From the NCBI GenBank assembly GCA_963837155.1, contig CAWIMB010000001.1:683586-747585 (forward strand): 64,000 nucleotides of DNA, in the 5' to 3' direction. Positions 1-64,000 of the stretch are shown here, piece by piece (position 1 is the first letter of the stretch; each line of letters opens with the position of its first letter). Below the pieces are notes generated by a model that saw only the letters and a program-made list of their open reading frames with translations, had not been told where the DNA came from and made no database searches. This stretch comes from an uncultured Actinomycetes bacterium (lineage in GTDB: Bacteria > Actinomycetota > Acidimicrobiia > IMCC26256 > PALSA-610). The translations under genes and the position numbers were made by a program.

Positions 1-934
1 ACGCACCCATCGACGCGCCGTAGCCGTACCCGCGCGGCATCCCGATGAGCTGCGCGTATTCGGAGTTGGCGTGGCCGCGCGACGGTCCCTGGTACAGGCC
101 GTCGCCCATCGCGGGATCGATCTCGGCTTCCTCGAGGTGACGCTCCATCTCGGGCAGCCAACCCGCAACCTGTAAGTGCTCGGGGCCCTCCTGCCGGCTC
201 GAACCCCAAGCCGTGAAGATGTATGCACGCCACTCGGTGCTGAAACTCGCGATCGAGTGCGGCCCGATCGCCCGCTTCGGCAGTTGCGCGCCGATCTCGA
301 CGTCACCAAACCGCGGTGTCGTTCCCTCGCGGTTCGAATTGATCCACGCCCAGCGTGTCGCTTCGACGGCCTCGAGCCGTTCGTCCGTCCACTCGGGCAG
401 CGGCGCCGCCTGCTCGAAGAAGCCGAGCCGCCGAGCCTCGGACGCGACGTAACGGACTGCTGTCGAGCGCTGCAGCGCGACCTGCTCGCCCCTCTGGTTC
501 ACGTAGCGCGTGTCACCGCGCGAGAACATCGTCGGTCCTGCGAACTTCGTGTTCGCGACCTTGTAGTCGTGGAACCGGCGCGCCATACGCAAGTGATCGC
601 CTGGAAGGATGCGGTTCCCGGTGAACCACCATTCGTCGCCGCCGAAGATCATGTGCGTGCCGGGGATGTTGCCGACGATCGCCGGGCCCGCGCCGTGGCC
701 GACGTCGCAGCACACGGTGAAGGACTGCGGTGCGACCAACCGGCCAAAGCGCGACTTCGCCGCGAACTCCTCGTCGTAGTGCAGCGGATTGGGATATTGC
801 ATCCCCTGCGCCCAACGCCGGATGTCGGTCGCCGTGACGGGGTCTTTCAGCTGACCGCCGCCGACCGGCTGGCCGACATACCGATCGACGTCACTCGTGT
901 CGAAGTCGACCGCGGGCTTTTCGACCTTCGCCAT
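1..934 (-). CDS. MaoC-like / FAS1-type hot-dog fold dehydratase; the C-terminal end runs off the window
   Basis: Manual minus-strand translation from the ATG (cat at 932-934) gives MAKVEKPAVDFDTSDVDRYVGQPVGGGQLKDPVTATDIRRWAQGMQYPNPLHYDEEFAAKSRFGRLVAPQSF...HLRMARRFHDYKVANTKFAGPTMFSRGDTRYVNQRGEQVA. It stays open to position 1. It is absent from the ORF track because no stop lies in the window. The + ORF 176..985 is an Arg-rich antisense artefact. Confidence 0.75.
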   Translation of the reverse strand, partial: MAKVEKPAVDFDTSDVDRYVGQPVGGGQLKDPVTATDIRRWAQGMQYPNPLHYDEEFAAKSRFGRLVAPQSFTVCCDVGHGAGPAIVGNIPGTHMIFGGDEWWFTGNRILPGDHLRMARRFHDYKVANTKFAGPTMFSRGDTRYVNQRGEQVALQRSTAVRYVASEARRLGFFEQAAPLPEWTDERLEAVEATRWAWINSNREGTTPRFGDVEIGAQLPKRAIGPHSIASFSTEWRAYIFTAWGSSRQEGPEHLQVAGWLPEMERHLEEAEIDPAMGDGLYQGPSRGHANSEYAQLIGMPRGYGYGASMGA

Positions 935-1000
935 GCGTCGCACCCCCAAACGCACCCGCCGATGATCCGCAGGTGGTGGCGGTGATGCTACGAGGCCCTG

Positions 1001-1762
1001 GTGCGAACCGTCGAGGCCCGATCTAGTGTTCGCGCCGTGCTGGTAGCGCAGCTGAGCGACACACATTTGCTGCCCGATCCCGACGCGCGGCTCTGGGACC
1101 ACAACCCTGCGGAGAACCTCGTCGCGGTCATGGACGCGCTCCCCGCGGACCTCGACGTGATGGTTCTCACCGGTGACGTCGCCGAAAGCGGGAGTCCGGA
1201 GGCGTATCGCGTCGCGCAGTCGATCACCACCGCGCGAGCCGATCGCACGTTCTTCATCGCCGGGAACCACGACGACGCGGACGCGATGCGCAGCGTGCTC
1301 GGTGAAGCCGAAGACCTGCGCATGGTGCCCCTGTCCGCCCATTGGGTGATGGCGTTGGTCAACACGAAATGGGACGGGCACGACGCCGGACGAATCACCG
1401 ATGGGATGCTCACGCAACTCCAGCAGGAACTCCGCGCGACGACGGCGAATGTCATGTTGTGCCTCCACCATCCGCCGTTCTCGCCGTGCCCCAATCACGA
1501 TTGCGGGATGGTCGACGGTGCGCACGTCGCCGACACGATGCGAGACAGCTCGGTGCGTGTGGTGCTGTCCGGTCACGTGCACCAGCAATTCGACATCACG
1601 CGAGACGGCATCCGGTACCTCGGTGCACCATCGACGTTTCGCCAGCTCCGCCACGGCGGCGACCCCCACTACAACGACACCGAAGAACCGCCGGCCGGAC
1701 ACCTTCTCGAGCTCCACGATGACGGCACGGTCGACGCGCGCGTCATCACGCCGCGCGCATAA
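1001..1762 (+). CDS. Metallophosphoesterase (CpdA-like cyclic nucleotide phosphodiesterase family)
   Basis: 253-aa ORF with the calcineurin-like phosphoesterase motif series QLSDTHL, LTGDVAESG, GNHD, LHHPP and SGHVH. A GTG start near 1037 is also possible. Confidence 0.85.
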   Translation: MRTVEARSSVRAVLVAQLSDTHLLPDPDARLWDHNPAENLVAVMDALPADLDVMVLTGDVAESGSPEAYRVAQSITTARADRTFFIAGNHDDADAMRSVLGEAEDLRMVPLSAHWVMALVNTKWDGHDAGRITDGMLTQLQQELRATTANVMLCLHHPPFSPCPNHDCGMVDGAHVADTMRDSSVRVVLSGHVHQQFDITRDGIRYLGAPSTFRQLRHGGDPHYNDTEEPPAGHLLELHDDGTVDARVITPRA

Positions 1763-1777
1763 CCACCGTTGAGGCGG

Positions 1778-2113
1778 TCAACCGTCGGCGGCGCTTCCCG
1801 TTCCCGGCGCCAACGGCAACGTCATCGAGCTCACGATCGTCCCGTTGTCGTCGTCGATGACGTCGACGCGCGCTGACTTGCCCGTTCGCTCGACGCGCAC
1901 CGTGAGAGCGCCGCTTGGCCCCGTGTGCGCGAGCGCGGACGCGACCGCGTCCGCGAACTCGCCGCGGAACTGTGTTGGATCGGCGAGCACGTTGACGCGG
2001 GACATCTCGATGTCGATGGTGCGCTGTGCGAAGCGCGCGTCGAGCCCGTCGAGCGCGGTTCGCATCTCTTCGAGGAGGTCGAACACGCTCCCACCCTCGG
2101 CATCCACGCACAC
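1778..2113 (-). CDS. Small orphan ORF resembling a histidine-kinase ATPase-domain fragment; possibly a remnant
   Basis: 111 aa. The stretch VNVLADPTQFRGEFADAVASALAHTGPSGALTVRVERTGKSARVDVIDDDNG resembles the N-box/G1 region of HATPase_c. There is no HisKA domain and no complete G-boxes. Confidence 0.3.
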   Translation of the reverse strand: MCVDAEGGSVFDLLEEMRTALDGLDARFAQRTIDIEMSRVNVLADPTQFRGEFADAVASALAHTGPSGALTVRVERTGKSARVDVIDDDNGTIVSSMTLPLAPGTGSAADG

Positions 2114-2230
2114 AACGTAACCACGATGTCCTCGGAAATAGGCCGTTCGACCTGCTTCTTCGCCGGCTCCTCATGACTAAAATCGTGCACTTCGGACGGG
2201 TGTGGAGCTCATGGAAGAGCGGGGGATGCA

Positions 2231-2674
2231 ATGAAGAAGCGCGTTTCGCAGGCACTGATCGGGACGCTGGCGGTCACGAGCTTGGCGGCCATCGCCGCCC
2301 CGCAAGTCGCCTACGCCAAGAAGTGCACCACGCGACCGGTCTCGGTCTCCCTCAAGCCCGCTTCGGCTGTCATCCAGCCCGGCGGCACCGTGCGGTACCA
2401 ACTGAAGGTCACCAACGGCGACAGCCGTGGGTGCGCGGCGTCAGACTTCGAGCTCCGGGCGTCATCTTCGGGCAACGTGGACTGGATGGTGCTGCCGAAC
2501 AACTACGAGTGGGCGACGCTCCGGCCGCAGTCGAGCCGGACGTTCACCGTGCAGGCGTGGGCGGGCAGCGACCTCGGCCCGGGCGTGTACAAGGGCACGG
2601 TCTGGGTCGACGACCGCGACGCGTCCAAGCGGGGGCACGGCGGCTCGGCTCCGATCCAAGCCGTCATTCGATAG
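2231..2674 (+). CDS. Secreted hypothetical protein with a signal peptide
   Basis: 147 aa. The N-terminus MKKRVSQALIGTLAVTSLAAIAAPQVAYA is a typical Sec signal. The body has a beta-rich composition, and the gene ends in TAG at 2672-2674. Confidence 0.7.
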   Translation: MKKRVSQALIGTLAVTSLAAIAAPQVAYAKKCTTRPVSVSLKPASAVIQPGGTVRYQLKVTNGDSRGCAASDFELRASSSGNVDWMVLPNNYEWATLRPQSSRTFTVQAWAGSDLGPGVYKGTVWVDDRDASKRGHGGSAPIQAVIR

Positions 2675-2689
2675 CCGTTCGCCGCATCG

Positions 2690-3934
2690 TCAGTCTTCGA
2701 TGGTCGGCGGCTGGCCGAGCGCGACCTTGCCAATGTATTCGTGCACGTCGTTCGCCGAGAGCGGCTGCATGAATGGCCCGGCGCGCACGTCGCGATACAA
2801 GCGGGAAAGCGGATTCGAGCTGAAGTAGCCCGCGCCGCCACTGACCTGGAGCGCCTTGTCCACGACGTCGATCGCGGTCCGCTGGGTCACAAGCTTCGAC
2901 GCCTGGAACGCCGCCATCAGTTCGTGCAGGTCGGCGAGGGACACCGAAGTGACCGGCCTGTCGATGACGACGCGATCGATGTGGCTCCCCATCCACGCGA
3001 GGTGGGCGCGGCACGTGTTCAAACCGATCTCGAGCTCGGCCATCCCGCGCTGGATGCCGTGGCGTTCGGCGAGCGGCCGGCCGGTCGGCTGCTTCGTGCG
3101 TTTCTGGAGGAGCTCAGCGACGTAGTTGCGTGCCGCTTCGGCGATGCCAACGAATGCCCCGAGGAGACCGAGGCTGGCGGCGGTGCCAATCAGCAACATT
3201 GCCTCGTCGATCTCTCCCCAGTTGCCTTCCCCGAAGAAGAACTCCTCGGCGATCACGCAGTTCTCGTAGACAACATCGTTGCTGCCGGACGCGCGCATGC
3301 CGAGCGCATCCCAGTTGTCGAGGATCGTCTGGCCGGGGGTGCCGCGAAAGATGATCGCGTTGCCGCGGGCGTAGGTACCGTCATCCCGGCGCGTCCGGCA
3401 CGGCACGATCATGACGTCGGCGACGGGCGACAGTGTGCCGAAGATCTTGCGGCCGTCGATACGCCAACCGCCGTCGACCTTCGTGGCCTCCGCCATCGGA
3501 TACCGAATGTCGGTGCCGGCCTCGGTCGCATTGGCCATCGCAACAATGCCGCTGCCGAGAATCTGGCTGAACTGCTCGAGGCCGGCGATGACGGCGGTGT
3601 CGTTGCGCTCACGCGCGCCGCGCAACAACCGCGTCACGATCATCTGGACCGAGAAGTGCATGTTGACGGCGATGGCAATCGATCCGTCGCCGCGACCGAG
3701 GCGATTGATGCCCACCATCAAGTCGTGCACCGACGACATGCCGAACCCGCCGTGCTCCTGCGAAATTCCCGCCGTGAGGAAGCCGGTCGACTTCATCGCG
3801 TCGATCGCTTCCACCGGGAACGAGCCGTCGCGATCGTGCTCCACCACGCGGGCCGCCACCTCTCCGGCGTGATGTTCGGCGAGCTCGACGAACTTCTTGC
3901 CGATCTCAGTACGCGGTTGCAGCTCGAAGTTCAT
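2690..3934 (-). CDS. Acyl-CoA dehydrogenase family protein
   Basis: The start was trimmed to MNFELQPRTEIGKKF (cat 3932-3934) behind the SD GAGGAGG. The protein is 414 aa with ACAD-like regions (GFGMSSVHDLMVGINRLGRGDGSIA, YENCVI, QVSGGAGYFSSNPLSRLYRDVRAGPFMQP). The Arg-rich upstream extension of ORF 2690..4351 was rejected. Confidence 0.9.
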   Translation of the reverse strand: MNFELQPRTEIGKKFVELAEHHAGEVAARVVEHDRDGSFPVEAIDAMKSTGFLTAGISQEHGGFGMSSVHDLMVGINRLGRGDGSIAIAVNMHFSVQMIVTRLLRGARERNDTAVIAGLEQFSQILGSGIVAMANATEAGTDIRYPMAEATKVDGGWRIDGRKIFGTLSPVADVMIVPCRTRRDDGTYARGNAIIFRGTPGQTILDNWDALGMRASGSNDVVYENCVIAEEFFFGEGNWGEIDEAMLLIGTAASLGLLGAFVGIAEAARNYVAELLQKRTKQPTGRPLAERHGIQRGMAELEIGLNTCRAHLAWMGSHIDRVVIDRPVTSVSLADLHELMAAFQASKLVTQRTAIDVVDKALQVSGGAGYFSSNPLSRLYRDVRAGPFMQPLSANDVHEYIGKVALGQPPTIED

Positions 3935-4083
3935 GTGACCGCCTCCTCGCAGCGCGGGCTCGCCATCTGACTGCGAGGATTGCCGAGGACGAAGAGGCCC
4001 GGGGCCGGGGCCTTCCTCGCGCGACGCCGCTTGCCGTCGGGAAACGTACACCCCGTCGGCGCGCGGCTCAATCGACGGCGCGG

Positions 4084-4520
4084 TCAGCGGCCGGTGTGCC
4101 CATCGATGAGCTCGCGGAGGATGTCGGCGTGACCGGCGTGGCGCGCCGTCTCCTCGAGCAGGTGCATCAACACCCAACGCAGATTGACCGGCTGGTCGTC
4201 GTCGGTGCGCCGGCACGGCTCGTCGAGACTCGGGCTCTCGACACGATCGCGTCGACGCGCACCCACGTCGCGCGGTAGGCATCGACCGCGGCCGCGAGCG
4301 TGTCGTCCGGCTGCACGGTGTCGTCCGGAATCGTGACGTCCGCACCGGCAAAGCGATGCACGATCCAGACGATCTCGGCCCTTCTCATGTGCTTCATCAA
4401 CCAGAGCAGCGTCGTTTCGCTGTCGACGAGCCTGCGACGGGCGGCCGCATCGTCGAAACCGGTCACTTTCCGGACCAGCGAGTCCCGCTGGTACTGCATG
4501 AGCTCTAAGGCGACGGACAC
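4084..4520 (-). pseudogene. DinB/DUF664-family protein, frameshifted as assembled
   Basis: The N-terminal part (LMQYQRDSLVRKVTGFDDAAARRRLVDSETTLLWLMKHMRRAEIVWIVHRFAG...AYRATWVRVDAIVSRA) lies in one frame. The C-terminal part (SLDEPCRRTDDDQPVNLRWVLMHLLEETARHAGHADILRELIDGHTGR) lies in another. The switch is at about 4236-4250. Confidence 0.7.
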
Positions 4521-5140
4521 GGTCGAGTGGCGGGAGGGGCGGCGGCGTTCCGCACGCGACGCGATCGTCGATGCTGCCTGGGCGCTCGTGCGCGAGGAGG
4601 GCTTGGCCGCGCTGTAGCTTCGAGACCTGGCGAAACGCGCCGGGATCACCACGCCGACGGTCTACGCATATTTCGACTCCAAGAATGCGATCTACGACGC
4701 GATGTTCGGGCGGGCCGCAGCCGAGTTCGCGGAGCGCATGACCCAGCCGTACGACTCCGCTGATCCGCGCGGTGCTTGCGGGAGGCGTACACCGCTTCGT
4801 CGAGTTCTGCACCGCGGACGTCGCGCGCTACCAACTGTTGTTCCAGCGAACAATTCCTGGCTTCGAGCCGTCGCGCGAGTCGTTTGCGCCGGCGCAGCGA
4901 GCGCTTGACGCGGCGCGCGAACGCTTGGCCCTCAACGGCATCACCAACCGACGTCACATCGACATGTGGACGGCGTTGACGACCGGCCTCGTCGATCAGC
5001 AGATCTCCAACGATCCCGGCGGCGACCGCTGGGCTCGTCTGATCGACGACGTCGTGACGATGTTCCTTGCCTACTGCAACCCGTCCACACCCACCAAGCG
5101 CACGACAACGAGACCCGCGAAGAAAAGAGCTCGATCATGA
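4498..5140 (+). pseudogene. TetR/AcrR-family transcriptional regulator with an in-frame TAG and a frameshift
   Basis: The HTH region reads RRSARDAIVDAAWALVREEGLAAL*LRDLAKRAGITTPTVYAYFDSKNAIYDAMF, with TAG at 4615-4617. A frame switch at about 4768-4772 leads into VLAGGVHRFVEFCTADVARYQLLFQRTIPGFEPS... Confidence 0.75.
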
Positions 5141-5388
5141 CTGCAAACGACGGCAGACTTTTCGGGGAGACGACCACCGGTCTCGACCACGCCGGCTTCA
5201 TCGTGACGAGTCGCGACGACCTGGTCGCGTGGCAGGACCATCTCGAGTCCAAGGGCGTCACACGTGCCGACGTCGCCGACAAGCCGCTGACCCAGTCGCC
5301 GATCGCCGACGAGGCCTACACGTCAGTTCTCGTGTTCCGCGATCCCGACAACATCCAGCTCGAGCTCTTCGCGCCACCTCGCCAATAG
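5137..5388 (+). CDS. Small VOC/glyoxalase-like protein (single half-domain)
   Basis: MTANDGRLFGETTTGLDHAGFIVTSRDDLVAWQDHLESKGV...VLVFRDPDNIQLELFAPP. There is an ATGA start/stop overlap with the upstream TetR frame, and the gene ends in TAG at 5386-5388. Confidence 0.7.
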   Translation: MTANDGRLFGETTTGLDHAGFIVTSRDDLVAWQDHLESKGVTRADVADKPLTQSPIADEAYTSVLVFRDPDNIQLELFAPPRQ

Positions 5389-5394
5389 CGGCAG

Positions 5395-5952
5395 TCAGTC
5401 ACCCAAGAACGCGTCGAACACGACTTCGAGCCGGGCGCGAATCGCGGTGTCGGCAGGCATGTCGATCGCTTGTCCGGGTCGCACGACGACGGTTGACGAC
5501 GCGAGAACACGCGCTCCCTGCGCGTGCAACGTGCGCTCGAGATCGACGGGCGCGTTCACGCCGCGCTGCTCGCTCGGGGCCGCGCTCAGGAGCACGACCC
5601 GTTTGCCGTAGAGCTCACCCGAGCCGACGAGCCAGTCGAGCGCATTCTTCAGCGCACCCGGAACGCCGAACGCGTACTCCGGCGAGGCAATCAGCACACC
5701 GTCGGCCTGCGCAATGAGTGCACGAAGGCGGACGACGTCCTCTGGTGGTCCTGCGCGATCGAGGTCCGGGTTGAAATGAGGAACGGCGCCGACGCTCTCG
5801 AACACGACGACGGTGACGTCGTCAGGCGCGATGTCGCGTGCCGCCTCGACGAGCGCGCGGTTCGAAGAGTTTGCCTGCAAGCTTCCCGAGATCGCGAGAA
5901 TCTGCACGAGTCGTGCCAACCCCGGGGCCGACAACGATGTTCCGATGGCCAC
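5395..5952 (-). CDS. NADPH-dependent FMN reductase family protein
   Basis: 185 aa with ILAISGSLQANSSNRALV, ADGVLIASPEYAFGVPGALKNALDWL and KRVVLLSA, matching the flavodoxin-like FMN reductase pattern. Confidence 0.85.
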   Translation of the reverse strand: MAIGTSLSAPGLARLVQILAISGSLQANSSNRALVEAARDIAPDDVTVVVFESVGAVPHFNPDLDRAGPPEDVVRLRALIAQADGVLIASPEYAFGVPGALKNALDWLVGSGELYGKRVVLLSAAPSEQRGVNAPVDLERTLHAQGARVLASSTVVVRPGQAIDMPADTAIRARLEVVFDAFLGD

Positions 5953-5993
5953 GGGCCGGCATCTCCGGTCGCTGACATCGCTCCCGATAAGTA

Positions 5994-7401
5994 GTGTCCA
6001 GCGTCATGAGTGACGCCGCTGCCACCTGGTCCGCCACCCGTCTCGCCGAAGCGATCCGAACGAAGCAGCTGTCGAGTCGCGAGCTCCTCGAGTTGTTTGT
6101 CGACCGCATCGAACGGCTCGGTGCTCCCGTCAACGCCGTCGTCACGTTCGATCTCGACCGGGCCCGGAAGGCCGCCGCGGCCGCCGACGAGCAACTCGCA
6201 CGCGGCGAGACGATGGGCCCCCTGCACGGCCTGCCCGTCACGATCAAGGACGCCATCGCGACCGAGGGCATCCGTTCGACGGGTGGCGCGGTGGAGTTGG
6301 CGGAGCATGTCCCGACCGCGGACGCTCCCGCGGTTGCGAAGTTGAAGCGCGCGGGCGCAATCGTCTTCGGCAAAACGAACCTGCCGCGGTGGTCCGGCGA
6401 CCTGCAGTCGTACAACGAGATGTTCGGCACCACGAACAATCCGTGGGCGCTCGACCGAACGCCGGGTGGATCGTCGGGCGGCGCCGCGGCGGCGGTCGCC
6501 TGCGGATTCACCAGCTTCGAACTCGGCACCGACATTGGCGGCTCGGTGCGCGCCCGCGCACTTCTGCGGTGTCTACAGCTTGAAGCCGAGCTTCGGGGTC
6601 GTGCCGCAGCGCGGTTATCTCGATCACGTCGGTGGCGGCACGACCGACCCGGACATCAACGTGTTCGGTCCGATCGTGCGCGACGCCGATGATCTCGAGC
6701 TCTTGCTCGGTGTGCTTGCGGGCCCCGAACCAGAGCGCGAGCTCGCATGGCGTGTCGACCTGCCGGCACCAGGCGCCCGCTCCCTCGCCGACTATCGCAT
6801 CGGTACGTGGTTCAACGATCCTGGGTGTCGGGTGTCCCGCGCGAGCGGCGCGCTTCTCGCAGGCGCAGCCGATCGGATCGCTGATGCAGGCGCCAAGGTG
6901 GAAGAGGCGCACCCCGCGGTCGACTTCCCCGCGCAAGTCGGTCTCTTCAACCAGCTCATCGTGGCCGCGATCTCGCCGAGCCTTTCCGCCGACATCGCCG
7001 AAGCGATGTCGGGTACGCATCTCGCGTGGCTGCAAGCCGACGAGGAACGGGCGCAGCTGCGCGCGAAGTGGGCCGAGTGGTTCGCCGAGTTCGATGTGCT
7101 GCTGTGTCCGGTGATGCCGGTCGCCGCCATCCAACACGACCAATCCGACGACATGATGACGCGCACCGTCGAGATCGACGGTGAGACACGCTCCTATCTC
7201 GAGCTGATCGGCTGGACGGGCTTGATCGGCGTCGTCGGCCTGCCATCGGTGGTCGTACCGATCGGACGCACCGACGAGGGCCTGCCGGTCGGCATGCAGA
7301 TCGTCTCGCCATTCCTGCACGACCGGCGCTCGGTGCACGTCGCCCAGCTAGCGCGCGACGTCTTGGGAGGCTACGAGCCGCCGCCCGGTTTCGGACCCTG
7401 A
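5994..7401 (+). pseudogene. Amidase (amidase-signature family), frameshifted as assembled
   Basis: The AS motif GGSSGGAAAAVACGFTSFELGTDIGGSVR lies in ORF 5994..6692. The continuation PAHFCGVYSLKPSFGVVPQRGY... lies in ORF 6466..7401. The switch is at about 6549-6553. Confidence 0.85.
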
Positions 7402-7443
7402 CGCGGGTGGAGCGGTTCGGTCCGACTGGTTAGTGTCGCCGCG

Positions 7444-8523
7444 GTGAAAGCTGCTGTTCTCGAACACATCCCGGGCGAGCTGGTCATCGACGACGTGCAG
7501 ATCGACACGCTCGGCCCCGACGAAGTGCTGGTGCAAACTGCCGCGGCGGGACTGTGCCACTCCGACCTTCACTTCATGGAGGGCAAGTATCCGCACCCGG
7601 TCCCGACGGTGCTCGGCCACGAATCCGCGGGCGTGGTCGAGGCGGTGGGTTCGCAGGTTTCGTACCTGCAACCCGGCGATCACGTGATCTCGTGCATCAG
7701 CGGATTCTGCGGGTCTTGCCGTTACTGCCTCTCGGGTCGTCCCAATCTCTGTGACGAAGCGGGCATGTCGGCGGCGGGCGGCCCACCCCGGTTCCGTCGC
7801 GGTGATCAACCCGTCTACCAGTTCGCCGGCTTGTCGAGCTTCGCCGAGCAGCTGCTCGTCCGCGAGAACCTGCTCGTGAAGATCCGGCCCGACATGCCAC
7901 TCGACAAGGCCGCGCTCATCGGGTGCGGCGTCACCACCGGTGTGGGTGCGGTGTTGAATACCGCGAAGGTCCGTCCCGGTGAAGTCGTCGCGGTGATTGG
8001 CTGCGGCGGTATCGGGCTGAATGCGATCCAGGCCGCCGCGATCGTGGGCGCGGGACGCATCATCGCCATCGATCGCATCGCATCCAAGCGCGACCTCGCG
8101 CTGAGCTTCGGTGCGACCGATGTCGTGGACGCGTCGGCCGGCGACCCCGTCGGCGCCGTGCTCGAACTCACGGGCGGTGGAGTCGACCACTCCTTCGAGG
8201 CCATCGGTCTGGCTGCGACCGCGCAACAGGCATTCAACATGTTGCGCAAGGGCGGAACTGCAACCGTGATCGGCATGATCCCGCTCGGCGAAAAGGTCGA
8301 GCTTGAAGGGTTCCAGTTCCTCATGGAGAAGCGAATCCAGGGCTCCAACATGGGATCGAACCGCTTCCGCATCGACATGCCGCAGTACATCGAGTGGTAC
8401 ATGGCCGGGAAGCTCAAGCTCGACGAGTTGGTCAGCGCGGTCATGCGGCTCGAGAAGATCAACGACGGCTTCGCGGCGCTCAAGGGCGGCGAGGTCGCCC
8501 GCCAGCTCGTCACCTTCGACTGA
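7444..8523 (+). CDS. Zn-dependent alcohol dehydrogenase (class III / medium-chain dehydrogenase family)
   Basis: 359 aa with GLCHSDLH, GHESAGVVEAVG, the structural Zn site CGSCRYCLSGRPNLC, and the Rossmann motif VIGCGGIGL. Confidence 0.9.
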   Translation: MKAAVLEHIPGELVIDDVQIDTLGPDEVLVQTAAAGLCHSDLHFMEGKYPHPVPTVLGHESAGVVEAVGSQVSYLQPGDHVISCISGFCGSCRYCLSGRPNLCDEAGMSAAGGPPRFRRGDQPVYQFAGLSSFAEQLLVRENLLVKIRPDMPLDKAALIGCGVTTGVGAVLNTAKVRPGEVVAVIGCGGIGLNAIQAAAIVGAGRIIAIDRIASKRDLALSFGATDVVDASAGDPVGAVLELTGGGVDHSFEAIGLAATAQQAFNMLRKGGTATVIGMIPLGEKVELEGFQFLMEKRIQGSNMGSNRFRIDMPQYIEWYMAGKLKLDELVSAVMRLEKINDGFAALKGGEVARQLVTFD

Positions 8524-8529
8524 CGACGA

Positions 8530-9351
8530 TTAGAAGACTTCGGGAACGAAGGTCTGTTCGTCGACCGGCGGGCGGATGTAGTTGTCCGGGCCACGTTCAG
8601 GCAAATTCAGGGGCGCGGAGGTGACGTCGTCGTACGGAACCTTCGAGAGGAGGTGGCTGATGCAGTTGAGACGCGCCGCGCCGCTTGTCGTCGGCATTCA
8701 CGACCCACCACGGCGAGAGTTTCGTGTCGGTGTAGCGGAACATCTCGTCTTTCGCGCGCGAGTACTCGACCCACCGCCGCGAGCCTCGAGATCCATCTGG
8801 CTCAGTTTCCAACGCTTCTCGGGATCGTCGATGCGCGCACGGAAACGGCGCTCTTGCTCGTCATCGCTCACCGAGAACCAGTACTTGATCAGCACGATCC
8901 CGGAGTGCAGCAGCATGGCTTCGAACTCGGGACATGAACGCAGAAACTCCCGGTATTCGTCGTCGGTACAGAATGCCATTACTCGCTCGACACCGGCGCG
9001 GTTGTACCACGACCGATCGAACAGCACGATCTCACCACCTGCGGGAAGATGTGCGACGTAGCGCTGGAAGTACCACTGCGTTCGTTCCTTCTCCGTTGGC
9101 GTTGCCAATGCCGCGACCCGGACGATCCGGGGGTTCGTACGTTCGACGATCCGCTTGATGGTTCCGCCCTTTCCGGCCGCGTCTCGTCCCTCGAACAGCA
9201 CGCAGATCTTCAGCTCTTCTTGGCGCACCCACTCCTGCAGCTTCACCAGCTCCCGTTGGAGCCGCGCCATGTTCTTCTCATAGACGCGCACGGGAAGCTT
9301 CGCAGGTTCGCCCTGGTGCTCCCGTTCTGCGCTCGAGTGACGATCAGCCAC
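8530..9351 (-). pseudogene. ppk2: Polyphosphate kinase 2 (PPK2), two frameshifts as assembled
   Basis: Walker-A-like FEGRDAAGKGGTIKRI, then FDRSWYNRAGVERVMAFCT and WKLSQMDLE. The frame switches at about 8771-8783 into RWVEYSRAKDEMFRYTDTKLSPWWVVNADDKRR. It switches again at about 8672-8684 into ARLNCISHLLSKVPYDD...FVPEVF with TAA at 8530. Confidence 0.85.
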
Positions 9352-9475
9352 GACGCCGACTGTACCGGGGTCGGGATCTCGGCATCAGACACGTCGTCCA
9401 TACGTCGAACCGATGCTTGGCGGCGTCCGTAACACCCACGCATTCACGCATTCGCCCCGTTCCCCCCACGCTCCT

Positions 9476-11627
9476 ATGCATGCTGTCCCGAACAAGACCA
9501 CAACGGATGATGCCTCGCGCCCTGGAACCGCGCGGCGTACGGACACCGTCACCGTGCTGTTCTGCGACTTGGTCGCGTCGACCGAGCGTCAACAACATCT
9601 CGGGGACGACGCGGCCGACGACTTTCGGCGCCTCGCTTTTTTGGCGTTGAAGGCTGCGGCAACGGCGACACTACGGCGATGTCGTGAAAACTACGGGCGA
9701 CGGCATGATGGTTGTCTTCCGCGAAAGTGCCGTCGACGCCGTCGCTTGTGCATCACTGATGCACGACGAGATCGAGACACTCGGAGTCGAGCCGCCCGCG
9801 TACCTCCGCGTGGGAGTGAGCGCGGGCGAGAGCGCGATCGACGACGACGACGACGACTGGTACGGGACACCGGTCGTCGAAGCGGCCCGGCTCTCCGCGA
9901 TCGCCGACGCGGGCCACACGCTGGTGACCGACGTCGTCCGCGTGCTCGTCGGAACGCGCGGCGGCTATCAACTCCGTCCGCTTGGGTCAGTCACCTTGAA
10001 GGGAATCTCACAGCCGGTCGCGATCGCCGACGTCGTCCACGCGCCAATGGCGGCGCCGCTCTCCCGACCACCCGCGATCACCAAGCGGCGCGCGCATCCC
10101 TCGGCGGTCGCGATCTCCGCCGTCGCGATCGCCGTTGGGGGAAGCGCGTTCGTGACCACGCGCTCGCACACGGAACAGCCACGTTCCGCCACTTCGGGCT
10201 ACACGCCGCGAGTGGTCGCGGAGACGTGCCGTTCGTCGGTGCGCGCGCTGGTTCCGAACGCGACCTGCGGCGTCCTCGTGGTACCCGAGGATCGCGAGCG
10301 ACCGTCAGGACGCTGGATCCGTGTGAAGTTCAGTCGTTACCCCACGCGTGACGCTCCTTCCACCAACGACCCGGTGATCGAGCTCGCGACTGCCCTCGAT
10401 GGGGCAGAGATCGTCGACGATCCGGCGCAGTCGCCGGTACGCGACGACGCCGATCTCATCGTGTTCGGCGGGCGCGGTCTCGCCTCATCGGACCCTTCGC
10501 TCACGCGTCCCGAGTTCGCCGCGATCGCTCCCGACATCCTGCGCCACCCCGAGAACGACGCGCCGACCATCGCCAAGGGGCAGACCGCGCTGCGGGCGTG
10601 CCACGACCGACTGGCGCGCAAGGGCGTCGCGCTCGACCACTACACGGTGACGGATGAGGCCGACGACGTTGTGGACCTCGTGCGCGCGCTGCACCTGCAG
10701 CGAGTGAATCTGCAAGGCGTCTGGGACTCCGCCCGCGTCGCGCTCGCCGTAGCGCGGGAGGCGCCCGATGTCGTTCGCACAATGTTCCTGCTCGACCCCG
10801 AGGTACCCAGATCGAGCTTCATCGCCAATCCGGCCACATCGCTCAGCGCCGCATTCGATCGTTACGTCGCGTTGTGCGAGGCCGATCACCCGTGCCACGC
10901 CTCGTATCCGAACCTCGCCCAAGCGTTCCGCGACGACGTCGCCCGCCAGGCCGCACGTCCACGGATCGTGATCCCAACCGACCTGATCTCCGGGACGTTG
11001 CGCGTCACCGTGAAGCATCCGCCCGTCCTCCTCGACGGCGATCGCCTGGCCCAAGGCCTAGCCGCGGCGTTGACCTCGTCGATGCGAAACATGCCACTTC
11101 TTCCGGCAGGTATCGCACATCCCAACGCGACGCTCAACGGTCACTCGCCTTGGCCCCAGAACTTCCCGTTGGTGCTGAAGGACTTCCCGTGGGGTGGCTT
11201 CCTTTCGCGCATGTGCAGTTACGAGACCCACACCCGGTCGGCCGGCGCTGTGGTCACCGCGGCAACGCGCGCCGAGTTCGCCGGCTACGACGACCCCGCG
11301 TTCCGCTGGACATGCGACGCGTGGAAGGTGCCCGAGGTACAACGCGCCGCGTTTGCCCCGGTGAGCAGCGCCGCTCCGACGCTCATCGTCGAGCAGCAGC
11401 TCGACCCGCGCTGGGAATCCGACGCCGCGTCACAGCTCCGCGCCGGACTCACGCATGTCAGCATGCTTTCGTTCCCCACGCTCCCGGGTGGTGCCGCGCC
11501 CGGCGACTTCCCGGCGTGTTACAACGATCTTCGCCGGCAGTTCGTGCACGACCCGAACAGCACGCTCGACACCGAAGCGTGCGCGCGGCAGAGCCCACCC
11601 ATCCGTTTCGTGGTGCCGACACCATGA
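9476..11627 (+). pseudogene. Adenylate/guanylate cyclase - TM - TAP-like alpha/beta-hydrolase-fold fusion, frameshifted as assembled
   Basis: The cyclase N-terminus VTVLFCDLVASTERQQHLGDDAADDF is in frame 2. The frame switches at about 9666-9675 into VVKTTGDGMMVVF...YGTPVVEAARLSAIA. A TM segment (SAVAISAVAIAVGGSAFV) follows, then a domain collinear with tripeptidyl-aminopeptidase-type hydrolases. Confidence 0.75.
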
Positions 11628-11800
11628 TCGACCGAGCCGGCGACCTCACAATGCTGACGTACAGCGCGGCGGTGGCCCGGCCCACCCAGCTGAACACAGA
11701 AGCCGTCGCGGCTCAACGGGAGGTGCTGAGCAATCGCGCGCAGTCCGGGTGCGCACTCTTACCTCTATGACCGCGCGCACGTGAGGTTGACACTGATGGC

Positions 11801-12787
11801 GTGTACGCAACGCGCTACCGCTGCGTGGTACGGAGCCAGATGCCGGTCGAACTCCACAACGTCACGATGCAGCAGCGTCCGGTATTCGTGGCCGGGAACG
11901 CTTCGACCGTAGGCATGGCGGCGATGGGCGTCGCGGCCGCAACAATGTGGGGTCGCGCGCGCCAAAAGAAGCTCGAAGGCCAGGTTCGCTGGGTGCCCGC
12001 AACCGGCGAAGTCGCCCTCACCGACGACCGCGTGGTGCTGCGGCTCACGGCCACCGGCAAGGTCCCCGGCGTGAGGATCACCGGCGATCCGGCGGCGCGC
12101 ACGATCGAACAGGAGATTCCGTACGGATTGCTCAAGCGCTTCGGCACCGAACGCCACGGCGTGTACCTCGATGTGTTCGGACAGAACGCGGTCTGGATTC
12201 AGCCCCAAGACCGCGGCGAGTTCACGCAATGGCTGGCGCACCTGAGCTACGGCAAGACGTGGACCGACCCGGCCCCCGTTGAAGTTCGCCAGGAGCTTGC
12301 GGTCGCGGACTGGTGCCAGGACAGCCGGTTCGTGTTCGGCCTCCCGGCGGGTTGGGTGCGTCCCCCGGCGGCCGGGCTTGGCCAACAGGCAGCGGCCTGC
12401 GCGCCGTGGATCCTGCGCGCTGCCGTCTGTACCGAGCTCGGCGATTGGGAAGCGCAAGTGCTCGTCATGGAGGTCACCGGCGAGGACGCGCGCAACAGCC
12501 CGACCGATCCCGTCATGATGGCCGCCGAGTTCGCGGCCGGAACGAAGATCACACCGCTCAGACCCACGCAGCTGTACGCGCTCGACACCACTCCGGGCGT
12601 CATGATGCGCGGCATGTCATCGGTGGCCGGAGCGTCGTTCGACCGCACCTACGTCGTGGTCAACCGGGGCGGGGTACCGATCGTCGTCTGGTACACGGTG
12701 GTGGGCGGCGCGCTTGGCGACGGAAGTCATGAGCGCTGGCTTCCCGACTTCCACACCATGCTGGCGACCTGGCACTGGTACGTCTGA
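11801..12787 (+). CDS. Hypothetical protein
   Basis: 328-aa ORF with non-artefactual composition and no motif I recognise. The start is uncertain; an internal Met near 11840 is possible. Confidence 0.55.
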   Translation: MYATRYRCVVRSQMPVELHNVTMQQRPVFVAGNASTVGMAAMGVAAATMWGRARQKKLEGQVRWVPATGEVALTDDRVVLRLTATGKVPGVRITGDPAARTIEQEIPYGLLKRFGTERHGVYLDVFGQNAVWIQPQDRGEFTQWLAHLSYGKTWTDPAPVEVRQELAVADWCQDSRFVFGLPAGWVRPPAAGLGQQAAACAPWILRAAVCTELGDWEAQVLVMEVTGEDARNSPTDPVMMAAEFAAGTKITPLRPTQLYALDTTPGVMMRGMSSVAGASFDRTYVVVNRGGVPIVVWYTVVGGALGDGSHERWLPDFHTMLATWHWYV

Positions 12788-12811
12788 GGGCCGAAGCGGG
12801 CGAGCAGGACG

Positions 12812-13528
12812 TTACGAGCGCTCCAGCGCGTCGAGATCGCGCGTTGCATAGCCGTGGTGCGCCATCTCCTCTTCGAACACGACGTGCACACAGCCTTGCA
12901 CCGGCGCGTTGCCGTTTTCGAGTACCTGACGGGTTTGGGTGAGGTCGGCCGGATCGAGATCGGCGAGATACTTCGCGAAGCGCGCGCCACGATCGCGACG
13001 TACGGCCAGCGTGTCGGCGAACGACGGATCGGCGTCGCGATCGATGCCCGGCCACGGGAAGTCGAGACTCCCCGTGTTCGGCAACCCGATCGGGTCGAAC
13101 TCGCCGCCGAGGATCGGCACGGTGACCCACTTGTCCATCGCGAATACCAAGTGGCGAAGCGTTTGCACGAACGACCATTCGCCGTCGACCGACGCGTGCA
13201 GCGTTTCCTCGGGCAGCTGTTGCGCGCGTACGATGGTCGCGTCCCAGATGGAGGACACCGCGTTCCAGGATGCGCGCATGCCTTCGGGATCGGTTGGTTG
13301 TATGAGCGCCCGTTCCGGATTGATGCGTGCGAGCTCTGCACTCACGTACGCCGTGACGTCGACGCCGTTGATCGTCAGCGCGGCGATCATCCCGTCGATG
13401 TCGACGTTCACCAACCACACGTCGGACATCTTTACGTTCGTCAGGTTGGCACCCTCGATCCGCGCGTCGGTGAGATCGACCTCGCGGAACTGCGCGCCGC
13501 GCAGGTCGGCGTTTTCGAAGTCCGTCAT
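12812..13528 (-). CDS. Pentapeptide-repeat / DinB-family fusion protein
   Basis: The N-terminus has pentapeptide repeats (ADLRGAQFREVDLTDARIEGANLTNVKMSDV). The C-terminus is DinB-like (WSFVQTLRHLVFAMDKW ... EEEMAHHGYATRDLDAL). Confidence 0.8.
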   Translation of the reverse strand: MTDFENADLRGAQFREVDLTDARIEGANLTNVKMSDVWLVNVDIDGMIAALTINGVDVTAYVSAELARINPERALIQPTDPEGMRASWNAVSSIWDATIVRAQQLPEETLHASVDGEWSFVQTLRHLVFAMDKWVTVPILGGEFDPIGLPNTGSLDFPWPGIDRDADPSFADTLAVRRDRGARFAKYLADLDPADLTQTRQVLENGNAPVQGCVHVVFEEEMAHHGYATRDLDALERS

Positions 13529-16500
13529 GCCGGAAAGTCTTCCAGACGAGTCAACTCCTGCGTGAGCCGATCGACGACGGCGTCGAAGTCTTGATCGACA
13601 CCCCTCGCCATTCCCTCCTCGATCACGTCCGCGGGTAGACCGGACCGGCCCAGGATCCGTCCGAGCTCGGCCTCACCGTCGCTGTTGAGCGCGGGCTGGC
13701 CTTGCACAAGTCCGATGAGCTCGAGCGCCGTTGCGGTATCGCCGTTGGTCAAGCGCCGATCGGCTTCCGCAAGCACGCAGAACATCAACGCCCACGTCGC
13801 GCCCGTTTTCCGTACGACGGTGAGCGCCTCATGAGTCAGCCGCCGGGCCTCAGGGTCCTCGCCGAGACGGACGTGGACCTGTGCCATGTTCGCCGCAGAT
13901 GTGCCGTCACGAATTTGGCTGCCGAGCCGACGACTGAGCGACCTCGCCTGCCGGTAGTGGTCGAGCGCGGCGAGATATTCGTCCCGCGTCTCTTCTGCAT
14001 CGCCGAGGAGATGGTGACCGACGCCGAGGTTGCTGTGTGCAAGCGCCTCCCCCTCCAGATCGCCGACTTCGACCGCGATGGCAAGCGCCTCGGTGCTGTA
14101 CCGCACCGCGGCCCGGACGTCACCGTCCATCCCGGCGATCATGGTGAGAAGGGCGAGCACCACACGGGTGGCGGCCGGATTCTGGTCGTGCCTTGCCAAC
14201 TCGCGGGCCTGGGCGGCGTACGCCTTTGCGGCGTCGGCGTCACCCCGGGCCATCGCGTTCCACGACAGGCCCGCGAGGACCCGCCCGAGCAGTCTTCCTC
14301 CCTGCCGTTCTACCTCCGGCAACACCTCGTCGAGCATTGCCTGTTCGCGATCGAACTCGCCCCGCTCGGACGCGATCCAGCTCCCCAGGAAGAGCGCCAT
14401 GGAGCGCGCCTGCGGGGATTCGGCGCGGCGTAGCGCTTCGTCGTCGTAGCCGGAGGCGGCATCGAGGTCACCCAACCGCAGACATGCCTCGGTCATCGTC
14501 GTCAACGCATCGACGGGGGGTGCCACCTCGTCTTGTTGCCACAGCTCGAAGGCCTCGTCGAGGCTCCGGCGCGCCGCCGCCGAGTTGCCGGCACCCAGCG
14601 ACACCGCCGCGGCTCGATACAACCAGTCCGCGGCCGACGCGAGGTCACCGCCCATGCGATGGTGCGTGGCAATCAGCCCGGCGTATTCCGTCTGCCGCTC
14701 GCCGGCATGGTCGCTGATCCAGTCGGCCACGAGTCGGTGCAGACGTTGTCGATCGCGCAGCAGCACCGTTTCGTACGTCACGTCCCTGAGCAACGCGTGC
14801 TTGAACACGAACTCGACGCACTCGTCGAATGACGAATACTCGCGGCGGAAGACAAGCTCGCGCTGACACGCTGCTTCGAGGCAGCTCGCCGTTACCTCGA
14901 TGTCGCGGTGGCCGATGGAGGCGACGGTGCCGTCCCAGAACACGCGGCCGACCACCGACGACCCCTGCAGCGCTTCCCGTTCTGCGAGCGCGAGACTGTC
15001 GATGCGAGTCTGGAGCACTCCCGTCAACGTGGCCGGCACTCGCTCCGGATCGAGTCGCTCGGCGTGGATCCGCCACGGGCCCCACGACGCGCCCGTCTCG
15101 ATGACGCCGTCGTCGATCAGCATCTTCACGAGCTCTTCCACGTAGAACGCATTACCGTCTGCTCGCTCGACGATCAGTTGCGTGAGGTCGTGAGGGACGG
15201 ACTCAGCGTTCTGCAGGACCTCGTCGACAAGCGTCGCGCGTCGCGTCCGTGCCGAGCGGCTCCAGCTGCAACGCCACCGACGTCCGCGCGACCAGGCCCT
15301 CGGCCTCGGGTCGTTCCAGCAACGCTGATCGCGCCGCTCCCACAACCAGCAAGTGGACCTCGGCAAGTTGCGCGATGAGGTCGTCGACGAGCGCCAACGA
15401 CTCGTCATCGGCCCAGTGCAGGTCCTCGAGGAAGACGACGACTGGGCCATCGGCTGCCAGCGCATCGAAGTAGCGGAACACGTGCGCACGTGCAGTCGAC
15501 GCGAGCTGTCCCGACCCGAGCAGACGCTGCACGGCTGCGCTCGACCCGAGATCGAAGCCCAGCCAGTGAGCTACGAGGTCGGCCTCGCCCGCGGTCAGCG
15601 TCGGACCGAGGCCGAGGTGCATCTTGTCCGCCACCACCGAGGCCGAGTCGCTGTCGCGCACACCGAACCGATCGCCGAGCAGATCGCGCACGAGGGCGAA
15701 CGCGGCCGAGCGGTGCGTGGCAAGGGCGCGACCCTTGAAGAAGTAGGTCGCGGCGGGGTGCAGCTCGATCCAGTTCTCGAACTCGTAGAGCAATCGTGAC
15801 TTGCCGATGCCGGCCTCACCGATGATCGTCACCGCTCGTGTCACCGGCCGTTCGACCACGGACTCGAACTCGGCTCGTAGCACTCCGAGCTCGTCGGCCC
15901 GGCCGATCATGCGCGTCTCGACGCCTTCGACGCCGCGCGTGGACATGCGAAACGCGTGAGCCTTCGCTTGCCGCACCGCATACACGCGGATCGGCTGATC
16001 CTTGCCCTTCACCGTCGCCGCATCGAGCTCTTCGACGTCAAACACGCCGCGGATGTGGCGATAGGTGTCGTGCGTGACGAGTACTCCACCCAGCGGCGCG
16101 AAATTCTGCACCCGGCTCGCCACGTTCACGGTGTCGCCCATCGCGGTGAACTCGGCGCTCGCGCCAACCACGCCGAGGTGCGCGGGCCCGGTGTTGATCC
16201 CGACCCGCATCATGAGCCGGTCGACGGAGCCGCGGCGCTTCAGCTCCTCCTGCATGGCCAGGCCGGCGCGCACGGCGCGCTCCGGATCATCTTCCTGCGT
16301 CGAGATCACACCCCACACCGCCATGACGGCGTCGCCGATGTGCTTGTCGACGCGCCCCCCATGATCCGCGATGACCTTGTCGAGGCTCGACCACAGCTCG
16401 TTCATCACGCCCGCGACTGCCTCCGGATCCAAACGCGACGACATCGACGTGAAGCCACTCACGTCGGCGAACATCACCGTGACCTGGCGGCGCCGCTGCG

Positions 16501-16645
16501 AATCGGAGCCGGACGTCTCGAGCTGTCGCCGCATTGCCGCGACGGCCGCGTCGACGATCTCGTCCGGCACAACGCCCCGCAGATCCTCCTGCGCGGCGAT
16601 GGCCCGTTCGAGCTGCTCCCGATCGGTCGTCGAGCGGTCGTCCAC
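13525..16645 (-). pseudogene. Adenylate/guanylate cyclase - AAA(STAND-like) ATPase - TPR regulator, frameshifted as assembled
   Basis: Cyclase domain (VTVMFADVSGFTSMSS, HIGDAVMAVWG, GINTGPAHLGVVG, GDTVNVASRVQ) and P-loop IIGEAGIGKSRL lie in ORF 15203..16645. The continuation TLVDEVLQNAE...GNAFYVEELVKML plus a TPR-like C-terminus lies in ORF 13525..15489. The switch is at about 15236-15250. Confidence 0.85.
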
Positions 16646-16669
16646 CGATCGCCATACTGGCAGAAGCGC

Positions 16670-18673
16670 TCACGGCTTCGATCCGGGTCGCATCATGTAC
16701 TCGTCGCGGTTGAGCGGGTTTGCCGTCGTCCGGTGCCGGGTCGGGGACGCGCCGCTCACGGGTTCGTAACCGCCGAGGTTGGTCTCGACAACGCCTTCGC
16801 CGCCTGTGAGGCCTGGTAGCTGCCGCTGAAGGTCCCGCGCCCGAGACGCTGGCATCACCGTTGTGATCGTGGACAGGTCGCCCTTCATCGATGGCGTCTC
16901 AACGACCTCGCCGAGCCGCGCCACTGACGCAAGAACAGCGCCGATGGTGTCGGACGGGGTCTCGATGTTGACACGGATCATCGGTTCGCAGACGACTGTT
17001 TTCGCCCGCTCGAGTGCACACATCAGAACGAGGGGCGTGAGCTTGCGGAAGTCCGCGGCCGTGGTGCGCGTCGTCTTCCGTGAGGGCTTGCCGGGTCCGT
17101 CGCCCACGTAGTAGCCGCATTCGATCATGGTCACGACACAGTCGGTTACCTGCCAGCCGAACAGACCCTCTTGGAGTGTGCGGCAGATGTACTGCGTCAT
17201 GAGGTCGACGAACTTGTCGGCGGTTTTGTAGATGTGCGTTGGTAGCGAGCGAGAGTCGACATCCAGTCGGAACTCAATGCCCGACCCGATCGGCGCGGGA
17301 TCGACGCGCAAACCGACCGTTGCCGAGAACGGGTTCGCATCCTCCTGCAGCAACTCGACGGCGTGGCCCGTGCCCACGGGGCGCTCGATGTAGATGGTCG
17401 TCGTCTCGTGGAAGGTGACGTCGATACCGAAGTCGTTTGCGAGCGTCGCTCCGATGACTTCCTTCTGCACCTCCCCGTAGAGCGAGACCGACAGTTCCTG
17501 GCGGAGATCGTCTTGCCGTACGTTGATCAGCGGGTCCTGCTCGACAAGTTGCGCGAGGGCGACGGGCAGCCGGGCTCGGTCGTCGGGACTGTCGGCGACG
17601 ACCACGGATTCCATTGTCGGCGGAGCGAACTGATGGTCCGTATCGGCGCCTCCCGTCGGTCCGATCCGGTCGCCGATCTGAATGTCGTGGAGACCCCAAA
17701 GCATCGCGATCTCACCGGCGACCGCGAAGGGTCGGAGAACTGCCGCGCCGTGCTCGAAGACACGGATCGCGGTCACCCGCTCCTTGATCTCGAGACCGAA
17801 CTCGAGTTGGTCGCGCGTTCGAAGCGTTCCGGAGAACATGCGCACATAGGCGATCTTCTCGCCGGCCGCAGCGCGTTCGATCTTGAACACGGTGCCCGAC
17901 ACTGGGCCGTCGGCGTCGCCTGTCTTCGTCGGCAAGAGCTCGACGATGCCGGCGATGAGCGCGTCCACGCCGGCTCCTGTGATCGCAGAGCCGAAGTACA
18001 CCGGGTGCACAAGGACACGTCGCGTTTGCGCGGCGAGTTCCTTGCGGAGCCGCCGGTACGGAAGCGTCGCCTCGACGTCGACGTATTCCGCGAGGATCGA
18101 GTCGTTGTGCTCGGCGAGCTCTTCGGTCAGCCGTTCGGCAAACGCAGCGTCGGCGCTGGGCGAGGGTGTGAAGTTGGCGTCACGCGTTCCGAGGTCGCGC
18201 GCCGTGCCCATTGGGACGATTGCCGAGGTGAGTCGCTCCGAGATGACCCGCAGCACGCGTTCGTCGCCGGCACCGCGCCGGTCGATCTTGTTGACGAACA
18301 TGAGGGTCGGCACGCGCAGTCGTTGCAGGGCGCGCATGAGAATGCGCGTCTGTGGCTGTACGCCTTCGACGGCGGAGATCACCAGCACCGCACCGTCGAG
18401 CACACGGAGCGCGCGTTCAACCTCGGCTATGAAATCGGGGTGACCGGGCGTGTCGATCAGATTGACGGTGACGTCATCGATCGTGAACGAAACGACGGCG
18501 GACTTGATCGTGATGCCACGCTGCTGCTCGAGTGCGAGCGAGTCGGTCTGGGTCGTGCCACGATCGACGCTGCCGACCTCGTCGATGGCACCGGCGGCGT
18601 AGAGCAGCCGCTCCGTCAGTGTCGTCTTACCGGCGTCTATGTGCGCCAAGATCCCCAAGTTCAGCGTCTTCAT
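16670..18673 (-). CDS. Ribosomal-protection-type translational GTPase (Tet(M)/Tet(O)/OtrA family, EF-G-like)
   Basis: 667 aa with G1 GILAHIDAGKTTLTERLLY, G3 DTPGHPDF and G4 NKIDR. It shows EF-G-like domain collinearity and the length typical of TetM/OtrA proteins. Confidence 0.88.
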   Translation of the reverse strand: MKTLNLGILAHIDAGKTTLTERLLYAAGAIDEVGSVDRGTTQTDSLALEQQRGITIKSAVVSFTIDDVTVNLIDTPGHPDFIAEVERALRVLDGAVLVISAVEGVQPQTRILMRALQRLRVPTLMFVNKIDRRGAGDERVLRVISERLTSAIVPMGTARDLGTRDANFTPSPSADAAFAERLTEELAEHNDSILAEYVDVEATLPYRRLRKELAAQTRRVLVHPVYFGSAITGAGVDALIAGIVELLPTKTGDADGPVSGTVFKIERAAAGEKIAYVRMFSGTLRTRDQLEFGLEIKERVTAIRVFEHGAAVLRPFAVAGEIAMLWGLHDIQIGDRIGPTGGADTDHQFAPPTMESVVVADSPDDRARLPVALAQLVEQDPLINVRQDDLRQELSVSLYGEVQKEVIGATLANDFGIDVTFHETTTIYIERPVGTGHAVELLQEDANPFSATVGLRVDPAPIGSGIEFRLDVDSRSLPTHIYKTADKFVDLMTQYICRTLQEGLFGWQVTDCVVTMIECGYYVGDGPGKPSRKTTRTTAADFRKLTPLVLMCALERAKTVVCEPMIRVNIETPSDTIGAVLASVARLGEVVETPSMKGDLSTITTVMPASRARDLQRQLPGLTGGEGVVETNLGGYEPVSGASPTRHRTTANPLNRDEYMMRPGSKP

Positions 18674-18734
18674 GAAGCGTTACGTCCTCCGGATAGGTGA
18701 CTCCCTTCGCGATGGACATGAACGCTCCGCGCAT
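18627..18734 (-). promoter_or_regulatory. Candidate leader uORF upstream of and overlapping the TetM-like gene start
   Basis: An AAGGAG SD (ctcctt at 18741-18746) sits 6 nt before the ATG (cat 18732-18734). It encodes MRGAFMSIAKGVTYPEDVTLHEDAELGDLGAHRRR, which runs 47 nt into the TetM-like CDS in another frame. Confidence 0.3.
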
Positions 18735-18788
18735 TGCTGTCTCCTTGGTAGGCCCGCTCGGCCAGAGTGCAGCAGAATGCCGGCCCGC

Positions 18789-18816
18789 GGGCAACCGATT
18801 TCCGGAGTGGTTGCCC
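18789..18816 (-). promoter_or_regulatory. Perfect 8-bp stem hairpin in the 5' leader of the TetM-like gene
   Basis: GGGCAACC (18789-18796), a 12-nt loop, then GGTTGCCC (18809-18816). It sits in the 256-bp divergent intergenic region between the TetM-like and lipid-kinase genes. Confidence 0.35.
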
Positions 18817-18929
18817 ACGCCGAACAACCCCCTACTGGCGCTTCGGGAACGTGTGGGATGGGATAGTGGTCGCCCGGTGGTGGTCGGCATGCGCGACGAA
18901 GGGTTCCTTACAGTGCGCAGAGATGAGCC

Positions 18930-20264
18930 ATGAGGACGCGCGGCCGACAATGGACGGCACTGGGCGCGATCGTGGTCGGTCTTGGGGCGTTCGTGGCCGG
19001 GGCCTCGTTGCTCTGGAACGACTGGGCGGCACTGCTCGTCGCGCTGGGTTGCCTCATCGTCGCGACGTGCGCCGCGTGGTACGTGCTCACTCGCCGGGGC
19101 ATGGTTCGATGCATCGCTGTGGTCGTCGTGCTCGGGGCGCTGGTAGCGGCGATTGGGGCGCTCGTACCCGAACACGGCCTCTGGCACATCGCGCTCGTAC
19201 TGAGCCTTGGTCTCGGTAGCGCAGCGCTCGCCCGCATTGCGCTCGGCGCTGGTCGCTCCGAGCTGCGGTCACAGGCACCGCCGGGCGTTCAGGTGGGCGC
19301 GGCCGCTCGGCCGGTGCTCGTCGCGAACCCGAGGTCAGGTGGCGGGAAAGCGAACGACTCGTTCCTGGCCGCGGCCCGAGCGCGCGGTATCGAGACCATC
19401 GCGCTTCGCCCCGGCGACGATCTCGAGCAGCTCGCCCGCGACGCTGTCGCCCGCGGCGCCGATGTCATCGGGATGGCGGGTGGTGACGGATCCCAAGCGC
19501 TCGTCGCCGCGATCGCGGCCGAGCACGATCTGCCGTTCGTGTGCATTCCAGCAGGCACACGCAACCATTTCGCGCTCGACCTCGGTATCGACCGAGACGA
19601 CGTCGTTGGTGCACTCGATGCGTTCGCCGACGGCTACGAACGCCGCGTGGACCTCGCGACCGTAAACGGCCGGGTCTTCGTCAACAACGTCTCGCTCGGC
19701 CTCTACGCGGCGATCGTCCAGTCGGAGGGGTATCGCGACGACAAGATGGGCACTGCGGCGAACATGCTGCCCGACCTCCTCGGCAACGACTATTCGCAGT
19801 TCGACTTCGAGATCGAGGGCCCCACCGCTATCGACCGCTCCAATCCCGACCTCGTGCTCGTGTCCAACAACGTGTATCGGCTCTCCGGCATCGGCGGCTA
19901 CGGCACCCGCGAACGACTCGACGAAGGCGTCCTCGGCATCGTCGCGATCTCCCTCAACAACGCGCCCGATCTTGCGCGGCTGGTTGCGTTGGAGAGCGCC
20001 GGGCGTGGTTCGTCGTTCGGCGGCTGGCACGAATGGAGCGACACGAACCTGGTGATCCGATCGAGCTGGCCGGTCGACGCCGGGGTGGATGGCGAAGCGC
20101 TCAAGTTCGACCCGCCGTTGCGCATCGCGGTGCGGCCCGGTGCGCTGCGGGTACGGATCGCGCCCCATCATCCCGGCATGTCACCCGCCACGATCGCGGG
20201 AACCGTCTCTCGCGGCGGCCTCCGGCGCCTGCTTCGGTTAGCCATCGGGCGCGATGGAAGCTGA
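18930..20264 (+). CDS. Diacylglycerol-kinase-family lipid kinase with an N-terminal multi-TM segment
   Basis: 444 aa. The N-terminus has about 3-4 hydrophobic helices. The DAGK catalytic region follows (VLVANPRSGGG, GMAGGDGSQALVAA, PFVCIPAGTRNHFALDLG). Confidence 0.85.
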   Translation: MRTRGRQWTALGAIVVGLGAFVAGASLLWNDWAALLVALGCLIVATCAAWYVLTRRGMVRCIAVVVVLGALVAAIGALVPEHGLWHIALVLSLGLGSAALARIALGAGRSELRSQAPPGVQVGAAARPVLVANPRSGGGKANDSFLAAARARGIETIALRPGDDLEQLARDAVARGADVIGMAGGDGSQALVAAIAAEHDLPFVCIPAGTRNHFALDLGIDRDDVVGALDAFADGYERRVDLATVNGRVFVNNVSLGLYAAIVQSEGYRDDKMGTAANMLPDLLGNDYSQFDFEIEGPTAIDRSNPDLVLVSNNVYRLSGIGGYGTRERLDEGVLGIVAISLNNAPDLARLVALESAGRGSSFGGWHEWSDTNLVIRSSWPVDAGVDGEALKFDPPLRIAVRPGALRVRIAPHHPGMSPATIAGTVSRGGLRRLLRLAIGRDGS

Positions 20265-20298
20265 CTTCAACGACCCGCTCCGGTTCACGGTTCCGGTT

Positions 20299-20570
20299 CT
20301 ACAGGCTCAAAAGGAACGCGACGCCGTCGGGCGCGCCGAGTCCGGTTGTCAGGTCGTAGCCCGGACGCGTGTCAATCGCGAGACCGGGGAAGTCGAACGT
20401 GCGCACGGTCGTCACGGTGCCGTTCGACGCGTCGATGCGGTTGCGAAAATCGACGCGCGCCGTCGCGCCGTTGACGTGGTCGATGTCGCGCAGGCCGCCC
20501 CCGTCGCGCACCCTTCCGTACAATGCCGGATTGAGGAAACCGTGCAGCGGTTCGACGAGATGCGTTGTCA
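20299..20570 (-). pseudogene. C-terminal remnant of an S53 (sedolisin/kumamolisin-type) peptidase
   Basis: The tail of ORF 20299..21198 reads HGFLNPALYG...LRDIDHVNG...RPGYDLTTGLGAPDGVAFLLSL, which matches the sedolisin C-terminal pattern. No upstream catalytic domain is present, and the frame runs into the 3' end of the binding-protein gene. Confidence 0.45.
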
Positions 20571-22001
20571 CCCAAGTCCGAGACGCTCGTTGTACGCCCT
20601 GATCGCGGTATCGGCTTGGCGCTGCGCCCGTTGCAGCGCCGCATCGGGTGTGAGACCGTCGGTGAGCATTGACAGCAGGCCATCCCTCACTGCGTCGCGC
20701 ACACCTTGGTAATCGCCGATCAGCGAGCCCGCAGTCGCAGTGGTCTCGGCGCCGGTTGTGAGCTGGTCGTACCCCACCCGGAAGAGCGGTTCGGTTCGCC
20801 ACCGTTGGACGAGCGCGGGTACGGACGTGGCATCGGCGCGCATTGGCGCATATCCGCCCTCGGCGGCGAGCGCCGCTTGCTGTTCGGAGGACGCGAGATA
20901 CTTGATGTACTGCCATGCGGCACCGCGTGTCGCGGGCTTCGCAGCCTTCGGGATCCACAGCGACCCGTCGCCCACCGGCGCGCCACCACCACCGTGCAAT
21001 GAAGGCAGCGGCGCGGCGCCCAGCTTCACCGTCGAGTATTGGCCGGAGGCGAGCGCTTGCTTCACGTTGCCGAGCGCGCCGCTGCCTTCGATTGCCATCG
21101 CCGCAGTGCCGGTACCCACGGCGATGAGGTGGTCGATGTTTCCAGGCGCGCTGCCGGTATTCAGAGCCAGGCCGCTGCGGACCATGTCGTTCCACCACGT
21201 CCAGATCGCGCGCGCGGTCGGCGTGTCGAGCGTCGTCGCGGTTGCGCGCCCCTCACGTCCGTTTCCATGGTTGACAAACGTGCCGCCCGACTTGGCGTTG
21301 AGGAACTCGAAGACGAACGGCTCGACACGCAACGCGATGCCGTACGTCGCGGCGTGGCTCGCGATGATCTTCTGTGAATACTGCTTCAACTCGTCGAGTG
21401 TTCGCGGCGGCTTGTCGGGATCGAGGCCGGCCTTCAGGAACGCGGCGCGGTTGTAGCCGAGGACCGGGTTCGACAAACTCCAGGGCATTCCCCACAGCGC
21501 GCCCTGATACGAGAAGTACGCCCGGGCGCGCGGCAACATCGGGGTGAGCGAGTAGTGATCGGCATCGACACAGGCTTGGATCGGCACCACGCTCTGGCTG
21601 TCGATGAGACGCTGCATCTCGATGTCGGAGGGTGTGAACACATCGGGCAAGGCATGCGTCGACAGACCCGCGAGGTACTTCGTGTGCAGGTCCTCGTAGT
21701 TCGGGAGTTGCACGAGCGTGACGTGCACGTCGGGCTGAGAGTGGTTGAACGCGTTCGTGGTGGCGGCAAGCCAATCGGCGGTGGCATGCGACATGACGTG
21801 CCAGAACTTCACCTCGACCGGTTTCGGTGCCGCAGCAAACGCGTCGAGTCCGCACGCCGCCGGGTCGACGGCGGTGCGACCCGCGCCCGCGTCGCCTTGC
21901 GTCTGGCTGTGCACCGAGCCGCTGCTACACGCTCCCGCGGTCAGCACGACGGCGGCCAGGATGCCGAGAAGGCGTGGCGACACCACGGCCCGAACGTACA
22001 C
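20568..22001 (-). CDS. ABC transporter substrate-binding lipoprotein (carbohydrate-type, family 1)
   Basis: The start was trimmed to a GTG near 22001 so that the lipoprotein signal RLLGILAAVVLTAGAC is N-terminal. The remainder is collinear with sugar-binding SBPs (KFWHVMSH..., WGMPWSLSNPVLGYN, KYLASSEQQA). Confidence 0.85.
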   Translation of the reverse strand: MYVRAVVSPRLLGILAAVVLTAGACSSGSVHSQTQGDAGAGRTAVDPAACGLDAFAAAPKPVEVKFWHVMSHATADWLAATTNAFNHSQPDVHVTLVQLPNYEDLHTKYLAGLSTHALPDVFTPSDIEMQRLIDSQSVVPIQACVDADHYSLTPMLPRARAYFSYQGALWGMPWSLSNPVLGYNRAAFLKAGLDPDKPPRTLDELKQYSQKIIASHAATYGIALRVEPFVFEFLNAKSGGTFVNHGNGREGRATATTLDTPTARAIWTWWNDMVRSGLALNTGSAPGNIDHLIAVGTGTAAMAIEGSGALGNVKQALASGQYSTVKLGAAPLPSLHGGGGAPVGDGSLWIPKAAKPATRGAAWQYIKYLASSEQQAALAAEGGYAPMRADATSVPALVQRWRTEPLFRVGYDQLTTGAETTATAGSLIGDYQGVRDAVRDGLLSMLTDGLTPDAALQRAQRQADTAIRAYNERLGLG

Positions 22002-22035
22002 GCGCGTGAGGAGTGTCGACGAGGAGCACGACTGC

Positions 22036-22284
22036 TCAGATGCCCTCGGCGACCATGCGATCAGCGGTCTCTCGACGGATCCGTTTGATGCCGAACGGTT
22101 CCTGTGTCCCCGAGTCACCGATGCCGAAGAACTCCTCGAGCGCGTCGCCACGGTGGCGAACCTCGCCGGGCAGATGCGCCTGGATCACCTCGGCGGGCGA
22201 GCTCCTCGGGCGTTATGCCGCGCCGCGCTGCCTCGACCTCGAGCCGGTGTGCCAGCTCGTCGGCAATGGAACGCTCACAGACAT
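22036..22284 (-). pseudogene. Decayed paralog of the vapB-like RHH antitoxin (one -1 and one +1 lesion)
   Basis: Collinear with 25951-26199 at roughly three-quarters nucleotide identity by eye: MSVSVPLP|DELAHRLEVEAARRGITPEELA|AEVIQAHLPGE...KRIRRETADRMVAEGI. The lesions are near 22258-22266 and 22189-22201. Only the first 6 codons of a vapC copy (GTGCTCCTCGTCGAC) follow it. Confidence 0.6.
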
Positions 22285-22417
22285 GCTTCAAGTCTACGAG
22301 CACAGCGCGACTGCGGGATACGTTCACCGATGTGGCCGGAAGTGGCGCGCGGATAAGACGACGAGCACCGTGACGGCCGGCGGCGGCGTAGACACCACCA
22401 TCACAGCGCCTCTCGCG

Positions 22418-22460
22418 GTGGAGACGATGGGACTCGAACCCACGACCCCCTGCTTGCAAA
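22418..22460 (-). repeat. Direct copy of the 3' 42-43 nt of tRNA-Ala (distal att-type repeat)
   Basis: gTGGAGACGATGGGACTCGAACCCACGACCCCCTGCTTGCAAA is identical to 44383/44384-44425 and then diverges. Confidence 0.85.
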
Positions 22461-22566
22461 CTGCGATCGGACGCCTTCGCTAGCAGGGCGTTTTCGTAGT
22501 TCTGCAGGTCAGCGGCGTCCATGGTGTCCGCCGGTTACCGCTGGGAACCGTCAGTGACCATCCGTA

Positions 22567-23427
22567 GTGGCACGGAAGTGGCACGACACGCACTCGTGTC
22601 GCGTTTGCATCACTGCATGCGCCATTCCCGAGTGCACCTGTCACTTCGACCATGCGGAGCGCAACATGCACTCGAACTCCGATCACGCTCACTCCTCACT
22701 CGATCTCTCTACCTCCTCGAGCGTTCAACCTTCCAGCCCCTCTCATCGCATCAACCTCTCCGCGTCTTCACCTCTCGATCCCCTCACCGCCTCCACCCTC
22801 GAATCCTTCTCCAAGATCTCATACAGACTTGCCGGTTCCGCGAGCGGAACCAGCCGAAGCAGCGGAAGCTTCCTCGACGAAGCCGCGGCGGAGCTCGCGT
22901 TCGAACCCGATATCGATCCACGCGATCCCGAATCACTGAACGAGTTCGCACGTCGGTACCGCGAGCGAACCGCACGAGCGCTTGCACTCGAACAAGCCGC
23001 GATCGAGTACAACGACGCCGTACATGCAGCCGGCGTCGTGCGCAGACGCATCGAACGGCGGCAGGCAGCGCTGCGGCGGCGCGCCGAACGCAAGGACTTG
23101 AAAGAGAACCGCCGGACCAATCGGCCCGTCCACGTCGACGTCAACCCGGCCGCGTGGAACGCGGTGAAGCAGGAGGCGTTCCGCCATCGCCGCACAGTCG
23201 GGGACACGGTCGGCGAGCTCGTGTTGAGGTCTGTACAAGACGGCGTTGTCCCTCGACGCAGACCTCACCAGTCGTCTACATCGCGCTTCGCTCGCGTCTT
23301 CGTCGACGTGGAGACGTGGGGACAGTTCCGAGCACTTGCCCTTGACGCGCACGTGTCAATCGGCCGCCTGATCGGAATGCTCGTCGAGCGTGAGGCCCGG
23401 CGACTCGGTGCGGAAGGCGAGCAGTGA
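22567..23427 (+). CDS. Island protein with two RHH-like C-terminal repeats, translationally coupled to the integrase (possible excision/regulatory factor)
   Basis: 286-aa ORF with a low-complexity Ser-rich N-terminal third, so the true start is probably downstream (for example Met at 22666). The C-terminus has two similar units, VHVDVNPAAWNAVKQEAFRHRRTVGDTVGELVLRSV and VFVDVETWGQFRALALDAHVSIGRLIGMLVEREA. Its stop overlaps the integrase start (GTGA at 23424-23427). Confidence 0.5.
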   Translation: MARKWHDTHSCRVCITACAIPECTCHFDHAERNMHSNSDHAHSSLDLSTSSSVQPSSPSHRINLSASSPLDPLTASTLESFSKISYRLAGSASGTSRSSGSFLDEAAAELAFEPDIDPRDPESLNEFARRYRERTARALALEQAAIEYNDAVHAAGVVRRRIERRQAALRRRAERKDLKENRRTNRPVHVDVNPAAWNAVKQEAFRHRRTVGDTVGELVLRSVQDGVVPRRRPHQSSTSRFARVFVDVETWGQFRALALDAHVSIGRLIGMLVEREARRLGAEGEQ

Positions 23428-24566
23428 GCACCCGGCGCCGGTTCGGCGCAGTTCGTCGGCTGTCGTCAGGACGCTGGCAGGCACGCTTCCGGGATCCCGA
23501 GACCAACAGGTACCGAACCGGGGACCAAACCTTCGCGACGAAGACCGCGGCGTCGAGATGGCTGTCAGCGCTCGAGACCGACATGGCGCGCGGCGTCTGG
23601 CACGATCCAAAGCGGGGCGAGGTACTGCTCCGCGACGTCGCCGAGCAGTGGTACGCGACCAAGCTGCACCTGCGTCCGTCCACGCTGCACATCTACCGCA
23701 CGCTGCTCGACCGTCACATCCTGCCGACGTTCGCCGAGGTCCCCGTCGGCTTGATCACGACGCTCGACGTGCAGATGTGGATCTCCGACCGTCATCGCAA
23801 CACGCGCATGGGCGCGAACAGCGTCGCGAAGACATACAAGGTGCTGCGCACAATCATGGAGTCAGCCCTCGACGCGGATCTGATCGTTCGCAATCCGTGC
23901 CGCATCAAAGGCGCTGGTACCGAACGGTTGCCTGAAATGCGCTGCTCAACCGTGGAGGAGGTAGCAGCCATCGCGCAGGCCGTCGAGCCGAGGTGGCACG
24001 CGCTGATCCTCCTTGCGGCGTACTCCGGCCTGCGATGGGGCGAACTCGCGGGGCTGCGCCGCCGCTACCTAGACCCGCTCCACAAGACGGTGCGAGTCGT
24101 CGAACAATGCACCGAGGTCAACGGCCACTTCGTATGGGGCCCACCGAAGACAACCGCGGGCACGCGCACCGTCGCGCTGCCAGCCTTCATCTGCGACGTG
24201 ATGGTCGAGCACATCGCTCGCTGGAGCGAACCCTGTGTCGATGGCCTCGTGTTCGTCATGCCCGAAGGCACCCCGCTACGACGCGAGAACTTCCGCAAGC
24301 GCGTATGGCTGCCAGCGTGCCGCGCGGCCGGCATCGAAGGCCTCCGCTTCCACGACCTACGACACACCAACGCGACCCTCGCTGCAGCGAGCGGCGCGCC
24401 GCTACGCGCCGTTATGCACCGACTCGGTCACGCCTCGGCTGCGGCAGCTCTGCGCTACCAACATCAACTCGTCGGCCAAGACGTCGCGATCGCGGAGTAC
24501 CTAGAGCAGATTGGTCGCCAAACGGAGAGGCGTTCAAACGTGCGAGCCACGCGCGATCTTCGGTGA
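23424..24566 (+). CDS. int: Tyrosine recombinase / phage-type integrase
   Basis: 380 aa. The N-terminal arm-binding-type segment is RLSSGRWQARFRDPETNRYR. A core-binding domain follows, then catalytic residues in LAAYSGLRWGELAGLRR, RFHDLRHTNATLAAASG and LGHASAAAALRYQH. Confidence 0.92.
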   Translation: MSTRRRFGAVRRLSSGRWQARFRDPETNRYRTGDQTFATKTAASRWLSALETDMARGVWHDPKRGEVLLRDVAEQWYATKLHLRPSTLHIYRTLLDRHILPTFAEVPVGLITTLDVQMWISDRHRNTRMGANSVAKTYKVLRTIMESALDADLIVRNPCRIKGAGTERLPEMRCSTVEEVAAIAQAVEPRWHALILLAAYSGLRWGELAGLRRRYLDPLHKTVRVVEQCTEVNGHFVWGPPKTTAGTRTVALPAFICDVMVEHIARWSEPCVDGLVFVMPEGTPLRRENFRKRVWLPACRAAGIEGLRFHDLRHTNATLAAASGAPLRAVMHRLGHASAAAALRYQHQLVGQDVAIAEYLEQIGRQTERRSNVRATRDLR

Positions 24567-24768
24567 CCTTCGCGTACAGGCACTCAATCTGCCTACGGGC
24601 AGAACGTGTTGTTGCATCCCGGCGCCAACCCGACTGGCAGCGGGCCTGCCGCGGATTCGTAGTGCAATGCGTTCAGCGCCGCCGAGCTCATGCGCAAGGT
24701 CGAAAAGGAGGCCGGGTCTGGGGAACCCGCGTCCGAGAAGCCGAGGACCTCCTGATCCATGATCAACA

Positions 24769-25464
24769 TCAGCCGTTCCGCGGATGGGCCCGCAGATACT
24801 CGAGCAACATCTGGTCCTGTTCAGCCGGCAGCACCACGTCCGCCTGACAATGCGCCGCATTGCAGTTTCGTGGAAGGTCGTTTCGGACGTCCGAAGGACG
24901 CACATTCGCAACCAGCTTTCCGGCAGTGAAGCAACCCGTATCGAGTGCACCAGGTAACGGCGCCAGGGATTGACCCTCTTCGACAATCTTCGAGCAAGCG
25001 CCCGAGCGACGTTCGCCTGTCACGCGGACCTGAAACTGCCAGCGGCTCCCGATGATCGCGAGATATTCCCGAGGCACAGGCGACTTCGACCGGATCTCCA
25101 GGATGGTTTTCCGAACGCAACCTCCACCCCGGTGGGAGAGCGAGCAGTCTCGCAGGCTTCCAATCCCCACACGCGCGTCGTTCAAACCGAGGCCGCTATT
25201 GCGCAACCGCGCTTCCAGAAGCACCGCGTCCACGCGCGCGAGATCGGAACTGGCGTCGAACTTGTGCTGGAACTTGTCGTACTCGATCGCGCCCCCGACG
25301 AACGCGATCGCCGTCGGCCGAGTCTCCGAACGCCAAGGCGCGGCGACCACCACGCCCGCTGTCGCGGCCGCGACGAGGAGTGCAACGATCACCCACCAAG
25401 ATCGCAACCGGCGACGGTGGTCGCCGGCGTCGACCGAATGCGCCGTCTGTTCCACACCACCCAA
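24769..25464 (-). CDS. Membrane-anchored hypothetical protein (island cargo)
   Basis: 231 aa with a single N-terminal TM (WWVIVALLVAAATAGVVVAAPW) and a Cys-containing extracytoplasmic body. No motif was recognised. Confidence 0.5.
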   Translation of the reverse strand: MGGVEQTAHSVDAGDHRRRLRSWWVIVALLVAAATAGVVVAAPWRSETRPTAIAFVGGAIEYDKFQHKFDASSDLARVDAVLLEARLRNSGLGLNDARVGIGSLRDCSLSHRGGGCVRKTILEIRSKSPVPREYLAIIGSRWQFQVRVTGERRSGACSKIVEEGQSLAPLPGALDTGCFTAGKLVANVRPSDVRNDLPRNCNAAHCQADVVLPAEQDQMLLEYLRAHPRNG

Positions 25465-25532
25465 TCGGCCGGGGGGCGGTGGGCTTTATCCACCCGTACA
25501 GCGAGGGCCGTAGCGGGTGCCAACAGATGGGC

Positions 25533-25943
25533 TCAGGGCACCAGTTCGAATGCTTCGACATGCCGCGGCCGAACCGCTCGGAAGTCACGATTATTGAGCG
25601 TTGCCACCGTCGCGACGCCCAGTCGCTCCGCGACGGCGACAATCGACGCGTCAACGAAGCCGAGCCCGAGATCGGCGTATTGCTCGATGAGACCGATGCA
25701 GCGTTCGCAGTCGCCCATCGACAGATCGACCACCCGCACGTCGCCGGTCGTCACGAGGCGGAGCAGAGCGGCCTCCGCGGCGACACCCAGGCGGCGCTCG
25801 ATCAGCCACGCCGACTCCGCGATCACCGGAGCTGTCGTCACCAACTCACCTCGATGTGCGCCCATCACATCCACGCACGCGGCGTGCTGCGCCTCGCGGC
25901 GATCGGCCGCGGCGAGGAACACACCCGTGTCGACGAGGAGCAC
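25533..25943 (-). CDS. vapC: PIN-domain toxin (VapC family)
   Basis: The start was trimmed to GTG at 25943 (VLLVDTGVFLAAADRRE...). The PIN acidic residues lie in LVDTG, VIAESAW and GFVDASIVAVAERLG...TLNNRDF. The gene begins 8 nt after the antitoxin stop. Confidence 0.85.
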   Translation of the reverse strand: MLLVDTGVFLAAADRREAQHAACVDVMGAHRGELVTTAPVIAESAWLIERRLGVAAEAALLRLVTTGDVRVVDLSMGDCERCIGLIEQYADLGLGFVDASIVAVAERLGVATVATLNNRDFRAVRPRHVEAFELVP

Positions 25944-25950
25944 GCGGCGG

Positions 25951-26199
25951 TTAGATGCCCTCGGCGAGCTTGCGGTCGGCAGCCTCTCGGCGGATCCGCT
26001 TGATGTCGATCGGCTCCTGCCCGCCGGAGTCTCCGACGCCGAAGAACGCGTCGAGCGCATCGCCCGGCTCACGACCCTCGGCCGGAAGGTGCTCTCGGAT
26101 CACCTCTGCCGCGAGCTCTTCCGTCGTCATCCCGCGCCGCTCGGCCTCGACCTCGAGCCGGTGCGCCAACTCGTCAGGAAGCGGAACACTGACGGACAT
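25951..26199 (-). CDS. vapB: Ribbon-helix-helix antitoxin (VapB/CopG-like)
   Basis: 82 aa: MSVSVPLPDELAHRLEVEAERRGMTTEELAAEVIREHL. This is the typical RHH N-terminus, and the gene sits directly upstream of the PIN gene. Confidence 0.85.
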   Translation of the reverse strand: MSVSVPLPDELAHRLEVEAERRGMTTEELAAEVIREHLPAEGREPGDALDAFFGVGDSGGQEPIDIKRIRREAADRKLAEGI

Positions 26200-26335
26200 G
26201 CCACAAGTCTAGGAGCGCACCGGAACCGGTGGATACGCTCACCGTTGTGGCACGGAAGTGGCATGCGGATGGCACGACGAGCGCGGTGAACACTGCACAA
26301 CGCATCGCGCAACCTCGTGACGTGCGAAAACTCAG

Positions 26336-26381
26336 TGGAGACGATGGGACTCGAACCCACGACCCCCTGCTTGCAAAGCAG
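26336..26381 (-). repeat. Direct copy of the 3' 46 nt of tRNA-Ala (internal att-type repeat between the two island units)
   Basis: TGGAGACGATGGGACTCGAACCCACGACCCCCTGCTTGCAAAGCAG is identical to 44384-44429 and then diverges. Confidence 0.85.
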
Positions 26382-26748
26382 AACAACGCACTTTCGCGAT
26401 CAGCTGCGATTCGCGAAAGCGCTGGTCACAGCGTTCGTGTGGTGTCGTCGGATACCGCGCGGTGACGCGCAATGATCGGTCGTTAGGTCACGGTTAGGTC
26501 ACGCGCGCTCACGAGCACGACGGCGCGGCCGCGGTGTCACAGTACGAGAGACCGTGCACATCGATACGACGGCCAGCGTCATCTCGACGAATGCGCGCAG
26601 GCAGTCGGACGATTGCTGGCCGATCGGGCCCAGGCCGATCGGATGGGCGCGAGCGCGCAAGAGCGGGCACGAGGTCGCTTCCTCGCGGACCGGCATCTCA
26701 CCGAGTGGGCCGAGCTGTTCGGGCGCGTTCTCGAGACGTGAGCGGCCT

Positions 26749-27153
26749 TCAGGGCGTTGGGTCGATGCGGCGGCCGGTGATGTTTTCGGCTCGGATGCGA
26801 ACGAAGCGGTCGCGGACCTCGCCGGCCCACGCGGGAAGGTCAAGGGCGCGCGCCCGATCGAGGTCGTCCGGATGCACGATTTCCTCAGCGGCACCGACGA
26901 CGTTCACGCTCCATCCGGCTTGGAGGTCGCTGTCGTACGCGTCGACCTCGAATGCGATCGTCCGATGCAACGCCGCGGCAATGAGCTTCTCGCCAGGGGC
27001 TGTACGGAACACGACGTCGCCGTCCAGGAGCGCGTACACAACGGGCAACACGGCCGGGCGGTCGCTGCAGACAGCCACGCGTCCCACACGCTGCGTCCGC
27101 AGAAAGACCTCGCACTCGTTGCGGTTGAGGATCGCAAGCCCGTAGCTGCTCAT
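26749..27153 (-). CDS. Pyridoxamine 5'-phosphate oxidase (PPOX)-family flavin/deazaflavin-binding protein
   Basis: MSSYGLAILNRNECEVFLRTQRVGRVAV...PVVYALLDGDVVFRTAPGEKL...GWSVNVVGAAEEI. This is the split-barrel PPOX pattern. The upstream Met at 27198 is an alternative start. Confidence 0.8.
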   Translation of the reverse strand: MSSYGLAILNRNECEVFLRTQRVGRVAVCSDRPAVLPVVYALLDGDVVFRTAPGEKLIAAALHRTIAFEVDAYDSDLQAGWSVNVVGAAEEIVHPDDLDRARALDLPAWAGEVRDRFVRIRAENITGRRIDPTP

Positions 27154-27239
27154 GGCGCGACCGTATGCAGAGGGATGCGCGCGCGGGAAGGGCCACAAGT
27201 CCCTGCGTCGACGGGGATCGTAACTGGCAGAATGCGATC

Positions 27240-27850
27240 ATCGCTGTGACCCCTGCCGCATCCAGGCCCGAGACCGTTCTGGCACACATTGCTGTGGGTG
27301 CCGACATCATCGTCCCGCTCGCGAACGGCGAGCCGCGTGTGCTGACCCAGAGGCTCGATGCGTACACACACGAACTCACGCGGGTACACGTGCATCAGAT
27401 GCATGCCCTCTACCATCACCCCTACCCTCACAACGCGTACGACCGCCTGCACGCATCGGGCGCGAACACTGCTTCGTGTCGATCAACGCGACCGTCGAGG
27501 TCGACCTCCTCGGGCAGTGCAACTCGGAGATGATCGCAGGGCGCTACTACTCGGGTAGCGGTGCGCAGACGGATTTCACGCGGCGCGATGTACAGCGAGC
27601 GCGGGATGGGTTTCGTCGTGGTGCACTCGACCGGCGACGAATCGGCGTCCCGGATCGTCTCAACGCTCCGCCCGGCGCGCCCGTCACGACGATGAGAAAC
27701 ACTGTCGACGATGTCGTCACCGAGTACGGCGTCGCCGAGCTCCGCGGCCGCTCGATCGCGCAGCGAGCGGAAGCGCTGATCGGGATTGCCCACCCGAAGT
27801 TCCGTGACACGCTTGCTCAGGACGCGCGCGAATTCGGATACCTGCGCGGA
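27240..27850 (+). pseudogene. Acetyl-CoA hydrolase / 4-hydroxybutyrate CoA-transferase family remnant (internal deletion plus frameshifts)
   Basis: An N-terminal piece (VGADIIVPLANGEPRVLTQRLDAYTHELTRVHVHQMHAL) is joined directly to a C-terminal piece (SINATVEVDLLGQCNSEMIAGRYYSGSGAQTDFTR...VTTMRNTVDDVVTEYGVAELRGRSIAQRAEALIGIAHPKFRD). The pieces lie in different frames and the middle of the family is missing. Confidence 0.6.
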
Positions 27851-27974
27851 GTACTCGAACCGGGCTCGGCAGTCCGGGCGTCGGGAGGCCAAAGGTCTCT
27901 GCCTCGCGTCGCGTTCGACTCTGTCGCTGAGACTCCCGGTCGACAGACACTGGACGAGGCCGTAGGAGACAATC

Positions 27975-28505
27975 ATGACACTCGGAGTTGGAGAAGAGTT
28001 CGTCGCCCGGGACGGAACTGTCGTGCACCTGCGCGCCATCCGTCCAGATGACGAGACTCGGCTCGCCGCCTTTCACGATCGCCTTTCCCCAGCGAGCCAG
28101 CAGCTCCGATTCTTCAGCGTGCACCCGCACCTTCAACCGGCGGAAGTGCGGCGCTTCGTCAACGTCGATGGCACGCGGCGCGTGGCGCTGGTTGCCACTC
28201 GAGACGGCGACATTGTGGGCGTCGCGCGGTTCGATCGTGTCGCCGGGACGACCGACGCCGAAGCCGCGTTCGTCGTCCAGGACGACCTCCAAGGACGCGG
28301 GCTCGGTACTGCGCTGCTCGAACACCTCGCACACGTTGCGTGCGAGAAGGGTGTGACCCGGCTGGTCGCCCAGACGCTGCCGGACAACACACGAATGCTC
28401 CACGTGTTCCGACAGTATCGACCCGACCTGACCGTCGCCTATGCCCACGGAGTCATCGAGGTCACGATTCCGCTCGATTCGAACGGAGGCGATCACAATG
28501 ATTGA
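27975..28505 (+). CDS. GNAT-family N-acetyltransferase (Pat-like GNAT domain type)
   Basis: 176 aa with LRAIRPDDETRLAAFHDRLSPASQQLRFF and the acetyl-CoA motif A, VQDDLQGRGLGTALLEHL. Confidence 0.85.
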   Translation: MTLGVGEEFVARDGTVVHLRAIRPDDETRLAAFHDRLSPASQQLRFFSVHPHLQPAEVRRFVNVDGTRRVALVATRDGDIVGVARFDRVAGTTDAEAAFVVQDDLQGRGLGTALLEHLAHVACEKGVTRLVAQTLPDNTRMLHVFRQYRPDLTVAYAHGVIEVTIPLDSNGGDHND

Positions 28506-28977
28506 CCCGACAGTCGCACAAGAGTTTCTCGCCCAGCAACGGTTGGCAGTGGTCGGTGCGTCCGACCACCCGCAGAGCTTCGGCCGCACGGTGTACTGCG
28601 CCTTGCGCGACCACGGCCACGACGTCGTCGCCGTAAATCCCACTTGCGAGTCGGTCGCCGGCGACCCCTGCTACGCGGACCTTGCGAGCGTGCCCGGCGA
28701 CATCGACGGCGTTGTCGTGATGGTCCATCGCGATCGGGCCGCTGACGTCGTGCGCAGGGCCGCAGAACGCGGCATCACCCGTGTCTGGCTCTTCAAAGGC
28801 CTGGGCGGCCCCGGCGCCGTCTCCGATGACGCGCTGGAGTCTTCCGCGATACACGGCATGGATGTTGTCGCGGGCGCATGCCCAATGATGTTCCTCGAGC
28901 CCGTCGGCTGGTTCCATCGAGTCCACCGCGCAGCCCGCCGCACGAACGGTTCCCTCGCTCGTGTGCCCGCAACGTGA
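28498..28977 (+). CDS. CoA-binding domain protein (YccU-like)
   Basis: The start was trimmed to ATG at 28498 (MIDPTVAQEFLAQQRLAVVGASDHPQSFGRTVY...VNP...GDPCYADLASVPGDIDGVVVMV). It overlaps the GNAT stop by 8 nt. Confidence 0.85.
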   Translation: MIDPTVAQEFLAQQRLAVVGASDHPQSFGRTVYCALRDHGHDVVAVNPTCESVAGDPCYADLASVPGDIDGVVVMVHRDRAADVVRRAAERGITRVWLFKGLGGPGAVSDDALESSAIHGMDVVAGACPMMFLEPVGWFHRVHRAARRTNGSLARVPAT

Positions 28978-28980
28978 GCG

Positions 28981-29767
28981 TTGCCAACCGGCGCCGCCAG
29001 TAGCCTTACGCGCTTGCGAACGAGCCGAATCGTCGAACAGCTCGGCGCCCCGCTGGCACAACCCGCCCCGGAGGGGACATTCTCAGACGCTGAGCTTGTC
29101 GGGCTGCCGGCACCAGTGCGACGTCATCTCGCGGCCGCGATTGCACCGGGCGCACCGTTGCCCGCGTCTCGCGCGCCTCCGAATGCGCGGGCACATCAGG
29201 ATCGGCCGCTGGGTGCCCTTTCGCGCGCAGGAACTCCTGACACCGCACCGAGGGTTTGTGTGGGCGGCGCGGACCGCGGTCGTGATCGTAGGCTATGACC
29301 ATTACGCCCGCGGACGCGGTGGAATGGACTGGAAGCTCGGCGGTGTCGTGCGTGTCGCACATGCTGAGGGGCCCGACGTCTCGCGGGCTGCTGCCGAGCG
29401 CGCTGCCGGCGAAGCAGTGTGGATCCCAACGTCGCTGTTGCCGCGCTTCGGTGTGAAATGGTCCGCCAGCGACGACGCGAACATCAGCGCAACTGTCGCG
29501 GTCGACGGCCATTCGATTGACTTGCACTGCCGCATAGACGCAGAAGGCTGGCTCGAGTCGTTCGTGTTCGACCGGTGGCATGACCCCGATGGTTCGGGCG
29601 TCTGGCGCGCGTGCCCATGTGGGGGAGAGGTCACGGAGTACCGCACCTTCGAGGGTCTCACGATCCCAAACGCAGGAACGCTGGCATGGTTCTTCGGCAC
29701 GGAACAGTGGCCCGAGGGCGAGTTCTTCCGCTACGAGAGCACTGATCTGCAGCCCGTCGGATCATGA
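28981..29767 (+). pseudogene. DUF6544-like hypothetical protein, frameshifted as assembled
   Basis: The N-terminus ELVGLPAPVRRHLAAAIAPGAPLPAS is in the frame of ORF 28981. The frame switches at about 29170-29180 into RLRMRGHIRIGRWVPFRAQELLTPHRGFVWAART... (ORF 28961..29767). Confidence 0.55.
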
Positions 29768-29872
29768 CGCATCAACAACGTCTGAACTTCAGTTCCCAGC
29801 CGCGGTGCGATGGCGGCTGCCGGCGATCTCCGCGACCGCGTGAAGTGGGTTCAGTGCACGTCAGTGGTTCGC

Positions 29873-30560
29873 CTACGCCTCGTTCGGGGGCTGGCGCCGC
29901 GGCCTACGCCGAGGTTGTCGGGGCACGAGGGGCCGGGGCGCCGAATACCTCGCGTTTGAGATCACGCGCGGCGACGACAATGCCCGCGTCCCATCCGGCG
30001 CGCGGCCACCAGTTGGCGGGTGGACTGTCGTCATGTCTGTTCCGCTGCGCGTGAGCACCCATGAGACGACGGAGTTCGAATTCGACATTTCGCCGGCGTC
30101 GAGCTCGTCACGGCCCCAAACTGGGGTTGGGACGGATGGCAGGAGATCAAGGACTCGTTGTGCCTGCGTGAGATCGTCGGCCACCCTCACGGGACTCGCG
30201 ACCGCGGCGGCGACGTCGGGGATCCGTCCTTCTCGGCAGCGTCGGATCTCGTAGCGGAAGAGCCGAAAGCGTCCAGCCCATCTCGTTCCCACCGCGCCTT
30301 CGCGCGACGACACCGCGCTGTTCGCCGTGGAGGTCCGGGACGGGCGTCTGCTCGATCACAAAGCGGCCTTCCGGAACCCGGACCTCCAGAGCCGAGTGAT
30401 AGAGGTCGCAGCGTCGTCGCCGTTGAACGAGTGCCGAGATTGCCTCGAACACCTTGCCGCTCACCCGGACGACGTGCGCGCCGGCGCCCAATGGGATCCA
30501 GTAGAGGTCTACCGCTCCCCTCGTTTCGCTCGCGTTATGCCCTTGGAGGTCGTCGTTCAC
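29873..30560 (-). pseudogene. Conserved-looking hypothetical protein, one or two frameshifts as assembled
   Basis: VDLYWIPLGAGAHVVRVSGKVFEAISALVQRRRRCDLYHSALEVRVPEGRFVIEQTPVP is in the frame of ORF 30147..30821. It switches at about 30300-30315 into REGAVGTRWAGRFRLFRYEIRRCREGRIPDV. A further shift near 29990-30000 is possible (alternative ending ...GWDAGIVVAARDLKREVFGAP, stop at 29904). Confidence 0.45.
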
Positions 30561-31029
30561 CCTTGGAGCTAACCGCGCCGCGGCGGCCGTCGCTAGAGCC
30601 AGAGGTCCCGCCCGCTCGGAACTCGCGCACGGGGGTGCTTCTGTAACGCCGAGACGGTTCGCGTTTGTTGCGATTGTCGCCGGCTGCACTCTGGGGACGC
30701 GCTCGCGCGGCTCATGGGCGAGGAAGACGGTGTGCCGGTACGAAGCGCCGAGGTGCGGAATCCTCGGCGACTTCTTTCCTTCGCGCTCGGCGGAGGGGCG
30801 CGGCGGTCCGCCCGCGAGCACGACATCGACTCATTGCGCCGCAGTGAATCGCAATGTCTTGAGAAGCCGGGTCGCCTCGGGTCGAGGCCTAGCTGTGATG
30901 ACCCGGCAGGTTGCTTGGGCGTGCTCATGCGACGCGGCGCGACAGGCGGTTGTGCTCTGCGGTTCGGGTCCTTCGGCCCGATGTGCGCGGCGCCGACTCG
31001 TGTTGCAATTGGTGTCGAAGGAGGAGGGC

Positions 31030-32273
31030 ATGGCACACCGGATCGTGGTGCTCGGAGGCGGAACTGGCGGCACCCCTGGTCGCGAACCGCCTCCGGAAAA
31101 TGTTCTCCGCCGACGACGTCTCGATCACGGTCGTCGATCAAGACGCCGCTCACGTGTACCAGCCCGGCCTGTTGTTCGTTCCGTTCGGGCTCGCCCATCC
31201 GGACGAGATCGTCCGGCCCCGGGCCCGGCAGCTGCATGACGGGATCGTCTACGTGCAGTCGCCGATCGACCACGTCGACATCGAGCGCGACGTCGTACAT
31301 CTTGGCAACGGCGATGTGCTCGCGTATGACGTGCTGATCGTCGCGACCGGCGCCCGGTTGCTTCCCGGGGAGACGGAGGGGCTGACCGGTCCCGGATGGA
31401 TGGACAACGTCTTCACGTTCTATGACGTTCCGGGGGCGGACGCGTTGGCGAAGGCGTTGGCGCGATTCGAAGGCGGCCGGGTCGTCGTGAACGTTGTGGA
31501 TCTGCCGATCAAGTGCCCAGTTGCGCCGCTCGAGTTCTGCTTCCTCGCCCGATTGGTACTTCCGCGAGCGCGCCATCCGCGAACGCGTTGAGTTGACGTA
31601 TGTGACGCCGCTCGACGCCGCCTTTACGAAGCCGGTCGCGGCCAAGACGTTGGCCGGTCTGATCGACGAGAAGGGTGTGGCGCTCATTACCGAGTTCAAT
31701 ACCGGCAACGTCGACGGCGACGCCGGCAAACTCGTGTCCTATGACGGCCGGGAGGTGCCCTTTGATCTGGCGGTCGTGGTACCGCTGCACGGCGGCGCCG
31801 AGTACGTCCGTCGGTCGCCCGGTCTCGGTGACGAGCTCGACTTCGTGCCGACCGACGAGCACACGCTACAAGCGAAGGCGAAGCCGAACATCTTCGCGAT
31901 CGGGGACGCGACGTCGCTGCCCGCCTCGAAGGCGGGATCGGTCACCCACTTCGAGGGCGAGGTTCTCGTCGAAAACGTGTGCCGGTTCCTTGCCGGCGAG
32001 CCGCTCGACGCGTCATACGACGGGCACGCGAACTGTTTCGTCGAGACAGGCTTCCACAAGGCGCTACTGATCGACTTCAACTACGACACCGAGCCCCTTC
32101 CGGGTCATTTCCCTGGGCCGGTCGGCCTCCCGCTGTTGAAGGAGTCGCGACTGAACCATCTTGGCAAGTTGATGTTCCAGTGGTTCTACTGGCATGCGCT
32201 TTTGTCCGGCCGCGAGCTTCCCGGCACCGGGTCCGATATGCCACAGGCGGGCAAGAAGGGAGTTGTGCAATGA
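31030..32273 (+). pseudogene. Sulfide:quinone oxidoreductase-like NAD(P)/FAD-dependent oxidoreductase, two +1 frameshifts as assembled
   Basis: The sequence begins MAHRIVVLGGGTGGT. An extra C in the run at 31071-31079 shifts into LVANRLRK...VYQPGLLFVPFG...VLIVATGARL...IKCPVAPLEFCFLA. An extra C at 31548-31551 shifts into DWYFRERAIRERVELTYVTP...IFAIGDATSLPASKAGSVTHFEG. Confidence 0.8.
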
Positions 32274-32587
32274 CAACCACAACACTTGCAGGTCGCGATA
32301 TCGAAGTGAATGAAGAAGGGTTCTTCGAGCATCCCGAACAGTGGACCGAGGACATGGCCGCCGACCTCGCGCGCGTCGAGGGCATCGACCCGCTCACCGA
32401 GCGGCACTGGCAGGTCATCCGCTTCATGCGCACGGAGTACGAGAACAAGGGCACGGGCCCCACGGTGCGGGTGCTCGGCAAAACGTCAGGTGTGTCGGTG
32501 AAGGAACTGTACGAGCTGTTCCCGAAGGGCCCTGCGAAGGTCGCCGCGAAGATCGCGGGCATTCCCAAACCGCGCGGCTGCATCTAG
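32270..32587 (+). CDS. TusE/DsrC/DsvC-family sulfur-relay protein (single C-terminal Cys)
   Basis: 105 aa: EEGFFEHPEQWTEDMAADLARVEGIDPLTERHWQVIRFMRTEYENKG...IAGIPKPRGCI. The penultimate Cys is conserved. There is an ATGA overlap with the SQR-like stop. Confidence 0.85.
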   Translation: MTTTTLAGRDIEVNEEGFFEHPEQWTEDMAADLARVEGIDPLTERHWQVIRFMRTEYENKGTGPTVRVLGKTSGVSVKELYELFPKGPAKVAAKIAGIPKPRGCI

Positions 32588-32596
32588 GAGCAATCC

Positions 32597-33067
32597 ATGG
32601 GTGATGAACCGATCAGCAAGGTGTCGATCATCATCAGCAAGGGGTCGCTCGACGGCGTGTATCCCGGATTGATCATGGCCAACGGTGCGCGGGCCGAAGG
32701 GATCGAAGCCAATTTGTTCTTCACGTTCTTCGGGCTCGACGTGATCCACAAGTAGCGCCACGAGCACATCAAGCTCGCGACGGTTGGGAACCCGGGGCTG
32801 CACATGGCGACATGGCTGGGTGGGTTCCCCGGCATGGCGAGCGTGATGACGCACTACATGGAGCACCAGATCGGCAAGCTCGACATCCCGTCGATTCCCG
32901 AGTTCGTGGAGATGATCGCCGACACCGGCGCCGGCCTCTACGCCTGCAAGGCGTCGGTCGACTTGTTCGGGCTCGCCAAGGACGACTTCATCGACCAGGT
33001 GCAAGACATCATCACCGTCGGCGAGTTCTACGAGAAGGCCGCCGGCGGCCAGATCATCTTCACGTGA
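32597..33067 (+). pseudogene. DsrE/DsrF-like sulfur-transfer family protein interrupted by an in-frame TAG
   Basis: An AGGAG SD lies 6 nt upstream of the start. The sequence reads MGDEPISKVSIIISKGSLDGVYPGLIMANGARAEGIEANLFFTFFGLDVIHK*RHEHIKLATVGNPGLHMATWLGG...GLYACKASVDLFGL. The TAG is at 32753-32755 and there is no frame change. Confidence 0.75.
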
Positions 33068-33074
33068 AGTCGAC

Positions 33075-33686
33075 ATGACACGCATCGAGGTCTTCGCCGA
33101 CATCGTCTGCCCGTTCACGCACGTCGGCCTGCGGCGCCTGATCGAAGCACGCGGGGCACACGCTGCGCGGGCCCCCATGCGCGTCCGGGCTTGGCCCCTC
33201 GAATGGGTCAACGGGCGGCCGCTCGATCGAGACCTCGTCGCGCGCGAGATCGACGCGCTGCGATCGCAGGTCGCGCCGGAACTGTTCGCCGGCTTTGACA
33301 CCGCGACCTTCCCGCAAACGTCGATCCCGGCGTTCGGACTTGCCGCAGCCGCGTACGCACTCGACGACACGATCGGCGAAGCGGTCAGCCTGGCCGTGCG
33401 CGACATGCTGTTCGAAAAGGGCCTCGATGTCGCCGACCACGACGTCCTGCGCACGGTCGCGACGCAGTTCGGCGTTGAGCCGCTCGAGCCGCGGGCGGCT
33501 GAGTCAGCCGCCCGCACGGACTGGCAGCGCGGCAAGGCGCGCGGGGTGCGGGGCTCGCCCCACTTCTTTGTCCGTGACTGCGATTGGTTTTGCCCCAGCC
33601 TCGTCATTCGCCACGAACGAGACGGCTTCGACATCGAGATCGCTACAGACACGATGCGCGACTTCTACGAGGCCGCTCTCGGATGA
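33075..33686 (+). CDS. DsbA-family thioredoxin-fold oxidoreductase
   Basis: 203 aa: IEVFADIVCPFTHVGLRRL (CPFT active-site position) and GVRGSPHFFV, which is the DsbA/FrnE-like pattern. Confidence 0.8.
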   Translation: MTRIEVFADIVCPFTHVGLRRLIEARGAHAARAPMRVRAWPLEWVNGRPLDRDLVAREIDALRSQVAPELFAGFDTATFPQTSIPAFGLAAAAYALDDTIGEAVSLAVRDMLFEKGLDVADHDVLRTVATQFGVEPLEPRAAESAARTDWQRGKARGVRGSPHFFVRDCDWFCPSLVIRHERDGFDIEIATDTMRDFYEAALG

Positions 33687-34051
33687 AGGGCCGAGTCGCG
33701 CAGCTGTCTCGCTGTCGCCGGTGAGGCCGCGGTGGAGGATCCGGATTGTTCCGACTGCAGCCGCGGTCACGCCGATCGGGGACCATGACGAGGAACGCGA
33801 ATTCGCAGAAACCGAAACGCGGCACGGTTGCGACCACCTGCTGCGCGGGTGAGGGAGAAGCGTTGGCCAAGTGCAGAATGCTGCTGGCGCAGTATTTGCC
33901 GTCGTCGAGCGAGTTGTTGCTTGCAATCGCAGGCTTGCGGCCGCCACCAACCAATTCCGGCTCCTGTTAGGACTTTGGGCACTGCTCCGCAGGTCGAGAT
34001 GGTGGCCCAATTGATTTTGGCGGACCGGTCCAATTCGAGCGGAGGTGTCGG

Positions 34052-35119
34052 ATGGAAGCGAACGGTCAGTCGAACGGTACGAGTGCGTGGCCCACTGCCA
34101 TGGCGACATTCGTCATGGTTTCGCTTCTCATCAGCGCGGTGAGTCTGGGTTTTGTCATCGATAAGAGCGCCGGAACGAGCACGGCGGCGGGGACCGCAAA
34201 GGCCTCCACGTCCGCGTTCGAGTTCGGTACCGATCCGCCGAAGGCGTTCCGGGCGCGTGACCCAAACGCGCCGCCGCCGAGCACGCAGCCGGCGGGCACC
34301 GTGCACAAAGTGACGTTCGAGATCATCGAGAAGAAGGTTGAGATCGCACCCGGCGTGTCGCAACTGATGTGGACATACAACGGGCAGGTGCCCGGCCCGA
34401 CACTGCGCGGGAAGCTTGGGGACACCTTCGAGGTGACGCTCGTCAACGGCGGCGCAATGTCGCACTCGATTGATTTCCACGCGAGCAAGGTCGCTCCGAA
34501 TGTCACGATGCGGACGATCGGGCCCGGCCAAAGGTACGTGTACACCTTCACGGCAACCCATTCGGGCATTTTCATGTATCACTGCGGTACACCGCCCGTG
34601 CTCCAGCACATCGCGATGGGCATGTACGGAGCGGTCATCATCGATCCGCCCGATCTTCTGCCCGTTGACCACGAGTATCTGTTCGTCCAGTCCGAGCTCT
34701 ACAAGGAGGCCGATCCTTCCCAGCCGGTCGACTACAACAAGCTTCTCGCCGAACAGTGGGACGGCGTGGTCTTTAACGGCTACCTGAGCCAGTACACGTC
34801 GCGCGCGATCCGCGTGGAGCCCAACCAGAAGATCCGCGCCTGGGTCATGAACGACGGCCCCTCCGATATCTCGTCGTTCCATGTGATCGGTACGATCTTC
34901 GATTCCGTGTACAAAGAAGGCGCGTACCTGCTGCAGCCCACTAGGGACCAAGGCGGCGGTCAGGCACTCGATCTTGCACCGGCGCAGGGTGGCTTCGTGG
35001 AATTCACTCTCTCCGTGCCGGGCAAGTACCCGTTCGTCAGCCACAAGTTCTCTGACGTGTCGAAGGGCGCGGCTGGCGTGTTCATGGCCGGCAACGCTCC
35101 AGCAGACGCAGCCGGATAA
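34052..35119 (+). CDS. Two-domain multicopper oxidase, copper nitrite reductase (NirK)-like, with an N-terminal membrane anchor
   Basis: 355 aa with TM segment WPTAMATFVMVSLLISAVSLGFVI. NirK-like copper motifs are HSIDFHA and MYHCGTPPVLQHIAMGMYG (type-1 Cu Cys/His/Met spacing). Confidence 0.75.
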   Translation: MEANGQSNGTSAWPTAMATFVMVSLLISAVSLGFVIDKSAGTSTAAGTAKASTSAFEFGTDPPKAFRARDPNAPPPSTQPAGTVHKVTFEIIEKKVEIAPGVSQLMWTYNGQVPGPTLRGKLGDTFEVTLVNGGAMSHSIDFHASKVAPNVTMRTIGPGQRYVYTFTATHSGIFMYHCGTPPVLQHIAMGMYGAVIIDPPDLLPVDHEYLFVQSELYKEADPSQPVDYNKLLAEQWDGVVFNGYLSQYTSRAIRVEPNQKIRAWVMNDGPSDISSFHVIGTIFDSVYKEGAYLLQPTRDQGGGQALDLAPAQGGFVEFTLSVPGKYPFVSHKFSDVSKGAAGVFMAGNAPADAAG

Positions 35120-35310
35120 CGCTTGCCCGACGGTTCAGATGGTTCGAATGACCGTTCAGTCGTTTCGACCATGACGCGTCGCATCAACGCGTACGCAGTT
35201 CCGCAACAAGGGTGAACCCACGCGTGGTTCCCTCGGCTTGTCACTGTGTGCAACGTGTCACTGTGCATCGCGCGTGGTGCCGTGAATTGTGCCGTGTATC
35301 TCCGGAATGT

Positions 35311-35408
35311 GCGGGAGCAGCGGGAGCAGCGGGAGCAGCGGGAGCAGCGGGAGCAGCGGGAGCAGCGGGAGCAGCGGGAGCAGCGGGAGCAGCGGGAGCA
35401 GCGGGAGC
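35311..35408. repeat. Perfect 9-bp tandem repeat (GCGGGAGCA) x about 10.9
   Basis: Read directly from the sequence. There are 10 exact units from 35311 to 35400 and a partial eleventh. It is intergenic, 48 bp upstream of the tRNA-Met-like element. Confidence 0.95.
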
Positions 35409-35455
35409 GGATGTTACGGCCGTCGCCCGAAGAACCTTGTGATGGGTACTAGCAA

Positions 35456-35536
35456 GGCGTAGCCCGGACTCGCCGGTAGCTCGCTCGTCGGCTCATAACC
35501 CGAAGGTCGCAGGTTCAAATCCCGCCCCCGCCACCA
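35456..35536 (+). tRNA. Degenerate tRNA-Met(CAU)-like element with encoded CCA; probable tRNA pseudogene or att relic
   Basis: The 3' two-thirds, GGTAGCTCGC...CGGCTCATAACCCGAAGGTCGCAGGTTCAAATCCCGCCCCCGCCACCA, matches actinobacterial initiator-type tRNA-Met. The anticodon stem lacks one G, there is an extra CTCG after the D-arm, the T-stem has an A:C mismatch, and no 5' acceptor strand (GGCGGGG) pairs with CCCCGCC. Confidence 0.4.
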
Positions 35537-35606
35537 TCATCGGTCGCAGTCGCACTCTCCTGGGACGGGCACGGAAACCACCATCTCGAAGCACATGCTT
35601 CCGTCG

Positions 35607-35628
35607 GGGCCTCCCACTCGGGAGGCCC
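35607..35628. terminator. GC-rich perfect hairpin (9-bp stem, 4-nt loop); candidate bidirectional intrinsic terminator
   Basis: GGGCCTCCC-ACTC-GGGAGGCCC lies between the tRNA-like element (+) and the stop of the membrane-protein gene (-). There is no U-tract on either strand. Confidence 0.45.
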
Positions 35629-35697
35629 TGACGCGTTGCAGAGCTCGGGCGCGATCCTGGCGGCCGGTCGTGCTCGTCCCAGCGGAGCCGTAGGTCG

Positions 35698-36910
35698 TTA
35701 GTCGCCGGGGATCGCGGCGATGGCGACGAAGAGCAGGGCCGCGGCGAGCGCGGTGCTGGCGACGGTTATGAGGAGGTAGCGGGGTGTGCGGAGACGCCAC
35801 GCGGTGATTGCGGTGAGGAGGGCTTGGCAGAGGTAGTAGACGGCGAACGCGCGGGACGCGAAGCTGACGATGGAGAAGATGTTGGCGAACCAGGCGACGA
35901 GCGCAGCGCCGAGCGCGACTGCTGGATAGCCGACGTTGCCTCCTTGGTGGCGGGGACGGTCGGTGAGCATCTCGCTGCTGCCGGCGGTGTCCGCGGTGGC
36001 GGCAGAGAATTGGCTGGCGATCGCGGCGGCGACGAGCAGCGGCACGAGAACGGGGGACACGATGCGCGCGGCGTCGAGAATCGCGGTTTCTCGTGGACCC
36101 GAGCCGAGGTGCCCGAAAAAGGGGACGACCAGCGCCGCGAACGCGGCGTAGATCGCGCCGCTGATGAGTTGCGCAGATCGCATGGTTCGCACCCGCAGGT
36201 CGCGGTTGTAGTAGTGGCTCAGGTAGCGCGAGGTCTCGAAGCCTTGGACGACGAGGAGCATGCCTGCGAGGCGCCGGGCGACGGTGATGCTGCCGATGTC
36301 GATCGGGTGGTGCTGGTACGCGGTGGTCGTCGCGGATCCGTGGAGTGCGTCGTAGGCGAGCATGCCGGCGAGGAGCCCCACGATCACGACGAGCTTGAAG
36401 TCGACGGCGGGTATCTCGACGGCTTCGATGCCGTGCAGGCCGCGAACCAGGCCCAGTACTCCGATCGCGGCGAGGATCGCGGTGGTGATGAGCCGGCCGT
36501 TGAGGTTGGTGTCTGCACCGAGGGCGTCGAGGACGAACGACGCGAGCAGCCGCAGGTAGAACGCGAACAGAGATCGTGTAGGCGAAACCGAGCGCGACCC
36601 GCGACACCCGCTCGAGGTCCACGATCGGACGGAACGGCTCTGGGGCAGCGAGTTCGGGTTCGACGTGGAGGATGTTGAAGCGGAGCGAGGCGCCGATCGC
36701 GTACGCGGCCAGCACGATCCCCAACATCGCGACCGGAGCCCACTCGGCGACCGTGCTCGCCAGCAGCGGGGCCAGCACCAAGAAGCCGCTGCCGATGATC
36801 GACGCCAAGGGCGTCACGGTCGCCCGCCATGCGGATGACGTGCGCGTCGCCGGACGGGTGACGACGACGACACACGCAAGGATCCCGACTACCACGGCTG
36901 CCGTTTCCAC
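35698..36910 (-). pseudogene. Polytopic integral membrane protein (permease-like), frameshifted as assembled
   Basis: The N-terminal half, WRATVTPLASIIGSGFLVLAPLLAS...ALGFAYTIS, is in the frame of ORF 35537..37285. The frame switches at about 36565-36575 into FAFYLRLLASFVLDALG...VVQGFETSRYLSHYY... (ORF 35698..36387). The GTG start near 36910 is tentative. Confidence 0.6.
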
Positions 36911-37112
36911 GGGCCGCGACCCTACGGCGGACACCTGGCCGGGAACGCCCGGCACCGATGCGGAACTCCAGGGTGCGAGTCTCGGATGCCCTGCATTGGT
37001 CAGCGGCGCGGCTCCTTCGGGCCTGCCTACCACGCGATGATCGAAAGTGAGACCGACGGAGTAGGGCAACACGGTCGACGATGATCGAACGACGAGGCGC
37101 ACGCGATGGCGA

Positions 37113-37754
37113 ATGAGGTTGTGCGCATCGACGAGCCTGGAGTCGCCCGATAGCTGTTCGGTCGGTCGGCGCCACGTGCTCGTCTCCGGCATCGCACTGT
37201 TCGCGGTCGCGAGCCTGGGCTTCATCGGAGACTCCGTGTCGATCCCGCTCCTCGCCCTGCTCTTCGTGCTCGTCGGCGCCTCCACCGCGCTCGTCGAAAC
37301 CGGCCAGGGCGCCTACGCGGCCGACCTGCTGCACGACTCGATCCGAGGACGCGGATTCGGCTTCCTCGGCCTCGTCGACGGCATCGGCGACCTCGTCCCC
37401 AGCATCGTCGTCGGCATCCTGTTCACCGTTACCGACCCCACATGGGGCTTCGTGTACGCCGCCGCGCTCTCAACGGTCGGCGCGCTCGTCCTCGCTCGAC
37501 GCGGCTCAAAAGCGTCGAGCGCCAAACGCGAGCTCATGACGGTCAGCTGCGACGAGAACGCTTCCGACAGATCACGCTCGAACGCACCCTCGAACCGAAA
37601 CGGGAGTAGTTCCGGGAGTAATCCCGGGAGCAGTCCGCGCAATCATGAAGGCTGGCGCGCTTCGAGTGAGTCAGCTTGGCATCGACGTGACCGTGCCGAG
37701 CCAGTCCGCGAAAAGTCCGCGGGACGCCGAGAAACGATGATCATCGGCGGGTAG
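37113..37754 (+). pseudogene. 5'-truncated MFS-transporter C-terminal fragment
   Basis: Only the last helices are present: LVSGIALFAVASLGFIG...LLFVLVGASTALVETGQGAYAADLL...RGRGFGFLGLVDGIGDLVPSIVVGILF. The N-terminal 6+ TM helices are missing and the tail is low-complexity. Confidence 0.5.
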
Positions 37755-37932
37755 CACCGAGCAGTAATGCCGCAGGTCACCAGCAAGACGCGGCGCGACA
37801 GCGCAGGTCAGGAAGGCGCGTCGAAAACGTTCGCAACGTCGCGGTCCCTCGTATGCAAGCTCAACGCACCCACGAGCCAGGCCACTCGCCGCGATAGCGG
37901 GCGTGTTGAGCCTCGAGGCCGCACGGCAGGCA

Positions 37933-38469
37933 CTACAGCTCGAGGCCGTGGTCGAGCGCCGGCATGCGTTGTTCGCGTGCGAGGGCGCGATCGGCGGCGT
38001 CAACTGCGCGTCGCCAGGCGTGTGGTTCGGGGAGCGGTGCCCGCGCTGGGATGGAGTCGAGGAGGCTCGCGACTGCGATCGTCTGAGGCGCGCGATGGAC
38101 GAGTGCAGCAAGTTCGTGGGGGTAGCTGCTGATTCCGATTCCAGATCGCGCGCCGATGGTCGGAAAGCTTCGACGACCGGGCGTCTGGTCGTACCGATCA
38201 GCAGCGGCCTGCCGGTCTCGCCAGGTCTCGAGGTGCTCTGCGATGCCGCACCACGCGTTGAGACCACCTCGCGTGGACGGCGGCGTTCCGAGCACATGCC
38301 ATAGCTCGCCGGTCGGGTCGGTTGTTGCGGCGACAACGCGGTCAGGTCGGCTGTTGTCGAGCGCGTCGTCGAGATCACCGATGGCAATGGTGAAGCGCGC
38401 GCGTTCGTTCGCTGTTTGTCTCGCGGCCTCCGCCCACGTTTGGACCGCTTGCGAAGGCGTGCGCTTTTC
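37933..38469 (-). pseudogene. Start-less ORF fragment, possibly the C-terminal remnant of a mobile-element relaxase/helicase
   Basis: The stop-to-stop frame reads ...TWAEAARQTANERARFTIAIGDLDDALDNSRPDRVVAATTDPTGELWHVLGTPPSTRGGLNAWCGIAEHLETWRDRQAA... The composition is protein-like. The LGxPP...W...AE..E.WR motif recalls the C-terminal tails of actinobacterial TraA/TrwC-type proteins. This is from memory only and is weak evidence. Confidence 0.25.
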
Positions 38470-38644
38470 ACGATCTTCGCCAAACGAACGCCACTCTCAC
38501 CGCCGCGCGCGTCGCACCTCTACGAACCGTGATGGCGCTATCAGCATCGACTCGACGGCCAAGACGTCGTCATCGGAGGCGTCCTCCACCAGGTGGTGCG
38601 AAGGCATCAACGAGACTCGACAACAAGTTCACTAAGTTTCTCGC

Positions 38645-39372
38645 GTGAACTTTGCCTCGGGCGTCTTGGCCGGCGTCGTAGGGACTCTCATTGCGTCGGC
38701 TCTTCTATACGTGCTCGCCAGGACACGTGGTTGGATACGCACGACGACTCGCACCAGACGGTCTGATCGTGGACTTCTACTTCGCCTACGAGCCGCGGGG
38801 GTGTCGAATTTCTACGGCAGCCGAAGTGACTACGTGCTCCACCGTAGTGCCCCTCGTCTAACCGATTTTCTAGCTACGGCTGATCGCTCAATTGTTGTCG
38901 CCGGCTATTGGCTCGGTCACGGCAACGAGGCGGAGAACATCGCCAGTGCACTAGCAGACATGTTGGAGCGACGTACCGAGCTGTCGGCCACCATCGCACT
39001 GATCGACCCAACCAGCCCGCACCTCTCCCAGCTGGCGGATTACCTTGACCTGCCTTTTCAAGAGCTCCGCGACCGCATCACCTCGTCACTCCGCAATCTC
39101 TATCGCGGAGCGAGGACATGTCTGCTGGGGCTCGCGGCCGACTCGACCTGCGGGTCTACCGTGACCTTCCGATGGCATCCGTCATCCTCCTCGACGCCGA
39201 CAGTGAACGCGGCCGCATCCAACTCGATTTCAAGGCCTTTGGCGCTCCGCGGGATTCGAGCTTCGGACTTGAGTTGCGCGGGACAGACAAGCCGCTCTAC
39301 GGCGTGTGCAAACGAGCGTGGACGGGGCTCGTTCAGCGCGCTGTCGCCATGGATCCCAACGTCCACCTGTGA
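38645..39372 (+). pseudogene. Membrane-anchored DUF5919-like protein (gene A of the candidate two-gene system), single frameshift as assembled
   Basis: GTG start, then TM segment FASGVLAGVVGTLIASALLYVL. The body is FYGSRSDYVLHRSAPRLTDFLATADRSIVVAGYWLGHG...TIALIDPTSPHLSQLADYL...SLRNLYRGAR. The frame switches at about 39111-39118 into LDLRVYRDLPMASVILLDADSERGRIQLDFKAFGAPRDSSFGLELRG...CKRAWTGLVQRA. It is collinear with the DUF5919 domain of actinobacterial XRE-type proteins as I recall it. No HKD motif is visible. Confidence 0.55.
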
Positions 39373-39386
39373 CTACGCCGACACAC

Positions 39387-40262
39387 ATGACCTCGTCTCC
39401 GCCTCGAGTGATATTCAACTTCACATCAAAGTGCAATATGGGTTGTGCGTTCTGTTACATCCCGTTCGACGGCCACCCAATCGAGCAGGCTGACGCGGTT
39501 GACGTACTCGGCGAGGTGCTCCGACGCGGGCCCCTTAGCATCACATTCGGCGGCGGCGACCCTCTCATGTTCCCGTACCTCGAACAGCTGATCTCGACGG
39601 TACGAAAGCGGGCGCCTTCGATCTTTCTACAGCTAGATACAAACGGCATTGCCGGTACACCTGACCGATTGTTGCGCATCACGCGAGCTGTAGACCTTGT
39701 AGGCCTTCCGCTGGACGGCGTCTCCAACTCAGTCGTCCGCGCGATGCGCGGCTCGACCGACCATTGGACGCGGATCTTGGCACTGCTCAAGGAGCTCTCC
39801 GCCGCCGGGCTAGCCGCCAAAGTAAACACCGTCGTGAGCCGAAGGAACATCAGGTCCTTGGAGGACGTGGGGGACGCCTTGACCGACATGCGGATCGCGC
39901 GATGGTCACTCTATGAGTTCTGGCCATTGGGCAGACGCGCACGCGAGAACAGCGCGGCGTTCGGCATCTCTACTACTGATTTCTGGGCGGCGGTGCACAA
40001 CATGAGAGCCCGCTTTCCCCATCTCAACATCGAATCGAGCACCGCTCGTCAACGGAGTCGCGCGTACTTCTTCGTTACGCCGACCGGTCGCGCTTACGTT
40101 GAGGACGAGCTTTCGGAAGGCGGGTATCGCGACCTCGGGAATGTTCGCTTCGACAGCGACGTATGGCAGCGCTGGGGCGATTACGTCGACACCTCGAAGA
40201 ACCGCGAGCGCTTTGAGGCACGGCGGGACTCGCCCCCCAAAGGTCTTGCTCGGCTTCCGTGA
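39387..40262 (+). CDS. Radical SAM enzyme with viperin-like architecture (gene B of the candidate system)
   Basis: MTSSPPRVIFNFTSKCNMGCAFCYIPF carries the CxxxCxxC cluster in a viperin-like context (NxxFTxxCNxxCxFC). Also present are ITFGGGDPLMF and LQLDTNG. LPLDGVSNSVVRAMRG parallels ISCDSF..IGRG, AKVNTVVSRRNI parallels FKINSVINRFN, and RIARWSLYEFWPLGRRAREN parallels VRWKVFQCLLIEGEN. The size is about 291 aa. The start lies 14 nt after the gene A stop. The ORF-track start at 39306 was rejected because it overlaps gene A. Confidence 0.8.
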   Translation: MTSSPPRVIFNFTSKCNMGCAFCYIPFDGHPIEQADAVDVLGEVLRRGPLSITFGGGDPLMFPYLEQLISTVRKRAPSIFLQLDTNGIAGTPDRLLRITRAVDLVGLPLDGVSNSVVRAMRGSTDHWTRILALLKELSAAGLAAKVNTVVSRRNIRSLEDVGDALTDMRIARWSLYEFWPLGRRARENSAAFGISTTDFWAAVHNMRARFPHLNIESSTARQRSRAYFFVTPTGRAYVEDELSEGGYRDLGNVRFDSDVWQRWGDYVDTSKNRERFEARRDSPPKGLARLP

Positions 40263-40645
40263 CGGCGGCTGCCGCCAAGCGTGCCTGCTGCGCGCGCGCG
40301 CCTTCTGAGCTCCTGATTTTGCGAAGGTCATTGCGTGCGATGGCTCCTGCGGTGTCGACCACCGGGCACGCGTCGAGCGGTGCGTAGAACAAAGTCAGCG
40401 CACCCCGTCCGAGCAGAAGCTCATCGGTAAGACAGCAGCTTGGGTCAGAGTTTCAGACGGCGGCGCTAGCAACGCCGACCTAAGCCCCGAGAACATCGCC
40501 CAACTACTGGCAAGCGAGGCACGCGGCGCAAAACGCACTACAGCATGGGCGGCATTCGCACTGCGCGCTTGCTTGTTTCGTTCCTCAGAAGTTGACTTGG
40601 TTCAACGAGCGGGACGGCGCGGGAACTGGAAGGGTGGGGCCGACC

Positions 40646-41368
40646 ATGAGACTGCTTCGATCCCGTCTCGTGGTCGTGTGCGTTGCGAGCACTTGTACAG
40701 CGTTGGTCGTTGGTGGCATCGCATGGGCGGTGCAGAGTCCCGTCGACAGCAACCTTGTCGTTAATGCGTGTTACAACGCCAAGAACGGGGCGATCAAGCT
40801 AGACGTCAAGGGCGCGTGCCCCCGCAGCGGCACCAACACTCCGATCTCATGGAATGCGCGCGGTCCGCAAGGCGAGGCCGGCGAAGCTGCGTCACCTCGC
40901 GTGGTCGCAGTTGCTGACGGCTCTTGGCAACCAAGTACGCCATCCCAGCCGCTTGTGAGCGGCGCGCTGTTCGCACAGGACAACGACACCTGCCTCGGAA
41001 CGGTCGGCTACCCGTGTACCACGGTGCTCAGTGCTGACTGGACAGCTCTGCCGGCGGTCTCCCTCACACTGCCTGCTACGTCACAAGCGGCGACCCTCGA
41101 TGCACGATTCTCCGCCTCGGTGTCGTGCTTCGGAACCAGCGTGGACAAATACATGCGCATCGTCGTCAACGGAGAGCCGGTAGGCGACGCCGCACCGCTC
41201 GCGGCTCTCCCACCCATGACGCCGCAACAGGCGGAGTTGCCCGTGACGGTTGAACGCACCGTACCGATCGCGGCAGGAGCCGACCACGACGTGCAGGTCG
41301 AGGTACGGGTTGGTTCGAACTCAGTGTGCGCGATGGGATGGCATCTGATCGCCGAAGCAATCAGCTAA
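40646..41368 (+). CDS. Secreted/anchored hypothetical protein, paralog 1 (shared Cys-motif leader module plus a short GXY stretch)
   Basis: The start was trimmed to MRLLRSRLVVVCVASTCTALVVGGIAWA. The module is VQSPVDSNLVVNACYNAKNGAIKLDVKGACPRSGTNTPISWNARGPQGEAG, followed by a unique C-terminal domain. Confidence 0.65.
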   Translation: MRLLRSRLVVVCVASTCTALVVGGIAWAVQSPVDSNLVVNACYNAKNGAIKLDVKGACPRSGTNTPISWNARGPQGEAGEAASPRVVAVADGSWQPSTPSQPLVSGALFAQDNDTCLGTVGYPCTTVLSADWTALPAVSLTLPATSQAATLDARFSASVSCFGTSVDKYMRIVVNGEPVGDAAPLAALPPMTPQQAELPVTVERTVPIAAGADHDVQVEVRVGSNSVCAMGWHLIAEAIS

Positions 41369-41414
41369 CACAATGCGATGGGCAACCACGCATCAGACGC
41401 AGGGGAGACGGAGA

Positions 41415-42567
41415 ATGAGAGTCTGGCGCTCACGCGTGTTCGCGGTGTGCATAGCAAGCGCGGTCACTGCGATCGTCGTCGGAGGTGTCGCGTGGGCTAT
41501 CCAGAGTCCCGTCGACGGCAACGGCGTAATTCACGCGTGTTATAACCCCCACAATGGCGACCTGCGTCTCAACATCAAGGGAAGCTGCCCAACCCGGGGG
41601 GCGAAGCACGCCGCTCACATGGGCCGCGGTCGGACCACAGGGACCGAAGGGCGACCCCGGCCCGCAAGGTCTTACGGGTCCGGCGCGCGCGAGCGCACTG
41701 TCGCAGCGCATCGCGACGCTGCACTGGTATGGAGACGAGACATCATTTGACTCCTTCGCAATCCCCGAGCCGGCTCGCGGATTGGTGTTCGACGGCACAT
41801 ATACGTGGGCGCTCACGGGCGGACTGTCGAAGGTCGATCCCGTGACTGGGGGTGTCGTCGCAACGTACCCGTCGCCCGATAATCCATATGCCGCAGCCGT
41901 TGAGGGCGGTCACCTATGGGTCACAGACGCGAATTCCGACACCGTAAACAAGGTCGACAGGTCGAGCGGCAACGTTGTCGGCTCGTTCCCGAGCGGTGGC
42001 GCACACACAACAGGCATCGCGTTTGACGGGACGCATTTCTGGGTTGCCCACGCTGAGAGCACGAACGTCACAGAGATGTCCCTATCAGGCAGCATCGTCG
42101 GTTCGACAAACATCGGAGCAAACGGCGCCACGGATGTGCTGTTCGACGGAACCAACGTGTGGGTGGCCCACTCCGCGGTCAAGCAGCTCGTTGAAATCTC
42201 ACCGACCACTGGCAACATCCTCCGGACCGTGTCCCTTGACGGTCAGCCACGCGGACTCGTGTACGACGGTACGAACATCTGGGCAGCAGACCAGAGCAGC
42301 GACAGCGTCGCCAAGGTTCAAGCGAGCACAGGGACCATCGTGGGCACGTTCGGTCTTGGGTCGGGCTCGCAACCGTCCGGCATGACGTTCGATGGAACTC
42401 ACATCTGGGTCTCGGGCGAAGGCAACGGCCACGTGAGCGAGCTTCTCGCGAGCTCGGGTGCCGTCGTTAATACGTTCGCAATCGGACCTCGTCCGAACCG
42501 GATGATCTTTGACGGAACGGACGTGTGGGTAGCTGACGTCAACCTTCCAATGTTGACGAGGTTGTAG
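41415..42567 (+). pseudogene. Secreted paralog 2: shared leader module, collagen-like GXY stretch and a 7-bladed beta-propeller (NHL/Vgb-like). Frameshifted in a G6 run.
   Basis: MRVWRSRVFAVCIASAVTAIVVGGVAWAIQSPVDGNGVIHACYNPHNGDLRLNIKGSCPTRG is followed by the G6 tract at 41596-41601. The frame then reads STPLTWAAVGPQGPKGDPGPQGLTGP, followed by 7 repeats of the FDGTxxWVA type. Confidence 0.7.
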
Positions 42568-42725
42568 TGCGCGCGTGCCCCACTACAACTGCACAGGTCG
42601 AGGAGATCCGCAACGGCTCCCTTCGCCATACTGTGCATCCCCGCTGTCCCGGACAGCTTGGTGTTCCGCAGGTTTTCCGCCGTTGTGTTGTTGGATGCAT
42701 GCCAGTGACCTTGAAGGAAGGTCGG

Positions 42726-42933
42726 CATGCCGAAGGCTCATCCGGCGGAGTTCCGCGCTCGCGCGGTCGTCATAGATCGCCGAGGAGCTCAGGATCCCCG
42801 GATCCCTCGAGATCCACCGCTAGTCGCGCGGCACCTCCAGCGCGCCGCGGGTGCATGCTGAGCTTCGACTCGGTGCCGGGATCACCGTCACCGCCGACCG
42901 GCTTGCCTATCGATTGGAGGAGGCATCGGGATA
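42726..42933 (+). mobile_element. IS3-family transposase remnant (orfA and orfB N-terminal fragments, multiple lesions)
   Basis: MPKAHPAEFRARAV is the typical IS3 OrfA start. It is followed out of frame by IAEELRIPGSLEIHR, and then by RVHAELRLGAGITV, which is the OrfB N-terminal motif. No intact transposase or inverted repeats were identified. Confidence 0.55.
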
Positions 42934-43095
42934 GCGTCTCGCGAACTCGATCGCTAGCTGGCATGCCGAAGCTTTGGGCGCGGAAATGGTGTTCGCCATT
43001 GGGAGGCGACATCAAGCCTTGCCACTAGAGGATAAACGGGGCCTGTTTGGGGTCACTTTGCTTACGCGTACCGGAGCGGACGCCGAGGAGTACGC

Positions 43096-43977
43096 ATGAC
43101 GTCTGGCGAGTATGTCCCCCACCAAAGGCTCAGTCTGCGGACTCATGCCATCTTCAATGAGAAGTGGCTCCAGCAACGAATCGCTGACGACCCCGCCCTT
43201 CTCGGTCTTGGCGAGGTCGACGTCAAGGACCTCGAACGCACGCAGCCGCGCGCGGGACGGTTGGACCTCCTGCTCTATGACCCAGAATCGAATACGCGGT
43301 ACGAGGTCGAGATTCAGCTAGGTGCGACCGACGAGTCGCACATCATCCGCACAATCGAATATTGGGACATCGAGCGCCGTCGCTACCCCCAATACGACCA
43401 TGTCGCGGTGATCGTCGCCGAGCACATCACGGCACGCTTCTTCAATGTGATCTCGCTGTTCAACGGGTTCATTCCCATCATCGCGGTTCAGGTATCGGCT
43501 CTAGCAGTGAACGAAGCGGTCACCCTCGTGTTTACGACGGTGCTCGATCGCTCGACACTCGCCGTCGAGGAGGACGAGGACCAAGGCGAGCCTCGGGATC
43601 GAAGCTACTGGGAACGCAAAGCTTCCCCGACCACCTTGGCGATGACGGATCGGCTGCTCGATCTGATCACGCAGTCCGCGGAACCTCGTGCACAACTGAA
43701 GTACAACAAGAACTACATCGGCCTTTCGGTTGACGGCGTCGCGTCAAACTTCATGACCTTCCGCCCGCGACGCGGTCACGTTCTCCTAGAAGCGAAGATT
43801 CCTCGCTCAGACGAACTCACGCTGCGCTTGGAGGACGCCGGGCTCGTGCTCCTCACATACCAAACGCGATGGGGCTACTACCGCATCCAGATCGCTCAAG
43901 AAGACCTGGAAGCGCGCACCGGCATCCTGAGCGACATCGCAAAGCTCGCGCGCGACGGCTACGGCGCAGGTCGATAG
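43096..43977 (+). CDS. PD-(D/E)XK (NucS/RecB-like) nuclease-fold protein with an additional C-terminal domain
   Basis: A GAGGAG SD precedes the start. The 293-aa protein reads NEKWLQQRIADDPALLGLGEVDVKDLERTQPRAGRLDLLLYD...RYEVEIQLGATDESHIIRTIEYW, which is the endonuclease-like D...ExE/Q pattern. The C-terminal part, LKYNKNYIGLSVDG...FRPRRGHVLLEAKIP, resembles DUF5655-type domains. Confidence 0.65.
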   Translation: MTSGEYVPHQRLSLRTHAIFNEKWLQQRIADDPALLGLGEVDVKDLERTQPRAGRLDLLLYDPESNTRYEVEIQLGATDESHIIRTIEYWDIERRRYPQYDHVAVIVAEHITARFFNVISLFNGFIPIIAVQVSALAVNEAVTLVFTTVLDRSTLAVEEDEDQGEPRDRSYWERKASPTTLAMTDRLLDLITQSAEPRAQLKYNKNYIGLSVDGVASNFMTFRPRRGHVLLEAKIPRSDELTLRLEDAGLVLLTYQTRWGYYRIQIAQEDLEARTGILSDIAKLARDGYGAGR

Positions 43978-43980
43978 TCG

Positions 43981-44220
43981 ATGCACAAATACGACCCGCT
44001 CTCCGATCATCTTGCACAGCTGCAGGGAGACGGCCCCTGGCGGGTGCGGTTCGGGCAGATCGACCGACTCGTTGGCGGCTTACCTCGCTCGGCACGCATT
44101 TATCGCGAATGGTGGGATCACTCAGCGCGCCACGTCCAAGCCGCGGCCTGGGTGGACAACGATCTGCGCGTCGTCGATGTCGACCTCGAAGCCGAGACAG
44201 TCACGTTCGAACGCGCGTAG
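43981..44220 (+). CDS. Small conserved-looking hypothetical protein adjacent to the nuclease
   Basis: 79 aa: YDPLSDHLAQLQGDGPWRVRFGQIDRLVGGLPRSARIYREWWDHSARHVQAAAWVDNDLRVVDVDLEAETVTFER. The start lies 3 nt after the upstream stop. This pattern is seen in small island-borne proteins. Confidence 0.6.
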   Translation: MHKYDPLSDHLAQLQGDGPWRVRFGQIDRLVGGLPRSARIYREWWDHSARHVQAAAWVDNDLRVVDVDLEAETVTFERA

Positions 44221-44383
44221 GCGAAGGCGGTCCAGACCTCGGGCAGACCTCGGAGACCTCATTCAGACCTTCGTACGAAGGTCTCCGTCGGTCTTCGTCG
44301 GTCGCGGTCGGTCGGTGTTCACGACTGCTGCCAAACAGATCCCTACCTGCTGCTTCGCACGTCGACGCAGGTAGCGCAGTGAG

Positions 44384-44457
44384 TGGAGACGATGGGACTC
44401 GAACCCACGACCCCCTGCTTGCAAAGCAGGTGCTCTAGCCAGCTGAGCTACGTCCCC
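44384..44457 (-). tRNA. tRNA-Ala (anticodon UGC), CCA not encoded
   Basis: The reverse complement GGGGACGTAGCTCAGCTGGCTAGAGCACCTGCTTTGCAAGCAGGGGGTCGTGGGTTCGAGTCCCATCGTCTCCA folds as a cloverleaf. It has a 7-bp acceptor stem with the G3:U70 Ala identity pair, the anticodon loop TTTGCAA, and the T-loop TTCGAGT. Confidence 0.95.
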
Positions 44458-44682
44458 GGGAACTTCGATCGTACTTGCACTTCAGAGACCCCTCCGCAGG
44501 CGGGCGCTCGCGGGCTCGCACCAGCCGGACGTCGATCGGGCTGTTTTTTGGCACGCGCCATCCGGCGAACGGCTGACGTTTCCCGGCCCTGACCAGGCGT
44601 TTGGCCTGGTCACAACCCGATCTCTTCAGTAGGCACGCGAATTTTCCGATCTGATCCGACTGGCGTTGGTGCGCCGCCTGGT

Positions 44683-47600
44683 GTGGTGAGAGGGAACGAC
44701 GTGCGGCAATCACGAGCAGTTCGCGAAGCGCGCTCGTGGTCGCGCGCGCGTACGCGCCGCACGCTCGTCGCGCTGGTTCTCGTCGCAATCCCAATATCAA
44801 CTGGACCTTCCCGACGTCATACGCGCTCTCGAGCGGCAGCAGCGTCAACATCGCGCACCCGATCTACTACAGCGACAGCTCCGACGGCGCCGTTTCCTTC
44901 ACGGTTGACTCGGGCCCGTGTTCGCTGAGCGGCACGTTGCCGACCGTGATGATGTCTGCGAGCGGCCTTGGTACCTGCGTCATCACCGTGAGCACGGCCG
45001 CAACCGCGACGTACGACGCGGGACAGGTCACCAAGAACATCGAGATCGTGAAGCAGACGCCCTTCATCTTCTTCTCCGGCGGAGCCGCCCTCGCGGACGG
45101 GCAGACTCGGACGCTCTCAGCCAGCACGAACTCGAACGGCGCCATGTCGTATTCGCTCGACGCGGGCGATGCTGCCGACTGCTCGCTCACCGGCAACCAG
45201 CTCACCGCGTTGTCGGGAACAGGTTCGTGCCGCGTGACCGCGCAGACCACCGAGACTGCCACCTACTTCGCAGGGTCGAGCCTTGCAACCATCACCTTGG
45301 CAAAGGCGACCCCCACCCTCGCGTTCGCGAGCAGCAGCGCTGCGTTGGCATACTCGCAATCCCGCACTCTGTCGGCATCGTCCGCGTCCACCGGCGTCGT
45401 TACCTACAGCTCCGACGGTCTCCGCGACGTCGACATCCGGGCTCACGGTTTCGTTCAGCACGAGCGGCAACTGCACCAACAGCACCACGACCGTCACGAT
45501 CACCGGCGCCGGCACCTGTACCGTCACGGCGAGTCAAGCCGGGAACGCGAACTACAACGCCGCGTCGGACGTCGCGCGCACGTTCAATATCGCCAAGGCC
45601 AACCAAACGATCACGTTCAACGCGCTCAACGACTCGACGTACGGCGGCTCGCCGATCGCAATTTCCGCGACTGCGTCGTCTGGACTCACCGTTTCCTTCG
45701 GCACGTCCGGCAACTGCTCATACGGCAGTGGCGCGATCACGCTCACCGGTGCGGGTACGTGCACGGTGACGGCGAGCCAAGCGGGCAACGCGAACTACAA
45801 GGCCGCCCCCGAGGTCGCGGACCTTCACGATCGGGAAATCGCCGCAAGACATCACGTTCAACACGCTCGCCGACAAGACCTACGGCGCGAGTGCCTTTGC
45901 CGTCTCGGCCAGCGCATCTTCGGCACTCACCGTCACGTTCACCACCTCGGGCGACTGCACCAACTCGGGCACGACCGTCACGATCACCGCGGCCGGTTCC
46001 TGCACGGTAACCGCGCACCAGGCCGGGAACGCCGATTACGACCCGGCACCCGACCTGGCCCGCACGTTCACGATCAACAAGGCCAACCAGACGATCACGT
46101 TCGACGCTCTCGGCGACAAGACGTACGGCGATGCAGCTTTCGTCGTGTCCGGTACCGCCAGTTCGAGCCTGACGGTGACGTTCACGACGGCGGGCAACTG
46201 CATCAACTCCGGCACGACCGTGACGGTCACCGGCGCCGGCACCTGCACCGTGACCGCGTAGCAGAGCGGCGACAGCAACTACAACGCCGCATCCGACGTC
46301 GCCCGCACCTTCACGATCGGGAAGGCCGACCAGGCAATCACCTTCAACGCGCCCGACGATGCAACCTTCGGTGATGATCCGTTCACGGTATCGGCGACCG
46401 CGAGTTCCGGACTCTCCGTGACGTTCACGTCGTCGGGCGATTGCTCGACGTCAGGGGTGACCGTCACGTTGACCGGCGTCGGAACATGCACGATCACCGC
46501 GCACCAAGATGGCAACGCGAACTACAACGCAGCGTCCGACGTCGCCCACACGTTCAACGTCGGGAAAGTGGCCCAGACGATCGCGTTCAACCCCCTCGGC
46601 GCCAAGACGTACGGCGACAGTGCCTTCACCGTTTCGGCGACGGCAACCTCGGGACTCACCGTCACTTTCACGACGGCCGGCGGCTGCACCAATTCCGACA
46701 CCACGATCACGATCACCGGCGCGAGCACGTGTACCGTCACCGCGCATCAAGCCGGCAACGCGACCTACAGCGCCGCAACTGACGTCGACCAGAGCTTCAC
46801 GATCGCCAAGGCCACCCAGACGATCACCTTCAACCCGATCACCAGCGCGGTTGTCACCGACGACCCCTTCGTGATCTCCGCGACGGCCAGTTCCGGTCTC
46901 GCCGTCACGTTCACCACGTCGGGACCGTACACCAACAGCGGCGCGACGATCACACTCACCGGTACCGGCACCTGTATCGTCACCGCGCACCAGGTAGGCA
47001 ACAGCAACTATCTCGCCGCGAACGACGTCGCGCGAGGCATCGGTGTCGATCGCGCCGAACAGACCATCACGTTCGGCGCACTCGCTGACAAGACATACGG
47101 CGACGCACCATTCACCGTCACGGCGACCGCAAGCTCCGGCCTCGCGGTCGAGTATTCGACGTCGGGCCCGTGCACGAACACCGGCGCAACCATCACCATC
47201 ACCGGCGCCGGTACCTGCATCGTCACCGCCGATCAAGATGGCGACGCCACGTACTACGCCGCGCCGTCCGCCGGCCAGGCGTTTGGGATTGCGAAGATCG
47301 CGCAAACCATCGATTTCCCGCCGCACGCGGCCGTCACGGTGATCGACGATCCCTTCGACGTCTCCGCAACGGCAAGCTCGGGCCTGCCAGTGACATACAC
47401 GACGACGGGCCCGTGCACGAATGCCGGACCGACCATCACGGTCACCGGTACCGGCACGTGCATCGTGAACGCGCACCAGCCCGGAAACAGCTACTACGAG
47501 ACGGCACCCAGCCCCGGTATCGGTATCGGCGTGGACCGCGCCGACCAATCGATCACGTTCGCTGCGCTCGCCGACAAGACGTACGGCGACGCGCCGTTCA

Positions 47601-49315
47601 CTGTGTCGGCAACCGCGAGCTCCGGCTTGGAGGTCGATTACTCGACGTCCGGGCCCTGCACGAACACTGGAGCAACGATCACCATCACCGGCGCCGGTTT
47701 GTGCGTCGTCGGCGCCGATCAAGATGGCGACACGCAGTACTACCCGGCGCCGAGCGTTGGCGAAGCGTTCACAATCGTGCCCGCCGATCAGACGATCACG
47801 TTCCCCGTCATCGAGGACGTCGCCGTGGTCACCGTACCGTTCGATGTTTCCGCGACCGCCAGTTCGGGCTTGGCCGTGACATTCGCAACGTCCGGCGACT
47901 GCAGCAACTCCGGCGTCACGGTCACGGTGAGCGGCGTCGGCACATGCACGGCAACCGCACACCAGGCCGGAAACGCGAACTACAACGCCGCACCCGACGT
48001 TGCCCGCTCCTTCTCGGTCAGTAAGGCCATCCAGACGATCGACTTCGCACCCCACGCCGACGTCACGGCGATCATCGACCCGTTCGCGGTGTCCGCGACG
48101 GCGACGTCCGGCCTCACCGTCACGTTCACGACATCGGGAAACTGCACCAACTCGGGGCCCACGATCACCGTCACAGCCGTCGGCACGTGCACCGTCACTG
48201 CCCATCAGGCGGGCAACGGAACGTACAACGCGGCACCCGACGTGGCGCGCACCTTCAACATCGGGATCGTCCACCAGACCATCACCTTCGGCGCACTCGT
48301 TGACAAGACATATGGCGACGCACCATTCACGGTCACGGCGACCGCAAGCTCAGGGCTGACGGTGACATTCTCGGCATCGGGCGCATGCACCAACTCCGGT
48401 GCGAGGATCACGATCACCGGCGCCGGAACCTGCACCGCCACGGCATCCCAAGCAGGGAACGCGAGTTACGACCCCGCCGCCGACGTCGCGCGTGCCTTCA
48501 CCGTCGCGAAGGCCGATCAGGTGATCTTGTTCGCCGCGATCGACGACAAGACCGTCGGCGACGCGCCGTTCACCGTGCTGGCAGGTGCATCGTCCGGGCT
48601 CGTCGTGTCGTTCGAGGCGGAGGGCGCGTGCACCGTCTCCGACGCAAAGGTGTCGGTCACCATTGCTGGGACCTGCACGATCAGGGCGACGCAGGCTGGC
48701 ACCGCGAACTACAACGCGGCCCCGGACGTGATGCACTCTTTCGCGGTGAATCCAGCCGCGGCTGCATCGCCGCCGCCGACGCCCGACCTTTCACTCGACT
48801 TGCACTTCGACGTCGGCACGCGTGTGGACGACGCGACGGTGACGATCACCGCCCACGACTTACTGCCCGGGTCGATCGCGAACGTGACCGTGCACTCGAC
48901 ACCGCGGCTGCTCGCACGCGTCGTCGTCGACGACACCGGTTCGTTCACGACAACGGTCAAGCTGCCGGCCGATCTCGAGGCCGGCGACCACCGGATCATC
49001 GTCGAAGCAACCGCCGCCGACGGCACACCCGTGACGAAGTGGGAGGCGTTCGCCGTTGATTCGTCGGGCGTGATCGTCCACATCGGCGCGCTCGATCGGA
49101 CGACTGGTGTGGCCGCGCCGAAGCCAGCACACCACACCGAAGCGGCGCCTCCGGCGAAGTCGCGCGTGACACCGCCGCACGAGGACACGCCGACAGGAGA
49201 TGCGCCGACGAAGAAGCACCACGATGACGGCGGTTCACCATTGCCGTTGCTCGTCGTCGGCGTATGTGCGCTCGTCACGTTGATGCTGACCCAGCGTCGG
49301 CGCCTCCGCGTCTGA
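44683..49315 (+). pseudogene. Giant surface protein of tandem Ig-like ~80-aa repeats with a C-terminal TM anchor; three frameshifts and one in-frame TAG as assembled
   Basis: The signal-like N-terminus (RTRRTLVALVLVAIPI) is in one frame. Frame switches occur near 44785-44795, 45418-45430 and 45816-45822, and the TAG is at 46259-46261 (VTA*QSG). There are 13 canonical units starting with QTITF-type motifs (xQTITFxALxDKTYGDAPFTVSATASSGLxVTFxTSGxCTNSGxTxTxTGxGTCTVTAxQAGNANYNAAxDV). The C-terminus is PLPLLVVGVCALVTLMLTQRRRLRV. Confidence 0.8.
45590..48760 (+). repeat. Coding tandem array of about 240-245-bp units (13 canonical copies)
   Basis: Unit starts were read at approximately 45600, 45840, 46085, 46325, 46570, 46810, 47050, 47295, 47535, 47775, 48030, 48275 and 48515. 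Long stretches of nucleotide identity recur, for example caccggcgccggcacctgcaccgtcac. Confidence 0.85.
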
Positions 49316-49351
49316 CGACGGATGACGCCGCCCAGGTGATCGTCGGGATCG

Positions 49352-49813
49352 TCAGGCTTCGCCCACGCGGGTTGCGACGAACACGGGAATGAGCCGGGTC
49401 GTCCGCTCCTGATATTCCGCGTAGGGCGGATACGCGGCAACCGCACGCTCCCACCATGTGGCACGCTCGTCGCCTTCGAGCTCACGCACGCGAACTGCGA
49501 GCGGCTCGGGGCCGTCTTGGATCGTCACCGCATCGGGGTCGGCCTTCAGGTTGTAGTACCAGACCGGGTGCTTCGGCGCGCCGCCCATGGACGCGACCAG
49601 CGCGTATTCACCTTCGTGCTCGACGCGCATCAGCGGTGTCTTGCGGACCCGGCCCGTCTTGTTGCCTCGCGTTGTCACGATGATCACGGGCAGGCCCGTG
49701 TCGCGCAACGTGTTCGCCTCCCGGCCACCAGTCGCTTCGTATTGCGCGACCTGATCGCTCACCCATTCCCACGGACTCGCGCCGTAATCACCCTCTGTCG
49801 GCATGCCTCGCAC
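49352..49813 (-). CDS. Deazaflavin (F420H2)-dependent nitroreductase family protein (DDN-like)
   Basis: 153 aa: [51 protein letters not shown]...[18 protein letters not shown]. This is the canonical DDN-family pattern. Met at 49804 is an alternative start. Confidence 0.85.
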
Positions 49814-49842
49814 GCTACCGGCGGCATGTGCCTACCTGTCGT

Positions 49843-52551
49843 TTACCGACCCGCGTTGGCGCGCAGCACGTCGATGTTGAACCGCGGGGTCGGCGCCTTC
49901 ACGACGCGATACGAGGGGTCGCCCGTGCCGAACGAAACGTCGATCAGATCCTGCCCGGCCGCGTTCACCTCGCTGAACAACATGTCGGTGGAACTCCCAA
50001 TGGCCTGGAACCCCCAGCCGATCACACTGTGGCCGTCGCCGTACCGTCGGAAGCTGCCGGTGGCGGCGGCCGGCTTGTTCCCCGGCGACACGAACTCGAA
50101 GACAGGCTCGGCGGTACTCGTCGTAAGGTTCAACGCGAACTCGACGCCCCGCGCCGCGGCGAAGTTGAACGCCTGATTGTCGAAAACGGTGACGTGGCCG
50201 TTCGGCAGGAAACGCGCGTCGTGCTGGCCGTTGATGGAACCCCCCGAGTAGTTCTGAACGGTGATCAGCTGCGCGCCGTCCTTACTCGTCGGCTTGCCGC
50301 CCAACTTCCAGAGGACCTTGTGATCCGAATGCCGGATCCTGAGCACCGCATTGAGGTGCCGCATCGACAGGAGTACGTCACCGCCCGGAATCGGGTCGAG
50401 CGCGTTGCAGTGGAACACGTCGTAGATGGTCGTACCCGCCGACATGGTGATGCCCGGGTTCGTGCTCTCGGTCACCGGATCGACGTGATCGGTCGCGTCC
50501 CACTTCCACACCAACTGTCCTTGCGGCGTGACCTCTTGCACCTCGCAGTCGGCAATCGTCTCGTTCGCGCCAGCTCCGGGCGCGCCCGGCAGCCCGGTCA
50601 GGTCGACGCCGTGCTTGATCGGATACGACAGCAACAAGCGGTTGCCGTTGGGCAACGTCTGCAGGTCGTGCAGGTCAGTCGGTACGCCGACCGTCCGGAT
50701 CTGCTGCGTGACCTGGTTCGTCTCGAGATTGAAGACGTTGTACGCCCCGTTTGGGTCGCTTCCGAAACCGCCTGCCGATGCGGGCATGTATGCGACGGTG
50801 TTCTTCGCGAACGGCTTCACGTCAATCGCGCGCAGCGGTTCGATGCGCTTGTACCAGACCGGTGTCGCGTTGGTGTCCAGGATCATGGCGTACGAGGAGA
50901 CCGTGGGCTGCGAACTCAAGTTGCCCGTGAGATACCAACCGGGGCTCGGCGCACCGGCGGCGGGATGGCGCGTGACGTTGATCGGCGGGAAGTCGGCGGG
51001 CAAGCACCGGATCCAGTACTGCGCGGGCACACCTTGGGAGTTGGTCGCTTCGATGACGGCGGCTTGGTTCTCGGTGAGGTTCAGCGGGACCACCGCGGAC
51101 GCGCTCGGTTGGGTGGTCACCGGTGCGACCAGGCGCACGGTGCCGCCGGCGACCGCGGTCATGTTGAGCGTGACGCTGTTCGTACCGGACGCGCACTGCA
51201 GCACATAGTCGAACGTCGCGGACGAGAAGCCGGGCCGGAGTGCAAGCGGCGAGACGCTCAACGACGCGAGTGGCCGCACGGCAGGTGGGTGCACCGCGAT
51301 AAGCGATCCCGCGACCGAGGCGTACACGACGCCGAACGCGACCGACGCGCTCGACAGGCCGGGAGCAGGGCTGCCGGCGCCGAGATCCCAGTTCTTCAGC
51401 TCGTGGAGGTCGCCCCAAGCCCTGGCGAACAACACCACATGATCGACACCACTGATGACGCGGCGCGCCAAAACGAAGAGGTAGCCGCTCCCGATCGCGA
51501 CCGACTGCGCGTAGCTCGTCGACCCACCGGTCGGCGCGTTGAGCGCCACCGCCGACGACGGCTGGCAGCTCGCACCGCCACATCCGTTGTGCGGCCACGC
51601 ATAGAGCGCGCCGTTGGCGTTGGTGGCGAAGACCTTGTCGCCGTCAATCGATGCAGTAGCGAGGAAGTTCCCGGCGGCGTCGCCGGCCTTGGCGGCGAAC
51701 GTGTACAGCGCATTGCACGTTGACGCGCCGCAACCGCCGCGGGCGAACACCTGTATCCCACCGCCCGCGGGGACGAACAGCCGGGTATCGCTCGCGCTCG
51801 GGGTCGCCGTGACTGCCGTGCCAGTGAGATCCGTCCACAACAGGTTTCCGTTGGTCGCGTTGAACGCACGCACGCCGACAGTCGCCGCGTCGTGCACGAC
51901 GCCGTTGACGACAGTTGGGCCGATCCCGCTCGCGGAGAAGTTCGTGGAAGCCGACCACAGCGAAGTGCACACCTGCGTTGCCTGCGACGTCGCACAGTTC
52001 GTCTGGCCCGCCGCATCGAACGCGAACACGCTCGACGCACCGTTCGCGAACACCCGGCCCCCGTCCACCACGGGTGGCGATGCCGGACCGCTCGCAGTGC
52101 CGAGCTGGGCGCGGAACACCGGCGCACAGATGTTCAACAAGGTGTTGCAGTTCCGCACGCCGTCGACGTCGAAGCCCACGAGCACCGGGTTCGACGCGGT
52201 CGCAACCACGACGAACACGGTGTTCGACGCCACGTCGAACGCGGGGACGGAACCAGCCGTCGACCCAGCGGGCAGCGTGCCGGTCCACACGGTCCCGTAG
52301 CTCTGCGCGTCGAACGCGACGACCGCACCGTCGCGCTGCGCGAACACCAATCCCTTGCCGGTCACGGCTTGCCCGGTGATGTCCAGCGTCGACAACGGCG
52401 AGGCCACCAACGCCGGCACGCTCGTATTCGTAAAGGCCGGTTCGTAGCCGGAGCCCACATGACCGGCGACACCACCCCACTGCACCCAATCGCACCCCGC
52501 GCCCATGAGCACGAATGCAACCGCAAGAGCAACGATGCGAAGCCGCTTCAT
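49843..52551 (-). CDS. Lipoprotein with an N-terminal PQQ-like beta-propeller, a cadherin-like module and a C-terminal arylsulfotransferase (ASST)-family domain
   Basis: The start was trimmed to MKRLRIVALAVAFVLMGAGC (lipobox). The propeller carries repeats of the GxVVAFDA/LWT type. The C-terminal region (YAMILDTNATPVWY..., DLHDLQTLPNGNRLLLSY, DVFHCNALDPIPGGDVLLSMRHLNAVLRI, INGQHDARFLPNGHVTVFDN) matches the ASST fold family. Confidence 0.75.
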   Translation of the reverse strand: MKRLRIVALAVAFVLMGAGCDWVQWGGVAGHVGSGYEPAFTNTSVPALVASPLSTLDITGQAVTGKGLVFAQRDGAVVAFDAQSYGTVWTGTLPAGSTAGSVPAFDVASNTVFVVVATASNPVLVGFDVDGVRNCNTLLNICAPVFRAQLGTASGPASPPVVDGGRVFANGASSVFAFDAAGQTNCATSQATQVCTSLWSASTNFSASGIGPTVVNGVVHDAATVGVRAFNATNGNLLWTDLTGTAVTATPSASDTRLFVPAGGGIQVFARGGCGASTCNALYTFAAKAGDAAGNFLATASIDGDKVFATNANGALYAWPHNGCGGASCQPSSAVALNAPTGGSTSYAQSVAIGSGYLFVLARRVISGVDHVVLFARAWGDLHELKNWDLGAGSPAPGLSSASVAFGVVYASVAGSLIAVHPPAVRPLASLSVSPLALRPGFSSATFDYVLQCASGTNSVTLNMTAVAGGTVRLVAPVTTQPSASAVVPLNLTENQAAVIEATNSQGVPAQYWIRCLPADFPPINVTRHPAAGAPSPGWYLTGNLSSQPTVSSYAMILDTNATPVWYKRIEPLRAIDVKPFAKNTVAYMPASAGGFGSDPNGAYNVFNLETNQVTQQIRTVGVPTDLHDLQTLPNGNRLLLSYPIKHGVDLTGLPGAPGAGANETIADCEVQEVTPQGQLVWKWDATDHVDPVTESTNPGITMSAGTTIYDVFHCNALDPIPGGDVLLSMRHLNAVLRIRHSDHKVLWKLGGKPTSKDGAQLITVQNYSGGSINGQHDARFLPNGHVTVFDNQAFNFAAARGVEFALNLTTSTAEPVFEFVSPGNKPAAATGSFRRYGDGHSVIGWGFQAIGSSTDMLFSEVNAAGQDLIDVSFGTGDPSYRVVKAPTPRFNIDVLRANAGR

Positions 52552-52626
52552 ACGCGCATCCTTACGCACGGGGCGCAGGCTCACTAGAGACGAAATGTCC
52601 CGAAACGCCGTACACGCGGTGCGGTC

Positions 52627-54066
52627 CTAGCGCACCGCCTCCATCCGGACCACGTGCCGCATCCGCGGGGTCATCGTGACGCGTACGACCTGTCCCTCGT
52701 GCACGTCGGCGGCGTAGTAGCGCAGTGCCCGCACCTCGTCGCCGTGCCCGTCATCCACGGCGGTGTAGCCCATCGGTGCCCACACGCGGTCGTCGCCGTT
52801 CTGTTCGTAGCGCCACGGGACGCGTACGACGTATCCCTCGAATGTCTCCGTCCGCCGGAGGTCGGGCAGCGATCGCCCGATCATCACGACCCGGCGCACG
52901 ACGTGCACGGTTACGAAGACGAGCGGTATCGAGAGCACGACGAGGATCGGAATGATCAGCCAGCGGCCGTTGCCGCCGTCTTCGTCGCCGATGTCTTTCG
53001 CGACATCGACCAGCGCGGGAACAAGGTCCCGCGCGACGACGACACCGAGCGCAACGACGCCGGCCAGCACGAACAACGACATGAGCAACGCGCGTCCCGG
53101 CGACTCGCCGTAGCCGAACCGGTGCGGGTACTTGATACGAACTTGGCGCCACAAGCCGCGGTAGGGGCTCCAGCCTTCGTCGTCGCGCGTCGGCCCGATC
53201 GGCAACGCGGCATCGGTGCCGTGCGCAACACCGAGCGCGACGCCGTACGCAAGCAGCCGATCCCAGATCGCGACACCCGCGGGCGGCGTCTCTTGGAACC
53301 CCTCGTGATGTCGCAGGAAGTTGCGCACTCCAAGCCAGCGCGCGGCTGCTGCCGAGCCGGCCGGCGTCTCCCGCAACGCGCGCAGCTTGGGGCCGCCGAA
53401 CGCCAGCGCGATGAACCACAGGATCGCGGCGACACCCACGCCGCCGCCCACGTCGGAGTCGTGCCCGGCCGCTCGTTCGGCCGCGCCGTAGACCTCGAAG
53501 CCGATACCGGCGATCGCGAACGGCACCGCCAGCGTGGCCGCGAGCAAGATCACCTGCGCGGGAGTGAACCGGCGGCGCACGAGGCCGAGGTCACGGGCGT
53601 GATCGGCGACCGCTCCCTGGAACTTCTTCCACCACTGGTCGGCGTTCTTGCCGTATCCCAACGACAGTTCGGTTGCGGGCACACTTTGGTTCTTCGCTCG
53701 GCTCCGCACGAGCTCGAGCACCTTCGTCTCGTACGCGTTTGCCGTGTCGTCGCCGCCCCCGCGCAACCGCACGAGGTTCTGGCCGTCACCGATCTGATCG
53801 ATGGTGATGAACCGGCGCGCCGCGAGATCAACAAGCGTGGCCGAAAGCGCGGACGTCGTGATCCTGCAGCGGCTGACGAGAAGGTTCGCGATCGCCGGTG
53901 CTTCTGGCCCGAGCTCCATCGTCTCGGGCCCGGCGTCGGGGAGTCGCGGCCTCGTCGCGTTCGCCACAACGGCGAACAAGACGAACCAGGCAGCGAGCAC
54001 GACCGCGGCAATGATCAGCCACGGCACGGCATCCGCGTGCTCGACGGCAACGATCGAGCCCACCAT
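52627..54066 (-). CDS. DUF2207-family membrane protein
   Basis: 479 aa with an N-terminal TM, the region EAPAIANLLVSRCRITTSALSATLVDLAARRFITI, and several C-terminal TM helices. This is the typical DUF2207 layout. Confidence 0.7.
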   Translation of the reverse strand: MVGSIVAVEHADAVPWLIIAAVVLAAWFVLFAVVANATRPRLPDAGPETMELGPEAPAIANLLVSRCRITTSALSATLVDLAARRFITIDQIGDGQNLVRLRGGGDDTANAYETKVLELVRSRAKNQSVPATELSLGYGKNADQWWKKFQGAVADHARDLGLVRRRFTPAQVILLAATLAVPFAIAGIGFEVYGAAERAAGHDSDVGGGVGVAAILWFIALAFGGPKLRALRETPAGSAAAARWLGVRNFLRHHEGFQETPPAGVAIWDRLLAYGVALGVAHGTDAALPIGPTRDDEGWSPYRGLWRQVRIKYPHRFGYGESPGRALLMSLFVLAGVVALGVVVARDLVPALVDVAKDIGDEDGGNGRWLIIPILVVLSIPLVFVTVHVVRRVVMIGRSLPDLRRTETFEGYVVRVPWRYEQNGDDRVWAPMGYTAVDDGHGDEVRALRYYAADVHEGQVVRVTMTPRMRHVVRMEAVR

Positions 54067-54078
54067 CGGGCGCGAGTG

Positions 54079-54942
54079 TCACCCACGAACGGAGGTCGAA
54101 ACAAGCGGTGTCGCGCGCGTGGCCGACGCGACCGACGCTTCGGCGCTGAGTCGGGTGATGGGAAAGGCGGTTCCAGTGAGATAGCGATCGCCGACTTGGC
54201 GCCCGGTGAGCACCTCATTTGCAGCCCACCCGGCGCGCGAGAGAAACGCGGCTACCTCCGGCGGCGGGAGCTCGAATCGGAACGGCTCTCGCCCGAGTGA
54301 GACAAGACCGCGACCGGCCTTCGCGCGAAGACGCGCGCGCGGCGAGTCGTCGGCGCGAAACCCCACGCCGAAGTTCACCGCCAGCCGGCTCCCGTCGCCC
54401 CCGAGGCCGGCAAGCGTCCGCAGCAGCACGCTGACGTCATGTTCGAGCAAATACATCGTGAGACCCTCAACGGTGAACATCGCGCGCTCGCCCGCCCCGA
54501 ACCCTGCGGTGCGAAGCACCGCATCGAGCGCAGCCACACCGAGCTCCGCCTCGACGTAGCGCGGTCCGCCGTCAGGCGCGCGCGGACGCTTGTCGCGCTG
54601 CGTCGCGGGGTGGTCGACCTCGTAATACTGCACGCCGGGCCGCGCGAGACGCCACGCGCGGCTGTCGTAGCCCGCGCCGAGTACGACCACGTGACGGATA
54701 CCGGCATCGACCGCATCGATCACGGCGTCGTCAAAGAATCTCGTGCGCGCCGCGAGATACGCGAACGACGGATTGTGACCGAGGCGCGTCAGCGGTTTGT
54801 GACGGAGCGCACGAGCGATGCGCGCCCACCGCGGACGCAGCATTGCATCGGCATAGCGATCGTCGAGAACGCCCATCCAGGTCAGATGGGCGCGCGCCAG
54901 TGCAACGTGCTGCGCCGAAGCGGAAGGTCGCGCGCCCTGCAT
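54079..54942 (-). CDS. Class I SAM-dependent methyltransferase (Leu carboxyl / mycobacterial Omt-like family)
   Basis: 287 aa: RTRFFDDAVIDAVDAGIRHVVVLGAGYDSRAWRL...YEVDHPATQ...FTVEGLTMYL, which are hallmark motifs of this O-methyltransferase family. Confidence 0.85.
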   Translation of the reverse strand: MQGARPSASAQHVALARAHLTWMGVLDDRYADAMLRPRWARIARALRHKPLTRLGHNPSFAYLAARTRFFDDAVIDAVDAGIRHVVVLGAGYDSRAWRLARPGVQYYEVDHPATQRDKRPRAPDGGPRYVEAELGVAALDAVLRTAGFGAGERAMFTVEGLTMYLLEHDVSVLLRTLAGLGGDGSRLAVNFGVGFRADDSPRARLRAKAGRGLVSLGREPFRFELPPPEVAAFLSRAGWAANEVLTGRQVGDRYLTGTAFPITRLSAEASVASATRATPLVSTSVRG

Positions 54943-55080
54943 CCGCGGAGCATTTCACGCGCGGCACGTGTCGTTGCACCCGACACATGAACACTCGGTC
55001 AAGGCGATGAACCGCGGGCGCATCGTGTCCGTAGAGCACGCGTCAATCGCAGCAGGGGCGGGCTCGAAAGTGAGGTCCTC

Positions 55081-55572
55081 GTGCGACGATTCCGAGTTCG
55101 AATTGGTGTGCTCCTCGCGTTAGCGCTCACCATCCCTGCACTCACGTTGCTCACCGGTTCGGCGTCGGACGCGTCGTCCACGCGGGAGCACCGACACGTG
55201 ATCCTGATCCCTGAGGCCGACAAGTTCGTGCCGTACCACCTGACCGTGCACCTCGGTGACCGCGTCACCTGGGTCAACAACGACACCGACGACCACACGA
55301 TCGTCAGCGACGACGCGTTCAACACGGACGGCCACCACGGTCTCGATCACCTGATCCCCGGCACGGAGAACAATGGTGGCAAGCCGGGAATCTTCACGCT
55401 GCGCTTCTGGCATGCCGGAACGTTCGTGTACTACTGCCGGTTCCATGCGCATCTCGATGCCGACAGCCAGCCGGTCGCGCCCGGTCCCGACGGCGGCATC
55501 CAGGATGCGAACGGCAACTTCGGCACGCCGATGTCCGGCATCATCTCCGTGAAGGGGTTCTTCGACAACTGA
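55081..55572 (+). CDS. Secreted cupredoxin (plastocyanin/amicyanin-like blue copper protein)
   Basis: The signal is MRRFRVRIGVLLALALTIPALTLLTGSA. The motifs VTWVNNDTDDHTI and YYCRFHAHL...M give the His/Cys/His/Met ligand spacing. Confidence 0.8.
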   Translation: MRRFRVRIGVLLALALTIPALTLLTGSASDASSTREHRHVILIPEADKFVPYHLTVHLGDRVTWVNNDTDDHTIVSDDAFNTDGHHGLDHLIPGTENNGGKPGIFTLRFWHAGTFVYYCRFHAHLDADSQPVAPGPDGGIQDANGNFGTPMSGIISVKGFFDN

Positions 55573-55596
55573 TCAACGCACACGTGCGGCGTCGTC

Positions 55597-56709
55597 TCAA
55601 CACTCGCCGGCATCACCGGGGACGACGCCGTACCGTGCGTCGCAATCGAACCTGTCGAGGTAATAGATCGACGAGATCGTGTGGTTCTCACCGCAGGAGT
55701 CGAAGGCCGTCGAAGAGTCGGCGAAGACAAAGCCGCGCAACTTCCCAGCCGCATCGATCACTTGCAGCCCGCTGTAGGTGTGGCCGAGCTCCTTCGCGAT
55801 CTTGCCGTCACCGTCCCAGTCATGGCTGGTTTGCAACAGCACGCGACGCGCGACCTCGCCCCTGTTCTTCTTCGGAGCACCGACGTACACGAAGACCCAT
55901 GTAGGTCCATCGGGGTAGACGTACCGGTATGTGTCAGTCGTCGTGACGCGGAAAACCGGCATTGTGAGGCCGGTCTCGTACACGACGTTGTCGGACGCCG
56001 GCGCGCCGCACCACGCGTTGTTGCGCCTGATCAAGCCTTCATAGTCCGTGCCTGCGGCGTCGGCCAACGGGCGTGCAACCGTGAAATCGGGGCCGGGCGC
56101 GCCGAACGCGAACCCGGTGTTCGCGGCGCCGCGCTCACGCGCGCCAGTGCCGCCGACGTAAAACGGGCCGACCATGTCGCTCGCGGCGACGAGCTCGAGC
56201 TTCGAGAGACGCGGGTCGCTGGGATCGTCGTCCCAGGTGTGTAGCCACGATTCGGTGTTGCCGTCCGACCATGTCACGTGGATCTGCCCGGTAGTCGTGC
56301 TCCACGTACCGACACGCGTCGCGAGGCTCGACCGACCGCGGACGAAGGTACGCAATCCCTGGATTTGCGATTTGCGGTCGTGATCGTACGGATAGGCCGG
56401 ATCGGGATTGATCTCCGAGCCCACGCGTCGCGCCGCATTGCCGTACACGCGGCCGGTCGCGTCACCCTGCCACTCCCAGAACCGCACTTGAACGGATCCG
56501 CCACCACACGAGCCGGAAAACGCGTACATCGCAAGACGCGCGAGGTGCGCTCCGCTCCCTCCGACACCGGTAATCGTGGCGACGAAGTTTCCGGGCACCG
56601 GGCATACGGCAGCCCGCGCCGGGGTCGACGTCGACGGCGCGATGACAAGGGTGCCCACCGCCACGACGATGATCCCCACCTTGCGCACAGGCCGGCTCCT
56701 CAGTCCCAC
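55597..56709 (-). CDS. Secreted hypothetical protein
   Basis: 370 aa with a signal/anchor (VGIIVVAVGTLVIAPSTSTPARA) and a Cys-containing globular body. No motif was recognised. Confidence 0.6.
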   Translation of the reverse strand: MGLRSRPVRKVGIIVVAVGTLVIAPSTSTPARAAVCPVPGNFVATITGVGGSGAHLARLAMYAFSGSCGGGSVQVRFWEWQGDATGRVYGNAARRVGSEINPDPAYPYDHDRKSQIQGLRTFVRGRSSLATRVGTWSTTTGQIHVTWSDGNTESWLHTWDDDPSDPRLSKLELVAASDMVGPFYVGGTGARERGAANTGFAFGAPGPDFTVARPLADAAGTDYEGLIRRNNAWCGAPASDNVVYETGLTMPVFRVTTTDTYRYVYPDGPTWVFVYVGAPKKNRGEVARRVLLQTSHDWDGDGKIAKELGHTYSGLQVIDAAGKLRGFVFADSSTAFDSCGENHTISSIYYLDRFDCDARYGVVPGDAGEC

Positions 56710-57771
56710 TCGTGCAGCTCAGGCAGCACCTTGTTCGCGAACGTCTCCATGCTCTGGCGCGCCGCGTCGAACGGCAGGCCGGAGTAGCGGAAGCAACACG
56801 TGAGGTCGAAATCACCGACGATCGCACGTCGCGCTTCGAGGCGCGCGAGGATCTGCTCCGGCGTGCCCCACGCCTGGACGCCGAGATACATCTCGCCGAG
56901 CTTGTCCTTGCCGATTGCGCGGAGCACGTCGACCGCGCTGCCGTACGACTCGTATCCCTTGGCAGCCTTGAAGTGCTCGTCGGCCAGTTCGTAGTGCTCG
57001 AGCACTTGGGTGAGATATCCGGCGACGTGTTCCTGGGCGACTGCTTCGGCGCGTGCGGCGTCCGTGTCGCAGTACACAAAGTCGCACGTCGTCGGAGGGT
57101 ACGGCTCGCGCCCATGACGTTGCACGAAGCGGTCCCGGTACGTTGCGACGGCGACGGCCTGATCATCCCACGGCCGCTGGCTGAAGATCACCATGCGCGC
57201 ACCGAGATCGGCCGCCGTGTCGAGCGAGTCGGGTGACATCGCCACGCAATACGTTCGGTCGACGAACGACCGCGTCGGCCGGGGCCGGATCGGCGTGGGT
57301 GCCTGCGGATAGTACGGGCCGTCGCCTTCGATGACGCCGGTCTCCAACGCGCGCAGGATCATTGGTGCGGCTTCGTCGAAGCGGTCGCGCGACTCGTCCA
57401 TCGGCATGCCGAACCCGGCGTACTCGCGTCGGCGCCAACCCGCGGCCCATGCCGAACAGCACCCGCCCGTTGCTCAGCGTGTCGAGCATCGCGATGCGCT
57501 CGGCGACGCGCAGTGGTGAGTTCCACGGCAGGATCACCGCGCCGGTGCCGAGCGCGATCCGGTGCGTGCGCCCCGCCATGTAGGCGAGGAACGCGACGTT
57601 GTCCGGGCAGAACGCGTAGTCGAAGAAGTGATGCTCGACCGGCCACAACGCGTCGAAGCCGAGCTCGTCGGCAAGCTCGCCGAGGGCGACCTCCTGGGCG
57701 AAGACGTCGTCGTCGCTCGTCTCGACCCCGTAGCCGGCGGACTGGAACACCATCTGGATCCCGACTCGCAC
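56700..57771 (-). pseudogene. LLM-class (luciferase-like) flavin-dependent oxidoreductase, frameshifted as assembled
   Basis: The N-terminal half is MRVGIQMVFQS...GFDALWPVEHHFFDYAFCPDN...GTGAVILPWNSPLRVAERIAMLDTLSNGRVLFGMGRGLA. An apparent extra C near 57431-57436 shifts into RREYAGFGMPMDESRDRFDEA... (ORF 56700..57407). Confidence 0.85.
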
Positions 57772-57890
57772 GGCTGGATCCTAGGCATTCCGGCCGATTT
57801 CCAGGCCGGTCGCACCTTTTCCGCTCAAGCGGCGGAGCCGCCACGCCGATATTCCTTCGGTAGCGGGCGGCTACCAACCGAGCGGGGTCT

Positions 57891-60341
57891 GTGCACGGGA
57901 GGCACGACGACGTGCGAAAGCACCCCCTCGAGATCCGACGTCGCCACGAATACCCCGATCCGAGCGAATGCTTGGCCTCCGCGATCCTTGAATCGGGCTC
58001 GTTCGCCGTCGTCGCCATCGACCTCTCCCGCCGCATCGTGCGGTGGAACCGGGCGGCCGAGCAGCTGTACGGCTGGCGCGCCTCCGAAGCCATCGGCCGC
58101 GCGATCGAGCTCATCGTGCCCGACGACCGGCGCGACGAGTTCGGCGCGCTGCTCTCGGCGCTCCAGCGCGGCGAACAACCGGCGCCGCTCGACACGACGC
58201 GTGTCACAAAGACCGGCGCCACGGTGCAGGTGCACATGTGGATGTCACCCGTGCTCGACGGCACCGGCAATCTCTGCGGCGCGTCGCTGCTGACGTTCGA
58301 TAACAGCGAACAGGTCGCGACGCGCGCGGCCCTCCTCGCGAGCGAGAGCAGATATCGCGCGCTCGTCGACACGCTCAGCGAGTTCGTGCTCGTCACCGAC
58401 GAACTCGGCGAGGTCGCGCACGCGCAACCGTCATGGTCGGCGTACACCGGCCAGGATTTCACGGCGAGCGCGGGGCGGAGCTGGCTCGACGCCGTTCACG
58501 TGAGTGATCGCAATGACTGTGTGAGTACCTGGGTCGCCGGCGTGGCCAGCAACGAGGCGTTCGCGATCTCCGCACGGTTGCAACACGAATCGGGAGCGTT
58601 CCGATACTGCGAAGGTCGCGTGACACCGTTGTGCGATCCGCTCGGTCGCGTCGTGGAATGGGTGGTCGCGTTCAGCGATGTCCACGACCGTCGCCTCGCG
58701 CAGGAACGCGAGCACAAAGTGGCGAACGAGTGGCGGCGGATCTACGCCGCCAACATCTTCGGCATCTGTTCCGGGAACCGCACTCGCATGGTTGACGCCA
58801 ACGGCGCCATGCTCGAGCTGCTCGGCATCAGCGAAGACGACCTGGACGGCGGCGTACAGCTCGACGAGCTCGTCGTGCCGGCCGAGCCCCTCGTGTCGAG
58901 CACACCGTTCGGAGACGGCGAGGCCCGCGAATTCGTAATCAGGCGAAGCGACGGCTCGACGGCGTACATCCTCGCCGCCGGCGTCGGGACCGAACGCGGG
59001 TGGCTCGCGGTTGCAGCCGACGTCACCGAGCGCAAGGAGGCCGAACAGGCCGCCGAGCATCGTGCGCTCCACGACGCGCTGACCGGATTGCCGAACCGGC
59101 GGCTGCTCGTGAACCGGCTCGAGCACGCGCTCATGCGCTCGAAGCGCAGCGACGCGACCGTCGGGATCTTGTTCTGCGACCTCGACAACTTCAAGGAGGT
59201 CAATGACACCTTCGGTCACGCGGCCGGCGACGAGGTGTTGAAGACGATCGCACGGCGGCTCGCGGGATTGTTGCGCGAAGTCGACACGTTCGCGCGTACC
59301 GGTGGTGACGAGTTCGTCATCCTCGTGGAGGACCTCGCCGACCCCGATGACGCCGCGTGCGTGGCCGAGCGCGTGCGCCCCGTCCTGTCCGCACCGATCG
59401 ACGTGGACGACCGCCAGGTCAGGATGACCGCCAGCTTCGGGGTGGCGCTCAGCTCCGGCGAGGACGATCGCGTCGAGCGCCTCCTCGGTCGCGCCGACGA
59501 CGCGATGTACCGCGCCAAGAAGAACGGACGCGATCAAGTCGTGGTCAGCGCGTTTTCGGCGCCGTCGCGTTCCGACCGGCGCTGGGTCGAACGCGAGCTG
59601 AAGCGTGCGCTCGCCGACGACGCGCTCACACTTGCGTTCCAGCCGGTCATCGATCTTCGTGCCGGACGGGCTGTCGGTGCCGAGGCACTGCTCCGCTGGC
59701 ATGTCGAAGGCGAACTCGTGCCGACTGCCCATGCGATCGCGGTCGCCGAAGAGAGCGGCATCATCATCCGCATCAGCGACTGGGTGTTGCGCGAGGCGTG
59801 CCGCCAGTTCGGCGAGTGGCGCGCCGGAGAACCCGAGGCCCGTGATTGGAGGCTGCACATCAATGTGTCGGCCCGTGACATCGCCGACGAGCAGTTCGTC
59901 GAACGCGTGCTCAAGGGCATCGCCGAGGGCGGCTGCGTGCCTTCCGACCTGTGTCTCGAAGTCACCGAGACCGCGATGCTCCAGCATCCCGAGCGCTGCC
60001 ACGAGCGGCTCCGTGAGCTGCAGCAGGCCGGCGTCGTCGTTGCGATCGACGACTTCGGCATGGGCTATGCGTCGCTCGGCGTGCTGCGCGACGTGCCGGC
60101 CGACATCGTGAAGATCGACCGGTCGTTCGTGGCCGAACTGAATTCGTCCGAGCGAGACCGGGCGATCGTCGAGCACGCGATTGACCTGTCGCACCGCCTC
60201 GGGCTCATCGTCGTCGGCGAGGGCGTCGAATCACTCGCGCAGATGACGATTCTCGAGGAGTACGGGTGCGATCGCGCGCAGGGATACGCGTTCGCTCCTC
60301 CCGGCGCCGTCGACGACCTGCTCAGCTGGCCGGCGCGCTGA
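57891..60341 (+). CDS. PAS-PAS-GGDEF-EAL cyclic-di-GMP signalling protein
   Basis: 816 aa with PAS segments (RIVRWNRAAEQLYGWRASEAIG), the GGDEF site RTGGDEFVIL preceded by LPNRRLL, and EAL-domain motifs (EALLRW, DDFGMGYASL, VKIDRSF, GEGVES). Confidence 0.92.
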   Translation: MHGRHDDVRKHPLEIRRRHEYPDPSECLASAILESGSFAVVAIDLSRRIVRWNRAAEQLYGWRASEAIGRAIELIVPDDRRDEFGALLSALQRGEQPAPLDTTRVTKTGATVQVHMWMSPVLDGTGNLCGASLLTFDNSEQVATRAALLASESRYRALVDTLSEFVLVTDELGEVAHAQPSWSAYTGQDFTASAGRSWLDAVHVSDRNDCVSTWVAGVASNEAFAISARLQHESGAFRYCEGRVTPLCDPLGRVVEWVVAFSDVHDRRLAQEREHKVANEWRRIYAANIFGICSGNRTRMVDANGAMLELLGISEDDLDGGVQLDELVVPAEPLVSSTPFGDGEAREFVIRRSDGSTAYILAAGVGTERGWLAVAADVTERKEAEQAAEHRALHDALTGLPNRRLLVNRLEHALMRSKRSDATVGILFCDLDNFKEVNDTFGHAAGDEVLKTIARRLAGLLREVDTFARTGGDEFVILVEDLADPDDAACVAERVRPVLSAPIDVDDRQVRMTASFGVALSSGEDDRVERLLGRADDAMYRAKKNGRDQVVVSAFSAPSRSDRRWVERELKRALADDALTLAFQPVIDLRAGRAVGAEALLRWHVEGELVPTAHAIAVAEESGIIIRISDWVLREACRQFGEWRAGEPEARDWRLHINVSARDIADEQFVERVLKGIAEGGCVPSDLCLEVTETAMLQHPERCHERLRELQQAGVVVAIDDFGMGYASLGVLRDVPADIVKIDRSFVAELNSSERDRAIVEHAIDLSHRLGLIVVGEGVESLAQMTILEEYGCDRAQGYAFAPPGAVDDLLSWPAR

Positions 60342-60796
60342 ACTCGACGCGAACGCCCACGCGGCGATTTCTCGGCGGCCATCTGGTCGCCGACCTCGCG
60401 GAGCGTCTCGCGGTCGATCTTGCGCTTCAACTCGGGGAAGATCTCCTTCTCTTCCTCCTTCACGTGATGCTTGATGCCCGCTTTCAGCATCTCGACGACG
60501 GCGCCGAAGCCGGGCTCGTCAACGAGCGTGCGCATCTGCTTGAGACCCTCACGGACCAGGCCGTGCTCGATCTCGGCCTCCTTGGCCTCTTCTTGACCGA
60601 CCGCGCGGGCGACCAGCGGATACACGAGCTGTTCCTCGATCCGCATGTGCAGCGTCAGAGCCTTCTCGACCTTGTCGACATTGCCGCGCCGGCGCGGGCC
60701 GGGCTTGCTGTCCGAAAGCTTGGTCAGCAGCTCTTCAACCTCGCGGTGGTCCCGCTTCAGCATTGTGATCGGATCGTTCACCAATTCCTCCAACAT
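60065..60796 (-). CDS. Hemerythrin-domain protein. The ORF runs 277 nt antisense into the EAL gene, so the real C-terminus is probably near 60324-60370.
   Basis: MLKRDHREVEELL...LHMRIEEQLVYP...EHGLVRE...IKHHVKEEEKEIFPELK gives the H/HxxxE/HxxxH/HxxxxD-type hemerythrin pattern. Beyond about aa 145 the sequence is low-complexity and antisense to the EAL domain. The alternative frame would end ...RRVGVRVEFSAPAS*. Confidence 0.7.
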   Translation of the reverse strand: MLEELVNDPITMLKRDHREVEELLTKLSDSKPGPRRRGNVDKVEKALTLHMRIEEQLVYPLVARAVGQEEAKEAEIEHGLVREGLKQMRTLVDEPGFGAVVEMLKAGIKHHVKEEEKEIFPELKRKIDRETLREVGDQMAAEKSPRGRSRRVQRAGQLSRSSTAPGGANAYPCARSHPYSSRIVICASDSTPSPTTMSPRRCDRSIACSTIARSRSDEFSSATNDRSIFTMSAGTSRSTPSDA

Positions 60797-60899
60797 CAGG
60801 TAGGTCGTGCGCCGGGCATACCCGATGTCCTGTTCGCCAACACGTGGGTGTCCGGCTTAGGGTGCGGCGAACGCGCGGCGGGAGCGGGAGCGGGGGCAG

Positions 60900-62630
60900 G
60901 TGGGGATGCGCGCAGCAACGACTGGCAACTTTGGTGCGCGGCACCGTGCTGCTTCGTGCGTTGTCGCAATCGTTCTCGGCGTGGGTGCCTTCGCGGTCGG
61001 CGCCCGCGCGGACGCCGCGATGCCGACGGAGCTCGGACCGTGGCTCTTTTGGAACTCTCCGACCGCGCAACAGAGTTTCTCGGCGCTGTCGCAACGCGTG
61101 ACCCCGCGCAATCTCGCGCCGACGATCTACTGGTCCACGCAGTGGTTCTGGAATGGTGCGGCGAACGGCGGCTACGCCGGGATCCAGACCGACGGGATCC
61201 GCGCCGACGGCAGTATCGGCCCGATGGCCATCTTCTCGGTCTGGGACGCGACCCGAGCGATTCCCGGCCCGAACGCCGCGTGCATCCCGTTCTCGGGTGA
61301 GGGCGTCGGCCGGTCGTGCCGGATGCCGATCGCGGTCACCGCCGGCCACACGTATCGCACGGACGTCGCAGCCGTGCGTGTCGACGCCGCCGGCCAGTGG
61401 TGGCATGCGACAATCGTCGACGAGACGAGCGGCGCAGTCGCCGACCTCGGCGAGATTCCGGCGCCGGCCAACGCGACCGCGTACATGCCAGCCACGTTCG
61501 TCGAGTACTTCGGACGCCCGGTCGGGTGCGGCCAGGAACCCATCGTGCTGAGTGACTTCGAGGCGCCGCGCGTGCGGCCGGCCGGGACGGGCACGAGCCT
61601 CCCGTCCTCGTATCAGCAAGCGACGACCCGAACGTGTGCACGGGCCCTCGTTGCCGCGACGCCAACCGGGGCGACGATGACGTTCGGAGGTCCGCAACCC
61701 TCGTTCGTGCCGAATGCCCGCGTCGTCACGCCGCTCGAGCCGGCCGGCGTATGGGTTGCGTGGGACACCGCGATCTCCGACGGTGGATCGCCGATCTCCG
61801 GCTACACCGTGCAGTCGTCGACGAACGGCGGCACGAGCTGGCAACTGTTCGCCAGCACCAACGGGAACTCGCGCAACGCCACCGCCACGAACATGGCGCC
61901 CGGCACCTACACGTTCCGCGTCGCGGCCGTGAATAGCGCCGGGACGGGTGCGTGGTCGGACCCGACGCCGCCGCTCACGGTGACCGCAGCAACGCCATCG
62001 CTCACGAGCCCGACTACGCCCGTACAGCTCGCGACGTCGTTCCCGGTCTCGTGGACCGGCGACCTGGCGCGCATCGATCACTTCGACGTGCAGCGACGGA
62101 CCGCGACTTGGAACGGCCGGTTCGGGGCGTGGAGCGATTGGCTGACGAACACGACCGCGACCACCGCGCAGTTCGCAGGCACCACGGGCCGGACCACATG
62201 CTTCCGCGTGCGCTCGACCGACAAGGCGGGCGCGGTCTCGGCGTACTCGGCGGCCCGGTGCACCACCGTCCCGTTGCGGAGCGATCAGGTCTCGTACTCG
62301 GCGGGCTGGTCCAAGCTCACGAATCCTGATGTTTACGCCGGCTTCGCATACCGCACGACGGCGACCGGGGCTTCCATGACGCGGCGATCGATCCTCGGCG
62401 AGCGCCTGTACCTCGTCGCAACGCGTTGCGCGAGCTGCGGCACCGTCGACGTCCGCTTCAAGGGTGTGCGCGTCGCCACCGTGAACCTCGAAGCCCCCAC
62501 GACGCAACGCAAGCAGGTCATTCCGGTCGGGTCGTTCTCGTCCGTGCAGGGCGGCACACTCACGCTGACGGTGACGAGCGCCGCCGGGAAGACCGTCACG
62601 CTCGAGGGTCTCGCGGTCTTCCAGGACTGA
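60900..62630 (+). CDS. Secreted protein: N-terminal DUF3472-like domain plus fibronectin type III domain(s) and a C-terminal beta-sandwich
   Basis: 576 aa with the signal AASCVVAIVLGVGAFAVGARA. The FN3 signature is SPISGYTVQSSTNGGTSWQ...PGTYTFRVAAVNSAGTGAWS. Confidence 0.7.
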   Translation: MGMRAATTGNFGARHRAASCVVAIVLGVGAFAVGARADAAMPTELGPWLFWNSPTAQQSFSALSQRVTPRNLAPTIYWSTQWFWNGAANGGYAGIQTDGIRADGSIGPMAIFSVWDATRAIPGPNAACIPFSGEGVGRSCRMPIAVTAGHTYRTDVAAVRVDAAGQWWHATIVDETSGAVADLGEIPAPANATAYMPATFVEYFGRPVGCGQEPIVLSDFEAPRVRPAGTGTSLPSSYQQATTRTCARALVAATPTGATMTFGGPQPSFVPNARVVTPLEPAGVWVAWDTAISDGGSPISGYTVQSSTNGGTSWQLFASTNGNSRNATATNMAPGTYTFRVAAVNSAGTGAWSDPTPPLTVTAATPSLTSPTTPVQLATSFPVSWTGDLARIDHFDVQRRTATWNGRFGAWSDWLTNTTATTAQFAGTTGRTTCFRVRSTDKAGAVSAYSAARCTTVPLRSDQVSYSAGWSKLTNPDVYAGFAYRTTATGASMTRRSILGERLYLVATRCASCGTVDVRFKGVRVATVNLEAPTTQRKQVIPVGSFSSVQGGTLTLTVTSAAGKTVTLEGLAVFQD

Positions 62631-62673
62631 TCGTCATGTTTGCGGGCTTGACGGCTTCGCGAGACTCTCGGAC

Positions 62674-62967
62674 ATGAGGGAGACGTGCACCCATCTCGAC
62701 CACATCCTTCCCGTGCCGCCGCGGGCACTCGGCTGCGAGGAGTGCCTCAAGACGGGGAGCCGGTGGGTGCACCTGCGGCGCTGCACCGAGTGCGGTCACG
62801 TCGGGTGCTGTGACCAGTCACCGGGCAAGCACGCCACCGCCCACTTCCACGAGACCGCGCACCCGCTGATCCAGTCGTTCGAGCCGGGTGAGGACTGGTA
62901 CTGGTGTTACGTCGACGATCTCATGTTCGAGATCGCGAGCGACGTGCCGAGCCCGTCACACCCCTGA
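62674..62967 (+). CDS. UBP-type zinc-finger domain protein
   Basis: 97 aa: CTHL...CEECLKTGSRWVHLRRCTECGHVGCCDQSPGKHATAHFHETAHPL. This is the canonical zf-UBP Cys/His pattern. Confidence 0.85.
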   Translation: MRETCTHLDHILPVPPRALGCEECLKTGSRWVHLRRCTECGHVGCCDQSPGKHATAHFHETAHPLIQSFEPGEDWYWCYVDDLMFEIASDVPSPSHP

Positions 62968-64000
62968 GCGGGCGGGCGACTCCGTCGCCGGCTCGGACCG
63001 GGGCTCCGGCACCGGGTCGCGCTCGTCATCGGCACGCGGCGCGAAGAGGCGACCGATGAGCGGGAGCTCGAAGAACGACTCGGCGCGCGCCACGGCGATC
63101 GACGCGCCGAGCAGATGCTCGGTCGAGTCGTAGCAGGCGAAGCGCGCGTGCCAGTCCGGCTGGAACTTCTCGTTGAACGTCCACAACGACTCGATCTGCA
63201 TCGAGTCACTCATGCGCTCGAGGAACCACTTCTGGGCGCGGTGCATCAAGCGGTCGCCGGTCTCGCATGCGAGCACCGCACGGAACGTCGCGAAGTTCAG
63301 CGCCAACCCGACATACCCCTCGGTGCGGAGGTGGGCGATCGTTTCGACGACGATGAACTCGGTGAGCCCGTTGGGCACGCCGGGCGCCTCGGAGCGGCGC
63401 ATGAGATCGAGCGACCAGCCGTTGATCGCGCGGGCGGGCACGTACTGACAGAAGCCGGCGGGCTGTTGGTTCTCGTCGAACGCCACCGCGAGGAGCAGGC
63501 CGCGATCGTCGGCTTCGAACGCGCGGCCGAGCGTCATCGAAAAGCCGCGCTCGACCTCGCCCTTGCGGCTTCCGCTCATCAGCGCCCGCAGCTGTTCTCG
63601 GAGCTGGACGTCGAGTTGCGCCGGGTCGAAGAACTCGATGACGTAGCCCGCCTTGGCCACACGTCCCGCGGACTGCCGCAGGCTCTTGTTCTGCTTGCCG
63701 TCGAGGCTGAAGCGGCGCACGTCGACCACCGCTTCGTCACCGATGTAGAGCGCGTGCATGCCGCTGGCGCGGTACACCGGCACCCAGTCGCCGCCGGCGC
63801 CCATCACCGCGACCGGCCAGCCGTGCTCGTCGGCGAACTCGCGGAACGCGGCCCACGCCTCGGCCCGCTGGCCCACCGGCCCGATCGGGTCGGGCGAGAC
63901 GAGCGCGATCCCGTTGTGGACGCGGTACGACACGAGCGTGTCGCGGAAGCCGAACCATTCCTTGTCCGCCCGCAACGCGAAATACGACAGCGAGTCGCAG
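62956..64000 (-). CDS. Phosphatidylglycerol lysyltransferase C-terminal domain protein (MprF/LysX-type, DUF2156); the N-terminus runs off the window
   Basis: DKEWFGFRDTLVSYRVHNGIALVSPDPIGP...NKSLRQSAGRVAKAGY...GFSMTLGR...GWSLDLMRR...PNGLTEFIVVE...LNFATF...SLWTFNEKFQPDW. The frame is still open at position 64000. Confidence 0.85.
   Translation of the reverse strand, partial: CDSLSYFALRADKEWFGFRDTLVSYRVHNGIALVSPDPIGPVGQRAEAWAAFREFADEHGWPVAVMGAGGDWVPVYRASGMHALYIGDEAVVDVRRFSLDGKQNKSLRQSAGRVAKAGYVIEFFDPAQLDVQLREQLRALMSGSRKGEVERGFSMTLGRAFEADDRGLLLAVAFDENQQPAGFCQYVPARAINGWSLDLMRRSEAPGVPNGLTEFIVVETIAHLRTEGYVGLALNFATFRAVLACETGDRLMHRAQKWFLERMSDSMQIESLWTFNEKFQPDWHARFACYDSTEHLLGASIAVARAESFFELPLIGRLFAPRADDERDPVPEPRSEPATESPARSGV

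Follow-up and report, generated by a model that had tools for sequence, protein, structure and literature searches.

Small frame-breaking indels in an Acidimicrobiia-like metagenome contig: probable long-read consensus errors over a few real relics

Seventeen of about 62 genes in the 64-kb stretch of DNA analysed here (the window) are interrupted, and four more survive only as truncated relics, which amounts to 27-34% in our gene census and bears out an earlier sequence-only reading that had put the interrupted share at about one third. The small frame-breaking lesions number 21 (eleven +1, five -1, four -2 and one that is either -1 or +2), and beside them stand two complex junctions and three in-frame TAG codons. 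Judged from the sequence data, the indels are probably for the most part long-read consensus errors that overlie a few real relics, and as such they would be missing from the DNA of the organism itself.

Detection and resolution of the lesions

Same-strand frame switches were detected with a codon-usage Viterbi procedure and cross-checked by reading all three frames, and the junctions were confirmed through alignment to homologues, paralogues or solved structures. Nearly all the frameshift sites of the sequence-only reading were recovered to within a few bases by the Viterbi path, the concordant three-frame reading and the alignments; in the luciferase-like monooxygenase (LLM) the frameshift is real but had been placed about 10 nt away. 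We could resolve 20 of the 21 small indels as +1, -1 or -2, in genes that are otherwise colinear with their homologues (Table 1). Once repaired, the proteins are full length and well conserved, they match single-frame homologues end to end, and their Pfam domains cross the junctions. An exact-sequence look-up of six intact proteins placed the window on a single contig of 1,341,653 bp in NCBI and ENA. About 86% of the window (54.9 of 64 kb) scored as coding, and the lesions are mildly clustered along it (binned chi-square, Monte Carlo p=0.025).

Table 1. Interrupted genes, relics and the tRNA gene of the window (positions in the window; +1, insertion of 1 nt; -1 and -2, deletion of 1 or 2 nt)
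Feature	Coordinates	Strand	Lesion or basis
Mycothiol-S-transferase (MST)/DinB-like gene	4102..4613	-	1-nt deletion ~4237-4238
TetR-family gene	4504..5140	+	TAG 4615-4617; 2-nt deletion ~4766-4768
Amidase gene	5994..7401	+	2-nt deletion at 6552
PPK2 gene	8533..9357	-	1-nt deletion ~8777-8778; 1-nt insertion ~8677
Class III cyclase + alpha/beta-hydrolase fusion	9476..11627	+	1-nt insertion, C at 9671 (ACA-C-TAC)
Cyclase-AAA ATPase-TPR gene	13537..16645	-	1-nt insertion inside GACG, 15232-15235
87-codon coding-like fragment ("truncated S53 peptidase")	20314..20574	-	coding potential
vapB relic	22038..22290	-	-1 ~22266; +1 (CC to CCC) ~22199
4-hydroxybutyrate CoA-transferase remnant	27294..27880	+	internal deletion; -2 ~27578; -1 ~27675
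DUF6544 gene	29032..29767	+	1-nt insertion, C at 29170
Conserved hypothetical gene	29874..30557	-	+1 at 30302 (GCG-C-GAA); -1 at 29996 (G3 to G2)
Sulfide:quinone oxidoreductase (SQR)-like gene	31030..32273	+	two +1 in C runs
DsrE/DrsE_2-like gene	32588..33067	+	in-frame TAG 32753-32755
Membrane protein, PF27187 family	35701..36928	-	single extra T ~36566-36567
Truncated MFS transporter remnant	37113..37754	+	MFS_1 positions 59-183 of 347 only
Hypothetical gene ("DUF5919-like")	38645..39493	+	frame switch ~39111-39140, -1 or +2
Secreted beta-propeller protein	41373..42567	+	+1 in G6 run 41596-41601
tRNA-Ala(TGC)	44383..44457	-	ARAGORN
Giant 81-aa (243-nt) repeat protein	44796..49315	+	three lesions
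LLM	56703..57771	-	+1 ~57444 (GGC-C-GCG)

In several genes a conserved domain spans the lesion. The repaired MST/DinB-like protein gives a single PF04978 match across the junction (profile positions 4-148 of 149), and residues 106 and 108 of a homologue (P0137) fall at 4239 and 4236, so that only 2 nt remain for residue 107. Both junctions of PPK2 lie within a 343-bit PF03976 match (profile positions 5-227 of 229), with the residue counts set by alignment to the Francisella PPK2, and the PF20181 match of the DUF6544 protein (2-217 of 221) likewise runs through its junction, where residues 51 and 52 of P0146 map to 29169 and 29171. At the deletion in the amidase gene, a lone G is all that is left of the codon for x in GGSxRxPA; alignments to PDB entries require one more residue between R and P, and the Pfam Amidase match crosses the junction. 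Alignments of homologues and of DNA agree that the TetR gene lacks the bracketed two nucleotides of GATCC[TC]GCGCG.

For other genes the evidence comes from alignments across the lesion. At least eight homologues (690-734 aa) of the cyclase-hydrolase fusion place adjacent residues at 9670 and 9672, and its Guanylate_cyc match crosses the junction. The insertion in the cyclase-ATPase gene sits in a GACG site without a homopolymer; the repaired protein of 1036 aa is matched by single-ORF homologues at 99% coverage, with residues 465 and 466 of P0001 at 15236 and 15234. The second break that had been suspected in the conserved hypothetical gene proved to be real: more than 20 homologues place adjacent residues at 30303/30301 and 29996/29996. 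The two SQR-like insertions lie at 31073-31076 (C3 to C4) and 31548-31550 (C2 to C3), and the repaired protein aligns with human SQOR gap-free over both, as does the repaired LLM with PDB LLMs over its single junction. The repaired N-terminus of the beta-propeller protein aligns gap-free to the adjacent paralogue (40592-41368; 58% identity, E=4e-34). In the membrane-protein gene the extra T is the sole indel in 1.25 kb relative to two related loci, L086 (92.2% nucleotide identity) and L087 (86.7%).

The three breaks that had been noticed in the giant repeat protein were sustained by an alignment of eight repeat units. At ~45411-45419 two units join out of register, at ~45818 two nucleotides are deleted (repeat spacing 243, 241 and 243; gap GTCG--CGG), and at 46259-46261 a TAG replaces the CAC, CAT, AGT or GAT of the sister units. 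The other two TAG codons, neither of which had been itemised before, are crossed by domain matches: that of the TetR gene lies within the helix-turn-helix (TetR_N profile 1-47 of 47) and that of the DsrE-like gene within a PF13686 match (4-153 of 156). Two of the three TAG-bearing genes carry frameshifts too. For the gene previously labelled DUF5919-like, coding potential and overlapping ORFs point to a putative frame switch; the label itself found no family match in Pfam, NCBIfam or PDB searches.

Sequence context of the indels

The lesions that could be resolved had been said often to consist of a single surplus C or G within a short homopolymer. This holds for both SQR-like insertions, the G6 run and some others, but they are a minority of a spectrum that includes deletions of one and two nucleotides. 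A homopolymer run of at least three bases is found near 43% of the sites versus 25% of background positions, a weak link; of the nine six-base runs only one carries a lesion, and runs of seven or more bases do not occur in the window. The sites are instead marked by CGCG or (CG)n, with CGCG no more than 6 nt away at 13 of 20 sites versus 3.8 expected (p=8e-6).

Lesion densities in other assemblies

A composition-only detector was used to compare frame-breaking events per coding kb among classes of assembly. The window yields 0.25, versus 0.029 in isolate genomes (19 loci) and 0.063 in other MAGs, and its lesions therefore exceed chance. Densities of 0.34-0.67 were obtained in five of 21 MFD Nanopore MAG loci and 0.78 in ENA (ERZ) contigs. 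In two loci, L040 and L050, the frameshifts were verified by Pfam matches on the joined fragments, including a UPF0182 profile matched over 2-770 of 770. In the majority of the MFD loci the density is close to zero, and none of the 80 reference loci has a broken EF-G orthologue; the source of the window would therefore need to be a poorly covered bin.

The nearest relatives sit on ERZ2503xxxx assemblies with "contig_N" names. The TetR orthologues in three such Flye-style ENA assemblies (ERZ25039550, ERZ25039458 and ERZ25039509) are run-on frameshift chimeras, shifted at residues 85, ~145 and 173, versus 88 in the window, whereas the JGI orthologue is intact in a single frame. Comparable assemblies thus carry independent lesions at other positions, and an assembly of other origin carries none.

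The MFD-LR MAGs were built from Nanopore reads only, by Flye assembly and a single round of Medaka polishing (PMC12313526). In Nanopore bins, frameshifts caused by indels make polishing with short reads necessary below 40x coverage (PMC9262707). The window resembles the long-read artefacts described in these two sources and in a high-GC Propionibacterium benchmark (PMC11649196), where 1-2-nt indels likewise split genes that are otherwise intact and much of the gene set appears truncated. It differs in that the classic account stresses homopolymers, which play little role here, their place being taken by CGCG/(CG)n sites and four dinucleotide contractions.

tRNA-Ala islands and real relics

The 3' 48 nt of the tRNA-Ala gene are repeated at 26334-26381 (100%) and 22417-22464 (90%), so that copies of this repeat (family D6) at 22417, 26334 and 44382 delimit tandem integrative islands. 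The region flanked by these tRNA 3'-end direct repeats holds a putative integrase, ORF 23424-24566, read as XerC-like from its translation, without a profile match. The islands account for 28% of the coding nucleotides; 10 of the 21 small indels (enrichment p=0.05) and most of the relics lie within them, and the other 11 indels fall outside.

The two breaks claimed for the vapB copy were verified by pairwise DNA alignment to the intact copy at 25953-26180 (78-84% identity; repeat families D5, D7 and D6), and this relic adjoins the degenerate att copy 22417-22464. The CoA-transferase has lost ~220 internal residues at a junction near 27465; after repair of its two frameshifts, which had not been itemised before, the C-terminal 128 aa cover residues 303-430 of enzymes of 434 aa in PDB, and nothing of the central part is left. 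With the truncated MFS gene and the three TAG codons, these lesions form a mixed spectrum, though a minority of the total, and the presence of TAG codons and of several truncations demonstrates a degree of genuine decay, as had been argued. The S53 label formerly given to the 87-codon fragment could not be confirmed in Pfam, NCBIfam or PDB searches. The arrangement is like that of known tRNA-integrated islands with decayed cargo, with 48-nt direct repeats of the tRNA-Ala 3' end, a putative integrase, vapBC and truncated genes; such islands account for the relics and truncations only, not for the 11 small indels outside them.

Consensus error versus alternative explanations

The proposal that the lesions are mostly sequencing or consensus error is supported by the clean 1-2-nt indels, the frameshifts of sister assemblies and the densities in Nanopore MAGs. 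The window would derive from a long-read metagenome contig, most likely of Nanopore/Flye type, of an uncultured soil Acidimicrobiia-like actinobacterium, with a consensus that retains perhaps ~0.4 small indel errors per coding kb (~Q34). Each error would shift the frame of an intact, functional gene, so that gene callers output two or three fragments. The errors would concentrate at CGCG/(CG)n, the four 2-nt contractions included, without being bound to long homopolymers, and the CGCG bias suggests a context-specific, possibly methylation-related, weakness of basecalling or polishing at modest coverage. Beneath the errors there would be ordinary decay, namely the tandem tRNA-Ala islands with their CoA-transferase, MFS and vapB relics and an integrase remnant, and up to three of the TAG nonsense codons may be real too.

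Genuine and very recent mass pseudogenisation under relaxed selection, comparable to Sodalis, M. ulcerans or M. leprae at an early stage, with one or two real frameshifts in each of about a quarter to a third of the accessory genes, strikes us as unlikely. The TAG codons, the internally deleted CoA-transferase and the truncated MFS gene alongside the frameshifts would suit it, as would the mild clustering and island enrichment of the lesions, and no broken gene is obviously essential. Real small indels are also not implausible, as NucS-type repair leaves 1-2-bp indels uncorrected (PMC11551767). Against it, in the membrane-protein gene, the only one in which selection could be tested, codon changes number 16 synonymous and 10 non-synonymous on the branch of the window versus 22 and 11 on the L086 branch; selection was therefore not relaxed, and the branch leading to the window is itself under purifying selection in this gene. 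Near-maximal domain scores, such as that of PPK2, are retained after repair, the longest homopolymers, where real slippage would be expected to focus, are avoided, and the JGI TetR orthologue is unbroken. Moreover, the same or a higher density of lesions is seen in unrelated assemblies of the same style, where it affects conserved genes such as ppk1 and UPF0182.

Mycobacterium leprae, M. ulcerans and Sodalis glossinidius are pseudogene-rich genomes in reductive evolution. They likewise have many interrupted genes, with frameshifts and a few nonsense codons and deletions. In contrast to them, the genes of the window have only one or two lesions each, the window is still largely coding, a non-exhaustive scan of its ORFs turned up no IS element or transposase, the single tested gene shows no relaxed selection, and equal densities occur in unrelated MAGs of the same technology.

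Population heterogeneity, either as real polymorphic indels (phase-variable or strain-specific) or as a mosaic consensus of mixed strains that no cell carries, has in our view only a very slight chance of explaining the lesions. Lesions are somewhat more frequent in the islands and accessory genes, where strains vary most, and a role in the phase variation and gene silencing of mycobacteria has been proposed for small homopolymer-tract indels (PMC11551767). Those reversible frameshifts are also actinobacterial, involve NucS-blind indels and inactivate genes; unlike them, the lesions described here have no long tracts, most sites having runs of at most three bases and one lesion alone lying in a six-base run. 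The CGCG context has no known link to phase variation, and about half of the lesions are outside the islands. Nothing beyond the frame breaks themselves speaks for programmed ribosomal frameshifting or other recoding, and the finding that all tested genes have orthologues in a single frame all but refutes it; recoding would be needed in 17 unrelated genes, at breaks in both directions that include 2-nt gaps and share no slippery heptamer.

Implications

Consensus error over a few real relics remains the best explanation of the window. It is highly improbable that the indels are instead real, and that a soil member of the Acidimicrobiia with NucS-type repair carries a heavy, very recent frameshift load at CGCG/(CG)n sites. 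Were this nevertheless so, the window would reveal either a previously undescribed context for indel hotspots or the early genome decay of a free-living actinobacterium.

Interrupted genes and their lesions

Most of the 1-2-nt indels in the window are very probably consensus errors of long-read metagenome assembly, which would favor CGCG or (CG)n sequence and would overlie a handful of genuine relics linked to tRNA-Ala islands, together with nonsense mutations that are possibly real. This most likely explanation matches the mixture of error and some decay proposed in the sequence-only reading. A codon-usage Viterbi scan with frameshift states recovered frame switches on the same strand at nearly every position where that reading had placed a frameshift, and on three-frame reading a recognizable protein resumes in another frame at every break. 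Its estimate that about one third of the genes are interrupted is fair, as a census gives about 62 genes with 17 interrupted and 4 truncated relics. Its labels "DUF5919-like" and "S53" found no support in profile and structure searches, and the break in the former was called from coding potential alone.

When the fragments were joined and the repaired proteins scored against Pfam, single domain matches crossed the junctions for MST/DinB, TetR_N, Amidase, PPK2, Guanylate_cyc, DUF6544 and Pyr_redox_2. The repaired cyclase-ATPase (1036 aa) aligns with 99% coverage to single-ORF homologs of 1027-1058 aa. When homologs, paralogs or PDB relatives were mapped back to the DNA, the lesions resolved into 11 insertions of one base, 5 deletions of one base and 4 of two bases, plus two complex junctions and three in-frame TAG codons (see table). 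Just profile positions 59-183 of 347 are left of the MFS gene. Insertion bias was considered as a discriminator on the strength of frame directions, which gave about 15 insertions to 5 deletions, and was rejected: four of the "+1" shifts are 2-nt deletions, and the resolved tally shows no useful insertion/deletion bias.

Lesions and other located features, with Pfam matches of the repaired proteins
Feature	Position	Type	Detail
Mycothiol-S-transferase/DinB-like (MST/DinB)	4237-4238	-1	PF04978, profile 4-148 of 149, spans junction
TetR	4615-4617	in-frame TAG	TetR_N, profile 1-47 of 47, spans TAG
TetR	4766-4768	-2	
Amidase	6552	-2	x residue of GGSxRxPA motif gone
PPK2	~8677	+1	profile 5-227 of 229, 343 bits, crosses two junctions
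PPK2	~8777	-1	
Cyclase-hydrolase	9671	+1	extra C
Cyclase-ATPase	15236, 15234	+1	residues 465 and 466, respectively, of homolog P0001 map here; context GACG
vapB relic	~22199	+1	
vapB relic	~22266	-1	
CoA-transferase	~27578	-2	at RGA motif
CoA-transferase	~27675	-1	
CoA-transferase		complex junction	~220 internal residues missing
DUF6544	29170	+1	extra C; profile 2-217 of 221 spans junction
Hypothetical gene (30 kb)	29996	-1	
Hypothetical gene (30 kb)	30302	+1	
Sulfide:quinone oxidoreductase-like (SQR-like)	31073-31076 and 31548-31550	+1 (two sites)	
DsrE-like	32753-32755	in-frame TAG	DrsE_2, profile 4-153 of 156, spans stop
Membrane gene	~36567	+1	
Propeller	41596-41601	+1	G6 run; from neighboring paralog
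Giant protein	~45411-45419	complex junction	out-of-register repeat junction
Giant-protein repeat	~45818	-2	against seven sister repeats
Giant protein	46259-46261	in-frame TAG	
Luciferase-like monooxygenase (LLM)	~57444	+1	
DsrC/TusE-like	32270-32557	gene	sulfur-related cluster, larger island
DsbA-like	33066-33671	gene	sulfur-related cluster, larger island
tRNA-Ala(TGC)	44383-44457	tRNA	ARAGORN
3' 48 nt of tRNA-Ala(TGC)	44382-44429	repeat copy	
3' 48 nt of tRNA-Ala(TGC)	26334-26381	repeat copy	exact
3' 48 nt of tRNA-Ala(TGC)	22417-22464	repeat copy	90% identity

Several of these regions show further features. For the propeller, an exhaustive profile search for homologs returned generic beta-propeller proteins only, and the junction stayed uncovered. 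The adjacent paralogs at 40592-41368 and 41373-42567 share an 80-aa N-terminal module (58% identity), made up of a signal/transmembrane segment, a segment with Cys and a GPQG motif resembling collagen, and differ in their C-terminal domains. The hypothetical family of 29874-30557 (homologs P0173-P0292) has a conserved domain of about 200 aa, which lies at either end of database proteins of 390-470 aa, some of which also bear DUF6544; this context may stem from ORFs that are over-extended in high-GC DNA or from real fusions. According to homolog alignments, the 5' ends of the divergent MST/DinB-like and TetR genes, which lie on opposite strands, apparently share 55 nt or more (4504-4559). A coding-like stretch at 11615-11800, in the frame of the next gene (11801-12787) and cut off by a stop at about 11768, could be a further nonsense lesion or merely an upstream ORF.

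Sequence context and selection

Many of the lesions that the sequence-only reading could resolve had been placed in short homopolymers, a detail that needs correction. The homopolymer association is weak, with a run of three or more near 43% of sites versus 25% of background positions. The association with CGCG is strong: of the 20 sites, 13 have this tetramer no more than 6 nt away, where 3.8 would be expected (p=8e-6, about 1e-3 when corrected for 136 tetramers), and all four 2-base deletions sit in CG or GC-alternating sequence. Real slippage is expected mostly at the longest runs; one of the nine six-base runs is affected, and runs of seven or more are absent from the window.

This avoidance of long runs fits poorly with genuine recent mass pseudogenization, which we consider unlikely even though real lesions are present alongside the indels and 1-2-bp indels are ignored by actinobacterial NucS repair (PMC11551767). 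Mass pseudogenization also fits poorly with a selection test on the membrane gene, the only interrupted gene for which close relatives are available (DNA identity 92.2% to locus L086 and 86.7% to locus L087). Across 1.25 kb the only indel relative to these loci is one extra T. With L087 as the outgroup, codons on the window branch changed synonymously 16 times and non-synonymously 10 times, resembling the 22 and 11 of the L086 branch; hence purifying selection kept acting on the window's lineage essentially to the present.

The positions of the lesions are mildly non-uniform, and the islands hold 10 of 21 lesions versus 28% of the coding sequence (p=0.05). Spatial uniformity was rejected as a discriminator between error and decay, since p-values of 0.025 for the binned test and 0.36 for the longest gap are too weak to decide.

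Recurrence in long-read assemblies

A further point against mass pseudogenization is that the same phenomenon recurs in unrelated long-read MAGs. We applied to all fetched loci a composition-only detector, which counts same-strand frame switches whose upstream frame extends more than 25 nt beyond the switch. It gave 0.029 events per coding kb in 19 isolate-genome loci, 0.063 in 34 other MAG loci and 0.148 overall in 21 loci of the MFD Nanopore MAG catalog, with 0.25 in this window and 0.78 in the ERZ contigs. Five of the 21 MFD loci reach 0.34-0.67, and most have a density near zero. Two of the MFD loci with high densities belong to unrelated lineages; once their fragments are joined, full-length single Pfam matches reappear, to UPF0182 (profile 2-770 of 770), PP_kinase_C_1, ABC_tran, and Guanylate_cyc with AAA_16. 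As most MFD loci are near zero and the EF-G ortholog is intact in 80 of 80 reference loci, the source of the window would have to be a poorly covered bin. The MFD-LR MAGs were built from Nanopore reads only, with Flye (--meta, --nano-hq) as assembler and a single round of Medaka polishing, and their authors acknowledge Nanopore-associated errors in MAGs of lower coverage (PMC12313526). Short-read polishing is needed for Nanopore bins below about 40x, since indels cause frameshifts (PMC9262707).

Comparing all loci with one another by homology to detect frameshifts gave noisy results, as a query ORF that is itself frameshifted produces false junctions in its subjects; these results are used here qualitatively only. 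Among the isolates the top frameshift signal came from Streptomyces sanglieri JCM 12607 (L059; contig "tig00001087", a Canu-style name), with a composition-based density of 0.167 per kb and, within 15.6 kb, 10 junctions suggested by homology.

TetR orthologs fetched with a chimeric query include P0128, P0133 and P0161, from ENA assemblies ERZ25039509, ERZ25039458 and ERZ25039550, whose contigs have Flye-style "contig_N" names. All three are run-on chimeras in which a TetR N-terminus is followed by off-frame translation; P0161 regains frame only in the next gene, so that it finishes with the C-terminal part of the downstream glyoxalase. Protein databases are therefore receiving frameshift errors. 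Measured against an intact, single-frame JGI ortholog, the shift falls at residue 88 in the window, 85 in L082 (the P0161 locus), about 145 in L083 (P0133) and 173 in L084 (P0128), and DNA alignment shows the lesions of the window and L082 to be separate events. Strain mixture or phase variation has little support and is very improbable, and programmed frameshifting, equally short of support, can practically be set aside.

Tandem islands and genuine relics

The window is actinobacterial DNA of 66% G+C. Its closest protein relatives, about 70-73% identical in amino acids, come from MAGs of uncultured Acidimicrobiia and of other Actinomycetota; no synteny is conserved with the best genome-level relatives at this identity. 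Six of its intact proteins have exact counterparts in the public protein collection, all on a single contig of 1,341,653 bp (NCBI+ENA). The three copies of the tRNA-Ala 3' end bound two tandem integrative islands, one at 22.4-26.4 kb and a larger one at 26.4-44.4 kb, with a predicted integrase and vapBC on board. A second "tRNA-Ala" called by ARAGORN at 26335-26407 was rejected as an att-site pseudo-tRNA, its 3' half being that of the real gene and its 5' half unrelated. A 41-nt match (85% identity, repeat family D10) between 38535-38575 and the 3' end of the integrase gene (24452-24492) suggests a putative decayed second integrase within the larger island. Within 31030-35119 that island also carries a small sulfur-related cluster, which includes the SQR-like and DsrE-like genes, and a gene (34052-35119) with a JGI relative (P0123, at least 90%) that bears the annotation nitrite reductase (NO-forming). 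The stretch 35293-35427, which lies upstream of the membrane gene and is apparently non-coding, holds a perfect 9-nt tandem repeat, GCGGGAGCA, in about 11 copies (family D4).

Consequences

The main consequence concerns data quality. Taken at face value, the contig would add about 20 spurious pseudogenes or split genes over 64 kb, lower completeness estimates and imply a genome decay that is probably absent; the problem extends to public protein collections, as the three chimeric TetR proteins illustrate. That the sites cluster at CGCG or (CG)n and not at homopolymers is of practical use when high-GC Nanopore MAGs are polished and, if true at the read level, would amount to a specific failure mode that merits reporting. 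The finding is useful as a quality flag and of low interest as biology: the real biology of the window is ordinary, namely tandem tRNA-Ala islands with decayed cargo.

Follow-up and report, generated by a model that had tools for sequence, protein, structure and literature searches.

The tRNA-Ala gene, its partial copies and element B

The window analysed here, a contiguous stretch of 64,000 nucleotides, contains a single intact tRNA-Ala(UGC) gene at positions 44384-44457(-), which is recognised both by ARAGORN and by the Rfam tRNA model (70.4 bits against a gathering score of 29), in agreement with the earlier note. The 3′ 42-46 nt of this gene constitute att copy 1, the integration target, and two further copies are found on the same strand: copy 2 (26334-26381, -) comprises the 3′ 46 nt of the tRNA (the identity block proper, 26336-26381) plus 2 nt of trailer, and copy 3 (22418-22460, -) comprises its 3′ 42 nt (22419-22460) plus 1 nt. 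These extents were read from runs of identity and bear out the exact, co-oriented copies of 46 and 42-43 nt that had been claimed. The cores of the three copies are identical over 42 nt; in their 5′ halves, copies 2 and 3 show no relationship to tRNA-Ala. A 40-mer taken from the tRNA-Ala 3′ half has exactly three exact matches in the 64 kb (22418, 26335 and 44383, all minus), with no matches in 100 shuffles and none expected by chance, and blastn-short revealed no further degenerate tRNA-Ala copy in the window, the longest other match being 11 nt. The proposal that these 42-46-mers are att sites and not a dispersed repeat stands in that no extra copy exists within the 64-kb window. We also note that ARAGORN labels copy 2 (26335-26407) as tRNA-Ala, while the Rfam tRNA model does not. 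Copy 3 is the attR of the unit called here element B (3,917 bp from copy 3 to copy 2), and copy 2 is at the same time the attL of element B and the attR of unit A (18,048 bp from copy 2 to the tRNA).

Judged from its sequence, element B is a complete and intact integrative element. Its tRNA-distal arm (22461-22665, -), which shares 74-79% identity with its counterparts at six loci from other genomes, contains the arm motif CGTGCCACTTCCGTGCCAC at 22567-22585, 106 nt from the core. This motif occurs only twice in the 64 kb (expected 0.08), just inside each end of the element. In the tRNA-proximal arm (26240-26333, -; 75-81% identical to the proximal arms of L056, L059, L060 and L061) it is found as CATGCCACTTCCGTGCCAC at 26247-26265, 71 nt from the core, and forms three GTGCCA-type heptamers at 11-nt spacing. 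The phased GTGCCAC repeats are putative arm-type integrase-binding sites. The tyrosine integrase reported in the earlier note is indeed encoded at 23424-24566(+) (380 aa; Pfam PF00589, 3.3e-20; PHROG_1, 1.4e-64). Its residues R204, H310, R313, H336 and Y345 align with the R/H/R/H/Y positions of PDB 3nkh, which we take to be the conserved catalytic positions of tyrosine recombinases, and its predicted catalytic set is complete; PF26003, an N-terminal arm-binding-type domain, is present in homologues of this integrase. The element further contains vapC, coding for a PIN-domain toxin (25533-25943, -; Pfam PIN, 9.1e-16; likely GTG start at 25943), with a gene for a vapB-like antitoxin of 82 aa directly upstream (25951-26199, -; a weak NCBIfam match to RelB/BrnA-like proteins; PHROG 5333, 1e-8), and a cargo ORF of 231 aa (24769-25464, -) that has an N-terminal hydrophobic segment and no match in Pfam, NCBIfam, PADLOC or PHROGs. 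The composition of element B is not distinct from that of its flanks.

The integrase gene is preceded by orfX (22666-23427, +), whose stop overlaps the integrase start (GTGA). OrfX has 253 aa, as does its nearest homologue P0121 (85% identity), and has no sequence match in Pfam, NCBIfam, PHROG or PDB. AlphaFold2 predicts a disordered N-terminus of 65 residues, a long helix of 60 residues and two tandem ribbon-helix-helix units, modelled as two beta-alpha-alpha units with a pLDDT of about 90. The best fold matches found by Foldseek, modest ones (E about 5e-3) with a sequence identity of only 10-14%, are F-plasmid relaxosome chains and single-chain Arc. Like the C-terminal half of OrfX, these proteins carry two ribbon-helix-helix units per polypeptide as a pseudo-dimeric DNA-binding module, but OrfX adds the disordered N-terminus and the 60-residue helix, and it sits in an integrase operon, not in a relaxosome as do the small relaxosome chains, presumably TraY. 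By fold and position, OrfX may be guessed to be a candidate DNA-architectural, directionality or regulatory factor.

Element B was compared with eleven related loci from other genomes. In ten of them, a perfect 42-nt core is located upstream of int and separated by 106-107 nt from the arm motif, and orfX is conserved in seven to eight (called or aligned in eight). The B-type distal copies are each identical to the tRNA over exactly 42 nt, the identity boundary falling at the anticodon stem-loop. Since orfX-int occupies the tRNA-distal end across the related loci examined, with the integrase 1-2 kb from the distal copy, the layout of element B is the family norm; what had been regarded as an uncommon arrangement is invariant for this integrase family. 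Five related loci show an intact tRNA-Ala(UGC) and an arm motif at the opposite end, with 70-73 nt between motif and core where measured (L056, L060, L061 and L146), and the sizes of the B-type elements at five loci are 3.4, 3.5, 7.8, 10.9 and 10.9 kb. At L144, the proximal att site of a B-type element is a 46-nt partial copy, the same arrangement as here. Cargo differs widely across the family (GmrSD and Mrr-STAND, Fic or KAP NTPase; vapBC in element B), and L142, 87% identical at the nucleotide level to positions 22417-24505 of the window, differs both in its cargo, whose translation reads by eye as a protein kinase-like ORF, and in its neighbour. The B-type family gave nothing in IMG/VR, an attP-pattern scan of viral contigs gave no match, and the collections searched hold no near-identical genome, the best match of the flanking solute-binding protein being 73% at the amino acid level among species-representative genomes and that of the integrase 89% in the protein collection. 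Searches of these collections yielded neither an empty site nor a single-unit variant nor a circular junction, and the mobility of this copy of element B is therefore inferred from the family comparison.

Unit A and the remnant beyond copy 3

The tRNA-distal arm of unit A (26382-26520, -) carries an exact 11-nt tandem repeat, CGTGACCTAAC x2 (26482-26503), located 101-122 nt from copy 2, a geometry equal to that of the element B arm repeat, and has no adjoining integrase. The tRNA-proximal arm (44200-44383, -) has AGACCT/GGTCT repeats at ~10-nt spacing (44234-44313), includes a palindrome of 20 nt (44265-44284) and lacks the B-type GTGCCAC motif. The repeats of the two arms look different, GTGACCTAAC in the distal and AGACCT in the proximal one, and the att identity of unit A extends over 46 nt as compared with 42 nt in the B-type distal copies. 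An arm (GGAGACC...GGTCT) resembling the proximal one of unit A was noticed by eye beyond the distal copy of L059. No homologue of unit A is present among the fetched loci.

The distal two thirds of unit A (26521-38453) read as a decayed metabolic mosaic. They comprise Pyridox_ox_2 (26749-27198, -), a C-terminal fragment only of a CoA-transferase (within 27224-28048, +), GNAT (27966-28502, +), CoA_binding_2 (28441-28977), DUF6920 (28961-29767), a split Pyr_redox_2 (30911-32273), a C-terminal DsrE fragment (32804-33067), DSBA (33075-33686), a multicopper oxidase (34052-35119), a (GGGAGCAGC)x10 microsatellite (35313-35402), a degenerate tRNA-Met-like sequence (35456-35533, +), which gives a sub-threshold tRNA match of 17.5 bits, and an MFS fragment (37113-37754). 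The last two had been described in the earlier note, which had also listed an IS3 remnant and a relaxase-like fragment; among stop-to-stop ORFs of at least 70 aa at 26382-44383, neither a transposase nor a relaxase Pfam domain was found. The same note had described this unit as devoid of a recombinase. This holds for a working one, and the truncated and split genes likewise confirm its decay, but the 3′ remnant of a tyrosine integrase gene is preserved at 38454-38631(+). This frameshifted piece corresponds to residues about 305-375, with HDLRQT replacing HDLRHT (tblastn 67% and 47% identity; integrase-family HMM positions 305-333, E 7e-6, and 343-372, E 0.01). The remnant has the orientation of the element B integrase and lies 5.9 kb from the tRNA and 12 kb from the distal copy.

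The tRNA-proximal third (38632-44217, +), annotated with Pfam, PADLOC and NCBIfam, contains an unknown gene (38645-39493), a viperin-like radical SAM gene (39306-40262), a second unknown gene (40592-41368), a beta-propeller-like gene (41554-42567), a gene for a widespread 293-aa unknown (43096-43977) and DUF7662 (43978-44217). This segment has an atypical composition (GC 0.617). The region of 38.45-44.38 kb is compositionally foreign, its tetranucleotide distance being 0.264 as compared with 0.123 +/- 0.023 for 6-kb chunks of the flanks (about 6 SD), and the sharp composition change at about 38.4 kb coincides with the integrase remnant.

The earlier note had taken the three copies to delimit an island of ~22 kb, but the array extends beyond 22418. 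The 405 bp at 22013-22417(-), outside the interval then considered and called here remnant D, are about 80% identical over ~400 nt past the core to the tRNA-proximal end of element B (25880-26381, pairwise alignment), and are thus the stump, the tRNA-proximal end, of another B-type element; blastn gives 76-81% against the proximal arms of L059, L060 and L061. Within remnant D, the arm motif is degenerate (22332-22349), vapB is a pseudogene carrying two frameshifts (22035-22284), and vapC is represented by its first 5-6 codons. The remnant stops at a deletion scar at about 22013, 12-27 nt before the start codon of the flanking solute-binding lipoprotein (SBP) gene (20568-22001, -; Pfam SBP_bac_8, 3.9e-36), which is a GTG at 22001 or 21986, homologues aligning from residue about 52. 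Since it ends at this scar, the original distal boundary of the array has been lost.

Serial integration and competing explanations

We consider it very probable that this tRNA-Ala gene, which stands alone, is a hotspot with a head-to-tail array of at least three site-specific integrative elements, of which B is intact, A is decayed and D is a stump. The three exact co-oriented copies and the B-type family comparison both bear out the serial site-specific integration into the 3′ end of one tRNA-Ala gene that had been suggested. Each element's attP would have carried a copy of the tRNA 3′ part, and each integration would have rebuilt the tRNA from element DNA and displaced the old 3′ end outward, leaving one partial tRNA copy per event. 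As the 42-nt identity of element B starts at the first base of the anticodon loop, strand exchange may have taken place in or near this loop. OrfX, translationally coupled to the integrase, would most likely bend DNA or set directionality, or else repress the int operon; the probable role of vapBC is to stabilise the element, and element B should still excise through recombination between copies 2 and 3. Unit A is decayed and presumably the older unit, the structure itself giving no order of integrations. It probably consists of two elements fused by one internal deletion, which would have taken out one att copy and the recombinase genes, and it would now be fixed, with mobilisation in cis by a matching integrase as the most that could be expected. 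Remnant D would be what is left of a third, B-type element, truncated by the deletion that also took the outer boundary.

A possible but rather doubtful alternative is that one 18-kb element, decayed in place, makes up the whole of unit A, its integrase having been inactivated and moved inward by later insertions or rearrangements. Just one att copy is found between A and B, with a repeat-bearing arm at each end of A; GACCT is common to both arm repeat types, and an internal degenerate tRNA-Ala copy is missing, all of which would suit one element. However, the distance from the distal copy is 12 kb for the integrase remnant and 1-2 kb for the integrase in every related element, the composition changes sharply exactly at this remnant, and the repeats of the two arms differ in sequence and orientation. 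We find it improbable that, instead of separate units, the whole 22 kb moves as one composite through copies 1 and 3, using the integrase of B and with copy 2 as a passive internal site. With all 42 nt of the core shared by the three copies, copies 1 and 3 could chemically undergo strand exchange, and transfer of CIME-ICE tandems has been reported in other bacteria (PMC5704250). However, every B-type proximal att site is flanked by the GTGCCAC motif, which the arm adjoining the tRNA lacks, so that the attL for composite excision would be without the proximal arm sites of element B; moreover, copies 2 and 3 are accompanied by the two arms of element B itself, and A-like content with a B-type module is seen in no related locus.

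Still less probable is a degraded prophage or conjugative element (ICE/AICE) in place of small, non-self-transmissible islands. Although the integrase belongs to the phage-integrase superfamily (PHROG_1) and Replic_Relax, ArdA and a large serine recombinase adjoin the B-type distal copy of L145, ORFs of at least 70 aa at 22-44.4 kb contain no phage structural, replication, relaxase, coupling-protein or FtsK/TraB-type domain, complete family members measure only 3.4-10.9 kb, and the family is absent from IMG/VR. The idea that the copies are left over from duplicated tRNA-Ala genes or form a dispersed repeat, unrelated to integration, is effectively refuted: ARAGORN does score copy 2 as tRNA-Ala, but the 5′ half of neither copy 2 nor copy 3 has any relation to the tRNA, and neither copy is accepted by the Rfam tRNA model; the identity ends at the anticodon stem-loop and measures exactly 42 nt across 11 independent loci; the copies enclose conserved arms and an integrase specific to the family; and they are found nowhere else in the window. 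We retain serial integration of separate elements as the reading of this locus; tandem accretion at tRNA genes is a well-known route of bacterial gene gain, of which the present instance is real but ordinary.

Comparison with known integrative systems

In elements of the pSAM2, SLP1 and mycobacteriophage L5 type, as in element B, the tyrosine integrase gene adjoins attP, some 40-60 nt are shared with the 3′ part of a tRNA that is rebuilt on integration, arm-type sites flank the core, and a small accessory gene is coupled to int. They either are phages or carry genes for replication and transfer, and they use helix-turn-helix proteins as excisionases. Differently from them, element B has neither replication nor transfer genes, and the partner coupled to its integrase is a 253-aa tandem ribbon-helix-helix protein without family assignment.

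Recombinase-less units flanked by att sites and their tandem accretion are documented elsewhere (PMC5704250; PMC3146451). Similarly to our locus, the ssrA islands of Dehalococcoides form tandems downstream of one small RNA gene, are bounded by repeats of its 3′ end and combine a conserved integration module beside one att site with freely varying cargo, and some units without the module are discussed as cis-mobilisable or fixed (PMC3146451). In their case the enzyme, DsiB, is a large serine recombinase and the repeat, 20 bp long, comes from the tmRNA gene, whereas here a tyrosine recombinase, arm-type repeats and 42-46 nt of a tRNA are found; their module adjoins attL and has six genes as compared with two here (PMC3146451).

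Tandem accretion with CIMEs is known from the ICESt1-related elements of Streptococcus thermophilus and from the IME_Sag2603_tRNAlys composite island (PMC5704250). As proposed here, integration takes place into the 3′ end of a gene, the resident decays to a recombinase-less unit keeping its att sites, and the next element enters an att site, so that three direct repeats enclose the resulting tandem; in descriptive terms unit A qualifies as a CIME, and element B corresponds to the incoming element (PMC5704250). The present array differs in its host, an uncultured Acidimicrobiia-type actinobacterium, in the much smaller size of its elements (3.4-11 kb), which are without conjugation or mobilisation genes, and in the additional truncated unit, counted as a fourth. 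The att sites of A and B also belong to different identity classes (46 and 42 nt) and are accompanied by different arm repeats, which makes mobilisation of unit A in cis by the element B integrase doubtful.

The tRNA-Ala(UGC) target and element B

The window holds a single intact tRNA-Ala(UGC) gene, without an encoded CCA, at 44384-44457 on the minus strand, on which ARAGORN and Rfam concur. Counting identical bases backwards from the discriminator base, copy 2 (26336-26381) corresponds to the 3′ 46 nt of this tRNA followed by two identical trailer bases, and copy 3 (22419-22460) to its 3′ 42 nt followed by one; both are 100% identical to the tRNA 3′ end and co-oriented with it. A 40-mer of the 3′ half of the tRNA has exactly three occurrences in the window, all of them on the minus strand, and was not met in 100 shuffles, while short-word blastn revealed no extra degenerate copy in the window, the longest other match being 11 nt. 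As copy count, identity runs and blastn agree, the coordinates and lengths that an earlier note had assigned to these copies by inspection are right. ARAGORN additionally labels copy 2 together with upstream sequence (26335-26407, minus strand) as a tRNA-Ala. The 5′ half of this call is unrelated to tRNA and the Rfam tRNA model is silent there; it is a false positive that automated annotation could spread. On the 5′ side of the tRNA, approximately seven tandem repeats of 243 nt (81 aa; 45466-47974) are found in and just upstream of a 965-aa ORF (46418-49315, plus strand), whose product resembles by eye a surface protein with Ig-like repeats. Inside this ORF, downstream of the repeats, there is a CRISPR-DR20 match below threshold (48633-48669), which is probably spurious.

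Element B, the 3.9-kb distal unit between copies 3 and 2, carries orfX (22666-23427, plus strand), whose start was set by the equally long, 85%-identical homologue P0121, the closest relative of OrfX, and a gene for a tyrosine integrase of 380 aa (int; 23424-24566, plus strand), whose start overlaps the orfX stop. These are followed on the minus strand by an ORF of no assigned function (24769-25464; 231 aa), by vapC, encoding a PIN-domain toxin (25533-25943), and by vapB, encoding its antitoxin (25951-26199). The integrase, whose best match in a collection of 5.8 billion proteins is 89% identical, matches Pfam PF00589, PF14659 and PF22022, and its homologues carry the Integrase_N_phage domain. 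Its residues R204, H310, R313, H336 and Y345 align with PDB 3nkh; catalytic residues are thus present, in element B only. The arm motif GTGCCACTTCCGTGCCAC occurs twice in the window (expected 0.08), at 22567-22585, 106 nt inside copy 3, and at 26247-26265, 71 nt inside copy 2. It consists of GTGCCA(C/T) heptamers of the same orientation at 11-nt spacing, two in the distal and three in the proximal arm. Since the motif is found at both ends and both arms align with the corresponding arms of related elements (74-81% identity), B has both attP arms of its own. Its tetranucleotide composition is not atypical compared with the flanks. With a catalytic recombinase, boundaries at the tRNA-derived att copies and the att architecture of its family, B has the make-up of a tRNA-targeting tyrosine-recombinase element, and we regard it as a complete member of a recognisable family, copy 2 being its putative attL and copy 3 its putative attR.

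The B-type family and a possible role of OrfX

B was compared with the DNA surrounding 11 homologues of the integrase or of OrfX that lie on other contigs. Ten of the 11 loci have a perfect copy of the 42-nt core on the opposite strand from int, with GTGCCACTTCCGTGCCAC lying 106-107 nt further in, ahead of int; in eight of these ten, an orfX call or alignment was also obtained upstream of int. The location of the integrase near the distal repeat, at first considered unusual, is therefore the invariant layout in related loci. In five loci the contig also covers the other end of the element, where an intact tRNA-Ala(UGC) is found, with GTGCCACTTCCGTGCCAC present again and, where measured, 70-73 nt from the core. 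Element sizes are 3.4 kb (L059), 3.5 kb (L146), 7.8 kb (L061) and 10.9 kb (L056 and L060), and in all 11 distal copies the 42-nt identity begins at the first anticodon-loop base. The arm-core-arm signature of attP was found neither in IMG/VR viral contigs nor in any fetched locus.

Cargo differs widely within the family and frequently belongs to defence or toxin types, including GmrSD with Mrr-STAND, Fic and a KAP NTPase, as well as vapBC in B. The related locus L142, 87% identical at the nucleotide level to window positions 22417-24505, carries a different cargo, a protein kinase-like ORF (by eye from the translation), beside a different neighbour; this related module with other cargo and surroundings provides comparative evidence that the orfX-int module moves. 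In a further locus (L144, 9752-16695), the tRNA-proximal att of a 6.9-kb B-type element is a 46-nt partial tRNA copy and not the tRNA itself; the tandem order is the same as in the window and the neighbour is unrelated. As L144 shows this arrangement independently of the window, tandems of the 46-nt class with B-type elements appear to recur. The CCGCGAGAG trailer shared by L146 and L057 was considered as a sign of a tandem in both loci. For L146 this reading was dropped, as the intact tRNA of that locus is itself followed by this trailer, which may be no more than attB sequence.

Other recombinases were observed next to B-type distal copies. A different integrase gene or fragment ends 14 nt from this copy in L142 (1156-1413) and another starts beside it in L057 (5369-5683), which is why several integrase lineages, differing in gene layout, appear to share this tRNA-Ala site. 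Beyond the B-type distal copy of L145 (2980-9859) lie genes for an nSTAND/TrwB-like NTPase, Replic_Relax, ArdA, an HTH protein and a large serine recombinase of 632 aa, which ends beside the tRNA-Ala copy; this module may represent a conjugative-type element at the same hotspot.

OrfX itself has no sequence match in Pfam, NCBIfam, PADLOC, PHROG or PDB, and its relatives amount to only 29 database clusters. AlphaFold2, run with 25 homologues, models it as a disordered N-terminus (residues 1-65), a helix of 60 residues and two beta-alpha-alpha units (151-192 and 205-251) with pLDDT of approximately 90. The best matches among solved structures are accessory chains of about 110 residues in F-plasmid relaxosome entries (TM 0.65-0.73 on target), single-chain Arc being also among them. 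Model and structure matches together mark OrfX as a tandem ribbon-helix-helix DNA binder. Considering this fold, its position and the translational coupling of its gene to int, our guess is that it may act as a DNA-bending or directionality factor, or as a repressor of the operon.

In the mechanism that we propose for B, the GTGCCA(C/T) heptamers would be arm-type sites bound by the N-terminal domain of the integrase, and strand exchange would take place in or beside the anticodon loop. Williams, in 2002, reportedly described the anticodon loop as a tRNA sub-site class used by many integrases. Integration would swap the 3′ part of the tRNA for the element-borne copy, which is identical, so that the tRNA remains functional. 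Excision of B by recombination between copies 2 and 3 would leave on the chromosome the arm of A, the 46-nt copy and CGCGAGAGG, in this order, and vapBC plausibly stabilises B. We further put forward, as a tentative and rather unlikely proposal, that orfX-int defines an undescribed family of minimal cassettes of 3.4-11 kb, self-integrating and non-self-transmissible, that exchange toxin-antitoxin and defence cargo at tRNA-Ala(UGC) in uncultured Acidimicrobiia, and in which the directionality or architectural factor would be OrfX and not an Xis of helix-turn-helix or winged-helix type.

Decay of unit A and the outer boundary of the array

The identity of copy 2 extends over 46 nt, as opposed to 42 nt in every B-type copy; the arm upstream of it, the distal arm of the 18-kb proximal unit A, therefore stems from another element type. 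This arm contains two exact tandem repeats of the 11-nt sequence CGTGACCTAAC (26482-26503), 101-122 nt from the core, a position matching that of the arm repeat of B. The arm beside the tRNA carries AGACCT/GGTCT repeats at a spacing of about 10 nt and a 20-nt palindrome, and a similar arm was seen by eye beyond the distal copy in L059. The B motif is absent from this tRNA-adjacent arm, and GTGCCAC is absent from both arms of A.

Unit A was described in the earlier note as recombinase-less, which holds for intact genes only: tblastn and a family HMM detected the 3′ stump of an integrase gene (38454-38631, plus strand), which is frameshifted and altered at one residue of the catalytic box. HMMs made from 105 integrases and five OrfX sequences found no other remnant than this stump. 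Further signs of decay are a CoA-transferase C-terminal domain standing alone, the C-terminal part of DsrE alone, a split Pyr_redox_2 gene and an MFS fragment, the last of which had been noticed at first reading. The IS3 remnant and relaxase-like fragment proposed at the same time were not recovered: there is no transposase domain in Pfam searches at E ≤ 0.01, and no relaxase among ORFs of at least 70 aa. For this purpose another 56 stop-to-stop ORFs, concatenated as chimeras, were also searched with Pfam, a design that fragments below about 70 aa could escape; the search yielded the CoA-transferase C-terminal fragment, GNAT and DUF7662, and nothing else.

The segment of A between the stump and the tRNA (38.45-44.38 kb) has a GC content of 0.617 and a tetranucleotide distance from the flanks about 6 SD above that of equal-sized flank chunks; the remainder of A is mildly atypical in composition. 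Given that the integrase gene is the distal-most gene in the B family, the simplest reading is that A represents two element remainders fused by deletion: 38.45-44.38 kb would be what is left of the proximal part of one element, and 26.38-38.45 kb would stem from the distal part of another, a single deletion having joined them while taking out an att copy and recombinase genes. The main alternative is that A is a single rearranged element, in which the stump would have been displaced from a distal location. Searches for homology to A, by tblastn of all window ORFs against the eight integrase loci fetched first (L054-L061) and by tblastx of the L144 element beside the 46-nt copy, returned nothing except the integrase remnant.

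Several cargo genes and sequences of A deserve mention. A perfect (GGGAGCAGC)x10 microsatellite (35313-35533 region, plus strand) is followed after about 50 nt by a tRNA-Met(CAU)-like sequence, resembling by eye an initiator tRNA. This is the degenerate tRNA-Met of the first reading, present at 35456-35533 (plus strand) with a sub-threshold Rfam tRNA score of 17.5 bits, and it could be either a tRNA gene in decay or the relic att left by an element that targets tRNA-Met. The radical SAM ORF at 39306-40262 (plus strand) has viperin as its best match (PADLOC pVip, 8.8e-26) and scores 80.8 bits against the curated cut-off of 180 for NCBIfam viperin_w_prok; by sequence it is viperin-like and not a confirmed pVip, and the island may here carry a divergent antiviral gene as cargo. 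A 293-aa protein of no known function (43096-44217 region, plus strand), whose N-terminus looks by eye PD-(D/E)xK nuclease-like, is encoded directly before a DUF7662 ORF. It has more than 515 relatives (50-68% identity) in very different metagenomes, with any tRNA nearby in four of 80 loci and tRNA-Ala in none of the 80; it is a widespread cargo gene, uninformative about A.

The array does not stop at copy 3. The 405 bp beyond it (22417 down to 22013), here called D, are approximately 80% identical to the tRNA-proximal end of B and also match the proximal arms of L059, L060 and L061. They comprise a degenerate arm motif (22332-22349), a vapB pseudogene with two frameshifts (22035-22284) and the first 5-6 codons of vapC. 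D is the stump of another B-type element and, at 80% identity to B, stems from an independent integration and not from a local duplication. A deletion took the remainder of D and the original outer repeat of the array, so that copy 3, presented in the earlier note as the limit of the island, does not delimit it. We make no claim on the order of integration, as both orders yield the observed junctions. Overall, the core of that note, serial integration at tRNA-Ala with a probably live small and a dead large element, is right, whereas its account of the outer boundary, the supposedly unusual layout, and the IS3 and relaxase fragments is wrong or falls short.

The homology of D ends near 22013, 12-27 nt before the start codon (21986-22023 region, minus strand) of a gene for a solute-binding protein (SBP; 20568-22001, minus strand). 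As this deletion scar lies so close to the start codon, the native upstream region is absent, and transcription of the SBP gene may start at the promoter of the relic vapB. The best relatives of the SBP are at most 73% identical (aa) and occur in MAGs labelled Acidimicrobiia or Actinomycetes. A synteny search anchored on this gene, comprising one contig scan of species-representative genomes, returned 53 loci, none of which has any other gene in common with the window; no tRNA lies near the SBP homologue in the 20 best-matching of them. No empty attB was seen among these loci, which at ≤73% aa identity do not include close relatives of the host.

Significance and relation to known systems

The array, from an uncultured and little-studied actinobacterial class, is a clean, well-bounded case of a single tRNA at which an island has been built up through successive integrations, decay and deletion. 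It provides parts usable for this clade, namely the 42-nt core, phased GTGCCAC arms at fixed distances and a two-gene integration module, with which islands could be searched for in Acidimicrobiia metagenomes or an integrating vector built. It also carries a lesson for annotation: direct repeats alone under-call arrays, as the outermost unit here is without its repeat. The phenomenon is textbook, and the only mildly novel thread is that orfX-int may represent a new family of minimal cassettes whose accessory factor is a ribbon-helix-helix protein.

Regarding classification, an IS-bounded composite transposon is not supported, as Pfam searches of ORFs of about 70 aa or more showed no transposase gene or fragment (E ≤ 0.01). 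No structural genes of a prophage or satellite were detected by Pfam; PHROGs matches are to the integrase and to two families of unknown function (vapB and, weakly, vapC), and the B-type family was not found in IMG/VR. Likewise, ORFs of at least 70 aa between 22 and 44.4 kb contain no relaxase, Rep, coupling-protein or FtsK/TraB-type Pfam domain of an ICE, AICE or IME. With neither conjugation, mobilisation, replication nor phage structural domains, and no presence in IMG/VR, the array is not filed as ICE, IME or prophage.

It is instead a tandem accretion at a tRNA, a structure of familiar type, here in a lineage that has received little study. The pattern is that of streptococcal ICE, IME and CIME composites, in which integration is followed by decay to an att-flanked, recombinase-less unit, and a further element then integrates at an att site (PMC5704250). 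A fits the description of a CIME, being without functional integration or transfer genes and flanked by perfect copies 1 (the tRNA 3′ end) and 2 with repeat-bearing arms. Its CIME-style mobilisation by the integrase of B would be doubtful, since the arms of A are without GTGCCAC and its identity class differs. The ssrA islands of Dehalococcoides are likewise tandem, with a conserved integration module located beside one att site and a cargo that varies freely; they differ in using a serine recombinase and a 20-bp repeat, as against a tyrosine integrase and 42-46 nt here (PMC3146451).
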